Assembly (NCBI GenBank): GCA_026713825.1 | Contig: JAPONS010000069.1 | Coordinates: 26,082 to 90,081, forward strand | Reading direction: 5' to 3' | Source of the DNA: Chloroflexota bacterium | Lineage (GTDB): Bacteria; Chloroflexota; Dehalococcoidia; Lucifugimonadales; UBA1127 | Length of the DNA: 64,000 nucleotides | Part shown: positions 1 through 64,000 of the stretch, piece by piece | Position numbering within the stretch: the stretch's first letter is position 1 | How the letters are laid out: the number at the start of each line of letters is the position of its first letter | Position numbers and translations under genes: made by a program | Notes under the pieces: model-generated | Database searches by the model: none | What the model was told of the DNA's origin: nothing | What the model saw: the letters and a program-made list of their open reading frames with translations, nothing else

Positions 1-1
1 T

Positions 2-334
2 GCATTCGACGACACTTACCCCATGCTGACCGCCTCGCCGGCTGCGCATCTCCTCGTTGCTGAGGATGACGACGGCATTCAGGGCTACGTCTACGCTTGC
101 GACGTGCCCACGCTCTTTGCCAATGGAGTGATCACCGAGATCTTGGAGCTGTACGTGGTCGAGTCGCAGCGGGGACAGGGCATTGGCAGGGGGCTGGTGG
201 AGGCTGTTGTCGAGCAAGCTCGGGAGGGCAATTCCGTGGAGGTGACGGTGCCGACCCGGCGGGCGGCGGCCTTCTACGAGGGCATCGGGTTCGAGCGTAC
301 GGCCGAGCTGTTCAAGCTACGCCTGAGCGGGTAG
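2..334 (+). CDS. GNAT family N-acetyltransferase, C-terminal part (5' end probably outside window)
   Basis: The frame of ORF 23..334 stays open back to base 2. It has the acetyl-CoA binding motif QRGQGIGRGLV, and 103 aa is short for a GNAT. Confidence 0.7.
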   Translation, partial: AFDDTYPMLTASPAAHLLVAEDDDGIQGYVYACDVPTLFANGVITEILELYVVESQRGQGIGRGLVEAVVEQAREGNSVEVTVPTRRAAAFYEGIGFERTAELFKLRLSG

Positions 335-364
335 GCAGGTAGCGCGGCCCTCGGATGCCCGTTC

Positions 365-394
365 TTGACAGCACCCTCTGAGCCCTCCTAGACT
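365..394 (+). promoter_or_regulatory. sigma-70-like promoter TTGACA-N18-TAGACT ahead of the trpS leader
   Basis: TTGACA at 365-370 and TAGACT at 389-394, directly upstream of the T-box leader. The ileS leader has the same layout. Confidence 0.4.
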
Positions 395-692
395 TGATGC
401 AACATCGGAATAGAGGCGGCGGGCAGGAAGAGTACTCCCCCAGCGAGGCCACAGAGAGCCGGGCACGGTGGAAACCGGCGCTGGCGCAGGGGACGAATGG
501 GCCGGCTTGCAGGGCGAAAGCCCCGTGAACGCTGCCGCCGGGTGGGCGCCGATCAAACGCCCAGCGGGTAAGCCGTCATCCCATGGGAGGCGCACCGTTT
601 TCGAGATTGCGGACTTTCCTGAAACCGAGAGTCCGTGAACAAGGGTGGCACCGCGGAGTGACCCCGCCCCTTGATGGGAGCGGGGTTTTTTT
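395..692 (+). promoter_or_regulatory. T-box riboswitch leader, candidate Trp (TGG) specifier
   Basis: Conserved T-box sequence AACAAGGGTGGCACCGCGG at 638-656, overlapping the 5' arm of a terminator. Stem I elements AGAGAG and GGTGGAAACC are present. GAA-TGG-G at 496-501 fits a specifier loop, and the leader lies upstream of trpS. Confidence 0.85.
662..692 (+). terminator. intrinsic terminator of the T-box expression platform
   Basis: Hairpin CCCCGC...GCGGGG followed by a T7 run. Confidence 0.8.
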
Positions 693-737
693 ATTGGGTG
701 TCGCAAGCCGGGGTCAAGAGGAGAGCGAGGGCCGGAG

Positions 738-1793
738 ATGACTACGCAGGAAGGCGTTCGGGGGACGACAGGGCGGGGCCGGGTCGAGGGGGTGCGGACG
801 GTGTTTAGCGGCATACAGCCGAGCGGCGACGTGCAGCTCGGGAACTACATCGGCGCGATCAAGGGGTGGGTCGACAGGCAGGAGGAGAAGGAGAACTACT
901 TCTGCATCGTGGACCTGCACGCGCTGACGGTGCCGCAGGAGCCGGAGGAGCTGCGCCACCAGACGCGGTCGCTGGCGGCGATGCTGTTCGCGGCGGGGCT
1001 CGACCCGGAGAAGTGCACGATCTTCGTGCAGAGCCACGTGACGGCGCACGCGGAGGCGTGCTGGCTGCTCAACTGCGTGACGCCCATCGGCTGGCTGGAG
1101 CGGATGACGCAGTACAAGTCGAAGGCGGAGAACCAGGAGACGATTTCCACCGGGCTGCTGGACTACCCGGTGCTGATGGCAGGCGACATCGTGCTGTACG
1201 ACGCGCACGAGGTGCCCGTCGGCGAGGACCAGCGGCAGCACGTGGAGCTGGCGCGGGACATCGCGCAGCGGTTCAACCGCACCTACGGCGACACGTTCGT
1301 GGTGCCGGCGGGGGTCATTCCGGAGATCGGCGGGCGCGTCATGGGGCTGAACGACCCGACGGTGAAGATGTCGAAGAGCTATGCGCACATCCGGGGGCAC
1401 GCGGTGCGGATGCTCGACGACCCGAAGGAGATCGAGCGGACGTTCAAGCGAGCGGTGACCGACAACGGCAACGAGATCCGGTTCTCGGACGAGCCGGAGA
1501 AGGCCGGGGTCAACAACCTGCTGGGCATCTACAAGGTGATCACCGGCATGGACGAGGCGTCGGTGGAGGCCGAGTTTGCGTCGGCGAGGGGGTACGGCGA
1601 CCTGAAGGGACGCGTCGCGGAGGTGGTCATCGAGGCGCTGACGCCCATCCGGGAGCGGTACGAGGCGCTGATGCAGGACGTGGGGGCGCTCGACCGGCTG
1701 CTGGAGGTCGGCGCGGAGCGCGCGGAGTCGGTTGCCGGGCCGAAGCTCGACGAGGTCAAGGAACGCATGGGGCTGATCCTGCCCAAACGATAG
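738..1793 (+). CDS. trpS: tryptophan--tRNA ligase
   Basis: N-terminus FSGIQPSGDVQLGNYIGAI, KMSKS loop, class I aaRS TrpRS layout. A GAGGG SD lies upstream of the ATG. Confidence 0.95.
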   Translation: MTTQEGVRGTTGRGRVEGVRTVFSGIQPSGDVQLGNYIGAIKGWVDRQEEKENYFCIVDLHALTVPQEPEELRHQTRSLAAMLFAAGLDPEKCTIFVQSHVTAHAEACWLLNCVTPIGWLERMTQYKSKAENQETISTGLLDYPVLMAGDIVLYDAHEVPVGEDQRQHVELARDIAQRFNRTYGDTFVVPAGVIPEIGGRVMGLNDPTVKMSKSYAHIRGHAVRMLDDPKEIERTFKRAVTDNGNEIRFSDEPEKAGVNNLLGIYKVITGMDEASVEAEFASARGYGDLKGRVAEVVIEALTPIRERYEALMQDVGALDRLLEVGAERAESVAGPKLDEVKERMGLILPKR

Positions 1794-1832
1794 CAATCTA
1801 CGCGACATTCCAGTCAGAAGGGACTGTCAGAC

Positions 1833-3296
1833 ATGTATACACCAACACTGGAACAGGTCCGGGAGCTGGCGAAAGAGGGGAACCTCGTCCCGGTGTACCG
1901 GGAGATCAGCGCGGACCTTGAAACACCAGTCACCGCCTACATGAAGGTGGCCCGCAAACCGTACTCGTTCCTGCTCGAGAGCATCGAGGGCGGGGAGCGG
2001 CTGGCGCGGTACAGCTTCATCGGGACGGAGCCGTCGAAGGTCATCCGCACGGGGCCGGGGGAAAAGAACGGCGAGGTGGACCCGCTGCGGCTGGTCGAGA
2101 GCGCGCTTGGGCGGTTCAAGGTGGTGACCATCCCCGGGCTGCCGCGCTTTCACGGCGGGCACGTGGGGTTCTTGGCGTACGACGCCGTCCACTACTTCGA
2201 GCCGCGGGTGCCGCCGCCAGCCAGCAACCCGCTGGGGCTGCCCGAGTCGACGTTCATGCTGGCGGACACGCTGCTGGTCTTCGACCACCTGCGGCAGAAG
2301 ATCCAGGTGGTTAGCCACGCGCACATCCGCGGGGACAACGTCGACGCGGCGTACGCGAAGGCGACCAAGCGCATCGACCGGCTGGTGAAGCGGCTGGACC
2401 GGCCGCTCAAGCGGCCCAAGCGCAACGGCTCTCGGGAAGAGGGGGCCGAGCAGCGGGAGCGGCGGACGTACTCGTCGAACCGCAGCTACGAGGAGTACGA
2501 CGAGATCGTACGGCAGTCGCGGGACTACATCATCGCGGGGGACATCATCCAGGTGGTGCCGTCGCAGAGGCTGGAGCGGCCGACGGAGTCATCTCCTCTC
2601 GACCTGTACCGCGCGCTGCGGGGCACGAACCCGTCGCCGTACATGTACCTGCTGGAGCTGGACGACTTCCACATCATCGGGGCGTCGCCGGAGCTGCTGG
2701 TGCGCGTCGAGGACGGGCGGGTGCTGAACTTCCCGCTGGCGGGCACGCGCCGCCGCGGCCGCACGGTGGAGGAGGACGAGGCGCTGGCGAGGGAGCTGCA
2801 AAACAACGAGAAGGAGCGGGCCGAGCACATCATGCTCGTGGACCTGGGGCGCAACGACGTGGGCCGCGTCGCCATTCCGGGCACGGTGGAGGTGCACGAC
2901 CTGATGCGGGTCGTCAAGTACTCGCACGTCATGCACCTGGAGTCTGAGGTGCACGGGCAGCTTCGGCCGGACCGCACCATCTACGACGCGCTGCGGTCGT
3001 GCCTGCCGGCCGGGACGTTGTCGGGGGCGCCCAAGGTGCGGGCGATGGAGATCATCGCGGAGCTGGAGGGCGAGGCGCGCGGCGCGTACGGCGGGGCCGT
3101 CGGGTACTTCAGCTTCTCGGGCAACATGGACACGGCCATCACCATCCGCACGATGGTGCTGAAGGATGGCGTCGCGTATATCCAAGCGGGCGGCGGCATC
3201 GTCTACGACAGCGAGCCGGAGTCCGAATTTCAAGAGACGTTGCAGAAGGCGGGAGCGCTGCTGAGCGCCATCAGCCTTGCGGAGGAACAGTCATGA
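1833..3296 (+). CDS. trpE: anthranilate synthase component I
   Basis: 487 aa with the LLESIEGGERLARYSF N-terminal motif and a chorismate-binding C-terminal domain (GAYGGAVGYF, IRT). Confidence 0.95.
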   Translation: MYTPTLEQVRELAKEGNLVPVYREISADLETPVTAYMKVARKPYSFLLESIEGGERLARYSFIGTEPSKVIRTGPGEKNGEVDPLRLVESALGRFKVVTIPGLPRFHGGHVGFLAYDAVHYFEPRVPPPASNPLGLPESTFMLADTLLVFDHLRQKIQVVSHAHIRGDNVDAAYAKATKRIDRLVKRLDRPLKRPKRNGSREEGAEQRERRTYSSNRSYEEYDEIVRQSRDYIIAGDIIQVVPSQRLERPTESSPLDLYRALRGTNPSPYMYLLELDDFHIIGASPELLVRVEDGRVLNFPLAGTRRRGRTVEEDEALARELQNNEKERAEHIMLVDLGRNDVGRVAIPGTVEVHDLMRVVKYSHVMHLESEVHGQLRPDRTIYDALRSCLPAGTLSGAPKVRAMEIIAELEGEARGAYGGAVGYFSFSGNMDTAITIRTMVLKDGVAYIQAGGGIVYDSEPESEFQETLQKAGALLSAISLAEEQS

Positions 3297-3856
3297 TTCT
3301 GCTGCTCGACAACTACGACAGCTTTACCTACAACCTCTACCAGTACCTGTGCGAGCTTGGCGCGGATGTGCACGTGGAGCGCAACGACCAGGTCACGGTG
3401 GACGAGATCGCGGCGATGAAGCCGGACAAGCTGGTGGTCTCGCCGGGGCCGTGCACGCCGAAGGAGGCGGGGGTCTCGATGGAGGCGATCGAGCAGCTGG
3501 GGCCGACGACGCCCGTGCTGGGCGTGTGCCTGGGGCACCAGTGCATCGGCGAGGTGTACGGCGGGACGGTCGGCGGCGCGGGGGAGATCGTGCACGGCAA
3601 GACGTCGGCCATCCACCACACGGGCGCAGGGGTGCTCGAGGGGTTGCCGACGCCCTTCGACGCGATCCGGTACCACTCACTGGTGGTGTTCCCGGAGGAC
3701 CTGCCGGAGAGCCTGGAGGTGACGGCGTGGACGGACTCGGGGCGCATCATGGGGCTACGGCACAAGGAGCACCCGGTGCACGGGGTGCAGTTCCACCCGG
3801 AGTCGATCATGACGGTCGTGGGCAAAGACCTTCTCAGGAACTTCCTGGCAATGTAG
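3293..3856 (+). CDS. trpG: anthranilate synthase component II (glutamine amidotransferase)
   Basis: Internal start MILLLDNYDSFTYNLYQYL within ORF 2999..3856. Has the GVCLGHQ catalytic Cys motif and HGVQFHPES. ATGA overlap with the trpE stop. Confidence 0.93.
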   Translation: MILLLDNYDSFTYNLYQYLCELGADVHVERNDQVTVDEIAAMKPDKLVVSPGPCTPKEAGVSMEAIEQLGPTTPVLGVCLGHQCIGEVYGGTVGGAGEIVHGKTSAIHHTGAGVLEGLPTPFDAIRYHSLVVFPEDLPESLEVTAWTDSGRIMGLRHKEHPVHGVQFHPESIMTVVGKDLLRNFLAM

Positions 3857-4008
3857 GCTAGGCTGAGACGGCACTCTCCAATTGGAGGTCAACTACGTTC
3901 CGGGGGGTTTGCCGGCGGACCAAATCAGATTGTGCCTGGAGCAAGCAGCCAGCTTTGTGGAAAGGGTGGAGGCGCTGCTGGAGGAGCAATAGCCGCGCGG
4001 CAAGCGCA

Positions 4009-4383
4009 ATGGCGATTGGAGGAATCCTGTTGGTCGAGACTCCATACAAGAATCAAAGCCGAGTCTTTCTCGCTCAGGCGGAAGATGAACTAGCACATGG
4101 CGACCTGTATCAGGCCGCCGAAAAGGGCTGGGGGGCGGCCGCACAGATCGTCAAGGCCATCGCAGACGCTCGCGGCTGGGAGCACGACAGCCACCGGCAC
4201 CTGTTCAACATTGTTCGCCGATTAGTGGACGAGACTGACGACGACTCACTCTCGGTGTTGTTCTCAGAGGCTAACCTGCTGCATGTCAATTTCTATGAGG
4301 GCGAGCTATCGTCGAGGCAGGCCGCCTACCACCTGTCGCATGTTGTTGAATTCGTGAACAAGGTGGAGGGGCAGTTGGAGTAG
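4009..4383 (+). CDS. PaREP1-like (HEPN-like helical) small protein inserted in the trp operon
   Basis: Pattern AEDELAHGDLYQAAEKGWGAAAQIVKAIA...LHVNFYEG resembles the PaREP1 family. GC is visibly lower than in the flanking trp genes. The start is uncertain: ATG 4009, or TTG 4030 after GGAGG. Confidence 0.45.
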   Translation: MAIGGILLVETPYKNQSRVFLAQAEDELAHGDLYQAAEKGWGAAAQIVKAIADARGWEHDSHRHLFNIVRRLVDETDDDSLSVLFSEANLLHVNFYEGELSSRQAAYHLSHVVEFVNKVEGQLE

Positions 4384-4412
4384 GGCTTTCAACCCCGACG
4401 TCCGAGTTTCCG

Positions 4413-5435
4413 TTGGAGTTGGTCATGATTCGAGAAGCCATTGGCGCATTGATCGAGGGGCGGTCGCTGTCCTCCGAGGAGGCGTCTGGCTGCATGGAAG
4501 AGATCATGTCAGGCACGGCGACGCCGGCGCAGATTGGCGCGTTTGTGACGGCGCTGCGGCTGAAGGGCGAGACCTCCGACGAGATCGCGGGGATGGCGCG
4601 CGTGATGCGGGCGAACGTGCTGCGCGTCAACGTGCCGGGGCCGGTGGTCGACGTGGTGGGCACGGGCGGCGATGGGCTCAACACCTTCAACATCTCGACG
4701 GCCGCGGCGCTGACGCTGGCGGCGTCGGGGGTGAAGGTGGCGAAGCACGGGAACCGCGCGGCGTCGAGCTCGGCGGGGGCTGCGGACGTGCTGGAGGCCT
4801 GCGGGGTCAAGCTGGAGCAGACGCCGGAGGGCGTCGCGCAATGCGTGGAGGAGGCGGGCATGGGGTTCATGTTCGCGCCCGCGTTCCATCCTGCCATGCG
4901 CCACGCGGCGGCGCCGCGCCGGGAACTCGGCATTCGCACGGTGTTCAACATTCTCGGACCGCTGACCAACCCGGCCTTCGCCGACGCACTGGTCGTCGGC
5001 ATCGCGGACCCGTCGTTCGGGCAGCGGATGGCGGAGGCGTTTCTGCAGCTTGGGACGACGCGGGCTATGGTGGTCCACGGCTCCGACGGCGCGGACGAAC
5101 TGACGCTGACCGGGCCGTCGCAGGTGTGGGAGGCGAAGGACGGCGCGGTGACCGCCTACGAGGTGCGTCCCGAGGACGTGGCGCTGGAGCCATGCTCGCC
5201 GGACGACCTTAAGGGCGGCGTCGCGGAGGAAAACGCGGAGACGATGCAACGGGTGCTGGGCGGCGAGCTTGGGCCGCTGCACCGGGCCGTCGCGCTGAGC
5301 GCGGGGGCGGGCATGCTGGTCGCGGGTACCGTACCGGACCTGAAGGAGGGCGTGGCAGCGGCGCGGCGGGTGCTTTCGAGCAAGGCGGCGCTGGAAACGC
5401 TGAGGAAGATGGCGGAGGTCAGCCAGAGCGCCTAG
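4413..5435 (+). CDS. trpD: anthranilate phosphoribosyltransferase
   Basis: Motifs VDVVGTGGDG, KHGNRAASS and NILGPLTNP. An alternative ATG start is at 4425. Confidence 0.93.
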   Translation: MELVMIREAIGALIEGRSLSSEEASGCMEEIMSGTATPAQIGAFVTALRLKGETSDEIAGMARVMRANVLRVNVPGPVVDVVGTGGDGLNTFNISTAAALTLAASGVKVAKHGNRAASSSAGAADVLEACGVKLEQTPEGVAQCVEEAGMGFMFAPAFHPAMRHAAAPRRELGIRTVFNILGPLTNPAFADALVVGIADPSFGQRMAEAFLQLGTTRAMVVHGSDGADELTLTGPSQVWEAKDGAVTAYEVRPEDVALEPCSPDDLKGGVAEENAETMQRVLGGELGPLHRAVALSAGAGMLVAGTVPDLKEGVAAARRVLSSKAALETLRKMAEVSQSA

Positions 5436-5455
5436 CGCCCGGGAGCATTGCAGGT

Positions 5456-6265
5456 ATGGCAACGATTCTGGACAAAATCGTCGAGGCGAAGCGGGAGTCG
5501 CTGGAGCGGGCCATGGCCGAGACGCCGCTGGCCGAGCTGGAGCGGCGCATGGCGGATGCGCCGGCGGCTGTGCCCTTCGCGGCGGCGCTGACGGGCGACG
5601 ACATCCGGCTCATCGCAGAGGTCAAGAAGGCGTCGCCGTCGGCCGGGCTGCTGCGGGCGGACTTCGACCCGGCGTGGCTGGCGTCGACGTACGCGGCGAG
5701 CGGCGCGGGCGCGGTCTCGTGCCTGACGGACGCGCACTTCGAGGGGACGCTGGAGCACCTGCAGCAGGTGAAGGACGCTGTAGCCGCGACCGGTGTGCCG
5801 GTGCTGCGCAAGGACTTCCTGACGCACCCGTACCAGCTCTACGAGGCGCGCGCCTATGGGGCCGACGCCGCACTGCTCATCGTGGCGGTGCTGTCGGCGG
5901 CGCAGCTCGGCGAGTTGCTGGGCGCGGCGCGGGAGGTGGGCATTCAGTGCCTCGTGGAGGTGCATGACGAAACTGAGATGGCTGTCGCGGCGGATGCTGG
6001 AGCGGAAGTCATCGGGATCAACAACCGCGACCTGCGCACGTTCAAGACGGACCTCGCCGTAACGGGGCGCCTCGCGTCGAAGGCGCCTTCAGGCGCGGCG
6101 CTGGTCAGTGAGAGCGGCATTCGCGACCGGGGGGACATGGAGCGGCTTCGCGACCTCGGAGCGCACGCGGCGCTGGTGGGCGAGGCCATCGTGACGCAGC
6201 CGGAGCCGGGGGCGAAGATCCGCGAGCTGCTCGGGGTTGCTGTCCCCGCGCAGGGGGCGTCATGA
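5456..6265 (+). CDS. trpC: indole-3-glycerol phosphate synthase
   Basis: Motifs ILDKIVEAKRE, IAEVKKASPS and GINNRDL. Confidence 0.93.
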   Translation: MATILDKIVEAKRESLERAMAETPLAELERRMADAPAAVPFAAALTGDDIRLIAEVKKASPSAGLLRADFDPAWLASTYAASGAGAVSCLTDAHFEGTLEHLQQVKDAVAATGVPVLRKDFLTHPYQLYEARAYGADAALLIVAVLSAAQLGELLGAAREVGIQCLVEVHDETEMAVAADAGAEVIGINNRDLRTFKTDLAVTGRLASKAPSGAALVSESGIRDRGDMERLRDLGAHAALVGEAIVTQPEPGAKIRELLGVAVPAQGAS

Positions 6266-6942
6266 GTATGACGGTGGTGAAGATCTGCGGACTGCGCGAC
6301 GTGGAGCACATGGCCGCGGCAGCGGAGGCGGGCGCGGACCTGGTGGGCCTGAACTTCCTGCCGACGGTGCGCCGCTACGTGCCGCCGGAAACGGGCGCCG
6401 CGCTGGCTTCGGCGTTTCGGGAGCAGCACCAGGGGCCGAGGCTTGTGGGACTCTTCGCGGACCAGCCCGTCGAGCACGTGAACGCCGTTGCCAAGCTGGT
6501 GGGGCTGGACCTTGTGCAGCTCTGCGGCAGCGAGGGGCCAGAGTACTGGGCGCGGGTGGAGCCATTGGTCATCAAGGTCGTGCACGTGCCCACGCCCGCA
6601 TCCGGGGATACCGACGACGAGTACGCGGCCGTGGAGACGGTGGAAGCGCGGTTGCACTCCATCAACGACGCGGGACACATGGCGCTGCTCGACCGGCAGT
6701 CGCCGGTGCAGCCGGGCGGGATGGGACTGACGTTCGACTGGAGCATCGCGCGGGAAATGGCCGCTCTCGGCCACCGGTTCATTCTCGCGGGGGGGCTGAC
6801 GCCGGAGAACGTCGGGGCGGCCATCGACGAGGTGGCGCCGTGGGGCGTTGACGTCTCGAGCGGCGTCGAGACCGAGGGGGTCAAGGACATCGCCAAGATT
6901 CGCCGCTTCGTGGCGGCGGCCAGACAAGGAGCCGCTCTATGA
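6262..6942 (+). CDS. trpF: phosphoribosylanthranilate isomerase
   Basis: VKICGL N-terminus and a GGL C-terminal motif. Overlaps trpC and trpB by 4 nt each. Confidence 0.9.
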
Positions 6943-8159
6943 CCAGCGAGCAACGGCTGCCCAACGAACAGGGGCGGTTCGGCGACTTCGGCGGGCGCTT
7001 TGTGCCGGAGACGCTGATGGCGGCGGTCGAGGACCTGCGCATCGGCTACGAGGAGGCGCGGGAAGACGCGGGCTTTCAGGCGGAGCTGACGGGGCTGCTG
7101 TCCACGTACGTCGGGAGGCCGACGCCGTTGACCTTCGCGGCCAACCTGACGGCGCACTTCGGCGGGGCGCGCATCTACCTGAAGCGCGAGGACCTGGCGC
7201 ACACGGGCGCGCACAAGATCAACCACGCGGTGGGGCAGGCGCTGCTGGCCAAGCGCATGGGCAAGCAGCGGATCATCGCGGAGACGGGCGCGGGACAGCA
7301 CGGCGTCGCAACGGCGACGGTGTGCGCGCTGCTGGGCATGGAGTGCGTGGTCTACATGGGCACGGAGGACATTCGGCGGCAGCAGCCGAACGTCTACCGG
7401 ATGAAGCTACTCGGCGCGCGGGTGGAGCCGGTCGACAGCGGGTCGCGGACGCTGAAGGACGCGATCAACGAGTGCATGCGGGACTGGGTCACCAACGTGC
7501 GCACCACCTTCTACCTGCTGGGGAGCGTCGTGGGGCCGCACCCGTACCCGATGATGGTGCGGGACTTCCAGAGCGTCGTGGGACGCGAGGCGCGGGCGCA
7601 GGTCATCGCCGCGGAGGGGCGGCTGCCCGACTACGCCGTCGCGTGCGTGGGCGGCGGGAGCAACGCCATCGGGCTCTTTCACCCCTTCATCGCGGACGAG
7701 GAGGTGGCGCTCGTGGGCGTCGAGGCCGGGGGGCTTGGGCTGGAGACGGGCAGGCACGCGGCGCCGCTCTCGGGGGGCAGGCCGGGCGTGCTGCACGGGT
7801 CGCACTCGTACCTGATGCAGGACGAGGCCGGGCAGGTGATGGAGACGCACAGCGTGTCGGCGGGCCTCGACTACCCGGGCGTCGGGCCGGAGCACTCGTA
7901 CCTGAAGGACATCGGACGGGCGACGTACGTCTCGGCGACGGACGACGAGGCGCTGGAGGCCTTCGGGCTGCTGTCGCGGACGGAGGGCATCATCCCGGCG
8001 CTGGAGCCGTCGCATGCGCTGGCATACGTGGCGAAGCTCGCGCCGCAGGCTGGGGCGGGCAAGGTCATCGTCGTGAACCTGAGCGGCCGCGGGGACAAGG
8101 ACCTGCAGGAGGTTATCCGCATCATGGACGAACGCGGCGGGCCGGAAGGAGCGGCGTGA
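6939..8159 (+). CDS. trpB: tryptophan synthase beta chain (TrpB1-type length)
   Basis: Motifs [24 protein letters not shown] (PLP lysine) and GGGSNAIG. Confidence 0.95.
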
Positions 8160-8347
8160 TGGTCATCGGCAAGGAGCGGACGAGCTGGTACAGCGACCAC
8201 CCGCTGGAGTGTACGTGCGCGCAGTGCGAGGCCCGGCGCGCCGACGACCGCCGTTTCCAGGACATGACGCAGGGCCGCAAGGTGGGCCGCAACGAGTCGT
8301 GCCCGTGCGGCAGCGGCAAGAAGTACAAACGCTGCCACGGGGGGTAG
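8159..8347 (+). CDS. small SEC-C motif (zinc-binding) protein
   Basis: 62-aa tail of ORF 6848..8347. It starts with an ATG that shares one base with the trpB TGA stop. The C-terminus CPCGSGKKYKRCHGG is the SecA-type metal-binding motif. Confidence 0.6.
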   Translation: MVIGKERTSWYSDHPLECTCAQCEARRADDRRFQDMTQGRKVGRNESCPCGSGKKYKRCHGG

Positions 8348-8412
8348 GGGGAGGGCTCCTTGTCCCGCCCTCACGCGGGCAGCTACAATGGAGTCACCCA
8401 CTCCACCCCTGG

Positions 8413-8697
8413 ATGGACGCCATGACGACTTACAGCATCCGCGAACTCAAGGCCAAGGCCGGGCAGATTCTCGACAGCCTCGCAGAGGGCGAGGAGGTCA
8501 TCATCACGCGCCGGGGGAAGCCGTGCGCGCGGTTGGCGCCCATCGCACCTGGGGCGGGAACCCCGTTGACGCCGCTGCAGAAGAAGTACGCCCACCTGCC
8601 CGACCTGTCACTTGAACAAATCCAACGCTTCAGGGCGGAAATGAACGACGCCTGGAAAGAGAAATTTGAGGACATCCCGGGCGACGATGCCAAGTAG
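8413..8697 (+). CDS. Phd/YefM-type antitoxin
   Basis: YSIRELKAKAGQILDSLAEGEEVIITRRGKPCARL is a typical Phd/YefM N-terminus. Overlaps the downstream PIN gene. Confidence 0.65.
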   Translation: MDAMTTYSIRELKAKAGQILDSLAEGEEVIITRRGKPCARLAPIAPGAGTPLTPLQKKYAHLPDLSLEQIQRFRAEMNDAWKEKFEDIPGDDAK

Positions 8698-9088
8698 TCC
8701 GCCGGTCTATGTGACCGACACCCACGCCCTGTGGTGGTATTTGAAGGCTGATGCCCGCCTTTCCGCCAATGCCGCAAGTGTCTTTCGTCAGGCTGCTGCG
8801 GGAGAAGCGACCATCATCGTTCCGGCCATAGTCGTGGCTGAGTTGTATTTCCTCTCAGTAAAGATGCGCGACCCCGTTGTGCCCGCTGAGTTTCTACTGG
8901 ATCTGACCGCATTTGGGATGATCTTGAAGGACACCGGCGGAGAGCAACTCGCATTGCTGGGCGCTTTCCCGGAAATCCCCGACATTCACGACAGGCTCAT
9001 CGCCGCTGAAGCCGTTGTGCATGAAGCCGTGCTGATCACGGTGGATCGCCTTCTAGCCGCGTCTCCAAACGTGGAGACCCTCTGGTAG
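8687..9088 (+). CDS. vapC: PIN-domain toxin (VapC family)
   Basis: VYVTDTHALWWYL (first acidic residue), DRLIAAEA and LITVD motifs. About 133 aa, with start MPSSPPV. Confidence 0.75.
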   Translation: MPSSPPVYVTDTHALWWYLKADARLSANAASVFRQAAAGEATIIVPAIVVAELYFLSVKMRDPVVPAEFLLDLTAFGMILKDTGGEQLALLGAFPEIPDIHDRLIAAEAVVHEAVLITVDRLLAASPNVETLW

Positions 9089-9097
9089 CATGGCGCC

Positions 9098-9943
9098 ATG
9101 ATCATTGACTCACACGTACACGTTTACCCGCCGTCGTTTCGCGAGCGGCGGGAGGAGATTGCGCGTCGCGACGCGACCTTCCGCGAGCTGTATTCGAACC
9201 CACAGGCCGTGCTGGCCAGTGTGGACGACCTGCTGGTTGCTATGGATGAGGCGGGCGTCGACGCGGCGGTGGCGGTGGGGATCGGGTGGACGGACCCCGG
9301 CGTTGCGCGGGAGGCGAACGACTACCTGGCGGAATGCGTGGCGCGAAGCGGCGGGCGGCTGCTGGCCTTCGGGTCGGTGAACCCCGCGTGGGGCGACGAC
9401 GCGCTTGCCGAGGTGGAGCGGTGCGCGGAGGCGGGGCTCGCGGGCGTCGGGGAGCTGCACCCGGACACGCAGGGGTTCAGCATCGACGACGTCTCGCTCA
9501 TGGGGCCGTTGATGGCGCTCGCGAGGCGGCTGGGGATGCCAGTGCTGACGCATGCGTCGGAGCCGGTGGGGCACAGCTACGCGGGCAAGGGCACGGTGAC
9601 GCCCGAGAAGGCGCTGCGGTTCATCGAGGCGTTTCCGGGGCAGCCGATTATCGCGGCGCACTGGGGCGGCGGGCTGCCGTTCTACGCGCTTATGCCGGAG
9701 GTCAAGGCGGCCCTCGCCGACGCCTACTTCGACTCGGCGGCGTCGCCGTTCCTGTACGCGCCGGACGTCTTTGCGAACGTTGCCCGAGCGCTCGGGGCGG
9801 AGCGGATGCTGTTCGGGACGGACTTCCCGCTCATCAAGCACGCCCGGCTGCTGGCGCAGGTGCGGGAGAGCGGACTGTCGGATGAGGAGCAGGCGCTTAT
9901 CCTGGGCGGGAACGCGGCCGGGCTCTTTGGGCTGGGCGGCTGA
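9098..9943 (+). CDS. amidohydrolase-family metal-dependent hydrolase
   Basis: MIIDSHVHVYPP metal-binding HxH motif, later THASEP and FGTDFP. TIM-barrel amidohydrolase pattern. Confidence 0.75.
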   Translation: MIIDSHVHVYPPSFRERREEIARRDATFRELYSNPQAVLASVDDLLVAMDEAGVDAAVAVGIGWTDPGVAREANDYLAECVARSGGRLLAFGSVNPAWGDDALAEVERCAEAGLAGVGELHPDTQGFSIDDVSLMGPLMALARRLGMPVLTHASEPVGHSYAGKGTVTPEKALRFIEAFPGQPIIAAHWGGGLPFYALMPEVKAALADAYFDSAASPFLYAPDVFANVARALGAERMLFGTDFPLIKHARLLAQVRESGLSDEEQALILGGNAAGLFGLGG

Positions 9944-9948
9944 CGGCG

Positions 9949-10482
9949 ATGGAGACGCTGCCCGACTACCTGCGGCCGGGGCTCGACATCGTGCTGGTGG
10001 GGCTGAACCCGTCGATACCCTCGGCGCAGACGGGGCGCTACTTCGCGAACCCGCGGAACCGATTCTGGCGCGCCTTCAACGCGGCGGGGCTCACGCCGGA
10101 ATCGCTGGGGCCCGAGACGGACCATCGGATGCTCGACTTCGGCATCGGCATGACGGACGTGGTAAAGCGGCCGACGCCGGGGGCGGGCGCGCTGACGGCG
10201 GCGGACTTTCGCGCGGGGGCGGCCGAGCTTCGCGAGCGGCTGCTGGGGGCGTCGCCGCGCATCGTCAGCTTCCACGGCGTAATGGCGGCGTCGCAGTACC
10301 GGCGGCACGGCGACGGGAGCCGGGAGCGGGTGGCGCTGGGACTGCAGGAGTGGCGCATCGGAGAGTCAGTCGTCTTTGTGACGCCCAACCCAAGCCCGGC
10401 CAACGCCAGCTTCAGCCTGGAGGACCTGACCGCGTGGTACGCGCGGCTGAGGGAGTTGCGTGACCAGCTCAAACCGGCCTGA
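9949..10482 (+). CDS. mug: G/U mismatch-specific DNA glycosylase (UDG family 2)
   Basis: VGLNPSIPSAQTGRYFANPRNRFW closely parallels the E. coli Mug active-site region. Confidence 0.85.
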   Translation: METLPDYLRPGLDIVLVGLNPSIPSAQTGRYFANPRNRFWRAFNAAGLTPESLGPETDHRMLDFGIGMTDVVKRPTPGAGALTAADFRAGAAELRERLLGASPRIVSFHGVMAASQYRRHGDGSRERVALGLQEWRIGESVVFVTPNPSPANASFSLEDLTAWYARLRELRDQLKPA

Positions 10483-11068
10483 GCAGCTCCGGCTCTTCGT
10501 GGCGGTGGCGCTGCCGCCCGAGGTGCGGGAGGTTCTCGCGAGGGCGATCGGCAGGCTCCGCGACGCCGATCTTCGGGGCGTGCGCACCGTTGCGCCGGAG
10601 GGCGTGCACGTCACGCTGAAGTTTCTGGGGAATGTGGACACCGGCCTCGTGCCGTCACTTTCCGAGGCGTTGACCGCTGGGGGCGAGGGCGTCGCGCCAT
10701 TCGAGCTCGCGTTGCAGGGCGTTGGCGCGTTCCCGGACGAGCGCGCGCCGCGGGCGCTGTGGGCGGGGATAGCGGGCGACACCGAGTCCCTCGCGGGGCT
10801 TGCGCGGCGTGTGGACGAGGCGTGCGCGACGCTGGGGTTCGCGCGGGAGCGACGCGCGTTCACGCCGCACCTCACCATCGCGCGGCTGCGCGACAGCGCA
10901 ACTGTCAACGACCGGGACCGCGCGGCACAGGCGCTGGCCGCTATTCGTGCCGACGTGGACGGCAGGTTCACGGTCGACGCGCTGCACCTGATCAAGAGCA
11001 CGCTTTCCCAAACCGGGCCCACCTACCAGACGCTGCACACAGTCCATCTCCGCCAAAGAGTAGGGTAG
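10460..11068 (+). CDS. thpR: RNA 2',3'-cyclic phosphodiesterase (2H phosphoesterase)
   Basis: Two HxT/S motifs: HVTLKFLG and HLTIAR. Confidence 0.85.
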   Translation: MTSSNRPEQLRLFVAVALPPEVREVLARAIGRLRDADLRGVRTVAPEGVHVTLKFLGNVDTGLVPSLSEALTAGGEGVAPFELALQGVGAFPDERAPRALWAGIAGDTESLAGLARRVDEACATLGFARERRAFTPHLTIARLRDSATVNDRDRAAQALAAIRADVDGRFTVDALHLIKSTLSQTGPTYQTLHTVHLRQRVG

Positions 11069-11209
11069 GCCGCCGGCGAGTTACCCCGTGTTACCGGAGC
11101 ACTTTTCCGTCGGCCCCCTCCAAACCGGATGTGCGGCTTTCACCGCATTCGGCTCTCCAGTGTCGTTACAGAGTCGTAGTGCCTAGGGTTGTGGTGGTAT
11201 TTGTAAGAG

Positions 11210-11690
11210 TCAGTAGACAATGCTTAGCAGTGCAGTCCACGACTCGAAGGGTTGGTTGTCTGCCGGAACAGTGACCTCTGTGACCTGACCGGGTGCGAGG
11301 TCATGTGCGTCCTGAGGGTCAAGGGTGGTGCCGTGTTCTCCGCGCCAGACTATGGTCGAAACTTCGATCGCGTACAGCGTGTTATCCGTGGTGTTCTCAA
11401 TGGTGCCTTTGAAGGCGTTTACGGCCTTGTCATAAGACAGAACCAAACGTACCCCGTGTTCTGTCCTGTCATAGGTAGCGAAGGGGGTGTTGTTATTACC
11501 GTACCGTAGGGGCAGGGGGGGGGAGCTTGGCGTACTCTGTGGCTATCATGGCCATGTCTTGGTTCCACCTTTCGGAGCTCTCTGGACGGTCACGGTCTGA
11601 CCGGCTATCACAGCCGACGAAAGTGAGTGTGAGGCCAAGCATCACGAGGAGGGTGCCGATTGTAACCAGTTGTTGACTAGGTCGCTGCAC
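11210..11690 (-). pseudogene. lipoprotein gene split by a frameshift at a homopolymer tract (or phase-variable)
   Basis: ORF 11496..11690 encodes only a signal peptide with lipobox LTFVGC plus about 40 aa. The frame of ORF 11210..11446 stays open up to 11542, through the C9 tract. Losing one base in the tract fuses the two frames. Confidence 0.45.
11515..11523. repeat. G9/C9 homopolymer tract
   Basis: Nine consecutive G on the plus strand, read directly from the sequence. Confidence 0.95.
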
Positions 11691-12006
11691 GCTTGCCTCC
11701 TGAATTGTGGGGGACGGAGCGTGTTGATTCTACCACCGTTGGGACACTACCAACTAAGTTGTGGGCGCGGTTGCCAGTTGCCTCCGTGGACGTTCAAGTG
11801 GCAGGGACGGCAGACCACGAGGGGCCTGCGCCGTCGCCGCCACCCACCTCATCCAGAGCACGCTCACGCCTTCGGGCGCGCGGTACGAAACGTTGCACAG
11901 CGTACGCCTCCGGCAGAAGGCCGGGTAAAACGGGGCGACGGGCGACTGCGTCCCGCAGCGCCCGGAGCGTGGTATGCTCGATACATGGACGCTATGAGCT
12001 TGCGGG

Positions 12007-12918
12007 GTGACTCCATTGGCAGCGCACGAGGGTAGGTCGCTGGGCATACCGGGCGGCAGGCGGGTGGGACTCGCGATGCTTGGCGGCGGCGCGCTGCTCC
12101 TGGCGGTCGCGGGCGGCTTCTTCGGCTACCAGGCCTACATCGACGAGCGATACGAGCCGGTGGTGGTCATCACCACGGAGCCGACGCTGCCCTCTCAGGA
12201 GGAACTGCAGCAACTGATCACGCCGCCGACCGATGTGCCCGCAGTTCCCGCGCAGACTCAGCCGGTCACCACCACGCCGCTGCAAGACACCGGCCCCGCA
12301 CCCTCCGCCGCAACCCTCGGCGAGGTCTATGGGGGCTGGGACGCGGCCCCGCAGGACTGGACAAATCCCCTCTGGGCCAAGGAGCGGGGCGCGCCGGAGT
12401 TCACGTCGGGATTTCTGCCGGTCTCGGAGCTGGACCTGCCGGAGTCGGGGCTGGCGCCGGCCACCCTCGTCCGCATCCCCGTCATCGGGCTCGAATCCAG
12501 GACGATCGAGCTTGGCATCCTCACGACGGACGAGGGGCACCTCAAATACGAATCGCCGATCTACGAGGTCGGCATCATCCCGGGGCACACCACTCCCGGC
12601 GAGCTGGGCAACACCTGGCTGTTCGGGCACCTGGAGAGCCCGCTCAAGGACGAGGGCGCCGTCTTCCGCGACCTTCCCAAGCTCCATGACTACCTTCGAT
12701 CCGGCGAGCCGGTCTACGTCATCGTCGACAGCGACGACGGCAGCTTCCTGTACCAGGCCACGGAGTTCCGCATCCTCCCCAAGGAGCAGGTGAACTTCTG
12801 GGGCTCCGACGGCCGCACCGCGACGCTGGTCTGCTCATGGCCGCGGTTCATCTACGACGAGCGGGTGGTGGTGACGGCGGAGCTGGTGGGGGCGCGGCTG
12901 AAGCGGCCACTTTCTTGA
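12007..12918 (+). CDS. sortase-like membrane-anchored transpeptidase (tentative)
   Basis: N-terminal TM segment, then GHTTPGELGNTWLFGHL, GEPVYV and ATLVCSWP. These are reminiscent of the sortase His, beta-strand and TLxTC Cys motifs. Confidence 0.45.
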   Translation: MTPLAAHEGRSLGIPGGRRVGLAMLGGGALLLAVAGGFFGYQAYIDERYEPVVVITTEPTLPSQEELQQLITPPTDVPAVPAQTQPVTTTPLQDTGPAPSAATLGEVYGGWDAAPQDWTNPLWAKERGAPEFTSGFLPVSELDLPESGLAPATLVRIPVIGLESRTIELGILTTDEGHLKYESPIYEVGIIPGHTTPGELGNTWLFGHLESPLKDEGAVFRDLPKLHDYLRSGEPVYVIVDSDDGSFLYQATEFRILPKEQVNFWGSDGRTATLVCSWPRFIYDERVVVTAELVGARLKRPLS

Positions 12919-12944
12919 CGCCCTCGGCGGGGCACTGCTAGCAT
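12915..12944 (+). promoter_or_regulatory. sigma-70-like promoter TTGACG-N18-TAGCAT ahead of the ileS leader
   Basis: Hexamers read directly from the sequence. Same spacing as the trpS leader promoter. Confidence 0.4.
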
Positions 12945-13228
12945 GACTGAAAGGCAGTGACGGAGACGAGTACCTGGTGTCACCCCCTCCAGCGAGTCCG
13001 GGACGGTGGAAGCGGACAGGCGGGCGCCCAGCGAAAATCCCTCCCGAGCCGTGCCCCGAACGGGTGTAGAGATCCACACCTGCTAGGCCGCACCGGAAGC
13101 CCACCGTTATCTCGGGCGGGGGCGTGATGGCGCCCTACAAGCGCCAGCGCCGCACAGGGCTGCGGTGTTGGAATAAGGGTGGTACCGCGGGCAACGAGAC
13201 CCGTCCCTTTTGAGGGACGGGCTTTTTT
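12945..13228 (+). promoter_or_regulatory. T-box riboswitch leader, candidate Ile (ATC) specifier
   Basis: T-box sequence AATAAGGGTGGTACCGCGG at 13172-13190. Stem I elements AGCGAG and GGTGGAAGC. GAAA-ATC-C at about 13033-13040. Lies upstream of ileS. Confidence 0.85.
13200..13228 (+). terminator. intrinsic terminator of the ileS T-box
   Basis: Hairpin CCCGTCCC-TTTTGA-GGGACGGG followed by a T6 run. Confidence 0.8.
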
Positions 13229-13260
13229 GTGGGCCGGGAAGGCCCGGCGGGGAGTGAAGC

Positions 13261-16200
13261 ATGTTTCAGCCGGTATCCAGCAAGGTGAACTTTCCGGAGT
13301 TGGAGGACCGAACGCTCCAGTTCTGGCGGGACCGCGACGTCTTTCGCCGCACGTGGTCGGAAAGGGAGGGGCAGCCGCTCTTCATGCTCTACGAGGGGCC
13401 GCCGACGACCAACGGCACGCCGGGCATGCACCACGTGCTGGCGCGGGTGTTCAAGGACGTCATCCCGCGGTACAAGACGATGCGCGGCTACCGGCCCTTC
13501 CGCAAGGGCGGGTGGGACACGCACGGGCTGCCGGTGGAGCTGGAGGTCGAGAAAGAGCTGGGCTTCACCTCCAAGTGGGAGATCGAGAACTACGGCATCG
13601 ACAAGTTCAACGCGCTGTGCCGCGAGAGCGTGCAGCGCTACAAGGGCGAGTGGGAGGACCTGACGGAGCGCGTCGGGTTCTGGATCGACCTCGACGACCC
13701 GTATGTGACCTTCCACAACGGCTACATCCAGACGGGATGGTGGATCATCAAGGAGCTGTGGGACCGGGGGCTGGTGTACTCGGGCTACCGGGTGACGCCT
13801 CACTGCCCCCGCTGCGTGACGTCACTCAGCTCGCACGAGGTCTCGCTGGGGTACAAGGAGGACACGCCGGACCCGTCCATCTACGTGCGCTTCCCGCTCG
13901 ATGCCGAGCAGGACGAGGCGCTCGACGCCGCGCGGCGGATGGGGTGGAGCGAGGCAGGCTGGGACGGCCCTGTGCCGTCGGCGCTGGCGTGGACGACGAC
14001 ACCGTGGACGCTGACGGCGAACATGGCGCTGGCGGTCGCGCCGGACGAGGACTACGCGCTGCTGCGGTCGCCGAACGGCGGGGAGCGGGCGCTGCTGGTC
14101 CGCGCACGCATCGAGGACGTGCTGGGCGAGGGCTGGACGGAGGAGACATCGTTCAAGGGCAGCGAGCTGCAGGGGCTGCGGTACTCGCCGCCCTTCGCGA
14201 ACGCCACGGAAGACGACGGCTCGCCGTTCCCGCACCGCGTGCTGCCGGCGGACTACGTCGGCGTGGACGACGGCACGGGCATCGTGCACACGGCGCCCGC
14301 CTACGGGGCGGAGGACTACGAACTCGGGCGCACGTTCGGGCTGCCGACGCACCACTCGGTGGACATGCTGGGCGTGCTGGCGGAGGGCTTTCCGGGGGGC
14401 GGCACCTTCGTCAAGGAGGCGGACAGCGCCATCATCGCGGACCTGGAGCGTCGCGGGCTGCTGTACCGCGGCGGCACGATGACGCACACCTACCCCTTCT
14501 GCTGGCGGTGCGACACGCCGCTGCTGTACTACGCCAAGCCGTCCTGGTACATCCGCACGACGGCGCACAAGGACGAGATGGTGGCCATGAACCGGGAGAT
14601 CAACTGGTATCCGGGCCACTTCCAGGAGGGGCGCTTCGGCGAGTGGCTGCGCAACAACGTGGACTGGGCCATCTCCCGCGAGCGGTACTGGGGCACGCCG
14701 ATCCCCATCTGGCGGTGCGAGCAGTGCGGGCACGACGAGTGCTTCGGCGACCTGGACACGCTGAGGGAGCGGGCCACGGCGGAGACGCGGGGCGTGCTCA
14801 ATCCGGACGGGCTCGACCTGCACCGGCCGTACATCGACAGCGTCGTGGTCACGTGCGCGGAGTGCGGCAGTGAGGCGCGGCGGACGCCCGAGGTGCTGGA
14901 CTGCTGGTTCGACTCGGGGGCGATGCCGTACGCGCAGTTCCACTTCCCCAAGGGCTCGCCGGAGCTGTTCAGCGACGGCCGCTTCCCGGCGGACTACATC
15001 TGCGAGGGCGTCGACCAGACGCGGGGCTGGTTCTACAGCCTGCACGCGCTGTCGGTGCTGCTGCGCAACCAGCCGAGCTACCGCAACGTCATCTGCCTCG
15101 GCCTCATCCTGGACGGCGAGGGCGAGAAGATGAGCAAGACCAAGGGGAACATCGTGGAGCCGTGGGCGGTCATCAACGCGCACGGGGCCGACGCGGTCCG
15201 GTGGTACCTGCTGACGGCGGCGCCGCCCGGGAACTCGCGGCGGTTCTCGCAAGACCTCGTGGAGGAGTCGGTGCGGCGGTTCCTGCTGACGCTGTGGAAC
15301 ACGTACAGCTTCTTCGTGACCTACGCGCGGCTGGACGGCTTCGACCCGATGGCGGCGGCGGCGGTACAACCGACGGCGGAACTGGACCGGTGGGCGCTGT
15401 CGGAGCTGAACCAGCTCGTGGCGGACGTGACGGACGAGATGGACGGCTACAACCCGACGGACGCGGGGCGCAAGATCGAGGCGTTCGTCGAGGAGCTGTC
15501 GACGTGGTACGTGCGGCGCAGCCGGCGGCGGTTCTGGAAGAGCGAGAATGACGGCGACAAGCGCTCGGCGTACCAGACGCTGTACACGTGCCTGGTGACG
15601 TTGAGCAAGCTGCTGGCGCCGCTGACGCCGTTTGTGGCGGAGGAGATGTACCAGAACCTGGTGGCGTCGGCGGACCCGGAGGCGCCGGACAGCGTCCACC
15701 TCGCCGCGTTCCCTGAGTCCGACGAGGCGCTCATCGACCACGAGCTAGCGGAGGCCGTGCAGGTGGTGATGCGCGTCGTCAGCATGGGCCGCGCCGCACG
15801 GAGCAAGAGCCGCGTCAAGGTGCGGCAGCCGCTTTCGGAGGCGGTGGTGATGACGCGGTCGCAGGGCGAGGCCGAGGCGCTGGAGCGGCTGGCGGACCAG
15901 GTGCGGGACGAGCTGAACGTGAAGGCCGTGCGCACCATCGACGCGGCGGAGGTGGCGAGGCTGCTCTCGGTGCGGCTCAACGGGTCCGTCGTCGGGCCGA
16001 AGTACACGGACCGGCTGCCGGAGCTGCGGCGGGCCTTCGAGGAGGCCGACAAGGCGGCGATCGCGGGCCGGATGCTGGCGGGCGAGACGGCGGCCATCGG
16101 CGGCTTCGAGGTGACGAGCGAGGACCTGGAGGTTGCGCCCGCCACCGACGGGGTCGTGGCGGGGTCGCTGGAGGGCGGCTACTTCGTGGGCGTGAACACG

Positions 16201-16500
16201 GTGATCACGCCGGAGCTGCGGCAGGAGGGGCTGGCGCGGGAGCTGGTGCACAACATCCAGAACATGCGCCGGGCGGCGGGGCTGGACATCTCGGACCGCA
16301 TCGTCATCACGCACGAGGGCGCCAGCGAGCTGCAGGCGCTGCTGGGCGAGGGGCCGCTGGGCGACTACGTCCGGGGCGAGACGCTGGCCGTCGAGGCGGC
16401 GGCGGGCGCGCCGGGTGCGTCCGGCACGCCGGGCGGCGGCTACTCGGAGACGCTCAAGATCGAGGGGATGGAGCTGACGGTCGGCGTCAGGCGGGCCTAA
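13261..16500 (+). CDS. ileS: isoleucine--tRNA ligase
   Basis: 1079 aa with PPTTNGTPGMHH (HIGH region) and KMSKTKGN (KMSKS). Has the editing domain and a Zn-binding CxxC pair. Confidence 0.97.
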   Translation: MFQPVSSKVNFPELEDRTLQFWRDRDVFRRTWSEREGQPLFMLYEGPPTTNGTPGMHHVLARVFKDVIPRYKTMRGYRPFRKGGWDTHGLPVELEVEKELGFTSKWEIENYGIDKFNALCRESVQRYKGEWEDLTERVGFWIDLDDPYVTFHNGYIQTGWWIIKELWDRGLVYSGYRVTPHCPRCVTSLSSHEVSLGYKEDTPDPSIYVRFPLDAEQDEALDAARRMGWSEAGWDGPVPSALAWTTTPWTLTANMALAVAPDEDYALLRSPNGGERALLVRARIEDVLGEGWTEETSFKGSELQGLRYSPPFANATEDDGSPFPHRVLPADYVGVDDGTGIVHTAPAYGAEDYELGRTFGLPTHHSVDMLGVLAEGFPGGGTFVKEADSAIIADLERRGLLYRGGTMTHTYPFCWRCDTPLLYYAKPSWYIRTTAHKDEMVAMNREINWYPGHFQEGRFGEWLRNNVDWAISRERYWGTPIPIWRCEQCGHDECFGDLDTLRERATAETRGVLNPDGLDLHRPYIDSVVVTCAECGSEARRTPEVLDCWFDSGAMPYAQFHFPKGSPELFSDGRFPADYICEGVDQTRGWFYSLHALSVLLRNQPSYRNVICLGLILDGEGEKMSKTKGNIVEPWAVINAHGADAVRWYLLTAAPPGNSRRFSQDLVEESVRRFLLTLWNTYSFFVTYARLDGFDPMAAAAVQPTAELDRWALSELNQLVADVTDEMDGYNPTDAGRKIEAFVEELSTWYVRRSRRRFWKSENDGDKRSAYQTLYTCLVTLSKLLAPLTPFVAEEMYQNLVASADPEAPDSVHLAAFPESDEALIDHELAEAVQVVMRVVSMGRAARSKSRVKVRQPLSEAVVMTRSQGEAEALERLADQVRDELNVKAVRTIDAAEVARLLSVRLNGSVVGPKYTDRLPELRRAFEEADKAAIAGRMLAGETAAIGGFEVTSEDLEVAPATDGVVAGSLEGGYFVGVNTVITPELRQEGLARELVHNIQNMRRAAGLDISDRIVITHEGASELQALLGEGPLGDYVRGETLAVEAAAGAPGASGTPGGGYSETLKIEGMELTVGVRRA

Positions 16501-16512
16501 GACTCTTCGGGG

Positions 16513-16830
16513 TCAGGCGGGAGTCGGAGCAGGAGCTTCAAATTCCACATCCACCATGCCGAACGTGGTTTCCACGGCCTGGTCTCCCTCTCCGGCGGCC
16601 AAAAGCTCCGCGCTGTGGTAGGCCATCGCCTCACAGAGCGACATGCCTGGCTCCGGGATGGGTTCCCCTTTCTCGGCCAAGCCCTGAAAGTGAAAGGCCA
16701 GCGCCTCTCTGATCATCACCTGCATCTCGTCCCATGTGCTGGCCGTGGCGATGCAGCCGGGAACGTCGGGCGCATAGGCGGCATAGTTGTTGGGAGAACG
16801 CTCGAACACTACCGCATAGCTGCGCTTCAT
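16513..16830 (-). CDS. hicB: HicB-family antitoxin
   Basis: YAVVFERSPNNYAAYAPDVPGCIATASTWDEMQVMIREALAFHFQGL is a typical HicB N-terminal domain. Confidence 0.8.
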   Translation of the reverse strand: MKRSYAVVFERSPNNYAAYAPDVPGCIATASTWDEMQVMIREALAFHFQGLAEKGEPIPEPGMSLCEAMAYHSAELLAAGEGDQAVETTFGMVDVEFEAPAPTPA

Positions 16831-16956
16831 CGTTCCCTCCCTTCAAGCCCCGCCTGTTTCAGTATGCGCCGCCAAGTGCCGGTGGCTGCCTGTTGTCCGT
16901 ACATGATGCCAGCCATCGCGTTCAACAACACGAATGGCCTCCCTGACCTTGGGCAT
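16827..16956 (-). pseudogene. hicA: decayed hicA toxin gene (internal deletion plus frameshift)
   Basis: From ATG 16956 the sequence reads MPKVREAIRVVERDGWHHVRTTGSHRH, then stops at 16843. The HicA C-terminal motif GTWRRILKQAGL is in another frame and ends in an ATGA overlap with hicB. The span is 130 nt, which is not a multiple of 3 and too short for HicA. Confidence 0.6.
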
Positions 16957-16962
16957 GCAGGC

Positions 16963-18183
16963 CTAGCGGGAGTCCGCGCCGACGACGGCGGCGTTGGCCT
17001 TGTCGTGCAGCGAGTTGCCCTCACGCTCCCACCTCGCCGCGAGGTAGGGGCTGGAGGCGAGGAGCTTCTGCAGCGTCTTGAAGCGCGAGGCGCTGAGCTT
17101 GGGCGCGCCGAGGATGCGTGCAGCCTCGCCGGCGGCGCGGGTTCCGTTGAGCACGCCGGTGTCCTTGTCGACGCGCTGCGACCACCGCTCGTGGATCTCC
17201 GACTCCCAGCCGCCGTTGGTCGTGACGACCGGTGCAGGTGGCGTTGCCGACGGGGTCGGCGGGGGTTCCGGCGCCGCGGTCACGACGGGAGGAGCCTGCC
17301 GCTGGACTGCGGGGGCGGGCTGCGGGGCGGCGGCTGACGGCCTCGGCGTTGAGCGCGCGGGCCTTGGCCGCGACGGGGCGGGCGTCCGGACGGGCGGAGG
17401 CGGCGCGGCCTGCACGGGCTCGACGGGCGGGGCCGCCGTGGCGGTCGATTGCTGACTCCTCGACTTGCCCGCGAGCACCTTCCCGATGCCCGGCAATCGC
17501 GCCATGCCCGTCGGCTTGAGGCTGATGCTGATGTCGTCGGAGCCGCGGGCGCGGGTGACCTTCACGACGGGGGACGCATCCAGGAACTGCGTGAAGGTAC
17601 GGTAGCCCATGGAGCGGAAATCAAAGCTGGGGTCAATGCGGGTCATGGTCTGGTGCAAGCGCGAGCCCGCCACCTTGCCCTCGTCGTCGGCGGAGGCGTC
17701 GATGGCGCGCTGGACGAGGGCGTCGAGGGAGCGGGAGTCGGCGGGGGCGGTCTTGGGCTCGGTGCCGAGGTAGATGTAGCGGTCGCAGGCGCGGACGAGC
17801 GTCGTGGAGACGACGTCGCGTCGGCCTGCGCCGATGACGGTCTTGCCGGCGGAGCGCAGCTTGCTGACGAGGGTGACGAAGTCGCTGTCGGCGGACACGA
17901 TGACGAAAGTGTCGACGGGGGAGCGGTAGAGGAGGTCGACAGCGTCGATGGCGAGGGAGATGTCGCTGGAGTTCTTGGCCACGCGTGCGGCGTGGAAGTG
18001 GTGGACGGCCTCGATGCCGAGCTCGAGGAGCTGGTCGCGCTGGCGGGCGCCGGAGGACCAGTCGGCGTAGGCGCGCTTGACGATGATGCGCCCGAGGTCC
18101 GAGAGCTGGTCGAACAACCCCTGGACGGCGCCGAGGCCCACGTTCTCGTAATCGATCAGGACCGCTATCTGCGACTCACTCAT
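16963..18183 (-). CDS. NYN (LabA-like) nuclease domain protein with OST-HTH/LOTUS domain, Pro-rich linker and unknown C-terminal domain
   Basis: NYN motifs IAVLIDYENV, KRAYADW, NSSDISLAIDAVDLL and VSADSDFVTLVSKLRSAGKTVIG. These are followed by an OST-HTH-like segment (GSRLHQTMTRIDPSFDFRSMGYRTFTQFL). Confidence 0.8.
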   Translation of the reverse strand: MSESQIAVLIDYENVGLGAVQGLFDQLSDLGRIIVKRAYADWSSGARQRDQLLELGIEAVHHFHAARVAKNSSDISLAIDAVDLLYRSPVDTFVIVSADSDFVTLVSKLRSAGKTVIGAGRRDVVSTTLVRACDRYIYLGTEPKTAPADSRSLDALVQRAIDASADDEGKVAGSRLHQTMTRIDPSFDFRSMGYRTFTQFLDASPVVKVTRARGSDDISISLKPTGMARLPGIGKVLAGKSRSQQSTATAAPPVEPVQAAPPPPVRTPAPSRPRPARSTPRPSAAAPQPAPAVQRQAPPVVTAAPEPPPTPSATPPAPVVTTNGGWESEIHERWSQRVDKDTGVLNGTRAAGEAARILGAPKLSASRFKTLQKLLASSPYLAARWEREGNSLHDKANAAVVGADSR

Positions 18184-18241
18184 GCTAATACGTTACTCTC
18201 TCTCATATTGCCCGGCTAGTGTCTGGGGCCATCAGCCGCGG

Positions 18242-18670
18242 CTAATGGCCGGTATCGTCGAAGGGCTGCTCCTTGATGATACCCTCGTTCAGCAGGGTGG
18301 TGACGAGGGATGCCGCGGCCCGGTAGACGGCGCCGACGGTGGAGTCGTCCTCGCCGCGGTGGTCGCCGTGCATGCGTTCGCCGTGCAGTCGGAGGAGGCA
18401 GGCGCGGGCGCCGCGGCCGGGGTAGGTGACCTCGACCTGCAGGGGGCCGACGAGGGCGATGGCCTCGAGGAGGCGCTCGACGTCGATGACGGAAACCCAG
18501 AGCTTGCCGAGGCAGCGGGGGCAGGAGCCGTTGGGGCTGTAGGGGTCGCGGAAGTCCTCGCGGCCGGTGCCCTGGCAGCGGGGGCACCAGTCACGCAGGC
18601 CGTCCAGCCACCGGGCGACGTAGTCTGCCAGGGCGGGGATGTCCGCCGTTGTGGGGTCTGCGTAGACCAT
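18242..18670 (-). CDS. hypothetical protein with DnaJ-type CxxCxGxG zinc-finger motif
   Basis: Motifs CPRCQGTG and CPRCLGK. The start was chosen at MVYADP, after GAAGGGA. Sits 58 nt upstream of the NYN gene on the same strand. Confidence 0.4.
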   Translation of the reverse strand: MVYADPTTADIPALADYVARWLDGLRDWCPRCQGTGREDFRDPYSPNGSCPRCLGKLWVSVIDVERLLEAIALVGPLQVEVTYPGRGARACLLRLHGERMHGDHRGEDDSTVGAVYRAAASLVTTLLNEGIIKEQPFDDTGH

Positions 18671-19088
18671 TGCCGGGTCCCTTCCGGCGGCCTGACGCGG
18701 CCGCTCAAGGGTATTGTACTCCACTCGCCAATGGGGGTTTATTCAGGCGGCGCATTTCCGGCCAGCCGTGCATACCCAATGCCAGAGGCGGGAGCGAATC
18801 AACGAAATGCCTTATCCGAGAATCAATGTGTATCTGGAATTGCCAGTTTTGGATACGGATTGTTTTCCAAGACAATTCATAGCTGTTTTAAGAACTCAAA
18901 GTCCATGTTGGATGCGCGAGACTCATGTTGTGCAGTGCACTGTCCATGCGCAAAGGGTAGCGAGAGGCGGGGCGCTCGGGCAAGGGGGTTGTGGCAGGGG
19001 GGAGGAACACGCATTTGCGCTGGGAGTACCGTTCACTCCTTCGAGAACCTCAGCTTAAGTGGGCAAGTATCTCGTTACCCCAAGAGAC

Positions 19089-19361
19089 TCACCTGTCTTT
19101 TCCTTCGGACCACATGGCAATGAGGAGGGCTTTGAACTGATCACCAATGGGGTCCAGCCGGTCCTGATGGGCAAGACTCGTGTCGAGGTCTTCGGCTACG
19201 TCATTTACATGGAAGTCACCGCCCGGAGTAGCGGACAGCACCACTATGGCCCCGTCATTGGGACGCAGGAACGTTATCGTCAATTGGTCAAATGCACTGG
19301 GGCGAAAACCCAACCGGCTCATGGCGGTCAAGAGAATGGTACGGGTGACGTACTCGGGCAT
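19089..19361 (-). CDS. hypothetical small protein, weakly HicA/YcfA-like, without an obvious catalytic His
   Basis: RLGFRP...FLRPNDGAIVVL loosely parallels the HicA LGF...HxxxxxP.G..vvvp layout. Its start overlaps the stop of the HicB-like gene. Confidence 0.3.
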   Translation of the reverse strand: MPEYVTRTILLTAMSRLGFRPSAFDQLTITFLRPNDGAIVVLSATPGGDFHVNDVAEDLDTSLAHQDRLDPIGDQFKALLIAMWSEGKDR

Positions 19362-19738
19362 CAGGCGGCAAACGCCAAGATTCGCTCGTCGTCCCCTTCC
19401 CTGCCGCCCGCCAATACATGCCCGTGAACGCCGCCATCCAAAACTGATAGTGGCGTTGTCGAAGTGACTCCCGTGTCTTCATAAGCGGGGAAGTTGTCCG
19501 GGTAGTCGTCTTCCCACCACCATGCAACGCCTGAGTTCCGAAGGATGCTCTCCAGCTTGCCGTGCTCCCGGTAAGCCCGGATGGCGACGTTGAAGTGACG
19601 CTTCAAGCTGTCGACGGCCTCGTCCTGCGTCTTACCATAGGCGGACATGCCCAGCTCGTGGCAGCGAGCTGCGAAGTAGTCTCGATCTTCATGGTAGTAC
19701 AACCGGCACGTAAGGCTCACGACAACTCTAGAATCCAT
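19361..19738 (-). CDS. HicB-like (UPF0150) antitoxin-fold protein
   Basis: From the internal Met: DSRVVVSLTCRLYYHEDRDYFAARCHELGMSAYGKTQDEAVDSLKRHFNVAIRAY, a HicB-like N-terminal fold pattern. Confidence 0.55.
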   Translation of the reverse strand: MDSRVVVSLTCRLYYHEDRDYFAARCHELGMSAYGKTQDEAVDSLKRHFNVAIRAYREHGKLESILRNSGVAWWWEDDYPDNFPAYEDTGVTSTTPLSVLDGGVHGHVLAGGREGDDERILAFAA

Positions 19739-20182
19739 AGCTTGGTCCCCTGATGTGTGCTCTATGTAAAGTATAGCACTTGTCCAGTCCCTCTCCCAAG
19801 AGTCGGCTACAGCAAGCCTGTGAGATGACCTCATCAGGTTGTCTTTGGAGCAGATGGACTGACCGAGAGGGTGGATCACATGCATCTTCGCAGACTCGCC
19901 GGGTTACTCACTAGTAGCGCACGGGCATGCCGCCATGCTGCTTGCCCTAGGTCTGGCTGCAGAGTCGCTTCGGGTGCGGTCAAGACAAGTTGATGATCAC
20001 AGAACAGCATTGATGATGCACAAACGCGTTTGGCGTGTATAGGTGAGTGACAAAGGCTGGAGGGAGCGAGGGCTCTGGTGTCTCCTCTGCTCCTGCGATT
20101 CTGACCTGGCGTTGATGTGCAGTGGGGCCGCAATGGCGGTGAGCCGGGCACGGTACGAGGGAGTTTCCGCCGCAAGGGGTGT

Positions 20183-20290
20183 TCCCGCCTATCGGCGGGA
20201 CGGGCGATTCGCGAATCGCCCCTACGAGCGGGCGGGGGCGCCTCACCCGCCCCACCCTCTGGATTCCTGCCCCCGTATCGGGGTACGGGG
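20183..20290. repeat. cluster of four GC-rich hairpins 3' of the SDR gene
   Basis: The hairpins are TCCCGCC-TATC-GGCGGGA, a perfect 20-bp palindrome GGGCGATTCGCGAATCGCCC (20202-20221), GGGCGGG...CCCGCCC, and CCCCGTA...TACGGGG. Confidence 0.5.
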
Positions 20291-20351
20291 CATGCTTCGC
20301 AGGAATGACGATGAGGGGTTAGGCCTTCGCGCTGGGCTGGCGACGGGGCTG

Positions 20352-21203
20352 TTAGATCCGGCTGAAGCCGCTGCCGGGTCGCTCGGCACCCCAGCCGGCG
20401 CCCTGCTCTATCACCCCGTACTCCAGGAGGAGCTTCTGGCTGTAGGTGACCGTGCCGTTGACCTTCTCCGGCGGTTCCGTAGCCAGCAGCAGCGTAGCCC
20501 GGGCCATCCACTCCGGCGGCTCCCCGTTCTCGTCTCCAATGTAGCGTGCGCCGCGGTGGAAGACCGCGCCGGCCGTGGAGACGAAGATGGAGGGAGCAAG
20601 GGAGGTCACGGCGATGTTGTCATCTTTGACCTCCTCCGCAAGCCCTTGGGTGAACCGCTCGAGGGCGGCCTTGGCGGCGCCGTAGCCGGCGAAACCAGGC
20701 AGGTTTACGGACTGCTGAGGGTACGGAGCGCTTCCCGGTCCGACGGCCGAGCCTGAGGAAATATTGACGATAGCGCCGCTCTTGCGCGGGACCATGTCCG
20801 CCAGCACGGCCTGGCTGAGGACGAAGGGCGCATGCACCATGATCTGAAAGCTGCGGAGCCATCTGCTGTATGGGAATTTGTGGACGTGCTGGAGGACCGC
20901 AAGGGCCGCATTGTTTACGAGGACATCGACGGGGCCGTAAATGCGGCGGGCCTCGTCCACCACGCGGCGGCACTCGGCAGGGTCCGTGAGGTCGGCGGGC
21001 AGCGCGGTGGCCTCGCCGCCCGCCTGGCGGATGGCTGAGACAGTGCTCTCCAGCGAACCCGGAAACGGGTGGCTGCCCTCGGTCAGGGTCCGGGCCACGC
21101 AGAGGATGCGGCCGCCCTCGGCGGCGACGCATTTGGCGATGGCTTCACCGATGCCCCTGCTGGCGCCGGTGACGATGACGCTCTTTCCGTCCAACTTGCC
21201 CAC
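20352..21203 (-). CDS. short-chain dehydrogenase/reductase (SDR), paralog 1
   Basis: Motifs KLDGKSVIVTGASRGIGEAIA (TGxxxGIG), NNAA and YGAAK (YxxxK). The only in-frame start after the upstream stop is GTG 21203, preceded by GGAGG-N6. Confidence 0.85.
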   Translation of the reverse strand: MGKLDGKSVIVTGASRGIGEAIAKCVAAEGGRILCVARTLTEGSHPFPGSLESTVSAIRQAGGEATALPADLTDPAECRRVVDEARRIYGPVDVLVNNAALAVLQHVHKFPYSRWLRSFQIMVHAPFVLSQAVLADMVPRKSGAIVNISSGSAVGPGSAPYPQQSVNLPGFAGYGAAKAALERFTQGLAEEVKDDNIAVTSLAPSIFVSTAGAVFHRGARYIGDENGEPPEWMARATLLLATEPPEKVNGTVTYSQKLLLEYGVIEQGAGWGAERPGSGFSRI

Positions 21204-21253
21204 GATGTGCCTCCACGCAGAAGCGCCGCCCGTCGCGTGTCGAGCGGCGCGGG

Positions 21254-22156
21254 CTAGATCTGGCTGTAGCCGCTGCCGGGGCGGTCTACGCCCATACCTA
21301 CGCCCTTTTCTATGACGCCGTGCTCCAGGAGGATCTTCTGGCTGTAGGTGACCATGCCGTTCATCTTCCCGGCGGGCTTCGTGGCGAGGAGGAGGACGGA
21401 TTGGGCCATCAACTCCGGCGGCTCGCCGTTCTCGTCGCCGATGTAGCGGACGCCCTTGTGGAAGACCGCGCCGGCGGTGGGGACGATGATGGAGGGGGAG
21501 AGGGCCGATACGGCGATGTTGTCGTCGCGGACTTCGAGGGCGAGGCCCTGGGTGAAGCGTTCGAGGGCGGCCTTGGCGGCGCCGTAGCCGGTGACGGCGG
21601 GCGCGTCGGGGGAAGGCGGCGCGTAGGGTGCGCTGCCCGGGCCCCTGGCGGCGCTGGAGGAAATGTTGACGATGGCGCCGCGCTTGCGGGGAACCATGTC
21701 CTCCAGCACGCACTGGCTCAGGACGAAGGATGCGTGGACGATGATCTGGAAGCTGCGGAGCCAACTGTCATAGGGGAACTCCGCAACGGGAAGGAAGACG
21801 GCGAGGGCGGCGTTGTTGACGAGGACGTCGACGGGGCCGTAGATGCGGCGGGCCTCATCGACGACGCGGCGGCACTCGTCGGGGTCGGCGAGGTCGGCGG
21901 CCAACGCAGTGGCCTCGCCGCCGGCCTCGCGGATGGCGGCGACGGTGCCCTCGAGGGAGCCGGGAAATGGGGTTTCCGCCTCGCCGGGTCGGCCCTGGTC
22001 ACGCATGTAGGTGGTCATGTCGTGACTGCCCTCGCTGAGGGTGCGGGCCACGCAGAGGATGCGGCCGCCCTCGGCGGCGAGGGTCTTGGCGATGGCCTCA
22101 CCGATGCCTCGGCTGGCGCCGGTGACGATGACGCACTGTCCGTCCAACTTGCCCAC
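21254..22156 (-). CDS. short-chain dehydrogenase/reductase (SDR), paralog 2
   Basis: Same motifs as paralog 1. GTG 22156 after GGAGG-N6 mirrors paralog 1. The ORF track allows an ATG at 22204. Carries an extra about 19-aa insert (HDMTTYMRDQGRPGEAETP). Confidence 0.85.
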   Translation of the reverse strand: MGKLDGQCVIVTGASRGIGEAIAKTLAAEGGRILCVARTLSEGSHDMTTYMRDQGRPGEAETPFPGSLEGTVAAIREAGGEATALAADLADPDECRRVVDEARRIYGPVDVLVNNAALAVFLPVAEFPYDSWLRSFQIIVHASFVLSQCVLEDMVPRKRGAIVNISSSAARGPGSAPYAPPSPDAPAVTGYGAAKAALERFTQGLALEVRDDNIAVSALSPSIIVPTAGAVFHKGVRYIGDENGEPPELMAQSVLLLATKPAGKMNGMVTYSQKILLEHGVIEKGVGMGVDRPGSGYSQI

Positions 22157-22268
22157 GATGTTCCTCCACACGAAATTGCCGCGCCTTTGAGACGGCGCGG
22201 CCATGGGTTGCGGTTTGGCTCACCGGGAAGCTACATGACGGGGTGCGGCGCGTCAAGGGACGGGGGAG

Positions 22269-22457
22269 CTAGGGGAAGTCTCGCATGGCGCGATAGACGC
22301 CTTCACTGGTGATGGGCCCTGCGTCCGGGTCCACGTCGAAGACTCCGGGGCGCCTGGACTGCCGCCCGCTCCGAAAGCCACTCCCGGCCAACTCCGAGAG
22401 GGCTCTGCCGAGGCTGATTCCCTGCTGCTCAGCCAACGCTCGGGCCACCGCGAGCAC
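22269..22457 (-). CDS. orphan RHH/VapB-like antitoxin remnant
   Basis: The frame reads (S)TVTIDDDVLAVARALAEQQGISLGRALSELA, a typical ribbon-helix-helix antitoxin N-terminus. A stop lies just upstream with no canonical start before TVTIDDD, and there is no toxin gene downstream. Confidence 0.4.
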   Translation of the reverse strand: MLAVARALAEQQGISLGRALSELAGSGFRSGRQSRRPGVFDVDPDAGPITSEGVYRAMRDFP

Positions 22458-22566
22458 ATCGTCATCTATGGTTACGGTTGAGCATCATAGAATCAACGCA
22501 CCATCCAGTCCAGTAGAGCTGCAACCCGCGTTTGCGTTACTGGGGCCGGCACTGAATAATCCCGTC

Positions 22567-23205
22567 ATGGCAGACGAGCATAATCAGGACCTCGAGGCGA
22601 CGACGCCGGATGGTGACGCACCGCGGGGGCGGCGGTCGGCGTTGGCGGACTGGCTGGCCGCCAACGAGGCAGCCACGCGCGTCGCCATCCTGGTGGCCGC
22701 CGGGGCGACGATGGCGATCGGCACGTTCCTGTGGGCGACGGGGCGGCTCGACGTGCAGAACGCCGGGTACGCGGGCGCGCTGGTGATCAACCTGATCGGC
22801 TCGGCGACGGTGCTGATTCCGGTGCCGGGGCTGGCGGTGGTCTGCGGTGCGTCCGCCGAGCAGGCGGCGCTGAACCCGTTCCTGCTCGGGATGGCGGGCG
22901 GCGTTGGGTCGTCGGTGGGCGAGCTGAGCGGGTACCTTGCGGGGTACACGGGAAGGTCGCTGCTGGAACGCTCGCGGCACTACGCGCGGATCCACGGATG
23001 GGTGCGGCGGTACGGCGGGCTGCCGCTGTTCGTGCTGTCGGTGGTGCCGAACCCGGTGTTCGACGTGGCGGGGATAGCCGCGGGGTCCCTGGGGTACTCT
23101 GTCAGGCGGTTCCTTTTCTACGTGCTGGCGGGGAAGCTGGTGAAGTACGTGGCCGTGGTGTATGCGTGCCGGTCGGGGATCGACTGGCTCGTCGGGCTGG
23201 GGTGA
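22567..23205 (+). CDS. DedA/VTT-family (YqaA-like) membrane protein
   Basis: Internal start MADEHNQ. Multiple TM segments and a GELSGYLAGYTG motif. Confidence 0.6.
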   Translation: MADEHNQDLEATTPDGDAPRGRRSALADWLAANEAATRVAILVAAGATMAIGTFLWATGRLDVQNAGYAGALVINLIGSATVLIPVPGLAVVCGASAEQAALNPFLLGMAGGVGSSVGELSGYLAGYTGRSLLERSRHYARIHGWVRRYGGLPLFVLSVVPNPVFDVAGIAAGSLGYSVRRFLFYVLAGKLVKYVAVVYACRSGIDWLVGLG

Positions 23206-23346
23206 CGCCCGGGCCGGAGACGAATCATGCAGGTCTCGCTGGACTCATTCAGGTCTCAATAGAGTTGCATGTGTTGACCATATGGGGGCGTCTTGCCAGC
23301 CCGCCTGAGGCCCAAGCGATGGAAGATGAAGAGGCAAGGTTGCGTG

Positions 23347-23421
23347 TGGCTCCCCGGGTAGGACTCGAACCTACGACCAATCGGTTAACAGCCGATCGCT
23401 CTACCACTGAGCTACCGGGGA
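23347..23421 (-). tRNA. tRNA-Asn (anticodon GTT), CCA encoded
   Basis: The reverse complement TCCCCGGTAGCTCAGTGGTAGAGCGATCGGCTGTTAACCGATTGGTCGTAGGTTCGAGTCCTACCCGGGGAGCCA folds as a cloverleaf. The anticodon loop is CT-GTT-AA. Confidence 0.9.
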
Positions 23422-23467
23422 ATTGCAACGGACCGCGAGGGGCGGCCCAATCGTCATTCTAGCACCC

Positions 23468-24382
23468 CTACGTCTCCGCCTTCAACCGCGCACGGCCTCC
23501 GGTGAGGGTGGTGAAGACGCCCACGAGCACCAGCGCTCCGCCGGCCACGCTCGCGACGGGGGGCGCCTCGTCGAGGACGGCCCACGCCAGCAGGCTCGCG
23601 CCGACGGGCTCGGCCATGACGGCCGTGGCGACGAGGGTCGCGGGGAGGTAGCCGAGCGACCAGTTGAGCGACGAGTGGCCGACGAGCTGCGGCAGCAGCG
23701 CCAGCAGCATGAGCCAGCCGTAGACCTCGACGTCGAAGCCTGTGAGCCGCGAGCCCGTCGCGAGGGCGGCCGCGACGAGGATGACGGCCGCCGCGCCGTA
23801 GACGGGCGCGATGTAGCCCAGGATGCTGAGGCGCTCGCGGAGGCTGCGGCCCGCGATGTAGTAGCCGGCAACGGCGACGGCGCCAAGGAAGGCGAGGAAG
23901 TCGCCGAAGAGCCGCCGGTCGCCGAGATCCCAGTCGCCCACCGCGATGACGACGACGCCGGCGACCGCGACGGCGATGCCCGCGAGCACGCGCGGCGAGC
24001 TCCGCTCTCGGAGGAAGAGGGAGGCGCCAATGGCTACCATGACGGGGTTCGACGTGACGATGACAACGGAGCTCGCGACGGAGGTGTGCTCCAGCGAGGC
24101 GATCCAGAAGGCGAAGTGGGCGGCGAGGCAGACCGCCGCCGCGAGGACGAGGCCCCACTGCCGTCGCGTCAGCGACCACAGCGCGCCCCACTCGAACGCC
24201 AGGCCGAGGGGGACGACGACGATCGCCGCCAGCGCGAGCCGGTACGCGGCGATGGTCAACGACGGCGCGTCGGCGAGACGGATGATGACGGCCGCGGAGG
24301 AGACGGCGGATACCCCCAGCGCCAAGCCGCCGTAGACCACAAACGGCGGCGGTTGGCCACCGAGCCGGATCCGGCGGCGCAT
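23468..24382 (-). CDS. EamA/DMT-family transporter
   Basis: 304 aa with about 10 hydrophobic segments in two repeated halves. Confidence 0.7.
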   Translation of the reverse strand: MRRRIRLGGQPPPFVVYGGLALGVSAVSSAAVIIRLADAPSLTIAAYRLALAAIVVVPLGLAFEWGALWSLTRRQWGLVLAAAVCLAAHFAFWIASLEHTSVASSVVIVTSNPVMVAIGASLFLRERSSPRVLAGIAVAVAGVVVIAVGDWDLGDRRLFGDFLAFLGAVAVAGYYIAGRSLRERLSILGYIAPVYGAAAVILVAAALATGSRLTGFDVEVYGWLMLLALLPQLVGHSSLNWSLGYLPATLVATAVMAEPVGASLLAWAVLDEAPPVASVAGGALVLVGVFTTLTGGRARLKAET

Positions 24383-25389
24383 CAGGAGGCCTGAGCCATG
24401 TAGCGGGCCAGCTCGTCACGGGGGAAGCCGGGCAGCTCGCGGACGCCGTTCGACGTGCGCAGCCGCAGTCCGGCCGACGCCTCGGTCACACGGCCGATGA
24501 CCGTCGCGGGGATGCCCTCGGCAGCGAGGGCGGCGAGGACGGCGTCGGTGCGCTCGGGCGCGGCGGCGGCGAGCAGCGAGCCGGAGGCGAGCAGCGCCAG
24601 CGGGTCGAGGCCAAGGGCGCGGCACACGGCGCTCGTCTCCGGCAGGACGCGGACGGCTGATTCGTCCACCTCCAACCCGGCCTTGGCGGCGGCCGCGAGC
24701 TCCGCGAGGCCCGTCGCGAGGCCGCCCTCCGTCGGGTCGTGCATGGCCGTCCCACCCGCCCGCGCGGCGGCCTGCGCGGCGCGGACGACGCTGATGCCCG
24801 GCGCGTCAAGGAGGGCGGCGGCCGCCGAGACCTCGGCCTGCGAGAGGCCAGCGGCGAGGAGGGCGTCCGCGGCCTCGTGCGCGAGGACGGAGGTGCCCTC
24901 TATGGCGATGCCCTGCGTGAGGATGAGAGCGTCGCCGGGGCGGGCGCCGCCGGGCCAGACGACGGTGTCGCGGGTGGCCTCGCCCAGCATCTGGCCGGAC
25001 ACGATGGGGCGCGTCAGGCCGTAGGTAATCTCCGTGTGCCCGCCCACCAGCGTCACGTCGAGGGCGTCGCAGGCTTGCGTGATCTGCTCGTGGATGGCGA
25101 TGGCAAGGCTCTCGGGCGCGCCCTCGGGGAGCAGGACGGTCGCAAGGAACCAGCGCGGCGTGCCGCCCATGCAGGCGACGTCGTTGGCGTTCACCTGCAC
25201 GGCGTACCAGCCGATGCGGTCGGTCGCAAAGGTGACGGGGTCGGCCTTGGCGATGAGGAGGCGGTCGCCGAGCTCGATGACGGCCGCGTCAGCGCCGACG
25301 CCGGGGCCCTGCAGCACACGCGGGTCGGGCTGCGCCGTGCCGGACAACAGCTTCGCGAGGACGTCCGCCGGGAGTTTGCCTACGTCCAC
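24382..25389 (-). CDS. AIR synthase-related protein (PurM/HypE/ThiL superfamily)
   Basis: GVGADAAVIELGDRLLIAKADPVTF and VNANDVACMGGTP are typical of the PurM-like N-domain. Confidence 0.7.
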   Translation of the reverse strand: MDVGKLPADVLAKLLSGTAQPDPRVLQGPGVGADAAVIELGDRLLIAKADPVTFATDRIGWYAVQVNANDVACMGGTPRWFLATVLLPEGAPESLAIAIHEQITQACDALDVTLVGGHTEITYGLTRPIVSGQMLGEATRDTVVWPGGARPGDALILTQGIAIEGTSVLAHEAADALLAAGLSQAEVSAAAALLDAPGISVVRAAQAAARAGGTAMHDPTEGGLATGLAELAAAAKAGLEVDESAVRVLPETSAVCRALGLDPLALLASGSLLAAAAPERTDAVLAALAAEGIPATVIGRVTEASAGLRLRTSNGVRELPGFPRDELARYMAQAS

Positions 25390-25475
25390 CTTGCCTCCGA
25401 AAGTGTGTCTGCGTGGGCCGAGTCGTCTGCGGCTATAATACCAGCGTCAAGCACATCGCATATTGGAGGAACGCT

Positions 25476-25859
25476 ATGCCCAAGACACACGCCAACCCGG
25501 AAGGCATGCACACGCCCACCGGCTACTCGCACGTGGTGAAGGCCGGGGACACGGTCTACATCGCGGGGCAGGTCTCCGTCGCGCCCGACGGCTCGGTTGT
25601 CGGCGAGGGCGACGCGGAGGCGCAGGCGGAGCAGGTGTACCAGAACATGCAGACGGCGCTCGCCCACGCCGGCGCGACGTTCAGGGACGTCGTGAAGACG
25701 ACGACGTACGTGGTGAACGAGGACTGCATCGCATCGACGCGGGCGGCGCGGCTGCGCTACTTCGAGACGGAGCCGCCGGCGTCGACGCTGCTGGTGATCT
25801 CGCGGCTGGCGCGGCCGGAGTTTCTGATTGAGATAGAGGCGATCGCGTACGTGGGGTAG
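25476..25859 (+). CDS. ridA: RidA/YjgF-family reactive intermediate deaminase
   Basis: Motifs GYSHVVKAGDTVYIAGQV, VKTTTYV and IEIEAIA. Start follows GGAGGAACGCT. Confidence 0.85.
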   Translation: MPKTHANPEGMHTPTGYSHVVKAGDTVYIAGQVSVAPDGSVVGEGDAEAQAEQVYQNMQTALAHAGATFRDVVKTTTYVVNEDCIASTRAARLRYFETEPPASTLLVISRLARPEFLIEIEAIAYVG

Positions 25860-25893
25860 GGGGCGCGTCAACGGCTTCGCGGGGAGCGGCTCG

Positions 25894-26041
25894 CCATGTG
25901 CAACGCAGCGTTGCGTATGGCGGCGGGGCACCTCCATGTTAAACGCAGCGTTTAATATGGAGCGGGTTCGGGGTCTATATTAAACGCAGCGTTGTGTATG
26001 GGGGCGTTTTGCCTCTATACTAAACGCAGAGTTTAATACTG
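25894..26041. repeat. array of four 27-bp near-palindromes with a 40-41-bp period (operator- or iteron-like)
   Basis: The units are at 25894-25920, 25934-25960, 25975-26001 and 26015-26041. The consensus is CYATRT-TAAACGC-A-GCGTTTA-RTATGG. The centres are at 25907, 25947, 25988 and 26028. Confidence 0.9.
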
Positions 26042-26068
26042 GCGGCGCCACTCGCCGCAACCGGATGC

Positions 26069-27232
26069 GTGATGACTCAGCAGCCACAGGATGCCACCGG
26101 GCGCGCCGGAACGTACGTCCGGCAGCCGACAGGCTACGCGGCGTTCATCCCCAGGACGCTGCCGCCCGACCTACCGCTGGACGCGGTATCGCTTCAGGGC
26201 GTGCTCTCGCAGGCCGACCTGGCTCTGGGCCGGCTGGACGGCGCAGCACTCACCCTGCCGGACCCCGATGTCTTTGTCTTCATGTACATTCGCAAAGAAG
26301 CGCTGCTTTCCAGCCAAATCGAAGGAACGCAGAGCTCGCTGCAGGACGTGCTCGCCGTGCAGGGACAGCTCTTTGCCCCGGCCAGGCCCGTCGACGCGGC
26401 CGAAGTGGTCAACTACATCGGCGCAATGGAGCTTGGGCTGCAGCAGCTCGAAACGCTGCCGGTTTCCGTGCGCCTCTTGCGCAATATCCACCGCCGGCTG
26501 CTCCAAGGCGTCCGGGGGTCGCACCTCACGCCCGGCGAGCTACGGACATCGCAGAACTGGGTCGGCCCGCAGGGGGCCAGCATTCGGAACGCCGCCTTCG
26601 TGCCGCCGCCGCCAGACCTTGTGCTGAACGCCCTCGGCGACCTGGAGCGTTTCCTGCACGCCGAGGACGACCTGCCCTTGCTCATCCGCATCGGCCTCGC
26701 CCACGCGCAGTTTGAAACCATACACCCCTTCCTTGACGGCAACGGGCGGCTTGGCCGGCTGCTCATCACCTTTCTCCTGACAGAACGGGGAATTCTCCAC
26801 AAGCCGACCCTCTACCTCTCGCACTACTTTGCCCGCAACCGGCAGCGGTACTATGACCTGCTGCAGGCAGTGAGAGACACGGGCGACTGGGAGGGGTGGC
26901 TCCGCTTCTTTCTTCAGGGGATCGTGGAAGTTGCCGGAGAAGCCGCCGACACGGTCCGGCGCATTCAATCTCTACGCGAGGACGACAGGGCGGCGGTGTC
27001 AAACGCATTCGGCAGGGCCGCCGCAAACGGACTCCGCGTGCTTGAGCGGCTGTACGGAGAACCCTATGTGAACGTGTCCCGGATCCAGGAACTGACGGGT
27101 ACGTCCTACGCCGGCGCCAACCAGCTCGTGTCGCGCATGGTGGAATGCGGCATTCTAGAGGAGATAACTGGGCAAGCTCGAAACAGGGTCTTCGCCTATA
27201 AGCGTTACATGGACCTGTTCGAGACCGCCTAA
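26069..27232 (+). CDS. Fic-family protein (AMPylase-type motif) with N-terminal inhibitory-helix motif and C-terminal wHTH-like region
   Basis: HPFLDGNGRLGRLL matches HxFx(D/E)GNGRxxR. SSQIEG upstream matches (S/T)xxxE(G/N). 387 aa. Confidence 0.9.
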   Translation: MMTQQPQDATGRAGTYVRQPTGYAAFIPRTLPPDLPLDAVSLQGVLSQADLALGRLDGAALTLPDPDVFVFMYIRKEALLSSQIEGTQSSLQDVLAVQGQLFAPARPVDAAEVVNYIGAMELGLQQLETLPVSVRLLRNIHRRLLQGVRGSHLTPGELRTSQNWVGPQGASIRNAAFVPPPPDLVLNALGDLERFLHAEDDLPLLIRIGLAHAQFETIHPFLDGNGRLGRLLITFLLTERGILHKPTLYLSHYFARNRQRYYDLLQAVRDTGDWEGWLRFFLQGIVEVAGEAADTVRRIQSLREDDRAAVSNAFGRAAANGLRVLERLYGEPYVNVSRIQELTGTSYAGANQLVSRMVECGILEEITGQARNRVFAYKRYMDLFETA

Positions 27233-27235
27233 CGC

Positions 27236-29728
27236 CTACGCCAGGTCCACGTCTGTGGCGCCGTCTGCGGTACGGCCCTCGGTGGGGGACCAGCGGCTTA
27301 CCATGCTCGAGGACTGGAGCCACTCCCGGACGGCGGCGCGGAGGGCGCCGGTGCCCATGCCGTGCACGACGCGGACGCGGGCGTGGCCGTCTTGCAGCGC
27401 GCGGTCGAGGAAGGGCGGGAGGCGGTCGAGGGCCTCGTCGACGCGCATGCCACGCAGGTCGAGCTGCGCCGCCGGGAGCTGCTGCAGGGCGCTGACGGCG
27501 GGCGACTCGCCGTTGGGCTCAGTCGAGGGCATGGGCTGCGACTTTCGGGTGTAGCGCTTGCGCGTCGATTCGGCGGCTTGCGCGGCGGCCGGGTCGCGGT
27601 GGAGGACGTGGTCGAGGGGCACCTGCGCGCGCAGCACGCCGACGGCGACCTCCAGCATGCCGCGGTCGTCGGGGGCGGCCATGACCTGCGCGGGGCCCGG
27701 GAAGCCGCGGACGCGGACGGTGTCGCCGGGGCCGAGGCTGTGGAGCCACTCGGCGCGGTCCTCGCGCTTGGGGCGCCATCGCGGGGCGCGGAGCCCTCGA
27801 CGCACGCTCTGCACGGACGCCACGGCCTGTTGCACCTCGGCGAGTGCCTCCTGCTGCGGCGCGGCGGGCGTGTTCAGGAGCGCCTGCTCCGCCGCCTTCA
27901 GCCGCCCCATGAGGTCGTCCGCCTGCGCCTGCAGGTCGTGGCGGGCGGTCTCCATCTGCTCGACGCGCAGCTCCCGCAGCCGCTCAAGCTCGGCCTCCGC
28001 TTGCCGCCGGAGCTCCTGCGCCTCGGCGAGGGCGGCCTCGCCCTCGGCGCGCACGTCGGCAGCGGCCTGGCGCTCCTCGACGACCTCGGCCAGCAGCTCC
28101 TCGACGCGGCGGTGCTCGGGCGAGAGCATCGCCTCCGCCCGCTCGACGACGCCGTGGGGGAGGCCGACGCGCTCCGCGATGGTCAACGCGTAGCTGCGGC
28201 CCGGCAGCCCGACGGTCAGGCCGTAGGTCGGCGCGAAGGTCTCCGGGTCCAGCTCTACGCTGGCGTTCACCATGCCGGGCGTCTCCTGCACGAAGGCGGC
28301 GACGCGGCGGAGGTGGGTGGTGGCGATGGTGGTGACGTCTATCTCCAAGAGGCTCTGCAAGACAGCCTCGGCGAGGGCGGCGCCCTCCTCGGGGTCGGTG
28401 CTGGAACCGAGCTCGTCCATGAGGGCAAGCGAGCGCGACGTGGCCTGCGAGAGGATGCCCCGCACGCTGGTCATGTGCGAGGTGAAGGTGGAGAGCGACT
28501 GCGCGATGCTCTGCTGATCGCCGATGTCCGCGTAGACGCCGTCGAAGATGGGGAGCACGGTGCCGGGCTCGGCGGGCGTCTGCAGCCCGGCCTGGTGCAT
28601 GAGCGCCATGAGGCCGAGGGTCTTGAGCGCGACGGTCTTGCCGCCGCCGTTGGGCCCGGTGATGAGCAGGATGCGCCTCGGGGCGTCCTCCCCGACCTCG
28701 GGCGCGACGTGGCCGAGGTCGAGCGACAGGGGCACGACACGGCCCTTGAGCAGCGGGTGCCGCGCGCCGACGAGGCGCACGTCCTGCAGGCCCTCGTCCG
28801 CCGTCGCCGCCGGGTTGGCACGGAGCGCGAGGGCGTATCGCCCCCTCGCGAGCGTGGCGTCGAGGCGGGCCAGCAACGACTGCGTCAGCTCGACCTCGTC
28901 GGCGTAGTCGCCGATGGAGAGGGAGAGCTCGCGGAGGACGCGCTCCTCCTCTCGGGTCTCGGCCAGCTTCAGCTCGCGCCACTGGTTGCCGAGGGACACG
29001 GCGGCGAGGGGCTCGACGAAGATGGTCTCGCCGCTGCCGGAGACGTCGTGGACGAGGCCGGGCATGCGGCTGCGCATCTCCACGCGCACGGGCACGACAA
29101 GGCGGCCGTTGCGCTCGGTCACCAGCGGCTCCTGCAGGACGCGCCGGGTGCGGTCGGAGCGGACGAGGCGCTGCAGCGTATCCTCCAGCCGCCCGTAGGC
29201 GATGCGCGCCTGGGAGCGGATCTCCCGCAGCGCGGGCGACGCCGCGTCCTCGACCTGCCCGTCGACGCCGATGGCGCGGAAGATGGCCGTCTCGCGGGCG
29301 TCCATGTCTGGGATGTTGCGCGCCAGCGAGGCGAGGGCGGGGCAGTCCCGGTCGTGACGGAGGAAGGCGTTCCGCGCGAGGCGGCCGGCGCGCAGCGTCT
29401 CGGCGACGGCGCGCAGCTCCAGCCCGGTGAGGACGCCGCCCTTGGCGGCCCGCTGCGCCTCGACGGAGACGTCGCCGGCCTCGCCGAACTCCATGCTGCC
29501 GCCCACCTCGAGGAAGAGGCGGGCCTCCGCGGTCTCGCGCTGCCGCTCGGCGACGGCGCCGGGGTCGGAGGAGGGCGTGAGGGCGAGGGCCTCGCGGCGG
29601 CCTAGCATGAAGCCGGTATTCGAGGCGAGCTGCTCCAGCACCGCCGGGAACTCCAGCAGCTCCAGCGAGCGTGAGCGCAAAGCGTCCGCCGTGCCGCCGT
29701 CCAAAGCGTCTGCAGGTGCGGTCTCCAC
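27236..29728 (-). CDS. mutS2: endonuclease MutS2
   Basis: Walker A GPNGGGKT, MutS domain V and a C-terminal Smr domain (LDLRGMRVDEAL...VRVVHGMGTGALR). Start is GTG 29728 after GGGAGGG; the ORF track allows 29803. Confidence 0.9.
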   Translation of the reverse strand: METAPADALDGGTADALRSRSLELLEFPAVLEQLASNTGFMLGRREALALTPSSDPGAVAERQRETAEARLFLEVGGSMEFGEAGDVSVEAQRAAKGGVLTGLELRAVAETLRAGRLARNAFLRHDRDCPALASLARNIPDMDARETAIFRAIGVDGQVEDAASPALREIRSQARIAYGRLEDTLQRLVRSDRTRRVLQEPLVTERNGRLVVPVRVEMRSRMPGLVHDVSGSGETIFVEPLAAVSLGNQWRELKLAETREEERVLRELSLSIGDYADEVELTQSLLARLDATLARGRYALALRANPAATADEGLQDVRLVGARHPLLKGRVVPLSLDLGHVAPEVGEDAPRRILLITGPNGGGKTVALKTLGLMALMHQAGLQTPAEPGTVLPIFDGVYADIGDQQSIAQSLSTFTSHMTSVRGILSQATSRSLALMDELGSSTDPEEGAALAEAVLQSLLEIDVTTIATTHLRRVAAFVQETPGMVNASVELDPETFAPTYGLTVGLPGRSYALTIAERVGLPHGVVERAEAMLSPEHRRVEELLAEVVEERQAAADVRAEGEAALAEAQELRRQAEAELERLRELRVEQMETARHDLQAQADDLMGRLKAAEQALLNTPAAPQQEALAEVQQAVASVQSVRRGLRAPRWRPKREDRAEWLHSLGPGDTVRVRGFPGPAQVMAAPDDRGMLEVAVGVLRAQVPLDHVLHRDPAAAQAAESTRKRYTRKSQPMPSTEPNGESPAVSALQQLPAAQLDLRGMRVDEALDRLPPFLDRALQDGHARVRVVHGMGTGALRAAVREWLQSSSMVSRWSPTEGRTADGATDVDLA

Positions 29729-29838
29729 AGTCCCTCCCAGTGACAATTGTACACGAGGCCAAAGCCGGACCTGTTTGACAAGCCCGGAGGCCTTAGCTAT
29801 CATTCGGCGTTCTGTCAGTCATTCGCTTAGGGGAGCGT

Positions 29839-31986
29839 ATGGTCATCAGGCGGGTCATTGCCTTGGCGCTGGCGCTGGCGCTGGCGCCCATGCTTATACT
29901 GGCCTTACTCACGTCACAGGCCTGCGGCACGGTCCTTTCCTCTGACTTCTACAAAGAGCAGCTGCGCGAGGCCGACATCTACAACTTCCTCTACGACGAG
30001 CTTCTTCCCGTCGCCGTAGAGGAGGGGTTGCACAACGCCGATGGGGTCGCGCCGGCGTTCAAGTTGGACGCTGATTTTGTAGTGACAAGCATCAGAGACG
30101 CGCTGCCGCCCGATTGGCTGCAACAACAGACGGAGGGGGCCATCGACAGCCTCGGGCCGTACCTGCTGGGCCAGTCCGACTCCTTCACCCTCACCATCAG
30201 CCCCGACGAACGGGCAGAAGCAGTCGAGGCCGCCATCATCGCCCTCATAGACCGGGTGGACCTGCACCAGTGGCTCCTGGAGGAGAGGGCGCCGGAGACT
30301 GTCCAGAATCGCCTGGACAGCCAAGACCTGCCTTTGGGCATCCAGCTCACCTCCGATGAGGCTCTCGTCTCCTTGGAGCGGGTGGTGACGCCTGAATACG
30401 TGCGGTCGCAGCAGACGGGAGCGGCCAAGGCCCTGGCGGCCTACCTCACGGGCCGCAGCGACTCCTTCAGCTTCACCTTCGATTTCTCCGACCGCGCCGC
30501 GCCGCTGGAGGAGGAGATGACCGCCATCCTGGACCGGGCCGACCTCTCGGGCTACGTGCGGCAGGAGGCGCTGGATCCCGCGCTGGACGAGAACGTGACC
30601 GAGGACGTGGCCCTGCCCTTTGACGTTGTGGTCTCCCGGGAGGAGATCCGGGCGGCCATCGAATCGGCAATTACGGATGAGTGGCTGGCCGTCGAGTCCC
30701 GGCGGCTTGTGGACGCCGCTGTACCCTACATCTCCGGCAGGAGCGACGGATTTGCGCTACGGATTTCATTGCGGGAGCGCACTGAGGCCTCCATTCTGGC
30801 GCTGACTGAGGCGGTGAAGAAGACCTACGCGGACCGCCTGGAAGCCGCGCCGCCATGCACCCCGGCCCAGGCGCTCGCGCTGGCCCGGGGCAACCCCGTG
30901 GGCCTGTGCAGCCAACCGGGCGTCACCGCCGACGGCTTCCTCAGGGACGCGGGCGTTGACGTTGACGCATTGTTGAGCGCGGCCGTCCACGATATGGCAC
31001 CCGGCGAGGTCACCTTCACGCATGAGGACCTCACTGAAGCAACCCAGGGCGGGGAGGATTCGGACCTCATTGCCGAGGTGCGCGAAGCCATGCGCGACGG
31101 CTGGACCGTCTCTGAGGAAGACCTGCGGGATGCGCTGGCGGGGCAGGACTCCGGCCTGGTGGATGCCCTGGACACGGTGCGCGAGGGGTTCAGTGAGGGC
31201 TGGACGTGGACGGAGGAGGACCTGCGGGAGGCCATTGCGGACCCGGACTCGGCCGATGCTGAGGAATCTCTGGACGCCTTTGATCTGGCGCGTGACGGGG
31301 TGAACAGCCTGCGGATCGTGGGGCCCCTGCTGCTGGCGCTGTCGCTGGGACTGGTCGCCGGAGCGGGACTCCTGGGCGGGCGAAGGTGGCCGGTGAAGCT
31401 CGGCTTGGGGGGCAGCGCCCTCCTGGCGGCGGCGCTGGGCGCACTCCTGGTCACCTTTATCGCGGCCGGCCTGGGCGGCGTGGTGTCCGACGCCCAGGCG
31501 GAGGCTGCTGCTGAAGCGGCGCAGACCCAGGGCGATGAACGGGTGGAAGCCCTGCTGTCGGCCAAGCTGCTAGGGGTTGTGGACCGGGGCATCGGCCGCG
31601 TAATCGGCGGCATGCGGCTACAGGCGCTGCTCCTGGCGCTGCTGGGCGCCGCGGCCGTCGCGGGCGGCGTCGTCTGGGCCCGCCAGAAACCGCGGCAAGC
31701 GCCGACTCCAGAGGGCGGCGCTCCGGGGCGGCCGCCACCCCCCGCGCCTCAGGAGAAAGCGCCGCCGGTCGACGAGGAACCCACAGAGGACAGCGGGCCG
31801 CAGGAGGGCGATGCTCCACCGGCCAGCGAAGACAGTCCTGAGGAGCCGGAAGCATCACCTGATGGCGCACCGTCCGGCGAGGAGAGCGGGCCGCAGGAAG
31901 GCGATGCCTCTACTGGCGACGCTCCACCGGCCGATGATAGCGAGCCTGAAGAGCCTCAAGCGCCTGACGAGAACCGGCCTGTCTAG
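29839..31986 (+). CDS. repeat-containing membrane protein of unknown function
   Basis: N-terminal TM segment and C-terminal TM cluster. Three copies of the module Y(L/I)xG(Q/R)SD(S/G)Fx(L/F)x(I/F). GWTVSEEDLRDAL / GWTWTEEDLREAI duplication. Acidic Pro-rich tail with a repeated SGPQEGDA. Confidence 0.5.
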   Translation: MVIRRVIALALALALAPMLILALLTSQACGTVLSSDFYKEQLREADIYNFLYDELLPVAVEEGLHNADGVAPAFKLDADFVVTSIRDALPPDWLQQQTEGAIDSLGPYLLGQSDSFTLTISPDERAEAVEAAIIALIDRVDLHQWLLEERAPETVQNRLDSQDLPLGIQLTSDEALVSLERVVTPEYVRSQQTGAAKALAAYLTGRSDSFSFTFDFSDRAAPLEEEMTAILDRADLSGYVRQEALDPALDENVTEDVALPFDVVVSREEIRAAIESAITDEWLAVESRRLVDAAVPYISGRSDGFALRISLRERTEASILALTEAVKKTYADRLEAAPPCTPAQALALARGNPVGLCSQPGVTADGFLRDAGVDVDALLSAAVHDMAPGEVTFTHEDLTEATQGGEDSDLIAEVREAMRDGWTVSEEDLRDALAGQDSGLVDALDTVREGFSEGWTWTEEDLREAIADPDSADAEESLDAFDLARDGVNSLRIVGPLLLALSLGLVAGAGLLGGRRWPVKLGLGGSALLAAALGALLVTFIAAGLGGVVSDAQAEAAAEAAQTQGDERVEALLSAKLLGVVDRGIGRVIGGMRLQALLLALLGAAAVAGGVVWARQKPRQAPTPEGGAPGRPPPPAPQEKAPPVDEEPTEDSGPQEGDAPPASEDSPEEPEASPDGAPSGEESGPQEGDASTGDAPPADDSEPEEPQAPDENRPV

Positions 31987-32879
31987 CCGCGCCGCGACAC
32001 CTCGCCAAGGAAGCCCAGCAGCAGCCGGTTGTACTCCTCCGCCTTCTCCAGTTGGGGCCAGTGGCCGCAGAAGGGAATCAGCGTGCAGCGGCAATCCCTG
32101 ATGGCGAAGACCACCTTGATGGCCGCGTCGATGAGGATGGGCTGGTCCTCTTCGCTGTAGAAGTAGGGCTCGTCGCGGCCGTGAAGGAGGTAGGTGGGCG
32201 CGGTGATGGCGGCGTAGACCTCGTCCGACGTGGCGGCCCGGCCCCGGCTGATCTGCCCGATGGCCTCGTCGATCACGCGCTGCAGCAGGTCCGGGTCTGA
32301 AAGGGAGTCGAGGCGGAGCTGCGCCGTGGCGTCGATCTCAGAGTGGTCGCGGTCGTAGAAGAAGTCTGCGGTGGCGTTGCGCATGTCCTCGTAGGTCAGC
32401 TGCGGCTTTGTGAGCATGGCGCGGGCGAAGTTCATGCGGGCCGTCTGGCCGAGCAGCGGGACGATGGGCTTCGTCGCCTCCGTGTCCACCCGCGGCTCGC
32501 CGCCGCTGAGGGTCAGGCTGCGCACGCGGTCCGGGTAGCGGGCAGAGAAGTTGGTGGCCGCCATGCCGCCGCCGGAGTTGCCGGCAAGGTGCGCCCGGTC
32601 AATGCCGTGGGCGTCGAGGAACGCAGCCATGCCCTCCACTGCGTTGCCCGGCGAGGTGCGCCCAAAGCCGGGCGAGTCCGGCGCGAGGACGCGGTAGCCC
32701 GCCTCCGCGACGGCGTCCAGGTTCAGGCGCCAGCACTGGTAGGCGGAGACGCCCGCGCCGCCCGTGTGCATGAAGACGACGGGCTCTCCCGCCGGGTCGC
32801 CGAGCTCATAGTAGAAATACTCGATGCTGCCGTCGCCGACGGGCACGGTTATCGTCTTGCCGTCCTGGATGTTCACCAT
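31983..32879 (-). CDS. alpha/beta hydrolase
   Basis: Nucleophile elbow LAGNSGGG (GxSxG), HG motif FMHTGGAG and a C-terminal CGHW His. Confidence 0.8.
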   Translation of the reverse strand: MVNIQDGKTITVPVGDGSIEYFYYELGDPAGEPVVFMHTGGAGVSAYQCWRLNLDAVAEAGYRVLAPDSPGFGRTSPGNAVEGMAAFLDAHGIDRAHLAGNSGGGMAATNFSARYPDRVRSLTLSGGEPRVDTEATKPIVPLLGQTARMNFARAMLTKPQLTYEDMRNATADFFYDRDHSEIDATAQLRLDSLSDPDLLQRVIDEAIGQISRGRAATSDEVYAAITAPTYLLHGRDEPYFYSEEDQPILIDAAIKVVFAIRDCRCTLIPFCGHWPQLEKAEEYNRLLLGFLGEVSRRG

Positions 32880-32885
32880 AGCGCA

Positions 32886-34460
32886 CTACTCCTCACATAC
32901 GACGCCATCGCCGTCTCCGTCGCGGGCGCCGGGCACGAGCTCCGCCGGGAACCCCCTGCCGGGGCCGCTCGACCCCTGCAGGCGCGGCTCACCGGCAGCC
33001 TCCGCGTCGTCGCAGGAAGCATAGGTGCCATCGCTGCCGGGCGCAACGGTGGGCGTTGGGTCAGGCGAGCCGGAGGACGACGCGGGGCGTCGCGCCTCGC
33101 ACACGACGCCGTCACCGTCGCCGTCACGGGCGCCGGGCACGATCTCCGCGGGGAAGCCCCATCCCTCGCCGATGCTGCCCTGCACGCGCTCCTCCCCCGC
33201 GGCCTCGGCCTCATCGCACGAGGCGTATGTGCGGGCGGTGGAGGGCGCTGGGGTGGCCGCGGCTGTTGGCGACGGGCTGGTGGCCGCAGTTGATGTTGCG
33301 GTGGGAGCCGGGGTGGACGCCGCGGGCGTCGGGGTGGCGGTGGCGTCGGCGGGCGCAGGGGCTGACTGAGGGGTGGCAGTCGCTGGAGCGTCCACCTCGC
33401 ACACGATGCCGTCACCGTCGCCATCGCGGGCGGAGGGTACGCTTGCGGCGGAGAAGCCCACCCCGGGGCCAATGTAGCCCTGCACGCGCTCCTCTCCCGC
33501 GGCGGCGGCCTGGTCGCAGGTCGTGTATACCCTGACCGGCGCAGGCGTTGCGGAGGGCACGAACGTGGACGTCGCGGTGGGCAACGGCATGGCCGTGGGT
33601 TGCGCGCTCGCGGCCAGCACGACCTCGCACACGACGCCGTCACCGTCGCCGTCGCGGTTGTTGGGCAACAGGGACGCGGGGAAGCCCCATCCCTCGCCCA
33701 CCCCGCCCTTCACGCGCGGCTCCCCGGCAGCGGCGGCCTCGTCACAGGAGGCGTACGCGCGAATAGGCTGGGGCGCGGCGGGCTGGGCTACGAGCGCCTC
33801 GCCGGCGGCCTCGAATTCAACGACGCCATCGCACGTCTTCAGCATATCCTGCAGGGCGATGGTCTCGGCATGGGTTGCCGTCAGGCCCCACGTCTGCTTT
33901 ACCCCCGCCCAAGACGAGGCGTACTCACACCAGTACGCCTCGTCCGGCGGCCGCCACTCCTCCGGGCCTTTCGCGCCCTTCTCGCGGTTGACCAAGGCGG
34001 TGACGGCGATGAGGTGCGCGTCATCGCCGAGGCTGTTGGCGAACTGCCTCTTGCGCTCCGCTGACCACGCCCAGCCGCCGGAGCGGTGCGCATTGGCAAG
34101 GGGCACCAGGTGGTCGATGTCCAGATCGCGGGGGTCCGTGTAGGTGGCGCCGGTGTACGGGTCCAGCCATCGGCCGGCCTCAACGCTGCACCGGCGGTCA
34201 TCGCGGTAGGTCACCCGATCCCTGCTCTCCGCGACGAGCACCTCCTGCCGCGTGTCCTGGCAATCGCCATCGTCGTCAACCCAATGGGGCCACTCGTCCC
34301 GGTCGTAGGGCGGCAGGTCGTCCGGCGGCTCCGCGATGGTGAGGGAGAGGTCGACGGGGATGGGCGTCGCGGGGGATGGCGCGACGCTGTCAAGGAGGTC
34401 GCCGCACGCTGCCGCAGAGAGCAGCAGGGCAACGAGGAGGACGCGACGTGCAAGGGTCAT
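32886..34460 (-). CDS. secreted lipoprotein: DUF1524/HNH-type nuclease domain plus four excalibur calcium-binding repeats
   Basis: Lipobox LLSAAAC. DIDHLVPLANAHRSGG...NREKGAKGP is the GmrSD C-terminal type HNH pattern. Four copies of YASCDEAxAAGE...RDGDGDGVVCE. Confidence 0.75.
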   Translation of the reverse strand: MTLARRVLLVALLLSAAACGDLLDSVAPSPATPIPVDLSLTIAEPPDDLPPYDRDEWPHWVDDDGDCQDTRQEVLVAESRDRVTYRDDRRCSVEAGRWLDPYTGATYTDPRDLDIDHLVPLANAHRSGGWAWSAERKRQFANSLGDDAHLIAVTALVNREKGAKGPEEWRPPDEAYWCEYASSWAGVKQTWGLTATHAETIALQDMLKTCDGVVEFEAAGEALVAQPAAPQPIRAYASCDEAAAAGEPRVKGGVGEGWGFPASLLPNNRDGDGDGVVCEVVLAASAQPTAMPLPTATSTFVPSATPAPVRVYTTCDQAAAAGEERVQGYIGPGVGFSAASVPSARDGDGDGIVCEVDAPATATPQSAPAPADATATPTPAASTPAPTATSTAATSPSPTAAATPAPSTARTYASCDEAEAAGEERVQGSIGEGWGFPAEIVPGARDGDGDGVVCEARRPASSSGSPDPTPTVAPGSDGTYASCDDAEAAGEPRLQGSSGPGRGFPAELVPGARDGDGDGVVCEE

Positions 34461-34555
34461 GCAGTCGATTATACGGACGTAAAGGCGCGAAAACGCAGCG
34501 CAAAGGCCCTGCATTGCGAGCCCTTTGGCCATTCACCCGGGTGACGGCGCAGCCG

Positions 34556-36346
<1,791 letters not shown>

Positions 36347-36418
36347 GAGGGCTCCCTTCTGGTTGGTATTGGCGGCAAGCGGCGACGCGATAACGCGGTT
36401 CCTCGCTCGAAGCCGAGT

Positions 36419-36922
36419 CTACCCTTCTTTGAGCGCGATTCCGACCCAGAACTCCATTATCGATAAGTCAGAGGTGTCTGAAGAATAACGATGGTCATAG
36501 CGTTCGAGTTCAATCCCGCTCCAACGGTAGCCTGAATTCGGCAACCAATTTCGAAATGCATAGTCGAGGGTCATCCCCAGGTTACCGATTGGGCCCCTGT
36601 GCTCGAACACTGCGTAATCACACGCCGGGAGGTCGTAACGCACCATGCCGTCCGGCAGCGAACCAACCTCTGAGACCGCCACCCCAGCGACGTAGCGAAT
36701 CTCGTCAGTTTTGCCGTTCCCACCACCTGCCGGCGGGACGATAACCCCATACATGCTTGCATCCGCTCTGTTCGGCACCTCGTCGCAGCGGGTATGGAAA
36801 CGGTCCCATAGCGGTGGTATGACCTCAAAGTTGTTGGCCTTGGCTGACTCAATTCCGAAGAATGCAGCATCCAGACCAACAACGGTGAAGGCGTCCAATT
36901 GGCGGATTTCCGGTGTTTCCAT
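36419..36922 (-). CDS. GyrI-like small-molecule-binding domain protein
   Basis: Two-repeat beta-alpha-beta-beta pattern: FTVVGL..., YGVIVP..., YAVFEHRGP..., ELERYD. GC is lower than in the neighbours. Confidence 0.6.
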   Translation of the reverse strand: METPEIRQLDAFTVVGLDAAFFGIESAKANNFEVIPPLWDRFHTRCDEVPNRADASMYGVIVPPAGGGNGKTDEIRYVAGVAVSEVGSLPDGMVRYDLPACDYAVFEHRGPIGNLGMTLDYAFRNWLPNSGYRWSGIELERYDHRYSSDTSDLSIMEFWVGIALKEG

Positions 36923-37048
36923 AGCTCACATCGTGCGCCTGAAATGGGAATACACCCGACGTTGGATCAGACCGCAGAAGACGGACAATCCATAGGTGAA
37001 GTGCTCACTACCATTGTCAGGCGAGCACCCTCTCGTGTCCACACCCGC

Positions 37049-37468
37049 CTACCCCGCCAAGTTCGGCAGCAGCCAGCCGAAGGTGACGGCGAAGAGCACG
37101 GGTGAGGGGAGCATCCAGCCGCGGATGCGGCCGCCGGCCGCCGCCGTCGCGAGGAAGTAGACGGCTCCGAGGGCGAGTACGAAAAGGGTGTACCAGAGGA
37201 AAGGGCTGCCGAGGCCTCCCGTGGTGTCCTCGCCGTGGAGGAGCCAGTAGACGGCGCCGGCGATGAGGCCCGCGAGCGTCCACGCCGAGTGCGTGAAGAG
37301 GGCCATGGGCGCGACCAGCTTGAAGAAGCTCTGCTGGTTGAGGGCGGCCTGCAGCCACCGCGGGGCGTCGTCGCCGCGGAGGCGCCGCATCGCCATGATG
37401 GTGAGCACGTCGAAGCCGAGGCCCATGATGGCGCCGCTGATGACGCCCGCGAGTATCGGGTGCATCAC
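37049..37468 (-). CDS. small integral membrane protein, unknown function
   Basis: 139 aa with four hydrophobic segments. 4-nt overlap with the ispE stop. Confidence 0.4.
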   Translation of the reverse strand: MMHPILAGVISGAIMGLGFDVLTIMAMRRLRGDDAPRWLQAALNQQSFFKLVAPMALFTHSAWTLAGLIAGAVYWLLHGEDTTGGLGSPFLWYTLFVLALGAVYFLATAAAGGRIRGWMLPSPVLFAVTFGWLLPNLAG

Positions 37469-38331
37469 GGCTGCTCCCCGCCGTCGACGGCCCGGACGAG
37501 GGCCGCGTTGAAGCCCAGGGTCCGCAGCTCCTTCAGTCCCTCGACGCCGTCGGCGTTGCTATTGACGCGAGCGAAGAGGCTGGGGCCGCTGCCGGAGAGG
37601 TGGGCGGGGTGGCCTGCCGCGTGTTCAAGCGCGTTGCGGAAGCGCCCCAACCCCTGAAACGTCTCGGAGGCGGCGCGCTCGAAGGCGTTGACCATGCTTG
37701 CCTCTTCCAGCGGAGCGGCGTCCCGCAGCGACTCGGCGAGGGCCTCCGTCGCCGAGCCGTCGGAGAAGTCGGCGGGCCGCAGACGGCGGTAGAGGGCAGG
37801 GGTCTTGCCGGCCATGCGGATGTTGGGCATCAGCAGCAGGAACCACTGGCCAGGGGGCGTGGGCAAGGGCTGCAGCAGCTCGCCGCGGCCACGGGCGAGG
37901 GCGGCGCCGCCGCGCAGGAAGAAGGGGACGTCGGAGCCGAGGAGGCCGGCGGCCTCGGCAAGCCGTTCCTCCGGCCAGTCCAACTCCCACAGCCGATCGA
38001 GCAGCGCCAGCGCGGACGCGGCGTCGCTGCTGCCGCCGCCGAGGCCCGCGGAGACGGGGATCGCCTTCACGAGACCGATCGTCGCGCCCTGCTCGGAACC
38101 GGACCCCTCGCGCAGGAGCTCAGCAGCCTGCCAGACGAGGTTGCGGCGGCCGGTCAGCGCGGGGTTCTTGCAGCGGATGGACAGGCCGGCGGCGGGGGAG
38201 GCGGTGATCTGGTCGTAGAGGCTGACGGTCTGAAAGACGGTGACCAGGTCGTGGTAGCCGTCGTCACGGCGGCCCACGACCTCTAGGCCGAGGTTGAGCT
38301 TGGCGTAGGCCCGCCGGCTCAAAGGCTCCAT
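37465..38331 (-). CDS. ispE: 4-(cytidine 5'-diphospho)-2-C-methyl-D-erythritol kinase
   Basis: AYAKLNLGLEVVGRRDDGYHDL and the GHMP kinase motif PVSAGLGGGSSDAA. Start chosen at Met 38331, after GGAGG. Confidence 0.9.
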   Translation of the reverse strand: MEPLSRRAYAKLNLGLEVVGRRDDGYHDLVTVFQTVSLYDQITASPAAGLSIRCKNPALTGRRNLVWQAAELLREGSGSEQGATIGLVKAIPVSAGLGGGSSDAASALALLDRLWELDWPEERLAEAAGLLGSDVPFFLRGGAALARGRGELLQPLPTPPGQWFLLLMPNIRMAGKTPALYRRLRPADFSDGSATEALAESLRDAAPLEEASMVNAFERAASETFQGLGRFRNALEHAAGHPAHLSGSGPSLFARVNSNADGVEGLKELRTLGFNAALVRAVDGGEQP

Positions 38332-39206
38332 CCGGCCTCCACTCCGGCGCGGCACAGAGCCGCCCACTCGGGCATCGACAGCGTTTCAGCTCGCCGCGTC
38401 GGGTCGACACCGCATGCTGTGAGCGCGCGCTCGACCTCCGCCGACGGCAGCCGCAGTGCGTGGGCGAGGCCGCCGCGGAGCTGCTTCCTCGGCGCGGCGA
38501 ACCCGGCGCGGACCAGCGCGAAGAAGGCGTCCTCCGACGGCACGGCGACGGGCGGTGACGGGTGGACGTCGATGCGGACGACGGCCGACGTGACCTTGGG
38601 CGGCGGGTGGAACGAGCCGGGGCGCACGAGGGTCACGATGCGCGGGCTGCCATAGAACTGCGTCGCGACGCCTAGCAGGCCGCGCTTGCCCTCCGGCGCG
38701 GCCATGCCCTGCGCGACCTCGCGCTGCACCGTCGCGACGACAACGCTCGGCTTGTGCGCGGCCTCCAGGAAGCGGCGGATGATGGCGGTGGCGGCGTAGT
38801 AGGGGAGGTTGGCGACCATCTTGTAGGGCTCGCCGGCGGGCACGAGGGCGTCGAGGGGGGCATCGAGGGCGTCGGCGTGGATGACCTGCACGTGGGGGTG
38901 GCCGGCGAAGTGCGCCTGGAGGGCCTCGCAGAGGGCGGCGTCGATCTCCAGGGCGATGACGCGGCCGGCGCGCCGGGCGAGCGCCTCCGTCAGCGCGCCG
39001 AGGTCGGGCCCGGCCTCGGCGACGGTGTCGCCCGGGGCGATGCCGGCGGCGCCGGCGATGCGCTCGAGGACGCTGGGCGAGACGAGGAAGTGCTGGCCGA
39101 GGCCCTTGCGGGGCTGCAGGCCCATGCCGCCGAGCAGTCGCCCGGCGGCGGTCTGCGATGCGGCGGCGGCGCGGGTCTCGGCGCGTGCCTGTGCGAGAAA
39201 GCTCAT
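38319..39206 (-). CDS. rsmA: 16S rRNA (adenine1518/1519-N6)-dimethyltransferase
   Basis: From internal Met MSFLAQ. Motifs KGLGQHFL, EAGPDLGALT and NLPYY. Confidence 0.9.
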   Translation of the reverse strand: MSFLAQARAETRAAAASQTAAGRLLGGMGLQPRKGLGQHFLVSPSVLERIAGAAGIAPGDTVAEAGPDLGALTEALARRAGRVIALEIDAALCEALQAHFAGHPHVQVIHADALDAPLDALVPAGEPYKMVANLPYYAATAIIRRFLEAAHKPSVVVATVQREVAQGMAAPEGKRGLLGVATQFYGSPRIVTLVRPGSFHPPPKVTSAVVRIDVHPSPPVAVPSEDAFFALVRAGFAAPRKQLRGGLAHALRLPSAEVERALTACGVDPTRRAETLSMPEWAALCRAGVEAGWSL

Positions 39207-39568
39207 GGCTGCTCCCACGGCCACATGGCGGCGGGCAAGGAATATCGGTGGAAGACCGTGCACCTCCCGTCGATCGTGGACCCCTCGGCGTACCAGCCTT
39301 CGCGGCTCAGGCCAGGTTGGCCCGCGGCGCCCGGCGTTTCCGCTTACCGTTGCTCCCTTCCGGGCCTGGCGGAGTTCACGGGCGTCCGTCGCGCGGGTCC
39401 CGGCCCTCAACGCCGCTCTGAACGGGCAGAGGCCGCAAGGCCAGACCTTGGGGAGGAATTCGACCCCGCTGTGGCGGATTGCGGGTACAAGGCACCGCCA
39501 GCTCCCCATCTAGCACGGCCAATTCAATCGTATGGCGGCAGGGTAGGGGTGTCAAATGGGGAGCGGCG

Positions 39569-41383
39569 CTAGCTGTCCGTACGGTAGACGTAGCGGTCGT
39601 CCCACAGCCCGTAGAGCGTGGGCGTGACGTTGCCGAAGACGTTTCGCACCGCACTCAGCCGCTCCGAGAGCGCGGTGTAAATGACCGGGACCTGCTCCGC
39701 CGCGATCTCCTGCGCCCGGTGGTACAGCCGCACCCGCTCGTCGTGGTCGAGTTCCTGGCTGGCCGAGGTGTACAGGTCATCGATCTCCGCCTCCCACGAT
39801 GTCGCGGGTTCGGGCTGGTTGGGGTACCAGAGGTGGAAGTCGGCGTCGCTGTGCCAAAAGGTGATGCCGCCGTACGGGTCCGAGCCGCCGGTGAAGCCGA
39901 TGACGACCGCCTCCCAGTCATAGGTCGCCGTCAGCTGCCCGACCAGTTCACCGAAGTCGATAAGCTGCAGGTCGACGCCAAGACCGATGGCCTGCATTCC
40001 CTGCTGGATAATGCTTGAAGCGTGCTCACGAACGGTGTTGCCCTCGTTGGTCACCATCGTGAAGGAGATTGGCACCCCCGCGCCGTCCTCGCGGACGCCG
40101 TCTCCGTCCGAGTCGACCCAGCCGAGGCCGTCGAGCAGGTCGTTCGCCGCGTCGAGGTCGTACGCGTACCGCCGAGTCTCGGGGTTGTGGAAGTCCCCCG
40201 TCGCGGGGCTGATGGACGACCACTGCGGGTAGCCGAGGCCGCCGAGGGCTTCCTCAATGATGGCGTCCTTGTCCACGCTGTGCGCGACGGCCTGCCGGAA
40301 CTCCTGATTCTCAAACCAAGCCCGCGCCTCGGAACGCACGTAGGCCTCGCCGTCCGGATTCATGCCCGGATGCACGTTGAACGTGAGGAACGTGGTGCCG
40401 AAGCCGGGGCCGCGCGCGTAGACGGTGAAGTTGCCGTCCTCCTGGAGGGGCTCGATCGTGGGATACTCCTCGCCCAGCACCCCGTGTGCATCCGCAATGC
40501 CCTCCTGGAAGAGCGCCAGTTCCTGCTCAAGCTCCTCGACGATGAGGTAGACGATCTCGTCCAGGTAGGGGAGGCTGTTGCCGTCCCTGTCCTGCATCCA
40601 GTAGGCCGGGTTTCGGTTGAGCGTAAGCCGTTCCTTGGGTGTGTAGCTGGCGATGGTGAAGGGACCGGTGCCGATTACTTCCGACGGGTCCGTGTCGATG
40701 TCCCAGACCTCCTCGAACGTGCCTGCATCGACGTGCGGGCCGAGCACGTGCTCCGGGTAGATAGCGTAGCCCATCGAGCGGAGGTACGGCGCAAATGGGA
40801 CGGGCAGCACGAACCGCACGGTGTAGTCGTCCAGCGCGGCGACGGTCATCCGCCCCTCCGTCCACTCGCCCGTCGCATCGTCGATGTAGTTGAAGGTGAA
40901 GGCCTCGCGGGCCGTCGTGGGGATGTCGTCGTTGTAGATGATGCGGTTGAAGGTGAAATCCACATCGCGGGCCGTGAACGGCTCGCCGTCGTGCCAGGTC
41001 ACATCCCGGCGCAGATGGAACGTCCATTCCAGGCCGTCATCGGAGCGCTCCCACGACTCGGCGAGGGCCGGTTCGATGGCGTCGTTCAGCCAGGAGGTCT
41101 CGGTCAGGCCCTCGAACACGTAGCCGAGGTAGCCTGACGAGCCCGCGTCGTTCGCGAGCACGAGGTTGAAGGTCAGCGGCTCCGAGATTGTGGCGTAGGT
41201 GATCGTACCGCCATACGTGCCGATGTCGTACTCGAACCGGTCGGCATTGCGGCGCAACCGCTCGACGATCTCCTCCTGCGTCTCGGTCCCGGGCGCGGGG
41301 GTCTCGCTCTCGCAACCACCGAACAACAACACGCCGCACAATGCAGCCACAAGTAGGAATCTGCTCGCTACGCCTCTCCTCAC
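39569..41383 (-). CDS. ABC transporter substrate-binding lipoprotein, family 5 (peptide/nickel type)
   Basis: Lipobox LLFGGC after GTG 41383, and a family-5 SBP pattern throughout. The longer ORF to 41713 overlaps the relE-like gene. Confidence 0.85.
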   Translation of the reverse strand: MRRGVASRFLLVAALCGVLLFGGCESETPAPGTETQEEIVERLRRNADRFEYDIGTYGGTITYATISEPLTFNLVLANDAGSSGYLGYVFEGLTETSWLNDAIEPALAESWERSDDGLEWTFHLRRDVTWHDGEPFTARDVDFTFNRIIYNDDIPTTAREAFTFNYIDDATGEWTEGRMTVAALDDYTVRFVLPVPFAPYLRSMGYAIYPEHVLGPHVDAGTFEEVWDIDTDPSEVIGTGPFTIASYTPKERLTLNRNPAYWMQDRDGNSLPYLDEIVYLIVEELEQELALFQEGIADAHGVLGEEYPTIEPLQEDGNFTVYARGPGFGTTFLTFNVHPGMNPDGEAYVRSEARAWFENQEFRQAVAHSVDKDAIIEEALGGLGYPQWSSISPATGDFHNPETRRYAYDLDAANDLLDGLGWVDSDGDGVREDGAGVPISFTMVTNEGNTVREHASSIIQQGMQAIGLGVDLQLIDFGELVGQLTATYDWEAVVIGFTGGSDPYGGITFWHSDADFHLWYPNQPEPATSWEAEIDDLYTSASQELDHDERVRLYHRAQEIAAEQVPVIYTALSERLSAVRNVFGNVTPTLYGLWDDRYVYRTDS

Positions 41384-41558
41384 TCCGCCGTCCCCCTTCA
41401 CGCGTTCAATTCGACCCGCAACAGTCAGTGTACCAGTAGTCACGCACTGGATTTCAATATAGAGAGACCAGCCCGGGCGAATTGAGACTGACCGGGGCGC
41501 GTTGGGTGAGGTTCCCATTGTTGCGGGAACGACGGGACGGGGTGGGCGGGGGAGTGGC

Positions 41559-41813
41559 TTAGCGGTAAGCCTCCCGGCGGTGGGCGACCCGGATGACGAG
41601 GACAACAAGCACTTCATCCTGGACCTCGTAGATGACGCGGTAGCCGCCGACGCGAATGCGGCGAAGACCCCGCAGGTCGCCTTTGAGCCGTCTGCCCGCG
41701 TATGGGCGCTCACTGAGGCCGTCGATTGCGTCAGCTATTCGAGTCCGCGCAACTTTGGGGAGCGCTGCCAGTTCCCTGGCCGCGCTTCCCTTAATCTGTA
41801 CCGAAAAGCCCAC
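41559..41813 (-). CDS. RelE/ParE-family toxin
   Basis: 84 aa. LKGDLRGLRRIRVGGYRVIYEVQDEVLVVLVIRVAHRREAY is the classic RelE/ParE C-terminal pattern. Confidence 0.75.
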   Translation of the reverse strand: MGFSVQIKGSAARELAALPKVARTRIADAIDGLSERPYAGRRLKGDLRGLRRIRVGGYRVIYEVQDEVLVVLVIRVAHRREAYR

Positions 41814-42012
41814 GCTTTACCTCATCCCAGTCCAATACAGGGTCTGCAGGGTCGCTGAGGCGTTCCAGTGCGACAGCAAGGTCGTCAAAGTCTTCCAAGT
41901 AGCGTTCAAGCGCCTGGCGGACCACCTCTGCACGGCTCCGTCGAAGCTGCGCGGCGGCCGCGTCCAGAGCCTGTGCCAGTTCCTCGGGCACGCGGGCTGT
42001 GATCTGCGTCAT
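41791..42012 (-). CDS. ribbon-helix-helix (CopG-like) antitoxin
   Basis: From the internal Met: MTQITARVPEELAQALDAAAAQLRRSRAEVVRQALERYL. Overlaps the toxin start. Confidence 0.65.
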   Translation of the reverse strand: MTQITARVPEELAQALDAAAAQLRRSRAEVVRQALERYLEDFDDLAVALERLSDPADPVLDWDEVKRGLFGTD

Positions 42013-42185
42013 AACGTCGCCTCCAAGGGTGTAGTCATGTGCATCAATAAACATTAACTAACATCAACTTGCATTAGCATGATGCGCGAAAGGCTGACCG
42101 TCAACCCTCGGTTGCCGCGAATGTGGGCGTGGTACAATCCCTGCGGCCCTCAACGTGCGATGCGCTGCAATCGAGAGGACGTGCC

Positions 42186-43058
42186 ATGGACGTGCGCAAG
42201 GCGGTGATTCCGGCGGCGGGGCTTGGGACCCGGCAGCTGCCGACGTCCAAGGCCGTGCCCAAGGAGCTGCTGCCCCTCATCGACCGGCCGATGCTCCACT
42301 ACATCGTGGAGGAGGCGCTGGACGCCGGGCTGTCGCAGATGGTCATCGTGACGTCACAGGGCAAGGACGCGATGGCCAACTACTTCGACCCGGCGCCGCA
42401 GCTAGAGGAGCTGCTGGGGCGCAGGGGGGAGACGTCTCTGGCGGCGGCCATGCGGCGGGTGCGGGAGGAGGCCGAGTTCATCTTTGTGCGGCAGCACCAG
42501 CAGCTCGGGCTGGGGCACGCCGTCTACACGGCGCGCAACGCCGTCGGCGACGAACCCTTCGCCGTCATGCTGCCGGACGACGTCATCGGCGGCGGCGAGG
42601 CCCCCGCCATCGGCGAGCTGCTCGACACGGCGACGACGCACGACGCGTCGGTCATCGCCGTCGAGCAGGTGCCGCCGGAGCGGATCAGCAGCTACGGCGT
42701 CGTCGCGCCCGGCGAGGCCGACGGCGACGCCATCCGGGTGCTCGGCATGGTGGAGAAGCCGCCGGCCGCAGAGGCGCCCTCGGACCTGGGCATCGTCGGG
42801 CGGTACGTGCTTACGCCGGAGGTGTTCGGCGCGATGGAGCGGGTCACCCCCGGCGCGGGCGGCGAACTGCAGCTTACCGACGGCATCGCGCTGCTGCTGG
42901 AGGAGCAGCCGGTGTACGCGCGGCGGTTCACCGGCACGCGCTACGACGCGGGCAACCCGATGGGAATGCTGCGGGCGTCGGTGTCGCTGGCGCTGCGGCG
43001 GCCCGACCTCGGCCCCGCCTTCCGGGCGTGGCTGGAAAACGAACTGAACAACACCTAG
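42186..43058 (+). CDS. galU: UTP--glucose-1-phosphate uridylyltransferase
   Basis: KAVIPAAGLGTRQLPTSKAVPKELLPL and VEKP motifs. Confidence 0.9.
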   Translation: MDVRKAVIPAAGLGTRQLPTSKAVPKELLPLIDRPMLHYIVEEALDAGLSQMVIVTSQGKDAMANYFDPAPQLEELLGRRGETSLAAAMRRVREEAEFIFVRQHQQLGLGHAVYTARNAVGDEPFAVMLPDDVIGGGEAPAIGELLDTATTHDASVIAVEQVPPERISSYGVVAPGEADGDAIRVLGMVEKPPAAEAPSDLGIVGRYVLTPEVFGAMERVTPGAGGELQLTDGIALLLEEQPVYARRFTGTRYDAGNPMGMLRASVSLALRRPDLGPAFRAWLENELNNT

Positions 43059-43067
43059 GGGGACGGC

Positions 43068-43970
43068 ATGGACGTGGGATTCATCGGCCTTGGAGCGATG
43101 GGGCGGCACATGGCGCGGCACCTGCAGACGGCAGGCCACACCATGATCGTGCACGACATCCGGCGCGAGGCGGCGACGCCCTACCTGGAAGCCGGCGCGA
43201 ACTGGGGCGAAACACCAAGAGAGGTGGCGCAGGCGGCAGAGGTGGTGTTCACGTCGCTGCCGGGGCCGGCGGACGTCGAGTCCGTGGCCGTGGGAACGGA
43301 CGGCATCATCGCGGGGTCGTCGAGCGGGCAGGTGTACGTCGACCTCTCCACCAACTCGCCCGTCCTGACGCGGCGGCTGCACGCCGAGTTCGCCGAGAAG
43401 GGCGTCCGGATGCTGGACTGCCCGGTGAGCGGCGGCACGGTGGGCGCGGAGGCGGCGACGCTCGCGCTCCTCGTCGGCGGCGACAAGGACCTGTACGAGG
43501 AGCTGCTGCCGGTGCTGCAGTGCATCGGCGACAAGCCCTTCTACTGCGGGCCCGCCGGCGCGGGGCAGGTGTGCAAGCTCGTCAACAACTACATCTCGCT
43601 CTCGGTGCAACCGCTGCTGGCCGAGGCCTTTTCCATCGGCGTGAAGGCGGGCGTGGACGCGGGCACGCTGTACGAGGCCATCGTCCGGAGCACGGGCAAC
43701 ACGCAGACGATGCAGCGCCGCTACCCGACCGGGCTCCTCAAGGGCAATTTTGCGCCCGGGTTCACGGTGAACCTGGGCCGCAAGGACCTGACGCTGGGGC
43801 TGCAGCTCGCCGAGGATTTTGGGGTTCCGGTGCAGTTTGGGCCGATAGCGCTCGGCGAGTACGCGGCGTCGGCGGAGCGCGACCGCGGGCTGCTGGACAC
43901 CGGCTCCGTCGCGCTGATGCAGGAGGAGCGCGCGGGCGTCGAGATCCGCGCGGACATCAAGCCGCGGTAG
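43068..43970 (+). CDS. NAD(P)-dependent oxidoreductase, 3-hydroxyisobutyrate dehydrogenase family, paralog 1
   Basis: MDVGFIGLGAMGRHMA Rossmann motif, DCPVSGG and KLVNN. Confidence 0.85.
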   Translation: MDVGFIGLGAMGRHMARHLQTAGHTMIVHDIRREAATPYLEAGANWGETPREVAQAAEVVFTSLPGPADVESVAVGTDGIIAGSSSGQVYVDLSTNSPVLTRRLHAEFAEKGVRMLDCPVSGGTVGAEAATLALLVGGDKDLYEELLPVLQCIGDKPFYCGPAGAGQVCKLVNNYISLSVQPLLAEAFSIGVKAGVDAGTLYEAIVRSTGNTQTMQRRYPTGLLKGNFAPGFTVNLGRKDLTLGLQLAEDFGVPVQFGPIALGEYAASAERDRGLLDTGSVALMQEERAGVEIRADIKPR

Positions 43971-43998
43971 CCCCCGAGAAAACCATAGGGAGAACAAC

Positions 43999-44901
43999 GT
44001 GGACGTAGGATTCATCGGCCTTGGCGCGATGGGACGGCACATGACCCGGCACCTGCAGGCGGCGGGGCACAATATGACCGTGCACGACATTCGCCGGGAG
44101 GCGGCCACGCCCTTCCTGGAGGCCGGGGCGAACTGGGGCGACACGCCGCAGCAGGTGGCGCAGGCGTCGGAGGTGGTGTTCACCTCGCTGCCGGGGCCGG
44201 TGGAGGTCGAGGCGGTGGCGCTGGGGCCGGAGGGCATCGCGGCCGGGGCGTCGAACGGGCAGGTGTACGTCGACCTCTCGACGAACTCGCCCGTCCTGAC
44301 GCGGCGGCTTCACGCCGATCTGGCGGCCAAGGGCATCCGCATGCTCGACTGCCCGGTCAGCGGCGGCACCATCGGCGCCGAGGAAGCCACGCTCGCGCTG
44401 CTGGTCGGCGGCGACAATGCGCTGTACAAGGATCTGCTGCCGGTGCTGCGGTGCATCGGCGACAAGCCCTTCTACTGCGGGCCCGCGGGCGCCGGGCAGG
44501 TGTGCAAGCTGGTCAACAACTACATCACGCTCTCGCTGCAGCCGCTGCTGGCCGAGGCCTTCTCCATCGGCGTGAAGGCCGGCGTGGACGCGGGCACGCT
44601 TTTCGAGGCCGTGAGCCGCAGCACGGGCAACACCCGGTCCATGCAGTGGAGGTATCCACCCGCCCTGCTCAAGGGCAACTTCGCACCCACGTTCACGGTT
44701 GACCTTGTCCGCAAGGACCTGGGTCTGGCGATCGAGCTGGCGGAGCAGTTCGGCGTGCCGCTGCAGCTCGGCCCGCTGGCGTACAAGGAGTACGACGACA
44801 TGTCGAAGAGCGGCCGCGGGAATCTCGACACGAGCTCCGTTGCGCTGCTGCAGGAGGAGCGCGCCGGCGTCGAGATCCGCGCCGACGTGGAGCCCCACTA
44901 A
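43999..44901 (+). CDS. NAD(P)-dependent oxidoreductase, 3-hydroxyisobutyrate dehydrogenase family, paralog 2
   Basis: Same length (300 aa) as paralog 1 and collinear with it, with no indels. Most positions are identical by eye. Confidence 0.85.
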   Translation: MDVGFIGLGAMGRHMTRHLQAAGHNMTVHDIRREAATPFLEAGANWGDTPQQVAQASEVVFTSLPGPVEVEAVALGPEGIAAGASNGQVYVDLSTNSPVLTRRLHADLAAKGIRMLDCPVSGGTIGAEEATLALLVGGDNALYKDLLPVLRCIGDKPFYCGPAGAGQVCKLVNNYITLSLQPLLAEAFSIGVKAGVDAGTLFEAVSRSTGNTRSMQWRYPPALLKGNFAPTFTVDLVRKDLGLAIELAEQFGVPLQLGPLAYKEYDDMSKSGRGNLDTSSVALLQEERAGVEIRADVEPH

Positions 44902-44930
44902 CACGAACGACACCCCGGAGGAGGACCGCA

Positions 44931-46007
44931 ATGGCCGATTTTGTGAGCACGGAAGAGATCATCCAACTCGCGCGGCGGCGCGTGCACCAGGGCGTCTGGG
45001 ACTACCTCGTCGGCGGGTCCGAGTCCGAGACGACGCTGCGGCGCAACCGGCTGGCCTTCGACCGGCTTGCCTTCCGGCCGCGAGTGCTGCGCGACGTGTC
45101 GAGCATCGACACCTCGACGACGTTCCTGGGGCACAAGCTGCGCATTCCCGTGGTGCTGGCGCCCGTCGGGTCGCTGCAGGTCTTCGACCCGGAGGGCGGC
45201 GTGGCGGCGACGCGGGCCGCGGCGGAGTACGGCATCATGCACGTGCTGAGCTCAGTCACGGCGCCCACGCTGGAGGAGACGGCCAACTGCGTCGACTACC
45301 CCAAGATGTTCCAGCTCTACGTTCACGGCGACTGGGCATGGATCGAGGACATCATCGGGCGCGTGGTGGAGGCCGACTACAAGGCGCTCTGCGTCACGGT
45401 GGACGTGCAGCACTACAGCCGCCGCGAGCGCGTGATGGTCGAGCGGTGGGTGCAGCCGACGCGGCGCGCGCCGCGCGACCCGTACTACGGCGCGGCGCTG
45501 ACGTGGGACCTGATGGACCGCATCCGCGACCTGGCGGGGCTGCCCTTCATGATCAAGGGCATCGCGACGGTGGAGGACGCACTGATCGCCGTCGACCACG
45601 GCGTGGACGTCATCTGGGTGTCGAACCACGGCGGCCGGCAGCTCGACCACGGGCTCGGCTCCATGGAGGTGCTGCAGGAGATCGTCGAGGCCGTGGACGG
45701 CCGCGCCGAGGTCATCGTCGACGGCGGCGTTCTGCGGGGCAGCGACGTGCTGAAGGCGGTTGCGCTGGGCGCGAAGGCCGTCGCCATCGGCAAGCTGCAG
45801 GCGTGGGGGCTCTCGGCGGCGGGCAGCGACGGCGTGGTGAACATGCTGCAGATCCTCGAGGACGAGATGCGAAGCGCGATGGGTCTGCTGGGCGTCACGT
45901 CGATGGACGAGCTCGGGCCGGAGTTCGTCACCAAGACGGACGCCGTCGTCACCTCGCCTCACGAGATGAGCGCGTGGGTGAACATGCCGTCTGATCGGAT
46001 AGGGTAG
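44931..46007 (+). CDS. FMN-dependent alpha-hydroxy acid oxidase/dehydrogenase (LldD/glycolate oxidase family)
   Basis: Motifs FMIKGI, VSNHGGRQLD, DGGVLRGSDVLKA and GA.AV.IG. Confidence 0.85.
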   Translation: MADFVSTEEIIQLARRRVHQGVWDYLVGGSESETTLRRNRLAFDRLAFRPRVLRDVSSIDTSTTFLGHKLRIPVVLAPVGSLQVFDPEGGVAATRAAAEYGIMHVLSSVTAPTLEETANCVDYPKMFQLYVHGDWAWIEDIIGRVVEADYKALCVTVDVQHYSRRERVMVERWVQPTRRAPRDPYYGAALTWDLMDRIRDLAGLPFMIKGIATVEDALIAVDHGVDVIWVSNHGGRQLDHGLGSMEVLQEIVEAVDGRAEVIVDGGVLRGSDVLKAVALGAKAVAIGKLQAWGLSAAGSDGVVNMLQILEDEMRSAMGLLGVTSMDELGPEFVTKTDAVVTSPHEMSAWVNMPSDRIG

Positions 46008-46033
46008 AGCCCACCGGGCGACGTGTCGTTCTA

Positions 46034-46627
46034 GTGGGCGCGGAAGACGTCACCATCACGGAGGGTCTCGCGGCCGAGCACGTCGAGGACGCGCTGCGGA
46101 TACTGTTCGGGGCCTTCGCGAAGAAGCTGCACATCGGGTTCCGCGACGCCGACGACTTCGTCCGGCTGTTCCGCGACGGCGTCAACCCGGCGGCCTGCCT
46201 CTCGGCCACCGCGTCCGGCGAGTTGCTCGGCATCCTGGGGCTCCAATCGCCCGGCGGGGAGCTCTACGATTTCCGGCCCAAGTCCCTGTTCCTGCGCTTC
46301 TCGCCGTGGCGAGCCGTCCTCATCCTCGCCAACATGCTCGTCCTGTACTCGCCGCCGCGGAAGGACGCGCTGGTCGTTGACCAGCTTGCCGTTGCGCCGT
46401 CAGCACGCGGCAGGGGCATCGGCACGCTGCTGCTGGAGGCGGCGGAGACGAGGGGGCGCGCGATGGGGATGCCAAAGATGGCCCTCAGCGTAATCTCGGA
46501 GAACGAGGGCGCCATCCGCCTGTACGAGCGCATGGGGTACGTGCGGACGCAGGCAATCGGAGGCACGCTGGTGCGCATGGTGGCCAGGTCGGCGGAGGTG
46601 TGGCACATGGAGAAGGAGCTGGGGTGA
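46034..46627 (+). CDS. GNAT family N-acetyltransferase
   Basis: QLAVAPSARGRGIGTLLL acetyl-CoA motif and C-terminal NEGAIRLYERMGY. Confidence 0.8.
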   Translation: MGAEDVTITEGLAAEHVEDALRILFGAFAKKLHIGFRDADDFVRLFRDGVNPAACLSATASGELLGILGLQSPGGELYDFRPKSLFLRFSPWRAVLILANMLVLYSPPRKDALVVDQLAVAPSARGRGIGTLLLEAAETRGRAMGMPKMALSVISENEGAIRLYERMGYVRTQAIGGTLVRMVARSAEVWHMEKELG

Positions 46628-46654
46628 TGCCAACCCTGACCGTCATCCGCCGTG
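46627..46654 (+). repeat. distal copy of the comF 5' end (ATG plus 8 codons), left boundary of cassette
   Basis: ATGCCAACCCTGACCGTCATCCGCCGTG here versus ATGCCAACCCTGACCGCCATCCGCCGCG at 47591-47618 (26 of 28 identical). Its ATG overlaps the GNAT TGA stop. Confidence 0.9.
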
Positions 46655-46765
46655 AAGGTGCTGTGCGCTTGATTGGCCGATGAATTACAGTTCGACGGTA
46701 TGATATACTTGCCGTAAACAAGCTGTGAATTGGCCCTTGATGGCTCACCCAACCGGAGGGAATTT

Positions 46766-47011
46766 GTGAGTGAGGCGCTCCAAGAGGAATTCCAGAACTA
46801 CCTCGCCTACCAGGCTGATTTCGTGGCTAAGTACGACGGACGCTTCATCGCGCTGAAAGATGGCGTGGTGCTTGGCGACTACGATAGCGCGGGCGAGGCG
46901 ATGCTTGACCTACGTGACACCCACCCAATTGGCACATACCTCATCCAGAGAGTGTCCCCGGGCGACAAGGACACGAAAGTTTCAATCTATTCTCCTGTGG
47001 TGGCCCCATAG
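46766..47011 (+). CDS. small hypothetical protein (DUF5678-like pattern, tentative)
   Basis: YDGRFIALKDGVVLGDYDSAGEAM resembles short proteins of the G-x-(W/F)-(V/I)-A-x-x-D-G-x-V type. GTG 46766 after GGAGGG; the ORF track start is 46730. Confidence 0.4.
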   Translation: MSEALQEEFQNYLAYQADFVAKYDGRFIALKDGVVLGDYDSAGEAMLDLRDTHPIGTYLIQRVSPGDKDTKVSIYSPVVAP

Positions 47012-47040
47012 CAACGCGACAGGGTCCCCTCAGCTTCACC

Positions 47041-47499
47041 GTGGAAGGCGATGACCTTCTTAACGTCTTGACGACGCAATGCGGCGTCTCTGCGTACACT
47101 CCTAGCTTGTACACGACCCCGTCTGCAATGCCCGACTTCACCGCCCTCTGGGATACCGGAGCCACCATCTGCATGGTGTCTCAAGCGATCGTCGACGCCT
47201 GCGGATTGGTGGAGGTTGGGGCTACAGACGTCAGCCATGCAATGGGCACATCCCAGCAAGTTGCGCTCTACTACATCAGCCTTCGTTTGCCCAGTGGCGC
47301 CGTGATCGATGAGGTCCGGGCCATCAAGGGCATCTTGCCGGAGGACCTGCATATGGTCATTGGCATGAATGTCATAAACGAGGGTGACTTTGTCATCACC
47401 AATCGGAACGGAAGGACTAAGTTTTCCTTTCGCGTGCCCTCGCAAGCCGACATAGACTTTGTGACAGAGGATGCAGCTACAGGCGGTACGCCAACCTAA
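47041..47499 (+). CDS. retropepsin-like (clan AA) aspartic protease
   Basis: ALWDTGATICMVS contains the D-T-G-A catalytic motif. The later VIGMNVINEGDFVI matches the retropepsin flap/dimer pattern. 152 aa. Confidence 0.6.
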   Translation: MEGDDLLNVLTTQCGVSAYTPSLYTTPSAMPDFTALWDTGATICMVSQAIVDACGLVEVGATDVSHAMGTSQQVALYYISLRLPSGAVIDEVRAIKGILPEDLHMVIGMNVINEGDFVITNRNGRTKFSFRVPSQADIDFVTEDAATGGTPT

Positions 47500-47590
47500 A
47501 GAAGATGTTACCCAGCATTGTGAGCCTGTCGGATTCTATGAGTTCTATCTCGCTGGATTCGGCCTCTCCAATGCTACAATTCCTCCCACC

Positions 47591-47618
47591 ATGCCAACCC
47601 TGACCGCCATCCGCCGCG
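47591..47618 (+). repeat. proximal copy of the comF 5' end (functional start of comF)
   Basis: See the feature at 46627-46654. Preceded by the extended -10-like TGCTACAAT. Confidence 0.9.
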
Positions 47619-48235
47619 TCGCCAACGCCGCGCTTGACCTGCTGCTGCCGCGCAAGTGCGTGGGGTGCAGGCGCGAGGGCGCGTTCCTGTGCGACCGGTG
47701 CATCGCCGAGACGCCGCGGGCCGCCGACACAACCGGCGTCGGGCTGCAGCTGGTGCTGGCGCCGTTCGAGATGAAGGGCGCGGCGCAGAAGGCCGTCCAC
47801 CGGCTCAAGTACAACGGCGTTCGCGGGCTGGCCGCGCCGATGGGCGCCGCGATGGCGCAGCACCTCCAGCGGCACGGCGTCTCGCCCGACGTCATCGTGC
47901 CCGTGCCGCTCCATCGCTCGCGACAGCGCGAGCGCGGCTACAACCAGGCCGAGCTGCTGGCGCGCGAGGTCGGGCGGTGGCTTGAGGCGCCTGTCAACGC
48001 GGGGCTGCTGGCGCGCACCGAGAGCGCGGGCCCGCAGGCGCGGTCGGCATCGCGGGAGGAGCGGCAGGCGAACGTCGAGGGGGCGTTCAAGGCGCAGCGC
48101 GAGGCCATCGGCAAGTCGATCGTCATCGTGGACGACGTCACCACCACGGGCGCGACGCTGCAGGCGTGCGCGGCGACGCTGCGGCAGGCCGGCGCTCGTC
48201 GGACGTGGGGACTGACCTTCGCCCGCGAGATCTAG
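47591..48235 (+). CDS. comF: ComF-family phosphoribosyltransferase-domain protein
   Basis: N-terminal Zn motif CVGCRREGAFLCDRC and the PRT motif IVIVDDVTTTGATL. Confidence 0.85.
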   Translation: MPTLTAIRRVANAALDLLLPRKCVGCRREGAFLCDRCIAETPRAADTTGVGLQLVLAPFEMKGAAQKAVHRLKYNGVRGLAAPMGAAMAQHLQRHGVSPDVIVPVPLHRSRQRERGYNQAELLAREVGRWLEAPVNAGLLARTESAGPQARSASREERQANVEGAFKAQREAIGKSIVIVDDVTTTGATLQACAATLRQAGARRTWGLTFAREI

Positions 48236-48387
48236 GAATATCCCCAAGCGCGGTTTGCCCGTTCCCTTGATTACCGAGGCCATCTGTCCATAGAATAGGT
48301 ATCCCTCTCAGAGGGCGGCTCCGGGCGACCGGGCGCGGCTCCCCGCCGTTGCGCCGGCCAACCCCACACCACACAGGAGGCGCGCGG

Positions 48388-48969
48388 ATGGAGATGCAGA
48401 TCCAGGCAAGGAACCACCGGCTCTCCCAGGGGACCCGCGACTACCTGACCAGGAAGCTGGAGCGCATTGAGGGCCGAGTCAACCTGCCGATTGACGCCCA
48501 TGTTGTGGTGTCTGAGGAGCAAACGCGCTCGCAGCAGGACCGCATCCTGGTGGAAGTGACGCTGCGGTGCAACGGCACGCTGCTTCGCGGGCAACGACGC
48601 GCCGCGACGGTACACGCCGCAGTCGACGCCCTCGCCGACACCCTCGACCGGCGGGTGGCCCACTTCAAGAGCCGCGCATACCGCAGCGAGGCGGCCCATC
48701 GCCACGGCGACATCCACAGCATCCGCGAGCTCGAGGCGCCGCCCGTCGACGAGCCCGACGAGGACGAGCCGGAGGAGTTTGAGCTGGGCCGCGTGGTGCG
48801 CTCCAAGCGCTTCGCCATGAAGCCGATGTCCGTGGAGGAGGCGGTAGTGGAGATGGAGCTGCTGGAACACGCCTTCTACCTCTTCCACAACGCGGCCACG
48901 GGCGCCCACAACGTCCTCTACCGCCGCAACGACGGCGACTACGGCCTCATCGAGCCGGTGGAGGCGTAG
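48388..48969 (+). CDS. hpf: ribosome hibernation promoting factor, long form
   Basis: MEMQIQARNHRLSQGTRDYLTRKLERI N-domain. C-terminal dimerisation domain KRFAMKPMSVEEAVVEMELLEHAFYLFHN. SD is AGGAGG. Confidence 0.9.
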   Translation: MEMQIQARNHRLSQGTRDYLTRKLERIEGRVNLPIDAHVVVSEEQTRSQQDRILVEVTLRCNGTLLRGQRRAATVHAAVDALADTLDRRVAHFKSRAYRSEAAHRHGDIHSIRELEAPPVDEPDEDEPEEFELGRVVRSKRFAMKPMSVEEAVVEMELLEHAFYLFHNAATGAHNVLYRRNDGDYGLIEPVEA

Positions 48970-48972
48970 GGG

Positions 48973-49836
48973 CTACGCCCGCCTGCGCCGGCTGCGCACC
49001 AGCAGGACCACGCCTATTGCGGCCACAAGCCCGCCAATTGCCGCCACGTAAGCCATCGCCCACCCGGGGAGCGACGCGCCGCCGGTGGCAGGAGCAGCCT
49101 CGGGACCGGTCAGCGTGTAGGCGATGCGCGCGTAGTAGATGGCGGTAAGTCCCTCGAAGCCGGAGTCCGTACCCACAATGAGCCAGACGCGGCCGTTGCC
49201 GTCCGTCTCGACGCTGAGGGGCTGTCCCGCGTTGTCCAAAGTCTTGAGCCGGTACTCGCTGCCCGTAACCTCGCTGTGAGCGACGTTGCCGATGACCACC
49301 ATGTCGGCGCCGCCCTGACTCTGGTTCCCCTTGTCGATGTTCATGCGCAGGTGGCGGTTGTCGCCCTCCGCCGCCGTCGGCTCGACTGTCGACGCGCCCG
49401 CCTTCACGAAGACGCTCTCGCCGGGAGCCCCGCCGATGCCGAAGACACCGGCCTGAACGTTGGTTGCCAGGTCAATAGTCACCGACACGTCATAGGTGGT
49501 GTTCGGCTGCAGGCCGTCCACCTGCCGCTTCAGGTACATGAAGAGGTCGTCGCTGCGGTTATGGCCCTGCATGAACATGCCGCTGCTCTGGTGGAGCCCG
49601 TCCGGCAGCGCCCGGTGACCCGAATCGAGCTCGAAAGTCTGCTGGTCGTGGTCGACGGGCAGGTCGGCGAAGCCCGCCGTCCACCCCTCGGCATCGCTGT
49701 CGAACAGATACGTGAACTCGGCCTCATTCGCGCCCTGCGCCAGCGCAGTCGAGGCTCCCGGCATTATGGCCGCAGCCAGAAGTATGGCGGCTGAGACCAA
49801 TATGGCTGACAAGAGGACTCGATGCATCGATCGCAT
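48973..49836 (-). CDS. secreted protein with C-terminal membrane anchor/sorting-signal-like tail
   Basis: Signal peptide ending ALAQG. The C-terminus APATGGASLPGW is followed by a hydrophobic helix and RSRRRRA. Confidence 0.45.
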   Translation of the reverse strand: MRSMHRVLLSAILVSAAILLAAAIMPGASTALAQGANEAEFTYLFDSDAEGWTAGFADLPVDHDQQTFELDSGHRALPDGLHQSSGMFMQGHNRSDDLFMYLKRQVDGLQPNTTYDVSVTIDLATNVQAGVFGIGGAPGESVFVKAGASTVEPTAAEGDNRHLRMNIDKGNQSQGGADMVVIGNVAHSEVTGSEYRLKTLDNAGQPLSVETDGNGRVWLIVGTDSGFEGLTAIYYARIAYTLTGPEAAPATGGASLPGWAMAYVAAIGGLVAAIGVVLLVRSRRRRA

Positions 49837-49843
49837 GTCGTCT

Positions 49844-51646
49844 CTACTTTCTCCCAAATTCCCGGTCCAGATTGCCCGCGCTCAGGTGGAGCATTGTGGG
49901 GCGGCCGTGGGGGCAGGTGTGCGGCTGCTGCGTGCGCTCGAGCAGGCGCACCAGCTCGACCATCTCCTCGCGGTTGAGCGTCTGCCCTGCGCGGACGGAA
50001 CCGTGGCAGGCGACCGTCGCGGCGATGCGGTCCTCCCACGTCGAGAACTCGGCGGCGACCGCCGCGGCCTCCAGCATGTCCAGGAACGCCTTGGCCGGGT
50101 CGCGGCTTGCCAGCACGGCGGGCACGCCCCGCAGCAGGCATGTCCGGTCGCCGAAGGGTTCCAGCAGCCAGCCGTACTGCGCCAGCTCGCCGGGGTGGTC
50201 GTGCACCGTCTCCTCGTGCGACGGCGAGAGGGCGACGGCCGCCGGCTCCAGCAGCCCCTGCACCTCCGGCGCGGCGCGGACCGCGGCGTTCCGCAGCCGC
50301 TCGTAGACGACGCACTCGTGCGCCGCGTGCTGGTCGATGAGGTAGAGGCCGTCGGGCCCCTCCGCGACGATGTACGTCTCCTGGGTCTGGCCCAGCACCC
50401 GCAGCGCGGGCAGCGCGGCCATCATCGAGACCGGCGCCTGCTCCCGTTGCGGCGGCTGGGCTACGCCTGACGCCGCGTCCGGCGCGAGCGTAACGGTCGA
50501 CGGCGCGTCCGCCTCCGGCATGCTCGGCAGGCCGAACTGCGCCTGTGGGGGCGCTTCCGGCGCCCACGGCGACGCCTCGGGTTCACGGGGCGCGGTAGTT
50601 AGACGCCCGAACGCTGTCGGCGCGCCCACTGTGCCGGACACGATCTCCGGCACCGGCGTGACGGCGATGACCGTCTCGCGCACGGCCTTCTGCAGCGCGC
50701 TGAACACGTCGCCCTCGCGGCGGAAGCGCACCTCTGCCTTCGTCGGGTGGACGTTCACGTCGACGTCCTGCGGCGGCACGTCGAGCAGCAGCACGGCGAC
50801 GGGGAAGCGGTCGGCGGGCAGGATCCCGCGGTAGGCCTCGGTGACGGCGAAGGTGAGCGAGCGGTGCTGCACGGGCCGCCGGTTCACGAAGAGCGTGATG
50901 CCGCTGCGGTTGGCGCGCGTCGACTCCGGCGGGCTGACGAGGCCCGCCACGCCGATGTCGTTCGTCGCGGGCGCGTCGACCTCGATGAACGCCTGCGCGG
51001 CCTCGCGGCCGTAGACGGCCGACGCGGCCTCGCGCAGCTCGCCGTTGCCCGGCGACGTGAAGGCCGTCCGGCCATCGGCGACGAGGGTGAAGCGCACGCC
51101 GGGGTAGGCGAGGGCGTAGTTGGTCATGACGCCGTTGCCGCGGCTCAGCTCCGAGCGGGGCGACCGCAGGAACTTCTTTCGGGCCGGCACCTGCTCGAAG
51201 AGCTCTTCGACGGAGACCGTCGTGCCGACGGGCCCGCCACGCGGCTCCTGCCGCAGGATGCGCCCGTTCGCGGCCTCGACGTAGGTGGCGGCGTCGCTGT
51301 CGGGCGTGCGCGTCAGCACGGACACCTCGGCGACGGCGGCCAGCGAGTAGAGCGCCTCGCCGCGGAAGCCGAGGGTCTCGATGCTCTGCAGGTCATCGAC
51401 GTCGGTGAGCTTGCTGGTGGCGTGGCGCTGGAAGAGGCTGGCCACGTCGGCGGCCGGGATGCCGCCGCCGTTGTCGGCGACGCGCACCCCGTTGAGGCCG
51501 CCCGCCGTCACCTCGACGCGCACGGAGGTTGCGCCGGCGTCGAGGGCGTTCTCGACGAGCTCCTTCACGGCGGAGGCGGGCCGCTCGACCACCTCACCGG
51601 CGGCGATGCGCGCGGCAACCTCGTGGGGCAGCACTCGGATGGGCAT
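49844..51646 (-). CDS. mutL: DNA mismatch repair protein MutL
   Basis: IAAGEVVERPASAVKELVENALDAGAT GHKL ATPase N-terminus. C-terminal endonuclease-type domain (DQHAAHE). Confidence 0.95.
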   Translation of the reverse strand: MPIRVLPHEVAARIAAGEVVERPASAVKELVENALDAGATSVRVEVTAGGLNGVRVADNGGGIPAADVASLFQRHATSKLTDVDDLQSIETLGFRGEALYSLAAVAEVSVLTRTPDSDAATYVEAANGRILRQEPRGGPVGTTVSVEELFEQVPARKKFLRSPRSELSRGNGVMTNYALAYPGVRFTLVADGRTAFTSPGNGELREAASAVYGREAAQAFIEVDAPATNDIGVAGLVSPPESTRANRSGITLFVNRRPVQHRSLTFAVTEAYRGILPADRFPVAVLLLDVPPQDVDVNVHPTKAEVRFRREGDVFSALQKAVRETVIAVTPVPEIVSGTVGAPTAFGRLTTAPREPEASPWAPEAPPQAQFGLPSMPEADAPSTVTLAPDAASGVAQPPQREQAPVSMMAALPALRVLGQTQETYIVAEGPDGLYLIDQHAAHECVVYERLRNAAVRAAPEVQGLLEPAAVALSPSHEETVHDHPGELAQYGWLLEPFGDRTCLLRGVPAVLASRDPAKAFLDMLEAAAVAAEFSTWEDRIAATVACHGSVRAGQTLNREEMVELVRLLERTQQPHTCPHGRPTMLHLSAGNLDREFGRK

Positions 51647-51693
51647 GGCGTCAGTGTACCACTGGGGGGAGGGCAGGCTACCTACGCGAAGCG

Positions 51694-52854
51694 CTAGTCC
51701 TGACCGGACGCTTCGCCTTCATCGGGCGCGTCCTCATGCAGGACGGGCGCCCCCGCCGCGTCCAGCAGCGGCGCATCGGCCTGCGACGCGGCATTCCACT
51801 GGCGGCAGAAGTAGACGATGAGATCGCGGCCCAGGGCGGTCAGCGGCGGGCCGAGGATGACGCCCCACAGCCCGAAGAAGTGGCTGCCGATGGTGATCAC
51901 AAGGATGACGGCGATGGGGTGCAGGTTCAGCGTCTCGGCCTGGATGCGCGGCACCAGCAGGGTGTTTTCCAGGAGCTGGACAGCCAAGTAGAGCAGGATG
52001 ACCCAGACGACCTTGTCCGGCTCCGTCGCGAGGGTCACGAGGACGCCGACTCCGCCGCCAATCCACGGGCCGATGATGGGCACCAGCTCGGTGAGGCCCG
52101 CGACGACGCCCAGCACCACGGCAAACGGGACGTCCAGCGCCAGCAGCCCAATGGTCACGATGGCCCCAACCACCACGCCGAGGGTGAGCTGCCCCCGGAT
52201 GTAGCCGCCCAGCGTGCGGTCCGCCATGTCGATCAGGTCGCGCAGGTAGGGGTGCATGGAGGCGGGAAAGGGGGCGCGCAAGGACTGCACAATGACCCCG
52301 CCGTCCTTCATCAGGTAGAAGACCAGCACGGGGGCGGTCGCCAGTGCAAGGATGAAGGCAAAGGAGCCGGTGATGATGCCCAGGGTCTGCTCGACCACGC
52401 TCCAGGCAGCGCTGCCGACGATGTCCCCCACATTCGCCAGCGCCTCCTCGATCTGGTCCCGCGCATCCTGGGAGATGACGTCAACGTATTCTTCGACCCA
52501 TCCCTCGATCGTCACGCGGGCGCCCTGGAGGAACTCGGGGAAGCCCTCGGCGAACTGCCGCCCCTGGTCGACTGTCGGGGGGATGACGGCGAGGAAGACA
52601 CTCACGAGGACCGCCAGGGCCGCGAGGAAGATGATCCCGACGGCGGAGGTCCGCGCGAGGCCCGGGCGGCCGTGCCGCCAGGGCAGCCGCCGCTCGATGA
52701 ACCGGGCCACCGGCAGCAGCACGTAGGCGATGACGATGCTGATGCCCAGCGGCAGCAGCACCGACCCCAGCACGTACACCAACGCCAGCGCCAGCAGCAG
52801 CACGGCGGCAAACGCCGCCAGGTGCGCGCGTTCCCGTGACAGGTGAAATGGCAT
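51694..52854 (-). CDS. AI-2E family transporter (PerM/UPF0118)
   Basis: From the internal Met MPFHLS. Eight hydrophobic segments and an ELVPIIGPWIGG motif. Confidence 0.85.
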   Translation of the reverse strand: MPFHLSRERAHLAAFAAVLLLALALVYVLGSVLLPLGISIVIAYVLLPVARFIERRLPWRHGRPGLARTSAVGIIFLAALAVLVSVFLAVIPPTVDQGRQFAEGFPEFLQGARVTIEGWVEEYVDVISQDARDQIEEALANVGDIVGSAAWSVVEQTLGIITGSFAFILALATAPVLVFYLMKDGGVIVQSLRAPFPASMHPYLRDLIDMADRTLGGYIRGQLTLGVVVGAIVTIGLLALDVPFAVVLGVVAGLTELVPIIGPWIGGGVGVLVTLATEPDKVVWVILLYLAVQLLENTLLVPRIQAETLNLHPIAVILVITIGSHFFGLWGVILGPPLTALGRDLIVYFCRQWNAASQADAPLLDAAGAPVLHEDAPDEGEASGQD

Positions 52855-52948
52855 GGCTGGCTCCCTATCCTCGCATCGTTGGGGTTCGGGCAGGCACAGG
52901 GTACCCGATTGCAGGGGCGTTGTGGTGAGGGTAGGCTGGAGTCGCGTT
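52839..52948. repeat. direct repeat copy A: first 5 codons plus about 95 bp upstream of the AI-2E transporter gene
   Basis: ACAGGTGAAATGGCATGGCTGGCTCCCTATCCTCGCATCGTTGGGGTTCGGGCAGGCACAGGGTACCCGATTGCAGGGGCGTTGTGGTGAGGG aligns with 53970-54072. Confidence 0.85.
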
Positions 52949-53129
52949 GCATTGTACGCCGAGGGCGCGACAGGTCCAGAGACTCTCACGAGGGGTTTTG
53001 CGGTTGTCACGCGGACCTGCTCTCAATGCAATCGGAGACCGCCGAGGTTTCTTGCGTTATAATCACTAACTCACTACAATATTCCTGACGCCCCCTTTCC
53101 AGAGCAACCCGAGACGAAGGAGACGCGAC

Positions 53130-53534
53130 ATGGTCGTAGACCGCCAGGACAAGTATCGAGCAATGGTGGTCCGGGGCAAGTACCAGAGGCTGTACACGTA
53201 CCTGAGCAGTCTTCAGGCCCAGGAGTGGAGGACCTCCTTCAACGAGGTCGAGGCGGTCATCGGATTCGAGCTGCCTCCGTCCGCACGGCTGCACCGGCCC
53301 TGGTGGGGAAATCAGAGGGGCGGCAGCGGCCACAGCCACGCCCTCGCCTGGAGCGTCGCCGGATGGGAGGCGGCGGAGGTGGATATGGAAGCCGAGACGC
53401 TGCTGTTCCGGCGAACGGATCCCAAGCCGGTACCCAGGCTTCCCCTTGACGAAGCATGGCCCGTCCATCCCACCGCGGTGTGGCCGGAAAGCTTGAGTCT
53501 CAGGAGAGAGGACCTCTACGAGGGGAGGGGTTAG
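53130..53534 (+). CDS. putative non-canonical antitoxin partner of VapC
   Basis: The motif FNEVEAVIGFELPPSARLHRPWWGN...AGWEAAEVDMEAETLLFRR recurs in small proteins from mobile contexts. The C-terminal tail is SLSLRREDLYEGRG. The gene ends 7 nt before the PIN gene. Confidence 0.45.
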   Translation: MVVDRQDKYRAMVVRGKYQRLYTYLSSLQAQEWRTSFNEVEAVIGFELPPSARLHRPWWGNQRGGSGHSHALAWSVAGWEAAEVDMEAETLLFRRTDPKPVPRLPLDEAWPVHPTAVWPESLSLRREDLYEGRG

Positions 53535-53541
53535 GCCAGCC

Positions 53542-53964
53542 ATGTTCATAGACACCAACGTGCTGGTAAAGTCTCGTGTCCCCGGCGCGCCGGACCACAA
53601 CGCGGCCAGGGCGAGCCTGGAACGCGCTTTTCGAGACCCTGAACCGCTCAGGATCAGTCGCCAGGTGATACGCGAGTACCTGTCGGTGGTCACGCGCCCG
53701 CAGACGTGGCCGGTGGCTATCACTCGCGAGGAAGCTCTCGACGACGTGAGCAGGCTGATTGGCAGCTTCGAGATACTTGAAGACGGCCCCGTGGTGACCG
53801 AGCTGCTGGTGGCCCTGTGCCGAGAGGTTCCCGCAGGGGGGCAGCAGATTCACGACGCCAACATCGTTGCGACCATGCTCGCGCGTGGAGAGCGCAGGCT
53901 CCTCACGTTCAACACAGCAGACTTTCGGCGTTACGGAGACCGCATAGAGTTGGTGGGAGGCTAG
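53542..53964 (+). CDS. vapC: PIN-domain toxin (VapC family)
   Basis: MFIDTNVLV, REYLSV, IHDANIVATM and LLTFNTADF. All four acidic/PIN signature positions are recognisable. Confidence 0.8.
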   Translation: MFIDTNVLVKSRVPGAPDHNAARASLERAFRDPEPLRISRQVIREYLSVVTRPQTWPVAITREEALDDVSRLIGSFEILEDGPVVTELLVALCREVPAGGQQIHDANIVATMLARGERRLLTFNTADFRRYGDRIELVGG

Positions 53965-53969
53965 CGAGC

Positions 53970-54072
53970 ACAGGTTGAATGGCATCGCTCCCTATCCTCG
54001 CATGGTTGCCGTTCGGGCAGGGGACAGAGTACCCGTTTGCGGGGGCATTGTGGTGGGGGGCCTGAGCGCTTG
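53970..54072. repeat. direct repeat copy B (diverged pseudo-5' end of the AI-2E transporter gene)
   Basis: ACAGGTTGAATGGCATCGCTCCCTATCCTCGCATGGTTGCCGTTCGGGCAGGGGACAGAGTACCCGTTTGCGGGGGCATTGTGGTGGGGGG. On the minus strand it begins ATGCCATTCAACCTG (MPFNL), against MPFHL in the real gene. Confidence 0.85.
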
Positions 54073-54322
54073 ACAACGATCTGTGGTCTGGCTACTTTCT
54101 GGCAGGATTGAAGCCGATAACGGGCGCTTGACACAGGCGGAGAAGGCAAAGACGCTACCACATGCCCCTTTTGTGACACACCCGTTGTCTGCGTGTGCGT
54201 AACGCCACAGCAGGCTGCACCTGCCTAAGTCACGTAACGCTCAGGCAGTCAGCACTATCGGACTGGCACAGGCAACTAGAGAGACTGAATGCCGCTGGGC
54301 ATCCCAGTCCGACGCCCCTTCA

Positions 54323-54697
54323 TTGGGGCGTTTCAGGGGAAGGAGATGGTCTTTGGCAGAAGAACTCTGGCGCACTGACAACCCTTGCACAGGCACACAG
54401 AGTTATTTGCACGACACAAACTGGGGTTCCCACACACGGAAGAGGCCGGAGATCAGAGGTCGTTTGCGGGAGGTCCAAGAAACCGTAAAGGACCCGGATT
54501 TTGCGCTCCGTGACGAGCAGGGAGTAGTATTCAAGTACCGAATGGGCTTCGGACAAGGCAAGCTGGCAAGGCTCTGGCTTCTCGTCATTGAGGAAGCGGA
54601 CCAGCGAGGAGCCCACTACGTCAAGAGCGCCTACTTCACGTCCGACATAAGGGACTACGAGGCCCTCTGCATTAGAAGGATACCGGCGATTGGGTGA
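54323..54697 (+). CDS. hypothetical small protein, possible toxin partner of the downstream DUF2283-like gene (start uncertain)
   Basis: The C-terminal half ...VQETVKDPDFALRDEQGVVFKYRMG...RLWLLVIEEADQRGAHYVKSAYFT fits the pattern of small RelE-fold or DUF4258-like toxins. Overlaps the next gene by 8 nt. Confidence 0.3.
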   Translation: MGRFRGRRWSLAEELWRTDNPCTGTQSYLHDTNWGSHTRKRPEIRGRLREVQETVKDPDFALRDEQGVVFKYRMGFGQGKLARLWLLVIEEADQRGAHYVKSAYFTSDIRDYEALCIRRIPAIG

Positions 54698-55130
54698 CGA
54701 CATGAGCATGGAGCATGCGTTTGACAGGCTGAAGAAGTCTGCAAAGGACGACGCGGAGGCATTGGCCGCCCGCTTCCTGCAAGTGAATGCGGACATGACG
54801 GGCATGATCGAGCGCGCGGGCATCCTCATCGAGTATGAGCGCGAGCGTGACCACCTCTACATGACACTGGGCGAGCCGCGTGAGGGAATGGCGCTCACCG
54901 TGGGCCATCTGGTTGTCCTTGCTGACCCGGAGACGTTGGAGTTCATCGGCTTTGAGATCCCCGACTTCAAGAAGGCAGTCGAGACCGATGCCCTCAAGGA
55001 GTGGGCGCGCATCTTGCCCTTCATCGAATGGCAGCCAGTCGTGCACATTCCGCCCGCAGCACACAACGACGAGGTGACATTTCCTCGGGAAATCGCCGAG
55101 GGAGTACAGCGAGAGTTGGTCCACGTCTAG
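54690..55130 (+). CDS. DUF2283-like protein (possible antitoxin)
   Basis: IEYERERDHLYMTLGEPREGMALTVGHLVVLADPETLEFIGFEI matches the DUF2283 pattern YD.e.D.LYI.l...e...v..D....ivGiEI. Confidence 0.4.
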   Translation: MGDDMSMEHAFDRLKKSAKDDAEALAARFLQVNADMTGMIERAGILIEYERERDHLYMTLGEPREGMALTVGHLVVLADPETLEFIGFEIPDFKKAVETDALKEWARILPFIEWQPVVHIPPAAHNDEVTFPREIAEGVQRELVHV

Positions 55131-55202
55131 TCGCCACATCCCCCACCCCCGTTGACACACCCCTCCCCTCGCGGTACGCTTGACCCCTAACAACTGCATA
55201 CG

Positions 55203-55297
55203 CCCCGGGGGGAGCTTGGATAGGCCAGGCTGAGAGGTCCCGTTTGCTTGGGACGACCCCGAGAACCTGATCTGGGTAATGCCAGCGTAGGGACGTG
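55203..55297 (+). ncRNA. TPP (THI-box) riboswitch aptamer
   Basis: GGGGGAGC...CTGAGA...ACCCCGAGAACCTGATCTGGGTAATGCCAGCGTAGGGA matches the conserved THI element core. Confidence 0.85.
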
Positions 55298-55317
55298 GCC
55301 CTTCTGCTTACGTTTTA

Positions 55318-55343
55318 ACCGCCCGGACAGGGCGGTTCTTTTT
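55318..55343 (+). terminator. intrinsic terminator (riboswitch expression platform)
   Basis: Hairpin ACCGCCC-GGACA-GGGCGGT followed by TCTTTTT. Confidence 0.7.
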
Positions 55344-55386
55344 GTTTTCCGGGCTCTTCGCCCGGAGGACGCCGGGGCGGAGGGAG

Positions 55387-56544
55387 ATGGCAATGGCAAG
55401 GAATCTGGCGCTCCTGACCCTGGCGCTGCTGCTGGTCCTCGCGATGGCGGCGTGCGGCGATGACGACGCCGGCACGCCGACGGAACCCACCAGGCCGGTG
55501 TCCCAGCCCGCGCCGACGGCTGCGCCCGCACCCACCGCGGCGCCCGCGCCGACGCCCATCCCGCCGGACGCGAACAACGAGCTCGTCATCATGAGCCATG
55601 ACAGCTTCAACATCGGCGAGGACGTCATCGCGGCCTTCGAGGCGGCGAACGACGCCACCGTCGTGCTGCTGCCCGCCGGCGACACGGGCCTCGCGCTGAA
55701 CCGCGCCATCCTGGAGAAGGGCAACCCCTCGGCGGACCTCTTCTACGGCGTCGACAACACCTACCTCGGCCGCGCGCTCGCCGAGGGCATCTTCGTGCCC
55801 TACGAGTCGCCCGGCCTCGCCAACGTGCCGGAGCAGTTCATCATGGACCCATCCTTCCACGTCACGCCCATCGACTACGGCTACGTCAACCTGAACTACG
55901 ACAAGGCGTTCCTCGAGGCCGAGGGACTGCAGCCGCCCTCAAGCCTGGAGGAGCTGACCGAGTCGCAGTGGAAGGGCAGTCTGGTCGTCGAGAACCCCGC
56001 GACCTCGTCGCCCGGGCTCGCCTTCCTCATCGCGACGGTGTCGTACTTCGGCGAGGACGACGACTACGACTACCTCGACTACTGGGCGGACCTGCGCGCC
56101 AACGATGTGGCGATTACCGACGGCTGGAGCGACGCCTACTACACCAACTTCACCAAGTACGGCGGGGACCAGCCGCTGGTGGTGAGCTACGCCACCAGCC
56201 CGGCGGCGGAGTTCTTCTTCTCAGAGACGCCGCTGGATGACGCGCCCACGGGGAACATCCTGCTCGACCGCTCCGTGTTCCTCCAGATCGAGGGCATGGG
56301 CGTGCTGCTGGGCGCCGACAGCCCCAACCTTGCCCGCAAGTTCATCGACTTTGCGCTGGACTTGCAGTTCCAGGAGGATTTCCCGGACAAGATGTTCGTG
56401 TACCCTGTGAACCGGAACGCGACGCTGCCGGACTTCTGGCGCTTCGCGGAGGAGCCGGCGGTGCCCGCGGACATCGGCCCGGCCGAGATCGGCGAGAAGC
56501 GGGAAGCGTGGATAGAGGCGTGGACGCAAGTCATGCTGCGGTAG
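55387..56544 (+). CDS. thiB: thiamine ABC transporter substrate-binding lipoprotein
   Basis: Lipobox LAMAAC. ELVIMSHDSFNIGEDVIAAFEAAN...LNRAILEKGNPSADLFYGVDN parallels E. coli TbpA. Lies downstream of the TPP riboswitch. Confidence 0.8.
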   Translation: MAMARNLALLTLALLLVLAMAACGDDDAGTPTEPTRPVSQPAPTAAPAPTAAPAPTPIPPDANNELVIMSHDSFNIGEDVIAAFEAANDATVVLLPAGDTGLALNRAILEKGNPSADLFYGVDNTYLGRALAEGIFVPYESPGLANVPEQFIMDPSFHVTPIDYGYVNLNYDKAFLEAEGLQPPSSLEELTESQWKGSLVVENPATSSPGLAFLIATVSYFGEDDDYDYLDYWADLRANDVAITDGWSDAYYTNFTKYGGDQPLVVSYATSPAAEFFFSETPLDDAPTGNILLDRSVFLQIEGMGVLLGADSPNLARKFIDFALDLQFQEDFPDKMFVYPVNRNATLPDFWRFAEEPAVPADIGPAEIGEKREAWIEAWTQVMLR

Positions 56545-56569
56545 CCGGGGCTGAACGGGGCGGGCGGCC

Positions 56570-58219
56570 ATGACCGCACGGCTTGCGCTGCTTGCCCCGC
56601 TCGCCTACTTGGCGATCTTCTTCATCTACCCGCTCGGGGCCATATTCGAGCGCGCCTTCATCCAGGGCGAGGGGGGCTTCGCGGGCTTCGGCACGCTGCT
56701 GGGCGACTCCTACTACTTGGGGCGCATCTGGTTCACGACGTGGCAGGCGGCGGCCTCGACCGCCCTGACGCTGGCGGTGGGGCTGCCGATGGCCTACCTC
56801 TTCGCGCGGCACGACTTCCCCGGCAAGTCGCTGCTGAAGGCCGTGTCGACGCTCCCCTTCATCATGCCGACCATCGTCGTCGCGATGGGGTTCGTCGCGC
56901 TGCTGGGCCGCGAGGGGCTGGCGAACACGCTGCTGATGGCCGTCTTCCCCTTTGACGACCCGCCCATCCGGCTGGCCAACTCCATCTGGATCATCCTGCT
57001 GGCCCACGCCTTCTACAACTACGCCATCTTCGTGCGCATCGTCTCGGCGTTCTGGAGCAACGTCGCGCCGCAGCTTGAGGAGAGCGCGGCGATGCTGGGC
57101 GCGGGGCGCGTGCGCACCTTCCGGCACGTCACCCTGCCGGTGCTGCTGCCGGCGATCGCCTCCTCGGCGGCGCTGGCCTTCGCCTTCTGCTTCACCTCCT
57201 TCGGCGTCGTGCTGGTGCTGGGCGGGCCGCAGTTCGCCACGCTGGAGGTCGCCGTGTACGAGCTGACGGCCAAGCTGCTGCGGCTCGAACTGGCGGCGGC
57301 GCTGGCCATCATCCAGATGGTGTTCACCTACCTGTTCCTGCTGGCGTACACGCGGTTGCAGGCGAGCTCTGCCGTGCCGCTGAACCTTGCCCCGCAGGAG
57401 GCGACAGCCCGCAGGCCCAAGCGCGCCATCGACGTGGTCTTCGTCGTCGCGCTGGTGGCGCTGCTGCTGGTGGTGCTCTCGCCGCTGTGGGCGCTGGTGG
57501 AGCGCGCGCTGAGCACCGCCGACGGCTACTCGCTCCGGTACTTCGGGAGCCTGCTGGAGGACGTCCGGGGCGACATCTTCTACCTGCCGCTGCAGAACAT
57601 CGTCGGCAACTCGCTGCGCTTTGGCGTCGCCGCGACGGCCATCGCCCTTACGATAGGCGCGGCGGCTGCGTATTACATCAGCCGACCGGGCCGCCGCGGG
57701 GCGAGCGCCGCCGACGCCCTGCTGATGATGCCGCTGGGCGTGTCGGCGGTCATCATGGGCTTTGGCTTCCTCGTCGCCTTCAACCGTGACCCCATCGACC
57801 TGCGGGCCACGTCCATCATCCTGATCATCGCGCACACGCTGGTGGCCTACCCCTTCGTGATACGCAGCGTCCTGCCCGCCATGCGGGGGATGCCGCAGAA
57901 CCTGCGGGAGGCGGCGTCGGTCATGGGGGCGTCGCCGGCGCAAGGATTCTTCCACGTCGAGCTGCCCATCCTGACGCCGGCGCTCATCGTGGGAGCGACC
58001 TTCGCATTCGCGGTGTCGATGGGCGAATTCGGGGCGTCGCTGTTGCTGGTGCGCCCGGAGTCGACGACGATGCCGGTGGCCATCTTCCGGATGATTGCGC
58101 AGCCGGGCGCCGAGAACCTTGGGCGCGCGCTGGCAATGAGCACGGTGCTCATGCTGGTGGTGGCGGCCGTCTTCGCGGCGATTGAGCGGTTCCGATACCG
58201 AAGCGCGGGGGGCTTCTGA
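56570..58219 (+). CDS. thiP: thiamine ABC transporter permease (two fused permease domains)
   Basis: 549 aa with about 12 TM segments and two EAA-type loops (EESAAMLGAG, REAASVMGAS). Confidence 0.8.
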   Translation: MTARLALLAPLAYLAIFFIYPLGAIFERAFIQGEGGFAGFGTLLGDSYYLGRIWFTTWQAAASTALTLAVGLPMAYLFARHDFPGKSLLKAVSTLPFIMPTIVVAMGFVALLGREGLANTLLMAVFPFDDPPIRLANSIWIILLAHAFYNYAIFVRIVSAFWSNVAPQLEESAAMLGAGRVRTFRHVTLPVLLPAIASSAALAFAFCFTSFGVVLVLGGPQFATLEVAVYELTAKLLRLELAAALAIIQMVFTYLFLLAYTRLQASSAVPLNLAPQEATARRPKRAIDVVFVVALVALLLVVLSPLWALVERALSTADGYSLRYFGSLLEDVRGDIFYLPLQNIVGNSLRFGVAATAIALTIGAAAAYYISRPGRRGASAADALLMMPLGVSAVIMGFGFLVAFNRDPIDLRATSIILIIAHTLVAYPFVIRSVLPAMRGMPQNLREAASVMGASPAQGFFHVELPILTPALIVGATFAFAVSMGEFGASLLLVRPESTTMPVAIFRMIAQPGAENLGRALAMSTVLMLVVAAVFAAIERFRYRSAGGF

Positions 58220-59343
58220 TGGCGTTGCTGGAGGTCACCAACGTCTCCAAGCAGTACGGCGAGGGCTTCACCGTGAAGCGCGTCTCGCTGACGGCGGAGC
58301 GCGGCGACATCGTCTGCCTGCTGGGCCCGAGCGGGTGCGGCAAGACGACGATGCTGCGGCTCATCGCCGGGCTGGAGTCGCCGGACGAGGGCGACATCAC
58401 CTTCGATGGGCGCGTGCTCAACCGGGTGCCGCCGCGCAACCGTGGCTTCGGCCTCATGTTCCAGGACCTCGCGCTGTTCCCGCACATGGACGTCGCCGGC
58501 AACGTCAGCTTCGGCCTGCGGATGCAGGGGCAGGCGCAGGACCAGGTGTCAGCGCGGGTGAATGCGCTGCTGCGGCTCGTTGGGCTGGACGACTTCCAGA
58601 AGCGCAAGGTGCACGAGCTCTCGGGCGGCGAGCGGCAGCGGGTCGCGCTGGTCCGCTCGCTGGCGGCGGAGCCGCAGCTGCTCATGCTGGACGAGCCCCT
58701 CGGCGCGCTGGACCGCGCGCTGCGGGAGTCGTTGCAGGTGCAGGTGCGCGGCATCCTGAAGGCGCTGGGGCAGACGGCCATCTACGTGACCCACGACCGC
58801 GACGAGGCATTCGCCATGGCCGACACCATGGTCATCATGGAGCAGGGCGAGGTGGTGCAGGCGGGCACGCCGGAGGAGCTCTACACGGCGCCGCAGAGCG
58901 AGCTGGTCGCGCGTTCCATGGGCATCCGCAACGTGATCTACGGGCAGCGGGCGGGCCAGACCGAGGGCGTGACGCACGTGCAGACCAGCATGGGACTGCT
59001 GTCGGGCGGCGTGCAGGGCGGCGGCGAGCTCCGCCCCGCGGCCGACGTCCTCGCCTTCATCGACGAGCGGCGCATCACGGTTGGCGCGCAGGCGTCGGCG
59101 GACACAGGCGACACGCCGGGCCGCAACCTGCTCGAGGGGAAGGTGGAGAGCCGCCGCTTCCATGCGGGCGAGCTGGAGTTGGTCGTCACTGTGGGCGGCG
59201 GCGTCCTCGTCTGTCTGCTGAAGCCGGGCGACGGCGTCCCCGCGGCGGGCGACAACGTCGCCGTCGCCTTCCCCCATGACGCCGTCCGCATCGTCGCACA
59301 GGAGCCGCGGAGCATCGTGTCGGCGACAGACGCGCTGGAGTAG
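58219..59343 (+). CDS. thiQ: ABC transporter ATP-binding protein with C-terminal TOBE-like domain
   Basis: Walker A GPSGCGKT, signature LSGGERQR and Walker B LLMLDEP. Shares one base with the thiP stop. Confidence 0.75.
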   Translation: MALLEVTNVSKQYGEGFTVKRVSLTAERGDIVCLLGPSGCGKTTMLRLIAGLESPDEGDITFDGRVLNRVPPRNRGFGLMFQDLALFPHMDVAGNVSFGLRMQGQAQDQVSARVNALLRLVGLDDFQKRKVHELSGGERQRVALVRSLAAEPQLLMLDEPLGALDRALRESLQVQVRGILKALGQTAIYVTHDRDEAFAMADTMVIMEQGEVVQAGTPEELYTAPQSELVARSMGIRNVIYGQRAGQTEGVTHVQTSMGLLSGGVQGGGELRPAADVLAFIDERRITVGAQASADTGDTPGRNLLEGKVESRRFHAGELELVVTVGGGVLVCLLKPGDGVPAAGDNVAVAFPHDAVRIVAQEPRSIVSATDALE

Positions 59344-59352
59344 GGGGTCCCC

Positions 59353-59790
59353 CTACTCCAGGTGCACCACCTCTATGTCGCCCCACGCCCTCTGCAGGTG
59401 CTCGGCCACCAGGCGGCGGTGGCAGCGCTCCGGCGAGTGCTCGCTGCACAGCAGCACCGCGTTGGCGAGCGCCTCCCGGTCGACCGTCTCGGCGACGCGG
59501 CGCTCCCTCATGAGGGCGAGGAACTCCCGCTCATACGTCGGCCAGTGGCGATGGACTTTACGGAGCCCGTCGAGGATGGGCCGCGTTGGGGCGAGCTGGG
59601 GCATGTGGACATAGTCCATGCCGCAGAGCTCACGGAGGAAGAAGGCGAGATCGTCCTGCTTGGCGAAGCCGGAAAGCTGGCCGCCGGGGTTGAGGCGCAC
59701 GTCGACGAGCCGCCGAGCGCCGGACTCCCGCAGCAGCGCAAAGAACGCGCTGGCGGGCTTCTTGGTGAAGCCGATGGTGTAGAGGTTCAC
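59353..59790 (-). CDS. DUF488-family protein (short paralog)
   Basis: LYTIGFTKK...LVDVRLNP...VLLCSEHSPERCHRRLVAEHL is the DUF488 pattern. GTG start with a GTGA overlap to the upstream gene. Confidence 0.8.
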   Translation of the reverse strand: MNLYTIGFTKKPASAFFALLRESGARRLVDVRLNPGGQLSGFAKQDDLAFFLRELCGMDYVHMPQLAPTRPILDGLRKVHRHWPTYEREFLALMRERRVAETVDREALANAVLLCSEHSPERCHRRLVAEHLQRAWGDIEVVHLE

Positions 59791-60440
59791 GGGGTCTCCC
59801 TGATCGCAAGCGAGGAGGCAGCCCCACTGTCCTTGTAGGCAACCTTCCTTACCCGGCGGGACAGCGCATCTGCCACGATGTCCGCCCTTGAACGGAACAT
59901 GTCACCGGAAGGATAGAGACCCAAGCTGCCCTCTCGCCGGTCCTCTTCAACAAGGCGGTCCATTGCAGCTTCATGGTCTTCGATACCGCCGTCGGCAAGG
60001 ATGTGCCGGACAGCTACGCCACGTTCGGCAAGAGCGCGCGCCAAAAGAAGTGTCCGGTGGCAGTCCAAGGGCTCCTTCTCCGAGCACATGAGCGCCACGC
60101 AGCCCTGCTCCGACAGGTGCATGACGGCGCGAATGCCGTCATCAAAGGCGTCTGTCTCCGCAACCCGGTCATACAACACGCGCCCGGCCTCGTCATAGCA
60201 AGAGCGGTTGGCGGGGCGTCCGCCCAGCTCGCCGCCGAGGAACACGTAGTCAATGCTGTTGGTTTCCAAAGCGTCGCGGAGGGCGTCGTGGTTGAAGTGG
60301 GGGGTGTAGCGGCTGTACGGCGCGGTGCGGACGTCCGCAACCGTGGTGACGCCATGCGTTTGCAGCAAAGCCGTGAAATCGGCCAAAGCGTGATTGGAGT
60401 GACCGATGGTCAACACGGGAAACTCAGTTGCGCCTTCCAT
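59787..60440 (-). CDS. DUF488-family protein (long paralog)
   Basis: VLTIGHSNH...VADVRTAPYSRYTPHFN...ALMCSEKEPLDCHRTLL is the DUF488 pattern, with an extra about 70-aa C-terminal extension. Confidence 0.8.
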   Translation of the reverse strand: MEGATEFPVLTIGHSNHALADFTALLQTHGVTTVADVRTAPYSRYTPHFNHDALRDALETNSIDYVFLGGELGGRPANRSCYDEAGRVLYDRVAETDAFDDGIRAVMHLSEQGCVALMCSEKEPLDCHRTLLLARALAERGVAVRHILADGGIEDHEAAMDRLVEEDRREGSLGLYPSGDMFRSRADIVADALSRRVRKVAYKDSGAASSLAIRETP

Positions 60441-60499
60441 GGCGGTCCTCCTCCGGGAGTAATGACGGCGGCGATGAGAGGAGAAAGGCCCATTACGGC

Positions 60500-61462
60500 T
60501 TACGTACTCGAAACACTAATCCTTGAAGAGGTAATCCTGATAGTGTAATGAAACACTTCGTTCAAAAACTCTTCCCACTTGGGTCCGTTCCCGGACAGGT
60601 CATCAAGCATGAAGGTCTTGTTGACCTTCAATTCGGCCAAGCGTCTCTCCATCTCCGCTGTGACTATCCCCGCAACCAACATATTGACGCAGTTGGTGGG
60701 AGTAGCCTCAAAGCTCTTTTGCACCGCGCCGAGCCGTTCCAAGGCCCCGGCAGGATCCTTGCCGCCCTTGATCTCGATGGTAGCTACCACCACGGGTTGC
60801 CCGTTGACCAACTGCCGAAACTCAATGTCCGGCTCTGAGCCATAGCGCATTGCATAGTTATCCGGCAGTTGAAACTGGGTTCCCTCAGCGTTACTGCCCA
60901 ATATGAGTTTCTCCGTCTCCAACCACTCCTTGATGCGCCGCTTGACCAACTGCTCGGCGTCTTGCCCGATGAGGTTGCGGATAGTGCCGTCGAGTCCAAT
61001 CCCCATGTTCGCGAGGATGTTCCGGTACCCATTCTCAAGCGTCCAGCCGGTCGAGCCTTCAATAATGGAAGAGATCACAGCGTTGTACAGGCGGGCAACC
61101 TTCATTGCCCTTTCAGCGTTGACCTTTGCCTTGATTTTTCGGTTGGGGTCTTCCCAGGTCGTCACGTTTGCGGCTAATGGCGCGACCCGTTTTTGCGACA
61201 AGAGCGCGATGCCACGGTAATACTCAGACAAGCGCGGGTGTTCAATGAGCAAATCTGGGTGGGCGAACACGGACTTAGGATCAAAGCTGGACGCCGCAAC
61301 GTGAGCCCAAGCGGCCCGACTGATCATCAGGTCATCCAAGCGGGAAAAGTCCAGCGGAGCGGCGAACGTGCCTATCAACTCTCTCAGTTGTATATCACTC
61401 CGCTGTTTGATTCTCTCAGCCATGACGGCAGAGCGCCGCACCGCATCATCCAGGTTAGTCAT
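60500..61462 (-). CDS. candidate type II restriction endonuclease (PD-(D/E)xK motif)
   Basis: YGSEPDIEF-x17-ATIEIKGGKDPAGALERLGA gives PD...EIK spacing typical of PD-(D/E)xK nucleases. 8-nt overlap with the methyltransferase gene. Low GC. Confidence 0.55.
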   Translation of the reverse strand: MTNLDDAVRRSAVMAERIKQRSDIQLRELIGTFAAPLDFSRLDDLMISRAAWAHVAASSFDPKSVFAHPDLLIEHPRLSEYYRGIALLSQKRVAPLAANVTTWEDPNRKIKAKVNAERAMKVARLYNAVISSIIEGSTGWTLENGYRNILANMGIGLDGTIRNLIGQDAEQLVKRRIKEWLETEKLILGSNAEGTQFQLPDNYAMRYGSEPDIEFRQLVNGQPVVVATIEIKGGKDPAGALERLGAVQKSFEATPTNCVNMLVAGIVTAEMERRLAELKVNKTFMLDDLSGNGPKWEEFLNEVFHYTIRITSSRISVSST

Positions 61463-62867
61463 TGTCCCTCACCCACCAGTACACACACTTCCGCAACTCT
61501 CGTCTTCCGAAACGGCCCATCTGTTGACTCGAGTTCCCTTTGCCGCGGGGCAACACCCAAATCTGCTTGCAAGTAAAGCCGCATTGTTCAGCGTAGTCCG
61601 ACAAGATAAGGTCGACCGGCACCTCTTCCCCGTGGTACTGGACATTGTCATTGACCATGACCACGGTGCCGCCCGGCTTGACGACCCGCCCCAATTCCGC
61701 CACAACAAGGGCCATCTCCAAGAAGTATCCTTCCAGCAGTCGGATGACGTGTGCGTTGCTTAGCTCTCGGACGCAACCCCTGAGTGTCGCGAGCACTTCC
61801 TGCAACGCTCCTTCATTCTCAAACATATTGATGGCATGTCCGAGTAAGTCAGAGGGACCATAAGCACTCTCTAGCCAAGACCTCTTGGATTTATTCTCCA
61901 CCGTGGCAGACAACATCCTCTGCCGCAGTGCGCTGAAGTCCTCATGTGTAAATCCAAGCCACGCTAGTTCTAGGGCATAGGTCCGGGTGTAGTCATAGCG
62001 GTTGGCGTACGGCGGCGACGTGATGACCATGTCGAAGGAACCTTCCGGCAGTGTGGGAAGAAACTCAAGGCAGGAGCCGGAAAGCAATCGCGGCGTTCCC
62101 TTGCCGTATTCCGCCTTCAAGCTTTGAAGGTCGTCCAGCATTTGGCCCAATCGGGATTCCAGGGCCGATTGGAATGGCAAGATCGCTCCCTTGTTCACGT
62201 GGGCGCGCAATGCGCGCCCGGACCGGAAGTCCCAACGCAGATACTGCCCGTCCTTGCGGGTGTAGCTGACATCCTCCAAAACGCTCATGCACGCGAGGTT
62301 CAAGAGAGTTCGCATACCCCAATCGTCCACCGAACCCACGAACCGGCGTGCTTTGGCCAGCAGCGGCTCCGTCTCCTTGGGGAACGCTGACTCGGTGATG
62401 GGGACGTGACGAAAGCCGTATTCACCCGGCGCATCGTCACCGTGTTCCACGTGTGCAATGAGCGCCTTGGCCATGCGCGCGAACGCATCGGGGTCCAGCC
62501 CATTGGCGGCGTAGGCGATACCCCGCGCGACCTCTATTCCCAGCGGGAGGATCTCTATGCCGGTGCCCGCCCGCCCTTGCCCCGCCGCGACCAAGGGGGC
62601 GGTGCCTATGCCCGCGAAGGGGTCCAGCACGGCCTCCGGCCGGAACTCTCCAATGAGGTCACCCACCAGCTTCCTGGAGAAGCCTTCCTTATACTTCAAC
62701 CACCGGAAGCCGGGCGTCTGCCGGTTCCCCTGATACGAGACCACCTTGCGCGCGAGGGAAGGGTCAACGGTGAGCCGGTCCTGAAAGCGGCGGTGCAGCG
62801 CACGGCGCTCATTCGCACTGCCGCCGTTGGGAGACTCTATCGAAACCGCTTCTAGAACCGAGGTCAT
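61455..62867 (-). CDS. DNA methyltransferase (N6-adenine or N4-cytosine; motif I before motif IV)
   Basis: Motif I is LDPFAGIGTAP, at about residue 83. Motif IV is ITSPPYANRYDY, at about residue 285. Low GC. Confidence 0.85.
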   Translation of the reverse strand: MTSVLEAVSIESPNGGSANERRALHRRFQDRLTVDPSLARKVVSYQGNRQTPGFRWLKYKEGFSRKLVGDLIGEFRPEAVLDPFAGIGTAPLVAAGQGRAGTGIEILPLGIEVARGIAYAANGLDPDAFARMAKALIAHVEHGDDAPGEYGFRHVPITESAFPKETEPLLAKARRFVGSVDDWGMRTLLNLACMSVLEDVSYTRKDGQYLRWDFRSGRALRAHVNKGAILPFQSALESRLGQMLDDLQSLKAEYGKGTPRLLSGSCLEFLPTLPEGSFDMVITSPPYANRYDYTRTYALELAWLGFTHEDFSALRQRMLSATVENKSKRSWLESAYGPSDLLGHAINMFENEGALQEVLATLRGCVRELSNAHVIRLLEGYFLEMALVVAELGRVVKPGGTVVMVNDNVQYHGEEVPVDLILSDYAEQCGFTCKQIWVLPRGKGNSSQQMGRFGRRELRKCVYWWVRDND

Positions 62868-62958
62868 ACCTTACCTACATTCTGCATAGTCGGGCGCTGC
62901 GCTATTGCCGATGGCGATGATCGGTTGCAGGCGCCTTTCAGCCTATCGATAGCCCAAT

Positions 62959-62978
62959 AATAGAATATATATTCTATT
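62959..62978. repeat. perfect 20-bp AT-only-rich palindrome upstream of the methyltransferase gene
   Basis: AATAGAATATATATTCTATT, read directly from the sequence. It lies about 92-111 bp upstream of the methyltransferase start. The 10-bp palindrome CTATCGATAG is at 62943-62952. Confidence 0.9.
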
Positions 62979-63035
62979 TCTTGTTGCTCGCTGTCAACCA
63001 CCCCTACCCCCCCCGACGCCCGCCACGGCTCACGC

Positions 63036-63578
63036 TCACTTGAGAATGTCCGCCACGCTTTCCTGCAGGTTGTCTCTCGTGAGGACGCCAACGATCTTCT
63101 TGCGGTAGTGCCCGTCGTCCTCGTAGAAGGCGATGGTAGGTATTGCATCGATCTCGTGGGTGGACGCCACCGACGCGTCTGCTGTGTAGCCCGCGGGGAA
63201 GGTTGCGCCAGACTCGGCAAGCAGGCTTTGGGCATCCTCGGAGTCGCCCTCGCGGGTGGCGGGGCCCATGTCGACGGCCAACACAGTGAGCTTGCCCTCG
63301 TGCTCCGCAGCCGTGGCCTGCAGCAGCCGCAACTCGCCCAAGCACTGCTCGCATTGCCCGTTGAAGTAGTAGACAACCAAGGGCGCCTCGGCCTTCGCAT
63401 CGTCGAACTCCACCTGCCCACTGTCAAACACGCCGCCGCCCTGGTACATCGTGATGGGGTAGCTGGGCGCGTCAGGCCCTACGCTGGCGCCAAATCCGCC
63501 GATCTCGATCTCGCAGGCACCCGTGGTCAACAACAGCAGGGCCAGTACAAGCCCTGCTGCCCGTCTGGGCATGAGCAT
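63036..63578 (-). CDS. thioredoxin-fold thiol-disulfide oxidoreductase lipoprotein (TlpA/ResA-like)
   Basis: Lipobox LLLTTGAC and a CEQC CxxC motif in a redoxin-like context (VVYYFNGQCEQC). Confidence 0.6.
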   Translation of the reverse strand: MLMPRRAAGLVLALLLLTTGACEIEIGGFGASVGPDAPSYPITMYQGGGVFDSGQVEFDDAKAEAPLVVYYFNGQCEQCLGELRLLQATAAEHEGKLTVLAVDMGPATREGDSEDAQSLLAESGATFPAGYTADASVASTHEIDAIPTIAFYEDDGHYRKKIVGVLTRDNLQESVADILK

Positions 63579-63640
63579 GATGAAGGTTCCTCCTATTGAG
63601 TTTGGTCAATGACAACGTTGGAGCCCGACGTCTTCGCCCC

Positions 63641-63994
63641 CTACCCCTCCGACTCCCGCCACAGCTCGCGGCCCGTCGTCAGCGCGAGGACTGTGTACAA
63701 CGCGTCCACCAGCGGGAAGTAGACCGTGTGGGAGATGGCGGCGTTGCCCGTCTCGCTGTTCGGGTTCAGGGTCCAGAACCACTCCCAGAAAAAGAGCATG
63801 GTCAGCGCGATGGCGCCGTAGAAGACGAGGCTGCCGGCCAGGTCGCTCCGGTCGCTGGCGTCCTGCCGGCGCTTGCACAGGTAGTTCGCCACAAGGACCG
63901 CCAGCACGCCGGGAACCATGAAGTAGTTCAGGACCTCCCAGAGCGGATAGCTATCGGACCCGTCATGGATGAGCGGCGTGATGATCAGGAGCAC
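63641..63994 (-). CDS. membrane protein, unknown function (5' end may lie beyond window end)
   Basis: Three or four hydrophobic segments. The ORF reaches to within 6 nt of the window edge. Confidence 0.35.
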   Translation of the reverse strand: MLLIITPLIHDGSDSYPLWEVLNYFMVPGVLAVLVANYLCKRRQDASDRSDLAGSLVFYGAIALTMLFFWEWFWTLNPNSETGNAAISHTVYFPLVDALYTVLALTTGRELWRESEG

Positions 63995-64000
63995 GGCGAC

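Follow-up and report, generated by a model that had tools for sequence, protein, structure and literature searches.

Toxin–antitoxin-type modules and duplicated gene ends in variable gaps of a sponge-associated Dehalococcoidia genome

The genome considered here belongs to a sponge-associated symbiont of the Dehalococcoidia (Chloroflexota) and is compact and strongly syntenic. Within the window, the whole 64,000-nucleotide stretch that was analysed, toxin–antitoxin-type modules occupy ordinary gaps of variable content between conserved genes. These islets probably turn over through homologous recombination within the core genes that flank them, with rare odd integrations leaving gene-end duplications behind. 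Islet turnover is a phenomenon of a known kind, and the duplicated ends found beside three modules look like scars of normal recombination.

Modules and their placement

The GC content falls to 0.53–0.63 at each module against a background of ∼0.69–0.72, and Pfam identities were obtained for M1 (PaREP1), M2 (Phd/PIN), M3 (ParE/RHH), M4 (retropepsin-like) and M5 (DUF7662/PIN) (Table 1). The original prediction of low-GC accessory modules holds to this extent, but its DUF2283-like label for M6 was not confirmed, as the two ORFs match no Pfam, NCBIfam or PADLOC family. The host genes were confirmed as trpD, Amidohydro_2, SBP_bac_5, NTP_transferase (galU-like), a ComF-type gene and an AI-2E transporter gene, together with a TPP riboswitch. 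None of the module ORFs tested contains an integrase or transposase domain, and the window slots tested yielded no remnant of a recombinase, transposase or phage gene. Terminal inverted repeats, att cores and a boundary motif common to different modules were likewise not found.

Table 1. Coordinates of modules, duplicated gene ends and other accessory genes in the window
Feature	Position	Strand	Evidence or remarks
M1, PaREP1-family gene	4030–4383	+	Pfam PF05942, 73.7 bits; ORF 3955–4383, of which 4030–4383 is the probable gene
M2, Phd-type antitoxin and PIN/VapC toxin	8422–9088	+	Pfam; Phd 8422–8697, PIN 8687–9088
Functional LigT 3' end, left copy	10973–11067	+	Last ∼65 nt foreign-type
Inserted segment, LigT|sortase slot	11069–11832	-	Group II intron domains V/VI and two small ORFs
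Orphan native LigT 3' end, right copy	11833–11927	+	Followed by native spacer, then sortase gene
HicB-like antitoxin gene	16513–16830	-	Pfam PF15919, E 1e-10; convergent (3'-3') slot, ileS/NYN-domain gene
SoFic-type Fic gene	26069–27232	+	Pfam Fic/Fic_N; PADLOC SoFic, E 8e-119; 3'-3' slot
M3, ParE-type toxin and RHH antitoxin	41559–42054	-	Pfam; toxin 41559–41813, RHH 41791–42054
Orphan copy of comF nt 1–26	46627–46652	+	25/26 identical to 47591–47616 (96%)
M4, 81-aa ORF and 123-aa retropepsin-like gene	46766–47499	+	ORF 46766–47011; retropepsin-like 47128–47499
Native comF promoter-proximal region (AATGCTACAATTCCTCCCACC) and comF start	47567–47616	+	True start 47591; homologues 214 aa
AI-2E promoter, 5'UTR and first 5 codons, copy 1	52839–52931	-	Contiguous with AI-2E gene (51694–52854)
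M5, promoter/operator, DUF7662 and PIN	53051–53964	+	Pfam; DUF7662 53130–53534, PIN 53542–53964
AI-2E promoter, 5'UTR and 5 codons, orphan copy 2	53970–54059	-	Joined 5 nt past PIN stop codon
M6, two overlapping ORFs (∼114 and 142–146 aa)	54353–55130	+	Upstream of thi promoter and TPP riboswitch 55198–55310

The modules had been described as lying exactly at the 5' ends of core genes or within their first codons. The 47 core-gene junctions comprise 36 co-directional, 5 divergent and 6 convergent pairs; a 5' end is present in 41 (87%), and the probability that six of six modules fall beside one is ∼0.44, so that the placement is not above chance and is uninformative. The median unoccupied spacer is 23 nt long, and modules seem to abut host starts because empty spacers measure only ∼10–100 bp; in some host genes a -10 box 6–10 nt ahead of the ATG adds to this appearance. 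Placement within first codons is an artefact of over-long, longest-ORF starts, as homologues fix trpD at 4425 (336 aa) and comF at its start in Table 1. Two of the 11 occupied slots are of the 3'-3' type. They hold the HicB-like gene and the SoFic gene, the latter flanked by the 3' ends of a RidA-like gene and mutS2; both were omitted from the earlier list and are counter-examples to the 5'-end theme. One relative carries a two-ORF insertion within a 3'-3' slot.

Slot contents in related genomes

The comparison set consists of 15 related Dehalococcoidia loci with flanking genes 75–98% identical. Each of the six slots is empty in some relative, and several hold other cargo elsewhere. Close relatives with 91–98% identical flanks display whole-slot replacements whose edges coincide with neighbouring gene ends. 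Comparison at the junctions, as the original prediction had proposed, revealed presence/absence polymorphism and other cargo, including IS110, and gave no support to a start-targeting mechanism.

M1 lies inside the trp operon, between the trpG stop at 3861 and trpD. A PaREP1 gene occupies the equivalent slot of L008, L009, L011 and L012 at only 50–62% amino acid identity, against 88–92% for the flanks. In L010 a tandem repeat array replaces it, and a local tandem duplication takes in the 3' end of trpG, while L013, L014 and L015 have an empty spacer of 29 bp. M2, flanked by a SEC-C motif gene (8159–8347) and the amidohydrolase gene (9098), has its own promoter-like site, TTGTCC-N18-TACAAT, at ∼8360–8390. 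The equivalent slot is empty in L008 (48 bp), contains an IS110 transposase in L010 and, in L013 and L015, a glyoxalase gene, alone or together with an ABC operon.

M3 is found in the divergent slot separating the SRP RNA/rsmA region from galU, which also holds the SBP gene (39569 to ∼41400). Three states were recorded: SBP with ParE/RHH, RHH with a 307-aa gene, or 80 bp. The RHH gene is retained in both L016 and L017; L017 has it without a toxin, and in L016 the toxin region amounts to only ∼100 nt in which no toxin gene was called. L018 is empty. The SBP gene, previously taken as a core host, is itself accessory and is missing from L017 and L018. Conservation upstream of galU extends over at least 50 nt in L016, L060 and L061.

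The FMN_dh|comF slot is more varied: GNAT with M4, M4 with an endonuclease/phosphatase gene, that gene alone (L017), GNAT with an RCC1-type gene, or 10 bp (L018). The M4 pair precedes comF in the equivalent slot of L004, L060 and L061, and an RCC1-type gene is present in L002 and L016. The retropepsin-like gene, whose homologues are 123 aa long, scores 26.3 bits with Pfam gag-asp_proteas, just under the Pfam cut-off; an extended -10-like box of M4, TGATATACT, is located at ∼46702–46710. Homology with L002, the closest relative (91–94% at the nucleotide level), breaks off at the stop codon of GNAT and, on the comF side, 24 nt ahead of the ATG.

In the AI-2E|thi slot the states are M5 with M6, M6 only, M5 with another ORF and the second M6 ORF, a 764-aa gene, or 97 bp. 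Here homology with L002 stops 12 nt short of the AI-2E ATG and, on the other side, at the thi -35 box, the AI-2E coding sequence being ∼90% identical up to its start. M5 occupies the equivalent slot in L001, L003 and L018. In L017 the first M6 ORF is pseudogenised and the second shows 40% identity; L018 has the second only, at 79%, and L005 and L002 lack both.

M5 is a minimal mobile promoter-to-stop unit. Its promoter/operator (CTTGCGT ... TCACTAACTCACTACAAT) spans ∼53051–53110, and homology ends there and at the PIN stop codon, with nothing conserved outside the genes and promoter. DUF7662-PIN pairs were found in 12 metagenome contigs (L020–L029, L031 and L032) in at least nine distinct, unrelated contexts, with identities of 44–86% for the DUF7662 part and 59–93% for the PIN part. 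None of these contigs has AI-2E, thiB or mutL within 6 kb of the pair. In other genomes M5 adjoins IS elements or Ku/LigD/HNH/terminase-like genes.

The comparison also bears on promoters. The promoter-proximal region of comF is identical in L002 despite different cargo, equivalent TAnnAT boxes lie before comF in L004, L016, L017 and L060, and such a box precedes the gene whether the cargo is RCC1, endonuclease/phosphatase or M4. Likewise, a TAAAGT box precedes the amidohydrolase ATG by 6 nt in the empty-site relative too. The -10-like elements checked, for comF and the amidohydrolase gene, hence belong to the hosts and not to the modules as had been proposed, and for these two testable hosts the donation of a promoter by the module is unsupported.

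Several modules keep one slot across lineages that have diverged by ∼10–25% in nucleotide sequence: M1 in five loci, M4 in the window, L004, L060 and L061, M6 in the window, L017 and L018, and M3 in the window, L016 and L017. Most modules might then have inserted once, anciently, in the clade ancestor and have diverged in place or been lost by lineage, with the duplications arising separately and locally, for example by replication slippage, small templated insertion or tandem duplication. The contrast between PaREP1 alleles and their flanks fits fast in-place divergence, L010 demonstrates local tandem duplication including a gene end in such a slot, and M4 in L061 and M5 in L018 occur without duplications. 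However, L002 has two slots with cargo fully replaced and sharp edges, which needs replacement beyond loss; M5 occurs in unrelated contexts; and the LigT ends and AI-2E leaders described below differ in type from what residence in place would leave. Vertical descent is therefore rather unlikely as the general account, while M1, M4 and M6 may be old residents with lineage-specific loss.

Duplicated gene ends

The two duplicated host gene starts of the original prediction, comF (26 nt, 25/26) and AI-2E (94 nt, 82%), were recovered, and a third duplication involves the 3' end of LigT. All three share one anatomy: an orphan gene-end fragment, cargo and a complete gene end. The ATG of the orphan comF fragment and the stop codon of GNAT, the gene upstream, overlap (TGATG). 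The comF duplication may be a small templated event separate from the arrival of M4, because L061 has the same GNAT-M4-comF order and lacks the fragment.

The AI-2E leader copies flank M5 (E 6e-16), and the start MPFHL at 52854 is supported by alignment with relatives. The distal part of copy 1 is closer to the L018 leader, another neighbour of M5; copy 2, which is not present in L018, adjoins M6, as does the single leader in L017. Both window copies differ in type from the leader common to L002, L003 and L005.

The LigT copies are 67% identical over 96 nt (E 3.5e-8). Compared with LigT of L008, the functional 3' end is only 70% identical, the rest of the gene ∼85%, and the orphan end ∼88% over the ∼83 nt to the stop, counted from the alignment (76% for the full 224-nt alignment extending into the spacer). 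With a functional end of foreign type and an orphan of native type, DNA has therefore been imported. The two copies are reciprocal: the functional one changes from native to foreign after the block CACCTGATCAAGAGCACGCT, and the orphan has a variant of the block and is native beyond. One crossover inside the block would yield this arrangement. Across loci the slot contains 0.76 kb, small ORFs or, in L008, 112 bp. The two small ORFs of the window insert lie at 11210–11446 and 11496–11690, and the second of them has a lipoprotein-like signal. Group II intron domains V/VI at 11060–11157 on the minus strand (Rfam RF00029, 52.4 bits against a gathering score of 40) are a mobile-element trace within the window and qualify the original statement that no integrase or transposase is present.

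Integrases that target gene ends and bear a replacement end are well known, acting at tRNA 3' ends and, for SXT, at the 5' end of prfC. The modules could accordingly be degraded remnants of larger elements (prophage, ICE/IME, transposon or group II intron-borne cargo) that have lost recombinase genes and one end, the duplications being old attL/attR sites that bore replacement gene ends. The LigT duplication is formally of this kind around a conserved 20-nt block, the insert contains the intron fragment, and M5 has the neighbours noted above. Yet the slots tested lack remnant genes, the inserts are just 0.5–1 kb, the repeats have no identical core, no relative has a larger element at the M4 or M5 slots, and no M4 or M5 relatives were found in IMG/VR viral contigs; such an origin is very unlikely.

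A trans-acting site-specific or programmable recombinase encoded elsewhere, delivering recombinase-less cassettes with a promoter into translation-start or promoter regions and duplicating the target, appears more improbable still. Two modules do have duplicated host 5' regions on either side, the orphan copy ending 5–9 codons into the gene, M5 is sharply bounded in its many contexts with no linked recombinase, and the IS110 transposase in the M2 slot of L010 shows that such enzymes exist in the clade. A start-targeting system is nevertheless unsupported and largely contradicted: 5' placement is at chance, 3'-3' slots are used, and LigT is duplicated at its 3' end. Moreover, the repeats (26, 94 and ∼95 nt; 96, 82 and 67% similar) have no identical core or common motif, M4 and M5 occupy equivalent slots without duplication (L061, L060 and L018), nothing is conserved beyond the M5 genes and promoter, and the -10 boxes checked are the hosts' own.

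Probable homologous turnover of slot contents

The original prediction had also offered homologous exchange of pre-loaded alleles, and the comparison favours it, with syntenic slots holding differing cargo or none in relatives. Inter-gene spacers would act as hotspot slots in which small accessory genes, mostly toxin–antitoxin or defence-type modules each with its own promoter, gather and are exchanged or lost. The slot polymorphism suggests that ordinary homologous recombination in shared flanking core genes, swapping whole-slot alleles, would be the main route. Many horizontal gene transfer hotspots without mobile elements have been reported, with recombination at flanking core genes (PMC5635113).

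Occasionally, a fragment comprising a module and a short piece of the neighbouring core gene would integrate differently, either by a single crossover of a circularised fragment or with a homologous junction on one side and an illegitimate one on the other (homology-facilitated illegitimate recombination, HFIR). As the anatomy of the three duplications suggests, both routes would produce a partial direct duplication, an orphan fragment with a complete functional gene end, and a dedicated recombinase would not be required. In an Escherichia coli experiment, integration of recircularised fragments by a single crossover duplicated 109–950 bp of the homologous locus; in HFIR, one of the joined ends is homologous and the other illegitimate (PMC3240628). 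Module displacement at Vibrio cholerae T6SS and Rhs loci leaves orphan gene ends (PMC5361080). Short, diverged repeats would survive, whereas long ones would presumably recombine and delete the module.

Some observations run counter to homologous turnover. The 26-nt comF homology is at the lower limit for a RecA-dependent crossover. In both 5' cases the orphan fragment ends no more than 5–9 codons past the start, somewhat unexpected under random ends and presumably explained by survivorship only. Exchange through flank homology cannot account for M5 in at least nine non-syntenic contexts.

Uptake of DNA would be consistent with the window's ComF-type gene and with a TfoX_N gene found in L013.

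Accessory slots between conserved core genes

The window has a G+C content of 69% and its genes are densely packed. Species-representative genomes were scanned with the AI-2E transporter, whose nearest relatives lie among uncultured Dehalococcoidia/Chloroflexota MAGs, including two complete chromosomes, OX638292.1 (L002, with 88% amino-acid identity in AI-2E) and OZ220679.1 (L005); L numbers denote related or matching loci compared with the window. The relatives' loci were gathered with AI-2E, trpD and comF homologues and the retropepsin-like protein as queries. Positions 53022-55459 are 99.96% identical to MKWU01042220, a 2.4-kb contig from an Aplysina aerophoba sponge metagenome. The MKWU assembly stems from Slaby et al. 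2017 (PMC5649159), who describe toxin-antitoxin (TA) and RM systems as enriched in sponge symbionts.

The original prediction distinguished six low-GC modules placed exactly at the 5' ends of housekeeping genes or within their first codons. The dips in G+C are real, the host gene names hold, and Pfam backs five of the six module labels: PaREP1 (M1, between trpG and trpD), Phd + PIN (M2, SEC-C/amidohydrolase slot), ParE-type toxin + RHH (M3, rsmA-SRP/galU slot), a retropepsin-like gene with a small upstream ORF (M4, upstream of comF) and DUF7662 + PIN (M5, AI-2E/thi slot). The label 'DUF2283-like pair', given to the two overlapping ORFs of M6 in the same slot as M5, finds no match in Pfam, NCBIfam or PADLOC, and family searches were also without match for the small M4 ORF and the ORFs at 19089-19885. 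Homologues set the start of trpD at 4425 (336 aa) and that of comF at 47591 (214 aa), and alignment with relatives supports the AI-2E start MPFHL at 52854. The modules therefore stop short of the first codons, and the impression of overlap arose from longest-ORF starts.

Type II TA modules consist of two small adjoining or overlapping genes that encode a toxin fold and a DNA-binding antitoxin and have their own promoter. M2 and M3 display this organization. M5, in which PIN and DUF7662 genes follow a repeat-containing promoter, is plausibly such a module, DUF7662 being a non-established antitoxin. M1, M4 and M6 fall outside the definition on present evidence. Scans with Pfam, NCBIfam and PADLOC reveal no integrase or transposase in the module ORFs, with two caveats: the LigT slot contains a piece of a group II intron (domains V/VI), and the M2 slot of the relative L010 carries an IS110 element.

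The curated core genes define 47 junctions (36 co-directional, 5 divergent and 6 convergent), 87% of which include a core 5' end, and the probability that six of six modules adjoin such an end is ∼0.44. Unoccupied spacers have a median length of 23 nt (quartiles −1 and 49), so that any insert between two genes falls within tens of bases of a start codon. The apparent targeting of 5' ends thus dissolves into a placement without positional bias. Occupied slots number 11, rather than the six noted originally; two of them lie between 3' ends (HicB-like and SoFic genes, see table of features), against a chance expectation of ∼1.4. Two inserts in relatives also run against the 5' theme: L002 carries 867 bp of inserted DNA with two ORFs in its convergent thiQ|DUF488 slot, and L017 has a Gp49/HigB-type pair flanked by the 5' end of mutL and the 3' end of AI-2E. 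A reading of the L002 insertion as a ParE-like pair was discarded, as Pfam gives no match to what are two small ORFs. Adjacency to a start codon does not amount to targeting where spacers measure ∼20 nt and some genes carry a −10 box just before the ATG.

Presence/absence polymorphism occurs at these junctions among the relatives compared: each of the six slots is empty in some relative and most show further states (see table of slot contents). Three additional slots are also polymorphic, including an empty state. Relative to L002, the closest locus, the variable segment upstream of comF begins exactly at the GNAT stop codon and ends 24 nt before the comF ATG, and that in the AI-2E/thi slot is bounded by the thi −35 box on one side and, on the other, by a point 12 nt ahead of the AI-2E ATG. 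The 3.2-kb DUF488/RM island (59800-63037) is missing from L002 and L005. M4 was seen only upstream of comF in the loci compared.

Contents of core-gene slots in the window and in relatives
Slot	Content	Loci
trpG/trpD	PaREP1, 50-62% aa identity vs flanks 88-92%	window, L008, L009, L011, L012
trpG/trpD	∼100-bp x 4.5 tandem array, unit includes trpG 3' end copy	L010
trpG/trpD	29 bp	L013-L015
SEC-C/amidohydrolase	Phd/PIN	window
SEC-C/amidohydrolase	48 bp	L008
SEC-C/amidohydrolase	IS110 transposase + ORF	L010
SEC-C/amidohydrolase	glyoxalase with or without five-gene ABC cluster	L013, L015
rsmA-SRP/galU	SBP + ParE/RHH	window
rsmA-SRP/galU	SBP, RHH gene, only ∼100 nt of toxin region	L016
rsmA-SRP/galU	RHH + 307-aa gene	L017
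rsmA-SRP/galU	80 bp	L018
FMN_dh/comF	GNAT + M4	window, L061
FMN_dh/comF	M4	L060
FMN_dh/comF	M4 + endonuclease/phosphatase gene	L004
FMN_dh/comF	endonuclease/phosphatase gene alone	L017
FMN_dh/comF	GNAT + RCC1-type lipoprotein gene	L002, L016
FMN_dh/comF	10 bp	L018
AI-2E/thi	M5 + M6	window
AI-2E/thi	M5 (contig ends)	L003
AI-2E/thi	M5 + 101-aa ORF + second M6 ORF	L018
AI-2E/thi	M6 only, first ORF pseudogene	L017
AI-2E/thi	764-aa gene	L002
AI-2E/thi	97 bp	L005

Duplicated gene ends

Significant duplications flank the cargo at three sites. Two involve 5' ends, those of comF and AI-2E, and correspond to the duplicated host starts reported originally, both of which are real; the third, at the 3' end of LigT, is new to this analysis. 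All three share the same anatomy, an orphan gene-end fragment followed by cargo and then the complete gene end. A whole-window self-comparison returned the AI-2E repeat only, and the comF and LigT repeats came from targeted searches and a relative's sequence: the LigT repeat came to light when the L008 LigT end gave two alignments with the window. Targeted searches found no duplicated host ends at M1, M2, M3, M6, HicB, Fic, GyrI or the RM island. M5 occupies the same slot in L018 without a leader duplication, and L061 shows the order GNAT-M4-comF without a comF fragment; the duplications are therefore not an obligatory mark of the modules.

Features of the window
Feature	Position	Strand	Remarks
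T-box-like leader	410-700	+	upstream of trpS-trpE; RF00230, 47.7 bits, below gathering score 93; local search E 1.5e-9
LigT 3' end, complete and orphan copies	10973-11067, 11833-11927		67% over 96 nt, E 3.5e-8
Group II intron domains V/VI	11060-11157	minus	Rfam, 52.4 bits vs gathering score 40
HicB-like gene	16513-16830		3'-3' slot, ileS / NYN gene
SoFic gene	26069-27232		3'-3' slot, RidA / mutS2
comF nt 1-26 and copy	47591-47616, 46627-46652		25/26 identical
AI-2E leader and copy	52839-52931, 53970-54059		promoter, 5'UTR and first 16 coding nt; 82%, E 6e-16
TPP riboswitch	55198-55310		Rfam
SRP RNA + tRNA-Asn			Rfam

The orphan copy of the LigT repeat is ∼88% identical to the L008 LigT end (counted from the alignment) and continues into the native spacer and a sortase gene. 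The functional LigT end shows only 70% identity to L008 over its last ∼65 nt, with a switch from native-like to foreign-like sequence directly after CACCTGATCAAGAGCACGCT. The two copies form a reciprocal hybrid pattern centred on the CACCTGATCAAGAGCACGCT block. A similar structure is suggested for the AI-2E leader, as judged from sequence resemblance: copy 1, contiguous with M5, resembles the L018 leader that adjoins M5, and copy 2 adjoins M6, as does the single leader of L017. The orphan leader copy starts 5 nt past the PIN stop codon. The comF repeat, in which the GNAT stop codon and the ATG of the copy overlap, is too short for such a pattern to be recognized.

The cargo between the LigT copies comprises the group II intron piece and two small ORFs. 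Only domains V/VI of the intron are identifiable, its 3' end overlaps the terminal 8 nt of the LigT ORF and there is no reverse-transcriptase ORF; the piece is probably a fragment. The 967-nt stretch from GUGCG at 12027 to 11061 was considered as a complete ORF-less group II intron and rejected, because 11833-12027 is the native LigT end plus spacer, homologous to L008.

The original prediction raised, as one possible explanation, a recombination system that targets translation starts. The absence of positional bias, the duplication at a 3' end and the heterogeneous lengths and similarities of the repeats speak against it. Site-specific elements feature an identical att core, and here the repeats are 67-96% similar and differ in length. 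No motif is common to the boundaries of different modules, no terminal inverted repeats longer than 9 nt occur at any module boundary, and no recombinase was found within or next to modules in the window slots; the defining features tested, both of site-specific integrative elements and of transposons/MITEs, are absent. Viral carriers find no backing either, a search of IMG/VR having yielded no relatives of M5 or M4.

It had also been proposed that a module donates a promoter to its host gene, which is not supported for the two testable hosts, comF and the amidohydrolase gene. An ATGCTAnnAT box precedes the comF ATG by 9-10 nt whichever of four cargos the slot contains, and the 24 nt preceding this ATG are identical in L002, which has no M4. 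The TAAAGT box, 6 nt before the amidohydrolase ATG, also occurs in L008, where the site is empty, and in L013 and L015. Their spacing makes both boxes look like host promoters of the leaderless or short-leader type. At galU, at least 50 nt of upstream sequence are conserved in L016, L060 and L061.

The first 24 nt of comF, 47591-47614 (ATGCCAACCCTGACCGCCATCCGC), are near-invariant, synonymous sites included, in L004, L017, L018 and L060, genomes with ∼20% divergence in coding sequence. Such conservation points to a regulatory site or to constraint at the 5' end of the mRNA.

Routes of entry and related systems

Polymorphic slots whose edges fall sharply at gene ends, and in which mobility genes are missing, would be accounted for by double homologous recombination in the flanking core genes, the process by which, according to Oliveira et al., hotspots without mobile elements diversify (PMC5635113). 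As in those hotspots, the same core-gene intervals hold different or no accessory genes, no integrase or transposase is found, the cargo is of the defence/TA type and the variable edges lie at core-gene ends. The slots described here differ in being tiny (0.5-3 kb, 1-4 genes) and many (11 in 64 kb), even within an operon (trpG|trpD), and the relatives compared are uncultured MAGs that belong to separate species or genera rather than to a single species.

The duplications would represent a rarer variant, in which a piece of DNA with a module and a short part of the adjoining gene enters either by a single crossover after recircularization or through one homologous and one illegitimate junction. 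This single-crossover or homology-facilitated illegitimate recombination (HFIR) model draws on the LigT reciprocal hybrid, the resemblances of the AI-2E leaders and the donor-like arrangements seen in L003 and L018 for M5 and in L004 and L060 for M4. The identity of the donor, a circular intermediate and DNA uptake are inferred; uptake-related genes comprise a ComF-type gene in the window and a TfoX_N gene in L013. In Escherichia coli, Amarir-Bouhram et al. obtained duplications of 109-950 bp of the homologous locus flanking an insert (PMC3240628). The scars share with Campbell-type integration and HFIR (de Vries & Wackernagel 2002; Prudhomme 2002; Amarir-Bouhram 2011, PMC3240628) a partial direct duplication of the homologous locus around the insert, one homologous junction plus one novel joint and inserts of ∼1 kb, the experimental duplications measuring ∼100 bp and more. 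They differ from them in that the events are natural and ancient, the repeats have diverged (67-96%) and one spans only 26 nt; moreover, classic HFIR yields insertion plus deletion, not duplication. Survivorship is proposed to explain why all repeats observed are short or diverged, because long ones would delete the insert. Indirect hints of recombination in the flanking core genes are the foreign-type LigT 3' end, the disagreement between AI-2E leader type and relatedness, and a PaREP1 similarity that does not track flank similarity. The AI-2E identity profile against L002 reveals no imported tract longer than ∼100 nt.

At T6SS and Rhs loci, modules that were displaced are known to leave orphan gene ends behind (PMC5361080). 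As at T6SS effector-immunity, Rhs and CDI loci (Kirchberger 2017, PMC5361080), an incoming module would carry a conserved gene end and turn the old end into an orphan. There, the anchor lies within a toxin gene and arrays grow directionally, whereas the anchors in the window are unrelated housekeeping genes, used at 5' and 3' ends. Unlike the cassettes of integron arrays, the modules described here each bring a promoter and do not share one orientation.

Some integrative elements restore the gene end that they enter, among them tRNA-targeting islands and SXT/R391 at the prfC 5' end. The scars resemble them as the insert supplies the complete target end and an orphan or hybrid end remains on the other side, but such elements carry an integrase gene and identical att cores, and neither is found here. 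A further, improbable reading holds that unusually conserved short gene ends (for example the opening 24 nt of comF, the leader of AI-2E and the terminal block of LigT) act as RecA-dependent pseudo-att sites for recombinase-less cassettes. A promoter-to-stop module with a copy of a host gene end would circularize and integrate there through a RecA single crossover, and the resulting repeats would allow re-excision, so that homology-anchored cassettes could sustain their own mobility among co-resident sponge symbionts. The traces behind it are the three scars. If true, it would imply a general enzyme-free movement of selfish modules among related genomes, with wider relevance to pangenome dynamics in host-associated communities.

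Chromosomal type II TA modules have reportedly been described, by Makarova in 2009, as minimal horizontally mobile units. The window modules resemble them as two-gene, autoregulated-looking cassettes (PIN, ParE, Phd, RHH, HicB) among housekeeping genes, and would depart from them in that no established TA family includes DUF7662 as PIN partner, the retropepsin-like pair, PaREP1 or the M6 pair. A DUF7662 scan of metagenome contigs returned 41 loci, and the DUF7662-PIN pair was present in 12 contigs (L020-L029, L031 and L032) in at least nine distinct contexts, in genomes of 56-70% GC. Identity to M5 in these contigs is 44-86% for the DUF7662 part and 59-93% for the PIN part, and AI-2E, thiB and mutL are absent within 6 kb of the pair. 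Across nine contexts homology runs from the promoter/operator (CTTGCGT ... TCACTAACTCACTACAAT, with ACTAACT-type repeats) to the PIN stop codon, with no conserved sequence beyond these two limits; because homology is bounded in this way, M5 is, on comparative grounds, a minimal unit with horizontal mobility. How it arrived at new sites cannot be put down to flank homology; illegitimate recombination or carriage on unsampled elements would be the default explanation.

The conserved promoter of the pair (window 53051-53110; L003, L018 and L020-L032) contains two to four direct ACTAACT/ACTCACT repeats, placed between a CTTGCGT −35-like and a TACAAT −10-like box. The repeats are likely to constitute an autoregulatory operator, and DUF7662 may be the DNA-binding antitoxin partner of the PIN toxin. 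In L024 the PIN gene is broken by a 1.6-kb insertion (6546-8120) that encodes a 549-aa protein, a second copy of which starts at 11473; the insertion looks like an IS element.

What the window shows is of known kinds, namely hotspots or islets free of mobile genetic elements, single-crossover/HFIR scars and chromosomal TA cassettes. The window provides a clean natural example, from an uncultured sponge symbiont, of tiny defence/TA islets that turn over between conserved genes without mobile-element machinery, with three recombination scars recording the route of entry.

Further features of the window and its relatives

In the trp region, the PaREP1 genes compared (window 4030-4383, L008 9611-9970, L011 9608-9967) owe their divergence either to fast in-place change or to allele replacement. 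The ∼100-bp repeat family of L010 (containing CACCCTGAGCTTGTCGAAGGG), arrayed between trpG and trpD at 9472-9957, recurs at six other intergenic sites of that locus and was not found in the window. The IS110-family transposase of L010 (14229-15178; DEDD_Tnp_IS110 + Transposase_20) is called as two ORFs. The 3' ∼60 nt of the T-box-like leader (638-700) are 92-95% identical in L013 and L015, where the leader directly precedes trpE and trpS is absent; for this reason trpS (738-1793) looks like another gene inserted in the window's lineage.

The GyrI-like gene (36419-36922) matches a Pfam family named 'integron-associated effector binding protein' (Cass2). The SoFic-type gene is directly preceded by a 180-nt imperfect palindrome (25879-26058) with repeated TAAACGCAGCGTT motifs, which may be its operator region. 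The large 18725-20351 slot harbours the two ORFs without assigned family and a single copy of a GC-rich palindromic REP-like element (20190-20330, GGGCGATTCGCGAATCGCCCC ... GGATTCCTGCCCCCGTATCGGGGTACGGGGCATGC). Two tandem duplications are also present: a pair at 20340-21229 and 21244-22182 (76% identity), whose first copy lacks a clean full-length ORF and is possibly in decay, and two NAD_binding_2 dehydrogenase paralogues at 43050-43963 and 43979-44894, which are 82% identical.

Follow-up and report, generated by a model that had tools for sequence, protein, structure and literature searches.

The first 28 nt of comF occur twice in the window, the 64,000-nt stretch of Chloroflexota bacterium DNA analysed here, on either side of a cassette of two small genes. 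The right copy is the true start of the gene. The left copy, which adjoins a GNAT acetyltransferase gene, is read here as a dead 5' stub of comF and, with a confidence only a little better than even, as the scar of an insertion-duplication produced by host recombination between two haplotypes of the locus. The locus neighbours are FMN dehydrogenase, GNAT, comF, hpf and mutL, and the features discussed are the following.

46034-46627, plus strand: GNAT acetyltransferase gene (PF00583 at 5.9e-16); its TGA (46625-46627) shares its A with the stub ATG (46627-46629)
46627-46654, plus strand: left copy, comF pseudo-5' end (stub), ATGCCAACCCTGACCGTCATCCGCCGTG; 26/28 match to the true start
46697-46709, plus strand: extended -10 of the cassette, promoter-like, GGTATGATATACT; followed by a leader of about 50 nt and a Shine-Dalgarno sequence, GGAGGG, at 46755-46760
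46766-47011, plus strand: small protein gene, DUF5678-like, 81 aa, GTG start behind the GGAGGG; the NCBI call agrees
47008-47499, plus strand: retropepsin-like aspartic protease gene with WDTGAT and VIGMN motifs; first canonical start is GTG 47041
47572-47580, plus strand: -10-like motif before comF, TGCTACAAT, 10 nt upstream of the ATG, no Shine-Dalgarno sequence
47591-47618, plus strand: right copy, true comF start, ATGCCAACCCTGACCGCCATCCGCCGCG; the N-terminus MPTLTAIR is common to most ComF orthologues
47591-48235, plus strand: comF, ComFC-type (PF00156 and PF18912, phosphoribosyltransferase and double zinc ribbon; orthologues 79-91%)
48388-48969, 3' of comF: hpf

Two copies of the comF start

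Direct re-examination of the window sequence bore out the coordinates and sequences that the preliminary description had given for both copies, whose starts lie 964 nt apart. The frame opened by the left ATG runs for 18 codons to a TGA at 46681-46683, and no similarity is seen 5' of the two ATGs (GGAGCTGGGGTG versus TTCCTCCCACC), both as described before. A shared GCGCTTGA, at an offset of 1 nt, might carry the stub on in decayed form to about 46672, which is suggestive only.

That the match has no biological history, being either a chance resemblance or an assembly chimera, is scarcely credible. The genome is GC-rich and codon-biased, and a metagenome scan with a 23-mer from the repeat gave coincidental matches inside IS110-type transposase genes on two unrelated contigs (L089 and L090), which would favour coincidence. 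Against this, the 23-nt pattern, with up to 3 mismatches allowed, matched just these two sites in the 64 kb and no shuffle of 100 contained two matches, so the repeat match is above chance, and it is anchored exactly on two ATGs. The same junction of GNAT, stub and small gene is also present in an independent 1028-nt contig (L088, MKWU01107353.1; GNAT 100% and small protein 99% identical), and the left junction is therefore not an assembly artefact. Together with an orthologous decayed copy in the sister genome L093, the shuffles and the independent contig effectively refute this reading.

Only two other pairs of direct repeats of at least 22 nt and 400-4000 nt apart were counted in the window once tandem paralogues and protein repeats had been left out. 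One (52860/53987) is taken up below; the other (1598/5204, 23/26) lies inside coding sequence, does not extend further and is probably due to chance.

Several other candidates were considered for the repeats and the locus and set aside. The single-strand folding z-scores of both repeat pairs ranged from -0.8 to +1.9, no better than those of shuffles; the repeats do not fold, and the idea of an integron attC site was therefore rejected. A Xer/dif-like site was discarded on inspection, the 28-mer having no inverted 11-nt arms. A target-site duplication of a transposon or insertion sequence would be 2-15 bp long, as against at least 28 nt here, and neither inverted repeats at the cassette ends nor a transposase domain were found. 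An RNA element was dropped since the locus has no Rfam match.

The cassette and its two genes

The GC content falls from 0.69 to 0.52-0.60 between the two copies and rises to 0.74 in comF. This DNA, which is foreign-looking, had been described as lower in GC and as coding for a small protein and a protease with no recombinase; a Pfam domain search agrees in finding no recombinase domain in either protein, and the gene family is phage-associated. The extended -10 block at the head of the cassette is conserved in the alignment of all 7 cassette-bearing genomes and occurs once in the window, and may be a promoter, judging from its motif and position.

Two start calls had to be revised. The small gene, previously begun at TTG 46730, most likely begins at GTG 46766. 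For the protease, conserved coding sequence begins at about 47008, at the stop of the small gene and 5' of any canonical start. There, ATA 47008 overlaps the TAG of the small gene, and the N-terminal region of the protease is conserved with synonymous changes; if translation were initiated at this ATA, the protein would begin I/M-ATRQGPLSFTVEG. Look-ups of the window GNAT and protease reading frames as exact proteins gave no match, probably because start calls differ.

The protease gave a match to PF13975 at 1.2e-5, which is below the gathering score; neither for PF13975 (26.3 bits, cut-off 28.2) nor for PF13650 (20.5 bits, cut-off 24.3) was the threshold reached, and many of its homologues carry both domains as precomputed. 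In addition to the WDTGAT motif and the second motif VIGMN, the residues D49, T50 and G51 are invariant in 57 protease sequences. The AF2 model (pLDDT 86.7, pTM 0.80) has the Rickettsia protease APRc (5c9f/5c9b, E 2.6e-6) and the EIAV protease (1fmb, TM 0.76, rmsd 1.9) as its top Foldseek matches, and a retropepsin fold is thus predicted for this protein. The small protein has 16 close homologues and 716 representative clusters at E<=1e-3. It does not itself match PF18929 (DUF5678), which is matched by 15 of the 48 members of its HMMER-defined family (best 1.4e-7), and searches for its fold and for solved relatives by sequence gave no significant PDB neighbour and no solved relative, respectively.

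Variation of the locus among related genomes

Ten related Chloroflexi contigs, with ComF identities of 79-91%, show at least seven forms of the interval between the FMN dehydrogenase gene and comF.

Empty: L086/L087
EEP: L085
GNAT and RCC1: L084
Cassette: L001
Cassette and EEP: L092
GNAT and cassette: L002, L003, L091
GNAT, stub and cassette: the window, L088, L093

Different cargo thus lies between the same conserved genes in close relatives (seven haplotypes), the pattern by which an islet is recognised, and the interval between the FMN-dependent dehydrogenase gene and comF is most likely a hypervariable islet and a hot spot of gene swapping. The GNAT orthologues are 80-91% identical in L002, L003, L084 and L093, and the GNAT ending GGGGTGATG is common to 5 of the 6 GNAT-bearing relatives.

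The cassette is not a recent arrival. Six relatives carry it at the same site (L001, L002, L003, L091, L092 and L093), and in these the cassette identities mirror those of the flanking genes and pair the window with L093, L002 with L091 and L003, and L001 with L092; since the divergence is congruent, the cassette is old and vertically inherited at this site. It is also under purifying selection, with an amino-acid identity of about 0.79 versus about 0.6 at 4-fold sites.

The stub was seen only directly after the GNAT TGATG, with 26/28 matches in the window, 19/28 in L093 and possibly in L084. The L093 value exceeds the maximum of 18 among 1505 ATG-anchored null segments, and this decayed version in the same place supports the earlier view of the copy adjoining GNAT as what remains of a comF 5' end. 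The possible stub of L084 (40/78, p about 0.002) is followed by an RCC1 gene and not by the cassette, and no stub could be detected in L001 and L092, which carry the cassette and no GNAT. By this distribution the stub goes with GNAT and not with the cassette. Stubs in relatives without the cassette had been named as telling against integration of the cassette into comF; such a relative is nearly found in L084, given its possible stub, and the cassette-only L001 and L092 add the converse. Homology between the sequences that follow GNAT in L084 and in the L002-type genomes was not significant. In the clade A spacers, a piece resembling the EEP 5' end and a piece resembling nt 62-85 of comF each ranked at 1-2 of 1471 background segments; as about 130 comparisons were made, these are suggestive only.

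The junction between GNAT and comF was compared in relatives, as proposed at the outset as a way to find an empty site: in L086/L087 the FMN dehydrogenase gene is followed directly by comF, but GNAT is missing there too, and no GNAT-comF junction was found. The metagenome scan returned one window-like contig and no empty GNAT-comF site. Among the matches listed in a search of genome contigs with ComF were distant relatives (up to 52% identity), none of which had the FMN dehydrogenase gene, GNAT or the cassette next to comF.

The -10-like motif before comF probably serves as promoter of a leaderless or near-leaderless mRNA, to judge from its place 10 nt before the ATG. It had been regarded as carried by the cassette, yet in the form TGCTAnnAT with GACCCCGCC it precedes comF behind cassette, EEP and RCC1 inserts alike and is therefore not specific to this cassette. 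The longer block ATGCTAnGAT with GACCCCGCC stands before comF in all 8 insert-bearing haplotypes and is absent from the empty L086; as that is the sole empty site, the block could be the shared right end of inserted DNA and not the native promoter. Three ComF orthologues (P0132, P0144 and P0145) have replaced N-termini, and the first 15 or so codons accordingly tolerate exchange.

These observations bear on site-specific integration, the explanation proposed in the preliminary description. Spelled out in full, the 28-nt repeat would be an attL/attR core. The cassette would be what is left of an integrative element, or a satellite of one, still mobilisable in cis; the element would target the start of comF and bring a promoter and 5' end to replace the native ones, with its recombinase encoded elsewhere or since deleted. 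The direct repeats do lie exactly at the ends of the low-GC DNA and hold part of the target gene, and the right end ATGCTAnGAT-GACCCCGCC-ATG, found behind all inserts and missing in L086, resembles a common att-proximal end. On the other hand, there is no recombinase in or next to the cassette and no hairpin, the left repeat is missing in 5 of the 6 other cassette-bearing genomes (L001, L002, L003, L091 and L092), the stub travels with GNAT, and the cassette is an old, vertically inherited resident. Elsewhere, a 48%-identical copy of the cassette lies inside a Rieske dioxygenase operon (L095), where no flanking repeat longer than 12 nt was found and where the ends, compared with those in the window by eye only, show no obvious similarity. 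No further copies of the cassette or its ends were found within the 64-kb window. Site-specific integration is therefore considered unlikely, if well ahead of a coincidence.

Probable origin of the left copy by recombination

According to the preferred reading, a scar of host recombination, one parent haplotype would have had GNAT translationally coupled to comF (GTGATGCC...). In the other, a comF preceded by its own -10 would have had the cassette, equipped with a promoter, on its upstream side. DNA comprising the cassette, the comF -10 and the first 28-47 nt or so of comF would have joined a GNAT-comF chromosome at two points, by homologous exchange within the 5' end of comF at one and by an illegitimate joint at the other. 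Such an event could have followed the Campbell or 'ends-in' scheme of insertion-duplication, or been a case of homology-facilitated illegitimate recombination, and the reciprocal event, in which GNAT and the stub entered a cassette-bearing chromosome, would give the same product. The earlier suggestion that the incoming DNA brought its own comF start fits the observed arrangement.

The repeat starts at the ATG, the point at which the GNAT-type and promoter-type upstream sequences diverge, and on this reading it does so because that is where the two haplotypes begin to be homologous. The same reading explains why the repeat stops after a few dozen bases and why there is no recombinase. Recombination between the 26/28 repeats may also allow the cassette to be lost precisely, which would restore GNAT-comF with an empty site reading ...GAGCTGGGGTGATGCCAACCCTGACCGCCATCCGCCGCGTCGCC...; in the excised circle, the protease 3' region and the comF -10 would be joined through one 28-mer to AAGGTGCTG...

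Both the recombination pathway and the existence of a GNAT-comF parent are what we infer from this arrangement; the parent haplotype was not found among the relatives, and the only empty site (L086) also has no GNAT. A length of 28 nt is about the shortest that RecA-dependent exchange can use, which counts against the scar. As the clade A genomes with GNAT and cassette have no stub, more than one event is required, and the lineage phylogeny, star-like and unrooted, leaves gains and losses unordered.

The stub differs from the comF start at 2 positions in the window and at 9 in the sister genome. The window stub is better preserved than expected if it is older than the split from the sister, and later refreshing, gene conversion or chance would be needed. 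Its preservation could alternatively point to a function, either as a GNAT-coupled leader peptide (MPTLTVIRREGAVRLIGR) or as an RNA or DNA element that links the expression of GNAT, cassette and comF or mimics the comF 5' end, with selection or gene conversion holding the match at 26/28. The window stub is indeed markedly better preserved than the adjacent 20 nt or so and than the stub of the sister, and the overlap of the ATG with the GNAT stop is kept in 5 of 6 GNAT-bearing genomes. The short reading frame, however, varies, with 18 codons in the window and 20 in L093, a different sequence in L002 and L003 and no ATG in L091; no structure is predicted and Rfam gave no match for the stub; and the sister copy decays at or above the neutral rate (11/28 differences versus about 24% in the rest of the spacer). 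A functional stub is thus improbable, and the recombination scar is retained as the better account of the left copy.

Other gene-end duplications around small inserts

A second case of the same kind was found in the window, downstream of the comF locus.

51694-52854, minus strand: AI-2E transporter gene (PF01594 at 1.7e-56)
52839-52931: proximal copy of a repeat of about 93-94 nt, 82% identity
53130-53964, plus strand: second cassette, with a DUF7662 gene at 53130-53534 (PF24698, 1.9e-12) and a PIN gene at 53542-53964 (PF01850, 3.8e-10)
53970-54059: distal copy of the AI-2E start and its upstream region, with MPFNL instead of MPFHL

On the minus strand, the proximal copy comprises the ATG and the first 5 codons of the AI-2E transporter gene together with about 78 nt upstream of them. 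The second cassette likewise has a lower GC content, and its two genes look like a toxin-antitoxin pair. Repeats of the hpf 3' end, 191-288 nt long and 94-96% identical, surround inserts in L002 and L091. No flanking repeat was found for the pair of open reading frames at 54323-55130. The clade thus shows three such signatures, of which two lie in the 64-kb window. If the recombination reading is right, this suggests that foreign genes are often taken up in this way in these sponge-type Chloroflexi, and the route could be searched for systematically, gene-end stubs marking both past insertions and cassettes open to precise loss.

Gene-end duplications around small inserts at three loci of the clade would also be in line with site-specific integration, as known for e14 at icd and SXT at prfC, and decayed islands typically retain toxin-antitoxin-like pairs to the last. 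The repeat lengths, which range from 28 to 288 nt between loci, speak against it; captured homology fits this range better than a fixed staggered cut or an att core does. If the cases are read jointly, the clade would capture and release small accessory cassettes at gene starts and ends by a regular and reversible process, and its three instances would be seen at the start of comF (28 nt), at that of the AI-2E gene (93 nt) and at the 3' end of hpf (191-288 nt). The typical cargo would be toxin-antitoxin-like or phage-derived gene pairs, the short copy of the neighbour's end would serve as portable homology or as an att site, and the host gene would never be broken; the DUF5678-like and retropepsin genes would form a new two-gene system, borne by phages and riding on the process, its protease in this clade being translated without a canonical start by re-initiation at ATA. 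Taken as a whole, this joint reading is quite doubtful.

The small protein and protease pair in other contexts

The two cassette genes are strictly linked, with the small gene immediately upstream of the protease gene at all 80 of 80 viral-contig loci; in most viral copies the stop of the first gene overlaps the start of the second or is separated from it by -5 to +10 nt, and the neighbourhoods of the pair are diverse. The pair is a common accessory module in phage and prophage contigs. No plasmid matches to the cassette were found, and GenBank phages gave just 5 weak ones.

Two small, co-directional and coupled genes with a predicted promoter of their own and a patchy, mobile distribution are traits of type II toxin-antitoxin systems, and our guess would be a toxin-antitoxin-like or defence-type module. 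Neither protein belongs to a recognised toxin or antitoxin family in Pfam, NCBIfam or PADLOC, the sole signal being a weak similarity to PDC-M08B in 15 of 57 protease homologues.

Like Rickettsia APRc and the PF13975/PF13650 proteases, the window protease has a DTG(A) motif, a second motif of hydrophobic-Gly-Met-Asp/Asn and a predicted retropepsin fold. Unlike APRc, which is membrane-anchored and autotransporter-like, its family consists of soluble-looking proteins of about 150-190 aa with a conserved N-terminal SFT..LLNVL and a C-terminal TKFSFRxPSxADIDF, most of them with a basic tail, and is always preceded by the DUF5678-like gene. No literature on such a pair was found in the library searched. 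It has hundreds of relatives among phage and prophage contigs and is a candidate for a new accessory, toxin-antitoxin or defence module.

Comparison with known systems

Integration that replaces the 5' end of a gene had been called unusual for the start codons of protein genes, but it has a precedent: SXT/R391 elements integrate in this way at the 5' end of prfC (PMC2791158, citing Hochhut and Waldor 1999). As at prfC, foreign DNA at the comF locus lies within the opening codons of a housekeeping gene, which stays functional because the adjoining DNA supplies a start, and the target's 5' leftover is found at the other junction (PMC2791158). SXT is about 100 kb long and has its own tyrosine integrase, a defined attP/attB core and the same ends everywhere, whereas the comF insert measures 0.94 kb, encodes no recombinase, lacks conserved ends, and is without the stub in most of the genomes where the cassette occupies this site. 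Hochhut and Waldor are said to have reported in 1999 that the SXT DNA next to prfC supplies a promoter as well.

The prophages e14 and phage 21 integrate into icd and bring a replacement gene end; they encode an integrase, and it is the 3' end that is duplicated. The hpf 3' duplications of L002 and L091 resemble these in being long, slightly diverged gene-end repeats around an insert. By contrast, the inserts of this clade are 0.6-1.2 kb long and without integrase, and it is 5' ends that are duplicated in the window. Integron cassettes and chromosomal toxin-antitoxin cassettes are similar in size (about 1 kb) and content, with one or two genes, some with a promoter, that accumulate upstream of a fixed gene; they differ from the cassettes described here in that these have no attC-like hairpin and no integron integrase, and in that the repeated sequence duplicates the neighbouring gene instead of being a site borne by the cassette.

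Campbell-type insertion-duplication, in which a circular or 'ends-in' DNA with a short piece of the chromosome integrates, is mainly a laboratory tool and uses homologies of hundreds of bases. It too leaves the shared fragment, and exactly that, as a direct repeat flanking the insert, and the insert can be lost by recombination between the repeats; unlike the laboratory case, the natural one proposed here, with 28-93 nt, is known to us by inference only.

The arrays of type VI secretion effector and immunity genes and of Rhs orphan C-termini are displacement arrays that arise by homology-facilitated illegitimate recombination (PMC5361080). What these arrays leave as stubs, downstream of a 5' region that stays constant, are 3' ends and orphan immunity genes; at comF, by contrast, the stub is a 5' end, a housekeeping gene provides the anchor with its start, and the cargo consists of unrelated accessory genes. 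The two share a conserved flank that acts as homologous anchor and beside which new modules are added, older fragments that are pushed aside as stubs, many haplotypes among relatives, and independence from a dedicated recombinase (PMC5361080). If the recombination scar is the true origin of the left copy, the comF locus would be a clean natural example of how tightly packed operons take in foreign genes with their neighbours unbroken, the incoming DNA bringing a spare copy of the neighbour's start while the dead stub stays behind.

Duplication of the comF start next to a GNAT gene

46034-46627, plus strand: GNAT gene (PF00583)

This gene ends in GTGATG in the window sequence; its TGA stop and an ATG that begins at 46627 have the A at that position in common. 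As claimed in the preliminary description, the 28 nt from this ATG are identical at 26 of 28 positions to the true comF start at 47591, 964 nt downstream, the sequences upstream of the two ATGs are dissimilar, and the frame opened by ATG 46627 closes after 18 codons. The lower GC content between the copies was likewise confirmed (from ~0.69 to 0.52-0.60, then 0.74 in comF). A 23-nt comF-start pattern, allowing up to 3 mismatches, matched only these two copies in the 64 kb, and two matches were found in 0 of 100 shuffles; the match is not due to chance. An independent 1-kb metagenome contig (L088) carries a GNAT-stub-small gene junction identical to that of the window, the left junction therefore being no assembly artefact. 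The left copy, or stub, is real.

Whole-window scans for direct repeats spaced 400-4000 nt, with tandem paralogues and protein repeats excluded, gave two other short pairs besides the comF pair; one is the repeat at the AI-2E transporter gene described below, and the pair at 1598/5204 is probably due to chance. Tandem paralogous genes at 43058-44901 and 20353-22182 (two NAD-binding dehydrogenase genes 83% identical, and another pair ~902-953 nt apart) are the source of the window's long direct repeats. The exact 23-nt pattern was also seen inside IS110-type transposase genes (..ALYMPTLTAIRRNRDL..) of two unrelated metagenome contigs (L089 986-1008 and L090 1252-1274), which we take to be a coincidence of GC-rich coding sequence.

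The cassette genes

Between the two copies lies, as described, a gene for a small protein followed by one for a DTG-type aspartic protease (WDTGAT), with no recombinase gene. GTG 46766, which follows GGAGGG, is the most likely start of the small gene (81 aa), and NCBI annotation agrees in a Chloroflexi MAG (OXC99_08720). A profile search placed the small protein in a family of 716 representative clusters, and 15 of 48 sampled members matched Pfam DUF5678; the window protein itself gave no match to DUF5678, and no PDB neighbour was found for its AF2 model (pLDDT 78). The second gene encodes a retropepsin-like protease with WDTGAT and VIGMN motifs, scoring just under the cut-off of PF13975; its AF2 model (pLDDT 86.7) matched Rickettsia APRc and retroviral proteases best (EIAV PR, TM 0.76). 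Many homologues have a strongly basic C-terminal tail, which is lacking in the window protease.

At the protease start (47005-47045 in the window) and the same position in L001, L002, L003, L091, L092 and L093, no conserved canonical start codon was found. The N-terminal segment (..SFTVEGDxLLNVL..) is kept with synonymous changes as far as the stop of the small gene, and CC-ATA-G/A is present at that point in 7/7 genomes, with the ATA ~8 codons before SFT, at the start position of distant homologues. Viral copies normally start with ATG, -5 to +10 nt from the small gene's stop. This arrangement suggests non-standard initiation of protease translation, either by re-initiation at ATA or at a different site. 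At 46700-46729, a consensus scan called a minus-strand promoter of sigma-70 type (TTCACA, 18-nt spacer, TATCAT), which overlaps the plus-strand -10 region of the cassette and could direct divergent or antisense transcription toward GNAT.

In 80 of 80 IMG/VR loci retrieved by means of the protease (L100-L179), the gene directly upstream of it, in the same orientation, is DUF5678-like. The neighbours are highly varied (252 proteins in 190 clusters) and in viral contigs include integrases, tape-measure proteins, anti-repressors (Ant), endolysins, methyltransferases and repressors. Another sponge-metagenome contig (L095) carries a 48%-identical pair, without flanking repeat, between the genes for the alpha and beta subunits of a Rieske dioxygenase. 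Given this fixed pairing, the varied neighbours and the copy in the Rieske operon, the pair is an uncharacterised accessory module that is widespread in phages and chromosomal islets. It is almost absent from cultured-phage and plasmid collections, and in the literature searched there was nothing on DUF5678 or on its pairing with a retropepsin-like protease.

Variation of the FMN dehydrogenase-comF interval

The window was compared with ten related contigs (ComF identity 79-91%), all of which have two NAD-binding dehydrogenase genes and an FMN dehydrogenase (FMN_dh) gene upstream, and comF and hpf downstream.

Table. Content of the FMN_dh-comF interval and occurrence of the stub (EEP, exo/endonuclease/phosphatase)
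L086, L087: empty (10 nt from FMN_dh stop to comF ATG)
L085: EEP gene
L084: GNAT and RCC1-repeat lipoprotein genes, no cassette; ORF overlapping the GNAT stop resembles comF 5' ends (40/78, p ~0.002)
L001: cassette only, no GNAT; stub not detectable
L092: cassette and EEP, no GNAT; stub not detectable
L002, L003, L091 (clade A): GNAT and cassette; stub not detectable
L093 (sister lineage): GNAT, stub and cassette; stub ATGGCGTACCTGACCGCC..., 19/28 (best of 1505 ATG-anchored null segments, 18)
L088: GNAT, stub and cassette
Window: GNAT, stub and cassette; stub after GNAT TGATG, 26/28

The interval is a hypervariable islet and not the site of a single insertion. Pairwise identities of flanking genes and of cassette genes give the same groups (window and L093; L002, L091, L003 and L084; L001 and L092) and purifying selection acts on the cassette genes, indicating that the common ancestor of these lineages already had the cassette here. 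The cassette is old and vertically inherited, not a recent arrival in the window's lineage; L084, L085 and L086 appear to have lost it since or to have had it replaced. In L092 (1177-1968) the EEP stop is lost (TGA to TTA relative to L085), and the frame continues into the start of comF and closes at a TGA within that gene.

The stub goes with the GNAT 3' end and not with the cassette. This is near to what the preliminary description named as refuting its reading, namely relatives lacking the cassette but with both 28-bp copies. The case of L084 is suggestive only. There (2735-2812), the start codon of the RCC1-repeat lipoprotein gene is the ATG that overlaps the stop of GNAT, and the comF-like ORF forms its signal peptide, MASTMRIHHIAIAVLAVAAFAACGGG; this function may have been taken over by a former stub of comF. 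The lipoprotein gene has one frameshift near 2930, on a contig with 6x coverage.

Between the sister and window stubs, 11 of the 28 positions differ, compared with ~24% of the remaining spacer and ~20% of 4-fold sites. The sister copy is diverging at or above the neutral rate and the stub is no conserved small ORF, and a function for the stub itself is considered highly improbable. The window stub differs from the comF start at 2 positions and the sister stub at 9; the unusual freshness of the window copy hints that it may have been refreshed later, through recombination with a GNAT-comF haplotype or gene conversion. In the GNAT-to-cassette spacer of clade A (L002 4853-5000, L091 3019-3166, L003 4848-5000), one piece resembles the EEP 5' end (GTCTACGCGTGCTCAATTGCAGCGGCG) and a second, within the cassette leader, resembles comF nt 62-85. 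For either piece, the score ranked at 1-2 of 1471 background segments, which is insecure after multiple testing; both may be additional stubs.

All eight insert-bearing haplotypes (cassette, EEP or RCC1) have ATGCTAnGAT before GACCCCGCC and the ATG, the empty L086 being the one exception. This -10-like motif, previously attributed to the cassette, precedes comF behind all insert types and is therefore not specific to this cassette. It may be comF's own putative promoter, with a leaderless or near-leaderless mRNA, deleted in L086; alternatively, it may have arrived with the first insertion and been kept since. In ComF orthologues P0132, P0144 and P0145 (82-88% overall identity) the first ~15 residues are unrelated (MTMINFIGFQRVAAG.. 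and MLAWAGFQRVAAG..); the comF 5' end has thus been exchanged in some lineages and tolerates such replacement.

Other gene-end duplications and repeats

52839-52931 and 53970-54059: ~93-nt direct repeat, 82% identity, bracketing a second, lower-GC two-gene cassette
53130-53534 and 53542-53964: DUF7662 gene and PIN-domain gene of the second cassette
51694-52854, minus strand: AI-2E transporter gene
L002 6922-7209, 7793-7983 and 9166-9453; L091 5166-5361 and 5934-6130: hpf 3'-end repeats

Read on the minus strand, the ~93-nt repeat comprises the AI-2E transporter gene's ATG and first five codons, preceded by ~78 nt from upstream of the gene. Low GC extends to ~55340, and for an overlapping ORF pair within this stretch (54323-54697 / 54690-55130) neither a Pfam match nor a flanking repeat was found. 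In L002 and L091 the hpf 3' end (191-288 nt) is repeated downstream of the intact gene with 94-96% identity, around inserts of 0.6-1.2 kb that contain small unannotated genes; here the duplicated gene end is a 3' end. At 25893-26041 in the window, a 28-nt palindromic unit (consensus TCCATGTTAAACGCAGCGTTTAATATGG) occurs four times at a spacing of 40-41 nt, in what looks like a putative operator-site array.

Origin of the comF duplication

The structure is somewhat better read than not as the product of insertion-duplication (Campbell or 'ends-in') or homology-facilitated illegitimate recombination between two haplotypes, a coupled GNAT-comF and a cassette-P-comF, which would require an exchange within the initial few dozen bases of comF together with one illegitimate joint. 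Since homology between these haplotypes would begin at the ATG, the repeat would begin exactly there, and its end after a short stretch would also be accounted for. Such recombination predicts a GNAT-comF haplotype, present or past, and precise loss of the cassette between the repeats. With repeats as short as 28 nt and as long as 288 nt, captured homology is a better fit than a cut or core of fixed length.

The preliminary description had proposed site-specific integration with a replacement 5' end, a reading that is supported in part. The incoming DNA probably did carry a comF start, but no evidence for site-specific integration was found: the cassette has no recombinase, its ends have no inverted repeats, the comF-start repeats form no hairpin, and no other copies of the cassette or its ends were found in the window. 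The same cassette moreover lacks a flanking repeat in most relatives and in L095, and it is vertically inherited. These observations speak against a dedicated integrase, and an att-type remnant mobilised in trans is unlikely. The recurrence of duplications at gene ends would be compatible with a more regular mechanism.

Interest in the locus is raised by these recurring duplications and by the uncharacterised, strictly linked DUF5678-like/retropepsin module, and lowered by how ordinary the likeliest mechanism is.

Comparison with known systems

Element-borne replacement gene ends are found with e14 and phage 21 at icd. [quoted passage not shown] For the displacement arrays of T6SS and Rhs loci, in which gene stubs are left, homology-facilitated illegitimate recombination is the proposed mechanism (PMC5361080); displacement at those loci leaves stubs without a recombinase. 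The present duplications differ from these systems in scale (1-kb recombinase-free cassettes), in position (start codons) and in their recurrence within one clade.

Follow-up and report, generated by a model that had tools for sequence, protein, structure and literature searches.

In a 64-kb stretch of DNA from an uncultured Chloroflexota genome (hereafter the window, to whose positions all coordinates refer), a compact predicted toxin-antitoxin cassette has probably been inserted into the promoter spacer between an AI-2E family transporter gene and a thiamine transporter operon, with a duplication of about 100 nt of the target. The target, T, is present twice (copies A and B), relatives carry the same site empty, the cassette recurs as a unit in other contexts, the event is old, and copy B has been lost piecemeal in different lineages. 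To our knowledge, the movement of chromosomal toxin-antitoxin pairs without a recombinase is still poorly explained. The locus described here offers empty sites, an intact occupied relative (L087; loci elsewhere are given by such numbers) and three decay states of the spare copy.

The duplicated target and the cassette

Self-BLAST of the whole window recovered copies A and B as a direct repeat (52839-52931 versus 53970-54059; 81.9% identity over 94 nt, E = 4.2 × 10−18) at a distance of 1131 nt, and these were the only two copies in 64 kb. A repeat search of the window divided the same pair into three blocks, collinear and 85-91% identical. Globally aligned, the copies agree at 89 of 105 positions (84.8%), with a longest identical stretch of 17 nt (GCTCCCTATCCTCGCAT) and two indels, one of 4 nt and one of 1 nt. 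The similarity covers 103 nt in copy A and 97 nt in copy B (Table 1) and stops 16 nt inside the AI-2E coding sequence (ATGCCATT.NACCTGT); each copy holds the AI-2E upstream region, the ATG and five codons. The preliminary description had reported a direct repeat here, with several substitutions and a 3-nt indel, and all of this was borne out (82-85% identity; net indel 3 nt), while its estimate of about 105-110 bp gave way to a duplication of about 100 nt. An extension of the repeat to 54072-54078 was rejected, as that stretch is the promoter of the neighboring module 2 (TTGACA at 54070-54075) and is homologous to L088. The identity of only about 85% counts against deducing that the copies were identical at time zero. 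That the similarity reflects chance or a common promoter motif is scarcely credible: short GC-rich matches are common in a GC-rich genome (67%), but the self-comparison is significant (E = 4 × 10−18) with just two copies in 64 kb, the match covers a start codon and five codons, and in relatives one and the same orthologous region aligns with A and with B.

Table 1. Features of the AI-2E/thiamine locus, in window coordinates
Feature	Position	Strand	Content or evidence
AI-2E family transporter gene, 386 aa	51694..52854	-	Pfam PF01594, E = 1.7e-56
Copy A of target T	52839..52941	-	AI-2E codons 1-5 (+1 nt), 5' UTR, upstream region
Spacer X, ~99 nt	52942..53040	.	Insert-associated DNA between copy A and cassette
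Cassette left end, candidate promoter and operator-like motif	53043..53083	+	TTGCGT 53043-53048, 17 nt, TACAAT 53066-53071
Antitoxin-like gene, DUF7662 with C-terminal tail WPESLSLRREDLYEGRG	53130..53534	+	PF24698, E = 1.9e-12
PIN-domain (VapC-type) predicted toxin gene, 140 aa	53542..53964	+	PF01850, E = 3.8e-10
Copy B of target T	53970..54066	-	Displaced pseudo-5' end MPFNL and upstream-region copy
Module 2	54067..55143	+	Two-gene module between copy B and thiB promoter
Native thiamine-transporter promoter	right flank	+	TTGACA 55152-55157, TACGCT 55175-55180
TPP riboswitch	55198-55310	+	Rfam RF00059, 73.1 bits, E = 7.9e-14
Solute-binding protein gene (thiB)	55342-56544	+	Pfam SBP_bac_6/8

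Copy A is the working copy and serves the AI-2E gene, with which it is contiguous. It holds the first 16 nt of the gene, including the ATG (52854..52852, minus strand, MPFHL), and the orthologs of this gene, 62-98% identical, occur in many Chloroflexota/Dehalococcoidia assemblies. Two blocks in copy A are spaced like a −35/−10 pair (ACCACA 52926..52921, 17 nt, TACCCT 52903..52898) and are kept in 11 orthologous upstream regions, and we infer from this conservation that they form the AI-2E promoter. Copy B begins 6 nt past the PIN stop codon and retains both blocks (ACCACA 54054..54049, 17 nt, TACTCT 54031..54026); its minus-strand reading frame, MPFNL, continues antisense into the PIN gene. 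The real transporter start in copy A, the antisense start in copy B, and a plus-strand antitoxin-like gene and vapC between them had all been read correctly in the preliminary description. An Rfam scan of 52600-55500 returned the TPP riboswitch only, with no RNA family match for the A/B repeat.

Between the copies lies an insert of about 1.03 kb with two genes only, consisting of spacer X and a cassette of about 0.93 kb, in which a candidate promoter/operator is followed by an antitoxin-like gene (DUF7662) and a PIN/VapC gene. The early picture of a module bracketed by A and B holds, with the correction that the 99 nt of X separate copy A from the cassette. The operator-like motif at the left end of the cassette, TCACTAACTCACTACAAT (also given as TCACTAACTCACTA), is kept in cassettes from six contexts and presumably acts as a promoter/operator. 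The two genes are co-oriented with a gap of 8 nt, and a homologous ORF lies directly upstream of the PIN gene at the inspected loci that carry the cassette. The PIN protein matches PF01850 above the Pfam cut-off and scores 65.8 bits against TIGR00028, under the cut-off of 73.6; it also matches M. tuberculosis VapC43 (7vwo, E = 2.2 × 10−5), and its acidic residues fall within conserved MFIDTN, REY, HDAN and NTADF stretches. The DUF7662 protein had no NCBIfam match and no PDB match, and its tail motif is also found on a different antitoxin in L032. On these domain matches and gene order, the pair is predicted to be a compact type II toxin-antitoxin system with an RNase toxin. Homologous cassettes occur in at least 10 unrelated metagenome contexts, where homology starts at the operator motif and stops 0-11 nt past the PIN stop codon; aligned across these contexts, the cassette is the only unit in common. 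No mobility gene, and hence no transposase, was found within the insert, and the repeat search found no inverted repeat joining the cassette ends.

On its minus strand, spacer X has a promoter-like sequence directed toward the AI-2E gene (TGGACC-16-TACAAT, 52978..52951). X is found in L087, L097 and L099, in part in L089 and L002, and not at empty sites, and L087, L097, L099 and L089 have the same X/A junction. Neither the rest of the window nor the thiB leader yielded a homolog of X, and X as a further duplicated target, derived from the thiB leader, was rejected (Smith-Waterman score 14 versus a shuffle mean of 16). On the other side of the insert, the native right flank (thiamine promoter and TPP riboswitch) spans 55152..55310. 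Module 2, which precedes it, has its own promoter (the TTGACA above, with TACTTT at 54093-54098), two overlapping ORFs (54323-54697 and 54690-55130) and a homolog at the same locus in L088 (78.6%). By eye, module 2 resembles a DUF4258/DUF2283-like pair; a Pfam search of it gave no match even at E ≤ 1. The GC content of the genome is 67%.

Empty, occupied and decaying sites in related genomes

Synteny comparison among related Dehalococcoidia/Chloroflexota genomes recovered the site without the cassette in two relatives. In L004, 99 nt with one T copy separate the thiB-leader homolog from the AI-2E ATG. In L095, the interval from the thiB leader to the AI-2E gene holds a single T copy, to which copies A and B both align (72.7% and 71.3%; E = 4 × 10−8 and 1.5 × 10−6). 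The occupied locus L087, about 97% identical to the window in nucleotides, has the same order of A, X, cassette and B. In L087, copy B adjoins the native thiB promoter, 8 nt from the −35 element, and 54052-55143 is absent as a 1092-nt indel, with the distal end of copy B gone. L089 retains the proximal ~30 nt of copy B (23/31 identical to copy B of the window) and has lost ~70 nt including both conserved blocks, and the antisense ORF is interrupted there. What L097 retains is the distal ~23 nt, joined to a PIN gene that is truncated, with the proximal part of copy B gone. Both cassette genes are intact in L087 and L089. A 9-nt repeat (ACACACAAC) was considered as a target duplication particular to L089 and rejected, as the far-side sequence better fits a remnant of copy B (the same 23/31). 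The AI-2E proteins of L087, L099, L097 and L089 are 68-98% identical to that of the window.

The empty sites, the A-X-cassette-B order in L087 and the remnants of copy B together indicate that the duplication arose with an old insertion, old because the structure or its remnants are common to several lineages. Three suggestions of the preliminary description are upheld by these comparisons: that the module is an insertion (single-copy empty sites in L004 and L095), that copy B is a pseudo-5' end and not a gene (different deletions in L087, L089 and L097), and that the event is old (shared junctions, or surviving pieces of both copies, in L087, L099, L097 and L089).

We read copy B as a decaying relic for which there is no need on the thiamine-operon side. 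Between the window and L087, copy A is 97% identical and copy B 90.6%, with 4-fold sites at 90-95%, and copy B appears from these values to evolve faster than copy A, at about the neutral rate. That a GGTACC palindrome is whole in working copies but disrupted in copy B was rejected as proof of this decay, as the working copies in L088, L091 and L095 vary at these positions too. It is very improbable that copy B is kept as an antisense promoter across vapC, acting as a toxin brake or through transcriptional interference. Both of its blocks do survive in the window at 17-nt spacing (ACCACA ... TACTCT) and face the 3' end of vapC; against this, both have been lost with ~70 nt in L089, the distal end is missing in L087 and the proximal part in L097, the cassette genes are intact in L087 and L089 regardless, and divergence runs at about the neutral rate. 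For annotation, pseudo-starts and antisense ORFs of the MPFNL... kind are not to be called genes.

This back-to-back promoter spacer is an insertion hot spot. In other lineages it is occupied by an LRR gene, by a reverse transcriptase or by a second two-gene module. A back-to-back promoter spacer of ~100 nt can evidently be a long-lived hot spot, with breakpoints a few codons into a gene.

A possible route of entry and later exchange

We propose that the cassette DNA came by horizontal transfer into a Dehalococcoidia-type genome, accompanied by the ~100 nt of co-travelling DNA X. The insertion site would have been the ~100-125-nt spacer between the AI-2E gene and the TPP-riboswitch-controlled thiamine ABC-transporter operon. 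Illegitimate recombination by the host would have joined the cassette at staggered positions, one at AI-2E codon 5/6 and the other where the promoter region ends distally, probably via two sister copies or gap filling, and the resulting duplication would have left copy A on the transporter gene and copy B on the thiamine-operon side. We infer this joining mechanism from its product, which other routes would equally yield. Such insertions may persist because the transcription unit on either side retains its full control region and because the toxin-antitoxin pair is itself hard to lose. Homologous recombination could later reshuffle occupied and empty alleles among related lineages, and the direct A/B repeats would permit clean deletion.

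Later exchange is suggested by a mosaic history of the locus. At 4-fold sites, the window and L089 are 54% identical in AI-2E, 63.5% in MutL, 68% in SBP, 76% in the permease and 69-78% in the cassette, and the window and L001 are 78.6% identical in AI-2E and 69.8% in SBP. L001 has no cassette, though it is the closest AI-2E relative after L087, and a single old insertion therefore requires several losses or allele exchange. The upstream region of L001 groups with L089 and L004 (100% bootstrap), while its gene is closest to that of the window. X and the cassette are joined to four different types of copy A, and the distal part of copy B, beside module 2, is unusually different between the window and L087. 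The phylogeny of copies A and B with orthologous upstream regions, proposed at the outset, recovered an A+B clade (56% bootstrap, ~95 columns). Gene conversion between A and B is not needed to explain this mutual closest kinship, since the AI-2E side of L089 is deeper than its cassette and thiB side; copy A of L089 was probably exchanged together with its AI-2E gene.

The same observations could be read to mean that no insertion took place in this genome, and that homologous recombination in the AI-2E and thiamine-operon flanks brought in the complete A-X-cassette-B block from a related lineage. The sharp differences in 4-fold-site identity across the site, the conflicting placement of L001, the four copy A types and the divergent distal end of copy B near module 2 would all accord with such an import. 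We regard it as unlikely for the window, where no recent high-identity block surrounds the cassette; moreover, it does not compete over the first origin, as some illegitimate event would still be needed once. Recombination with a donor allele already carrying the cassette, which the preliminary description had raised, fits as a later process, given the mosaic flanks and the T tree, and not as the origin of the duplication.

A more far-reaching scheme is that minimal toxin-antitoxin cassettes in these bacteria follow a recombinase-free cycle. They would enter with long target duplications, preferentially across promoters and translation starts; the direct repeats would loop the cassette out as a circle with one target copy; and a single crossover would return the circle to a chromosome, at the orthologous site in a related genome. 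We offer this cycle as speculation that is unlikely to hold, although if true it would account for the divergence of the repeats and for the patchiness of occupied and empty alleles. With a predicted RNase as toxin, the mechanism in common with restriction-modification systems would then be a host DNA-repair pathway, and not cutting of DNA by the cargo.

Known insertion systems and parallel loci

Insertion with long target duplication was described for restriction-modification gene complexes by Nobusato et al. (2000, Gene 259:99), as cited in PMC2853133. In the latter study, Furuta, Abe and Kobayashi (2010, NAR 38:2428) reported target-duplication repeats of 30-420 bp that often cover the translation start of the target gene, which stays intact, and suggested DNA breakage by the inserted restriction-modification system as a common cause. 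They required an insert below 20 kb with a complete gene pair and without other mobility genes, flanked by repeats above 30 bp that both align to a single-copy empty site. The insert described here is ~1.03 kb and holds DUF7662 and PIN genes, the same two genes standing alone in L087 and L089; the repeats are 103/97 nt (82-85%, E = 4 × 10−18); and L004 and L095 have one T copy matched by both A and B. As in restriction-modification insertions, a loss-resistant pair lacks a recombinase, the repeats far exceed transposon duplications, the repeat covers a translation start, and its length varies by event (26, ~100, 106 and at least 119 nt among the loci discussed here). Unlike in those insertions, the cargo is a PIN/DUF7662 pair with a predicted RNase toxin, the repeats are old and ~85% identical with one copy decaying, and the host is an uncultured member of the Chloroflexota. 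Since the toxin is predicted to cut RNA, breakage of DNA by the cargo does not fit such insertions. The predicted RNase cargo points to host repair or recombination together with selection for insertions that keep their neighbors intact. At the AI-2E locus, a toxin-antitoxin pair appears to have been inserted in the manner known from restriction-modification systems; our literature search for such insertions of toxin-antitoxin pairs returned restriction-modification papers and citing reviews only.

Three further loci are candidate cases of the same kind. The comF site in the window has a 26-nt repeat and a far-side pseudo-5' end, in agreement with the parallel to comF drawn in the preliminary description. 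L079 has a 106-nt repeat (92% identical) covering an ATG and ~11 codons, and these may be the start of a gene that runs beyond the end of the contig. At L032, the repeat measures at least 119 nt (83% identical), and a pseudo-5' end is still coupled to the upstream gene. Long flanking repeats were present at 2/42 non-redundant PIN loci versus 7/34 displaced control windows, the controls being dominated by paralogs and internal protein repeats.

Target duplications of transposons and insertion sequences are short (2-15 bp), of fixed length per element, and accompanied by terminal inverted repeats and a transposase. The AI-2E insertion resembles these in that the target is directly duplicated at both ends, and differs in having no transposase, no terminal inverted repeats and, across the parallel loci, duplications that vary from 26 to more than 119 nt. 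Integrase-mediated attL/attR integration offers a closer likeness: it also leaves direct repeats, one of which rebuilds the gene while the other is a displaced pseudo-end, and imperfect identity is usual. The insert could accordingly be imagined as the remnant of a tyrosine-integrase element targeting the AI-2E 5' end, with copy A as the element-borne replacement and copy B as the displaced native sequence, from which decay left only the loss-resistant pair and X. In such an element attL/attR arms normally differ from the start, X would find a place as otherwise unexplained insert-associated DNA, the far-side pseudo-5' end recurs at comF, L032 and L079, and the 26 nt at comF fall within the size range of att cores. 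We nevertheless find this quite improbable. Neither an integrase nor any other gene of such an element was found within or next to the insert in the window, L087, L089, L097 or L099 (among the Pfam hits of the genes around the inserts in the last four, none was of an integrase family, some genes having no Pfam hit). The insert is just ~1.03 kb, and all that is common to the cassettes from at least 10 other contexts is the two genes and their operator, with no common att-like end or attachment sequence travelling with them. Further, copy B is joined to the native thiB promoter and copy A to the native gene, exactly as a plain target duplication gives.

As to the cargo itself, the pair differs from VapBC systems in that the antitoxin matches only DUF7662, at its N terminus where a classical VapB would have an AbrB, RHH, Phd or HTH domain, and matches no recognized VapB DNA-binding family, and in that the PIN protein falls under the NCBIfam VapC subfamily cut-off, its role as a toxin being predicted. 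Like VapBC, it has a PIN-type toxin of ~140 aa preceded by an antitoxin-like gene 8 nt upstream, a promoter of its own that includes a direct repeat resembling an operator, and a patchy distribution over many unrelated contexts, and the antitoxin tail motif is common to the partner of another PIN protein (L032).

Direct repeat and inserted cassette

A self-BLAST of the 64-kb window recovered the expected direct repeats, copies A and B, 1131 nt apart (81.9% identity over 94 nt, E = 4.2 × 10−18). A repeat search of the window resolved the pair into three collinear blocks of 85–91% identity each, a global alignment gave 89/105 identical positions, and the window holds these two copies of the target and no more. 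As the preliminary description had it, gene-joined copy A contains the true minus-strand start of the AI-2E transporter gene (PF01594, E = 1.7 × 10−56), and far-side copy B starts MPFNL on that strand before running antisense across the 3′ end of the PIN (vapC) gene. The similarity ends 16 nt inside the AI-2E coding sequence; its outer limit had been drawn too wide and lies at ~52941 for A and ~54066 for B. The 12 nt beyond 54066 are the −35 region of the promoter belonging to module 2, a second two-gene module, and have a homolog in the related locus L088.

Between the copies lie spacer X, for which we found no homolog elsewhere in the window, and a cassette of two genes behind a candidate promoter. 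The PIN protein scored slightly under the NCBIfam VapC subfamily cut-off and matched VapC43 of M. tuberculosis (E = 2 × 10−5). Neither module 2 gene had a family match in Pfam. A terminator-like hairpin (55317–55337) separates the TPP riboswitch from the solute-binding protein gene, and these two elements ahead of that gene suggest that the operon is probably a thiamine transporter.

Features of the insertion site in the window, states of the same locus in relatives (L numbers), and parallel sites
Feature	Position	Details
Copy A	52839–52931 (self-BLAST match; repeat to ~52941)	ATG 52854..52852, minus strand, MPFHL
Spacer X	52942–53040	
Cassette	~53043–53964	promoter, DUF7662 gene, PIN gene
Candidate cassette promoter		TTGCGT-17-TACAAT, flanking both sides of conserved motif TCACTAACTCACTACAAT
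DUF7662 protein		134 aa; PF24698, E = 1.9 × 10−12
PIN protein		140 aa; begins 8 nt past DUF7662 gene; PF01850, E = 3.8 × 10−10
Copy B	53970–54059 (self-BLAST match; repeat to ~54066)	first base 6 nt past PIN stop codon
Module 2	54067–55143	overlapping ORFs 54323–54697 and 54690–55130; own TTGACA/TACTTT promoter
Native right flank	55198–55310 (riboswitch)	thiamine-transporter promoter, TPP riboswitch (RF00059, 73 bits), solute-binding protein gene
Empty site	L004, L095	one target copy; in L004, thiB leader to ATG is 99 nt
A-X-cassette-B without module 2	L087	~97% nucleotide identity; B 8 nt from native thiB −35 element
Cassette and X, shortened B	L089/L002	~30 nt of B nearest PIN stop codon, 23/31 identical to window's B
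X, DUF7662 gene, PIN gene fragment	L097 3420–4570	fragment joined to distal ~23 nt of B; decaying cassette, DUF7662 gene called as 273-aa fusion product
X, antitoxin gene, A	L099	at contig end
Module 2 without cassette	L088	single target copy
LRR-like gene in spacer	L001 3560–5854; L093 2555–4843; L098 1618–3855; L094; L096	745–764 aa
Reverse-transcriptase gene in same spacer	L091 1615–3141; L092	508 aa, RVT_1
Replaced AI-2E 5′ end	L094 4785–5030; L096 3870–4115	adjoins 749-aa LRR-like gene
comF repeat	46627 and 47591 (site 46627–47616)	26 nt, ATGCCAACCCTGACCG[T/C]CATCCGCCG, 1 mismatch
Module inside comF repeat	46730–47011; 47041–47499	DUF5678-like gene (weak match); retropepsin-like aspartyl protease gene (sub-threshold match)
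Repeat around PIN cassette	L032 841–1968	at least 119 nt, 83% identical
Repeat around another PIN cassette	L079 887–1880	106 nt, 92% identical, 82 nt identical run

Origin and history of the insertion

We gathered AI-2E orthologs by genome scan and exact-protein look-ups and compared the states of the locus. Empty sites, a shared occupied structure and remnants of B support the earlier reading of an inserted module with a pseudo-5′ end. The X/A junction is common to all cassette-bearing lineages, and proximal and distal remnants of B are kept in different ones; this synteny comparison bears out the suggestion of an old event and argues for a single insertion that would have produced the duplication, with B lost piecemeal since. 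The inserts found in this AI-2E/thiB spacer vary across relatives, so the spacer is an insertion hot spot. In L094 and L096, everything upstream of AI-2E and its ~8 initial codons have given way to unrelated sequence (ATGCGGCAACTTTTCGTGGGACAT, with homology resuming after it), so the breakpoints extend slightly, by a few codons, into the AI-2E coding sequence. Compared with the window, L087 lacks 54052–55143, a clean 1092-nt indel comprising module 2 and 15 nt of target-like sequence, and L088 carries a module 2 homolog at the same locus (78.6% identity). L087 has probably undergone a deletion here; the alternative is that the window lineage imported an allele resembling that of L088.

What moves appears to be the cassette. 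Scanning metagenomes with the PIN sequence as query returned 80 loci, L007 being the window's own genome, and in at least 10 other contexts (L008–L024, L084) similarity to the window was limited to ~53063–53974, with no AI-2E sequence adjoining the cassette. Alignments of both ends show homology beginning at the operator-like motif and ending at the stop codon, and an all-against-all comparison gave the same limits in every different-context pair.

The two sides of the insertion site have differing histories. Fourfold-site identity between the window and L089 was 54% for AI-2E, 63.5% for MutL, 68% for the solute-binding protein, 76% for the permease and 69–78% for the cassette genes; against L001, where the cassette genes are absent, it was 78.6% for AI-2E and 69.8% for the solute-binding protein. 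The L001 upstream region clusters with those of L089/L004, yet its AI-2E gene is closest to the window's, and the copy A that accompanies X plus cassette comes in four types. Together these patterns suggest that homologous recombination reshuffled alleles around the hot spot, which would explain why most orthologous copies are more distant from the window's A and B than these two are from one another.

A probable insertion with long target duplication

This is an event of an already known kind, with unusually complete comparative support. In published insertions with long target duplication, the repeats often cross translation starts and the target gene is left intact (PMC2853133). Here too a complete gene pair without mobility genes is inserted, the repeats exceed 30 bp and both align to a single-copy empty site; the kind of cargo differs. 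Cassette DNA would have been acquired horizontally and then inserted through illegitimate recombination by the host, with one of two staggered joints at AI-2E codon 5/6 and the other where the promoter region ends distally, so that the stretch between them became duplicated. Where two promoters lie back to back within ~100–125 nt, most insertions lacking a duplication would be expected to disable one of the genes, and survivors would therefore be enriched for duplications. A published proposal holds that the inserted system promotes such insertions by cutting DNA itself (PMC2853133); it does not suit this case, the toxin being a predicted RNase. The case would add toxin-antitoxin pairs to the cargo of this insertion mode, and it favors a mechanism driven by the host.

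The parallel drawn earlier with comF holds: its 26-nt repeat encloses a two-gene module, and the comF pseudo-start retains its overlap with the stop codon of GNAT, the gene upstream. L001, L003 and L087 have one copy of the 26-mer, with other DNA between GNAT and comF. Two soil-type metagenome contigs provide further candidate parallels, PIN cassettes flanked by long direct repeats that take in a gene start. In L032 the cassette has a different antitoxin, and the repeat on either side spans 5′ sequence of a Rossmann-type gene; that of L079 contains an ATG and ~11 codons, which we read as the start of a putative downstream gene running off the contig end.

Copy B and other observations in the window

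Copy B was confirmed as a pseudo-5′ end, not a conserved gene: the antisense ORF starting in it (53500–53985) has a base pattern unlike the coding sequence of this genome and is broken in L089. Window and L087 agree at 90.6% of positions in B and 97% in A, with 90–95% at fourfold sites of neighboring genes, suggesting that B drifts at about the neutral rate. A neighbor-joining tree of upstream regions grouped the A copies (n = 2) with 89% bootstrap support and the B copies (n = 2) with 94%, with longer branches on B and only 56% support for the A+B clade. The window's B keeps both conserved blocks resembling the AI-2E −35/−10 pair, and an antisense transcript over vapC is conceivable but unlikely to be required: L089 has lost these blocks, and both cassette genes are intact there.

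Small genes or gene pairs at 3955–4383, 8209–9088, 16513–16830, 19089–19885, 36419–36922 and 60500–62867 have lower third-position GC than their neighbors, which suggests further acquired modules; within the window, no direct repeats flank them at E ≤ 1 × 10−3. Tandem paralogous genes occupy 43069–44894 (82.7% identity over 896 nt) and 20353–22182 (76% over 929 nt), and the gene at 32886–34532 contains four copies of a 165-nt unit (32891–33787). Upstream of the gene at 26069, intergenic region 25879–26058 contains two 56-nt direct repeats (25902–25957 and 25983–26038, 80% identity) and as a whole forms a weak 182-nt palindrome.
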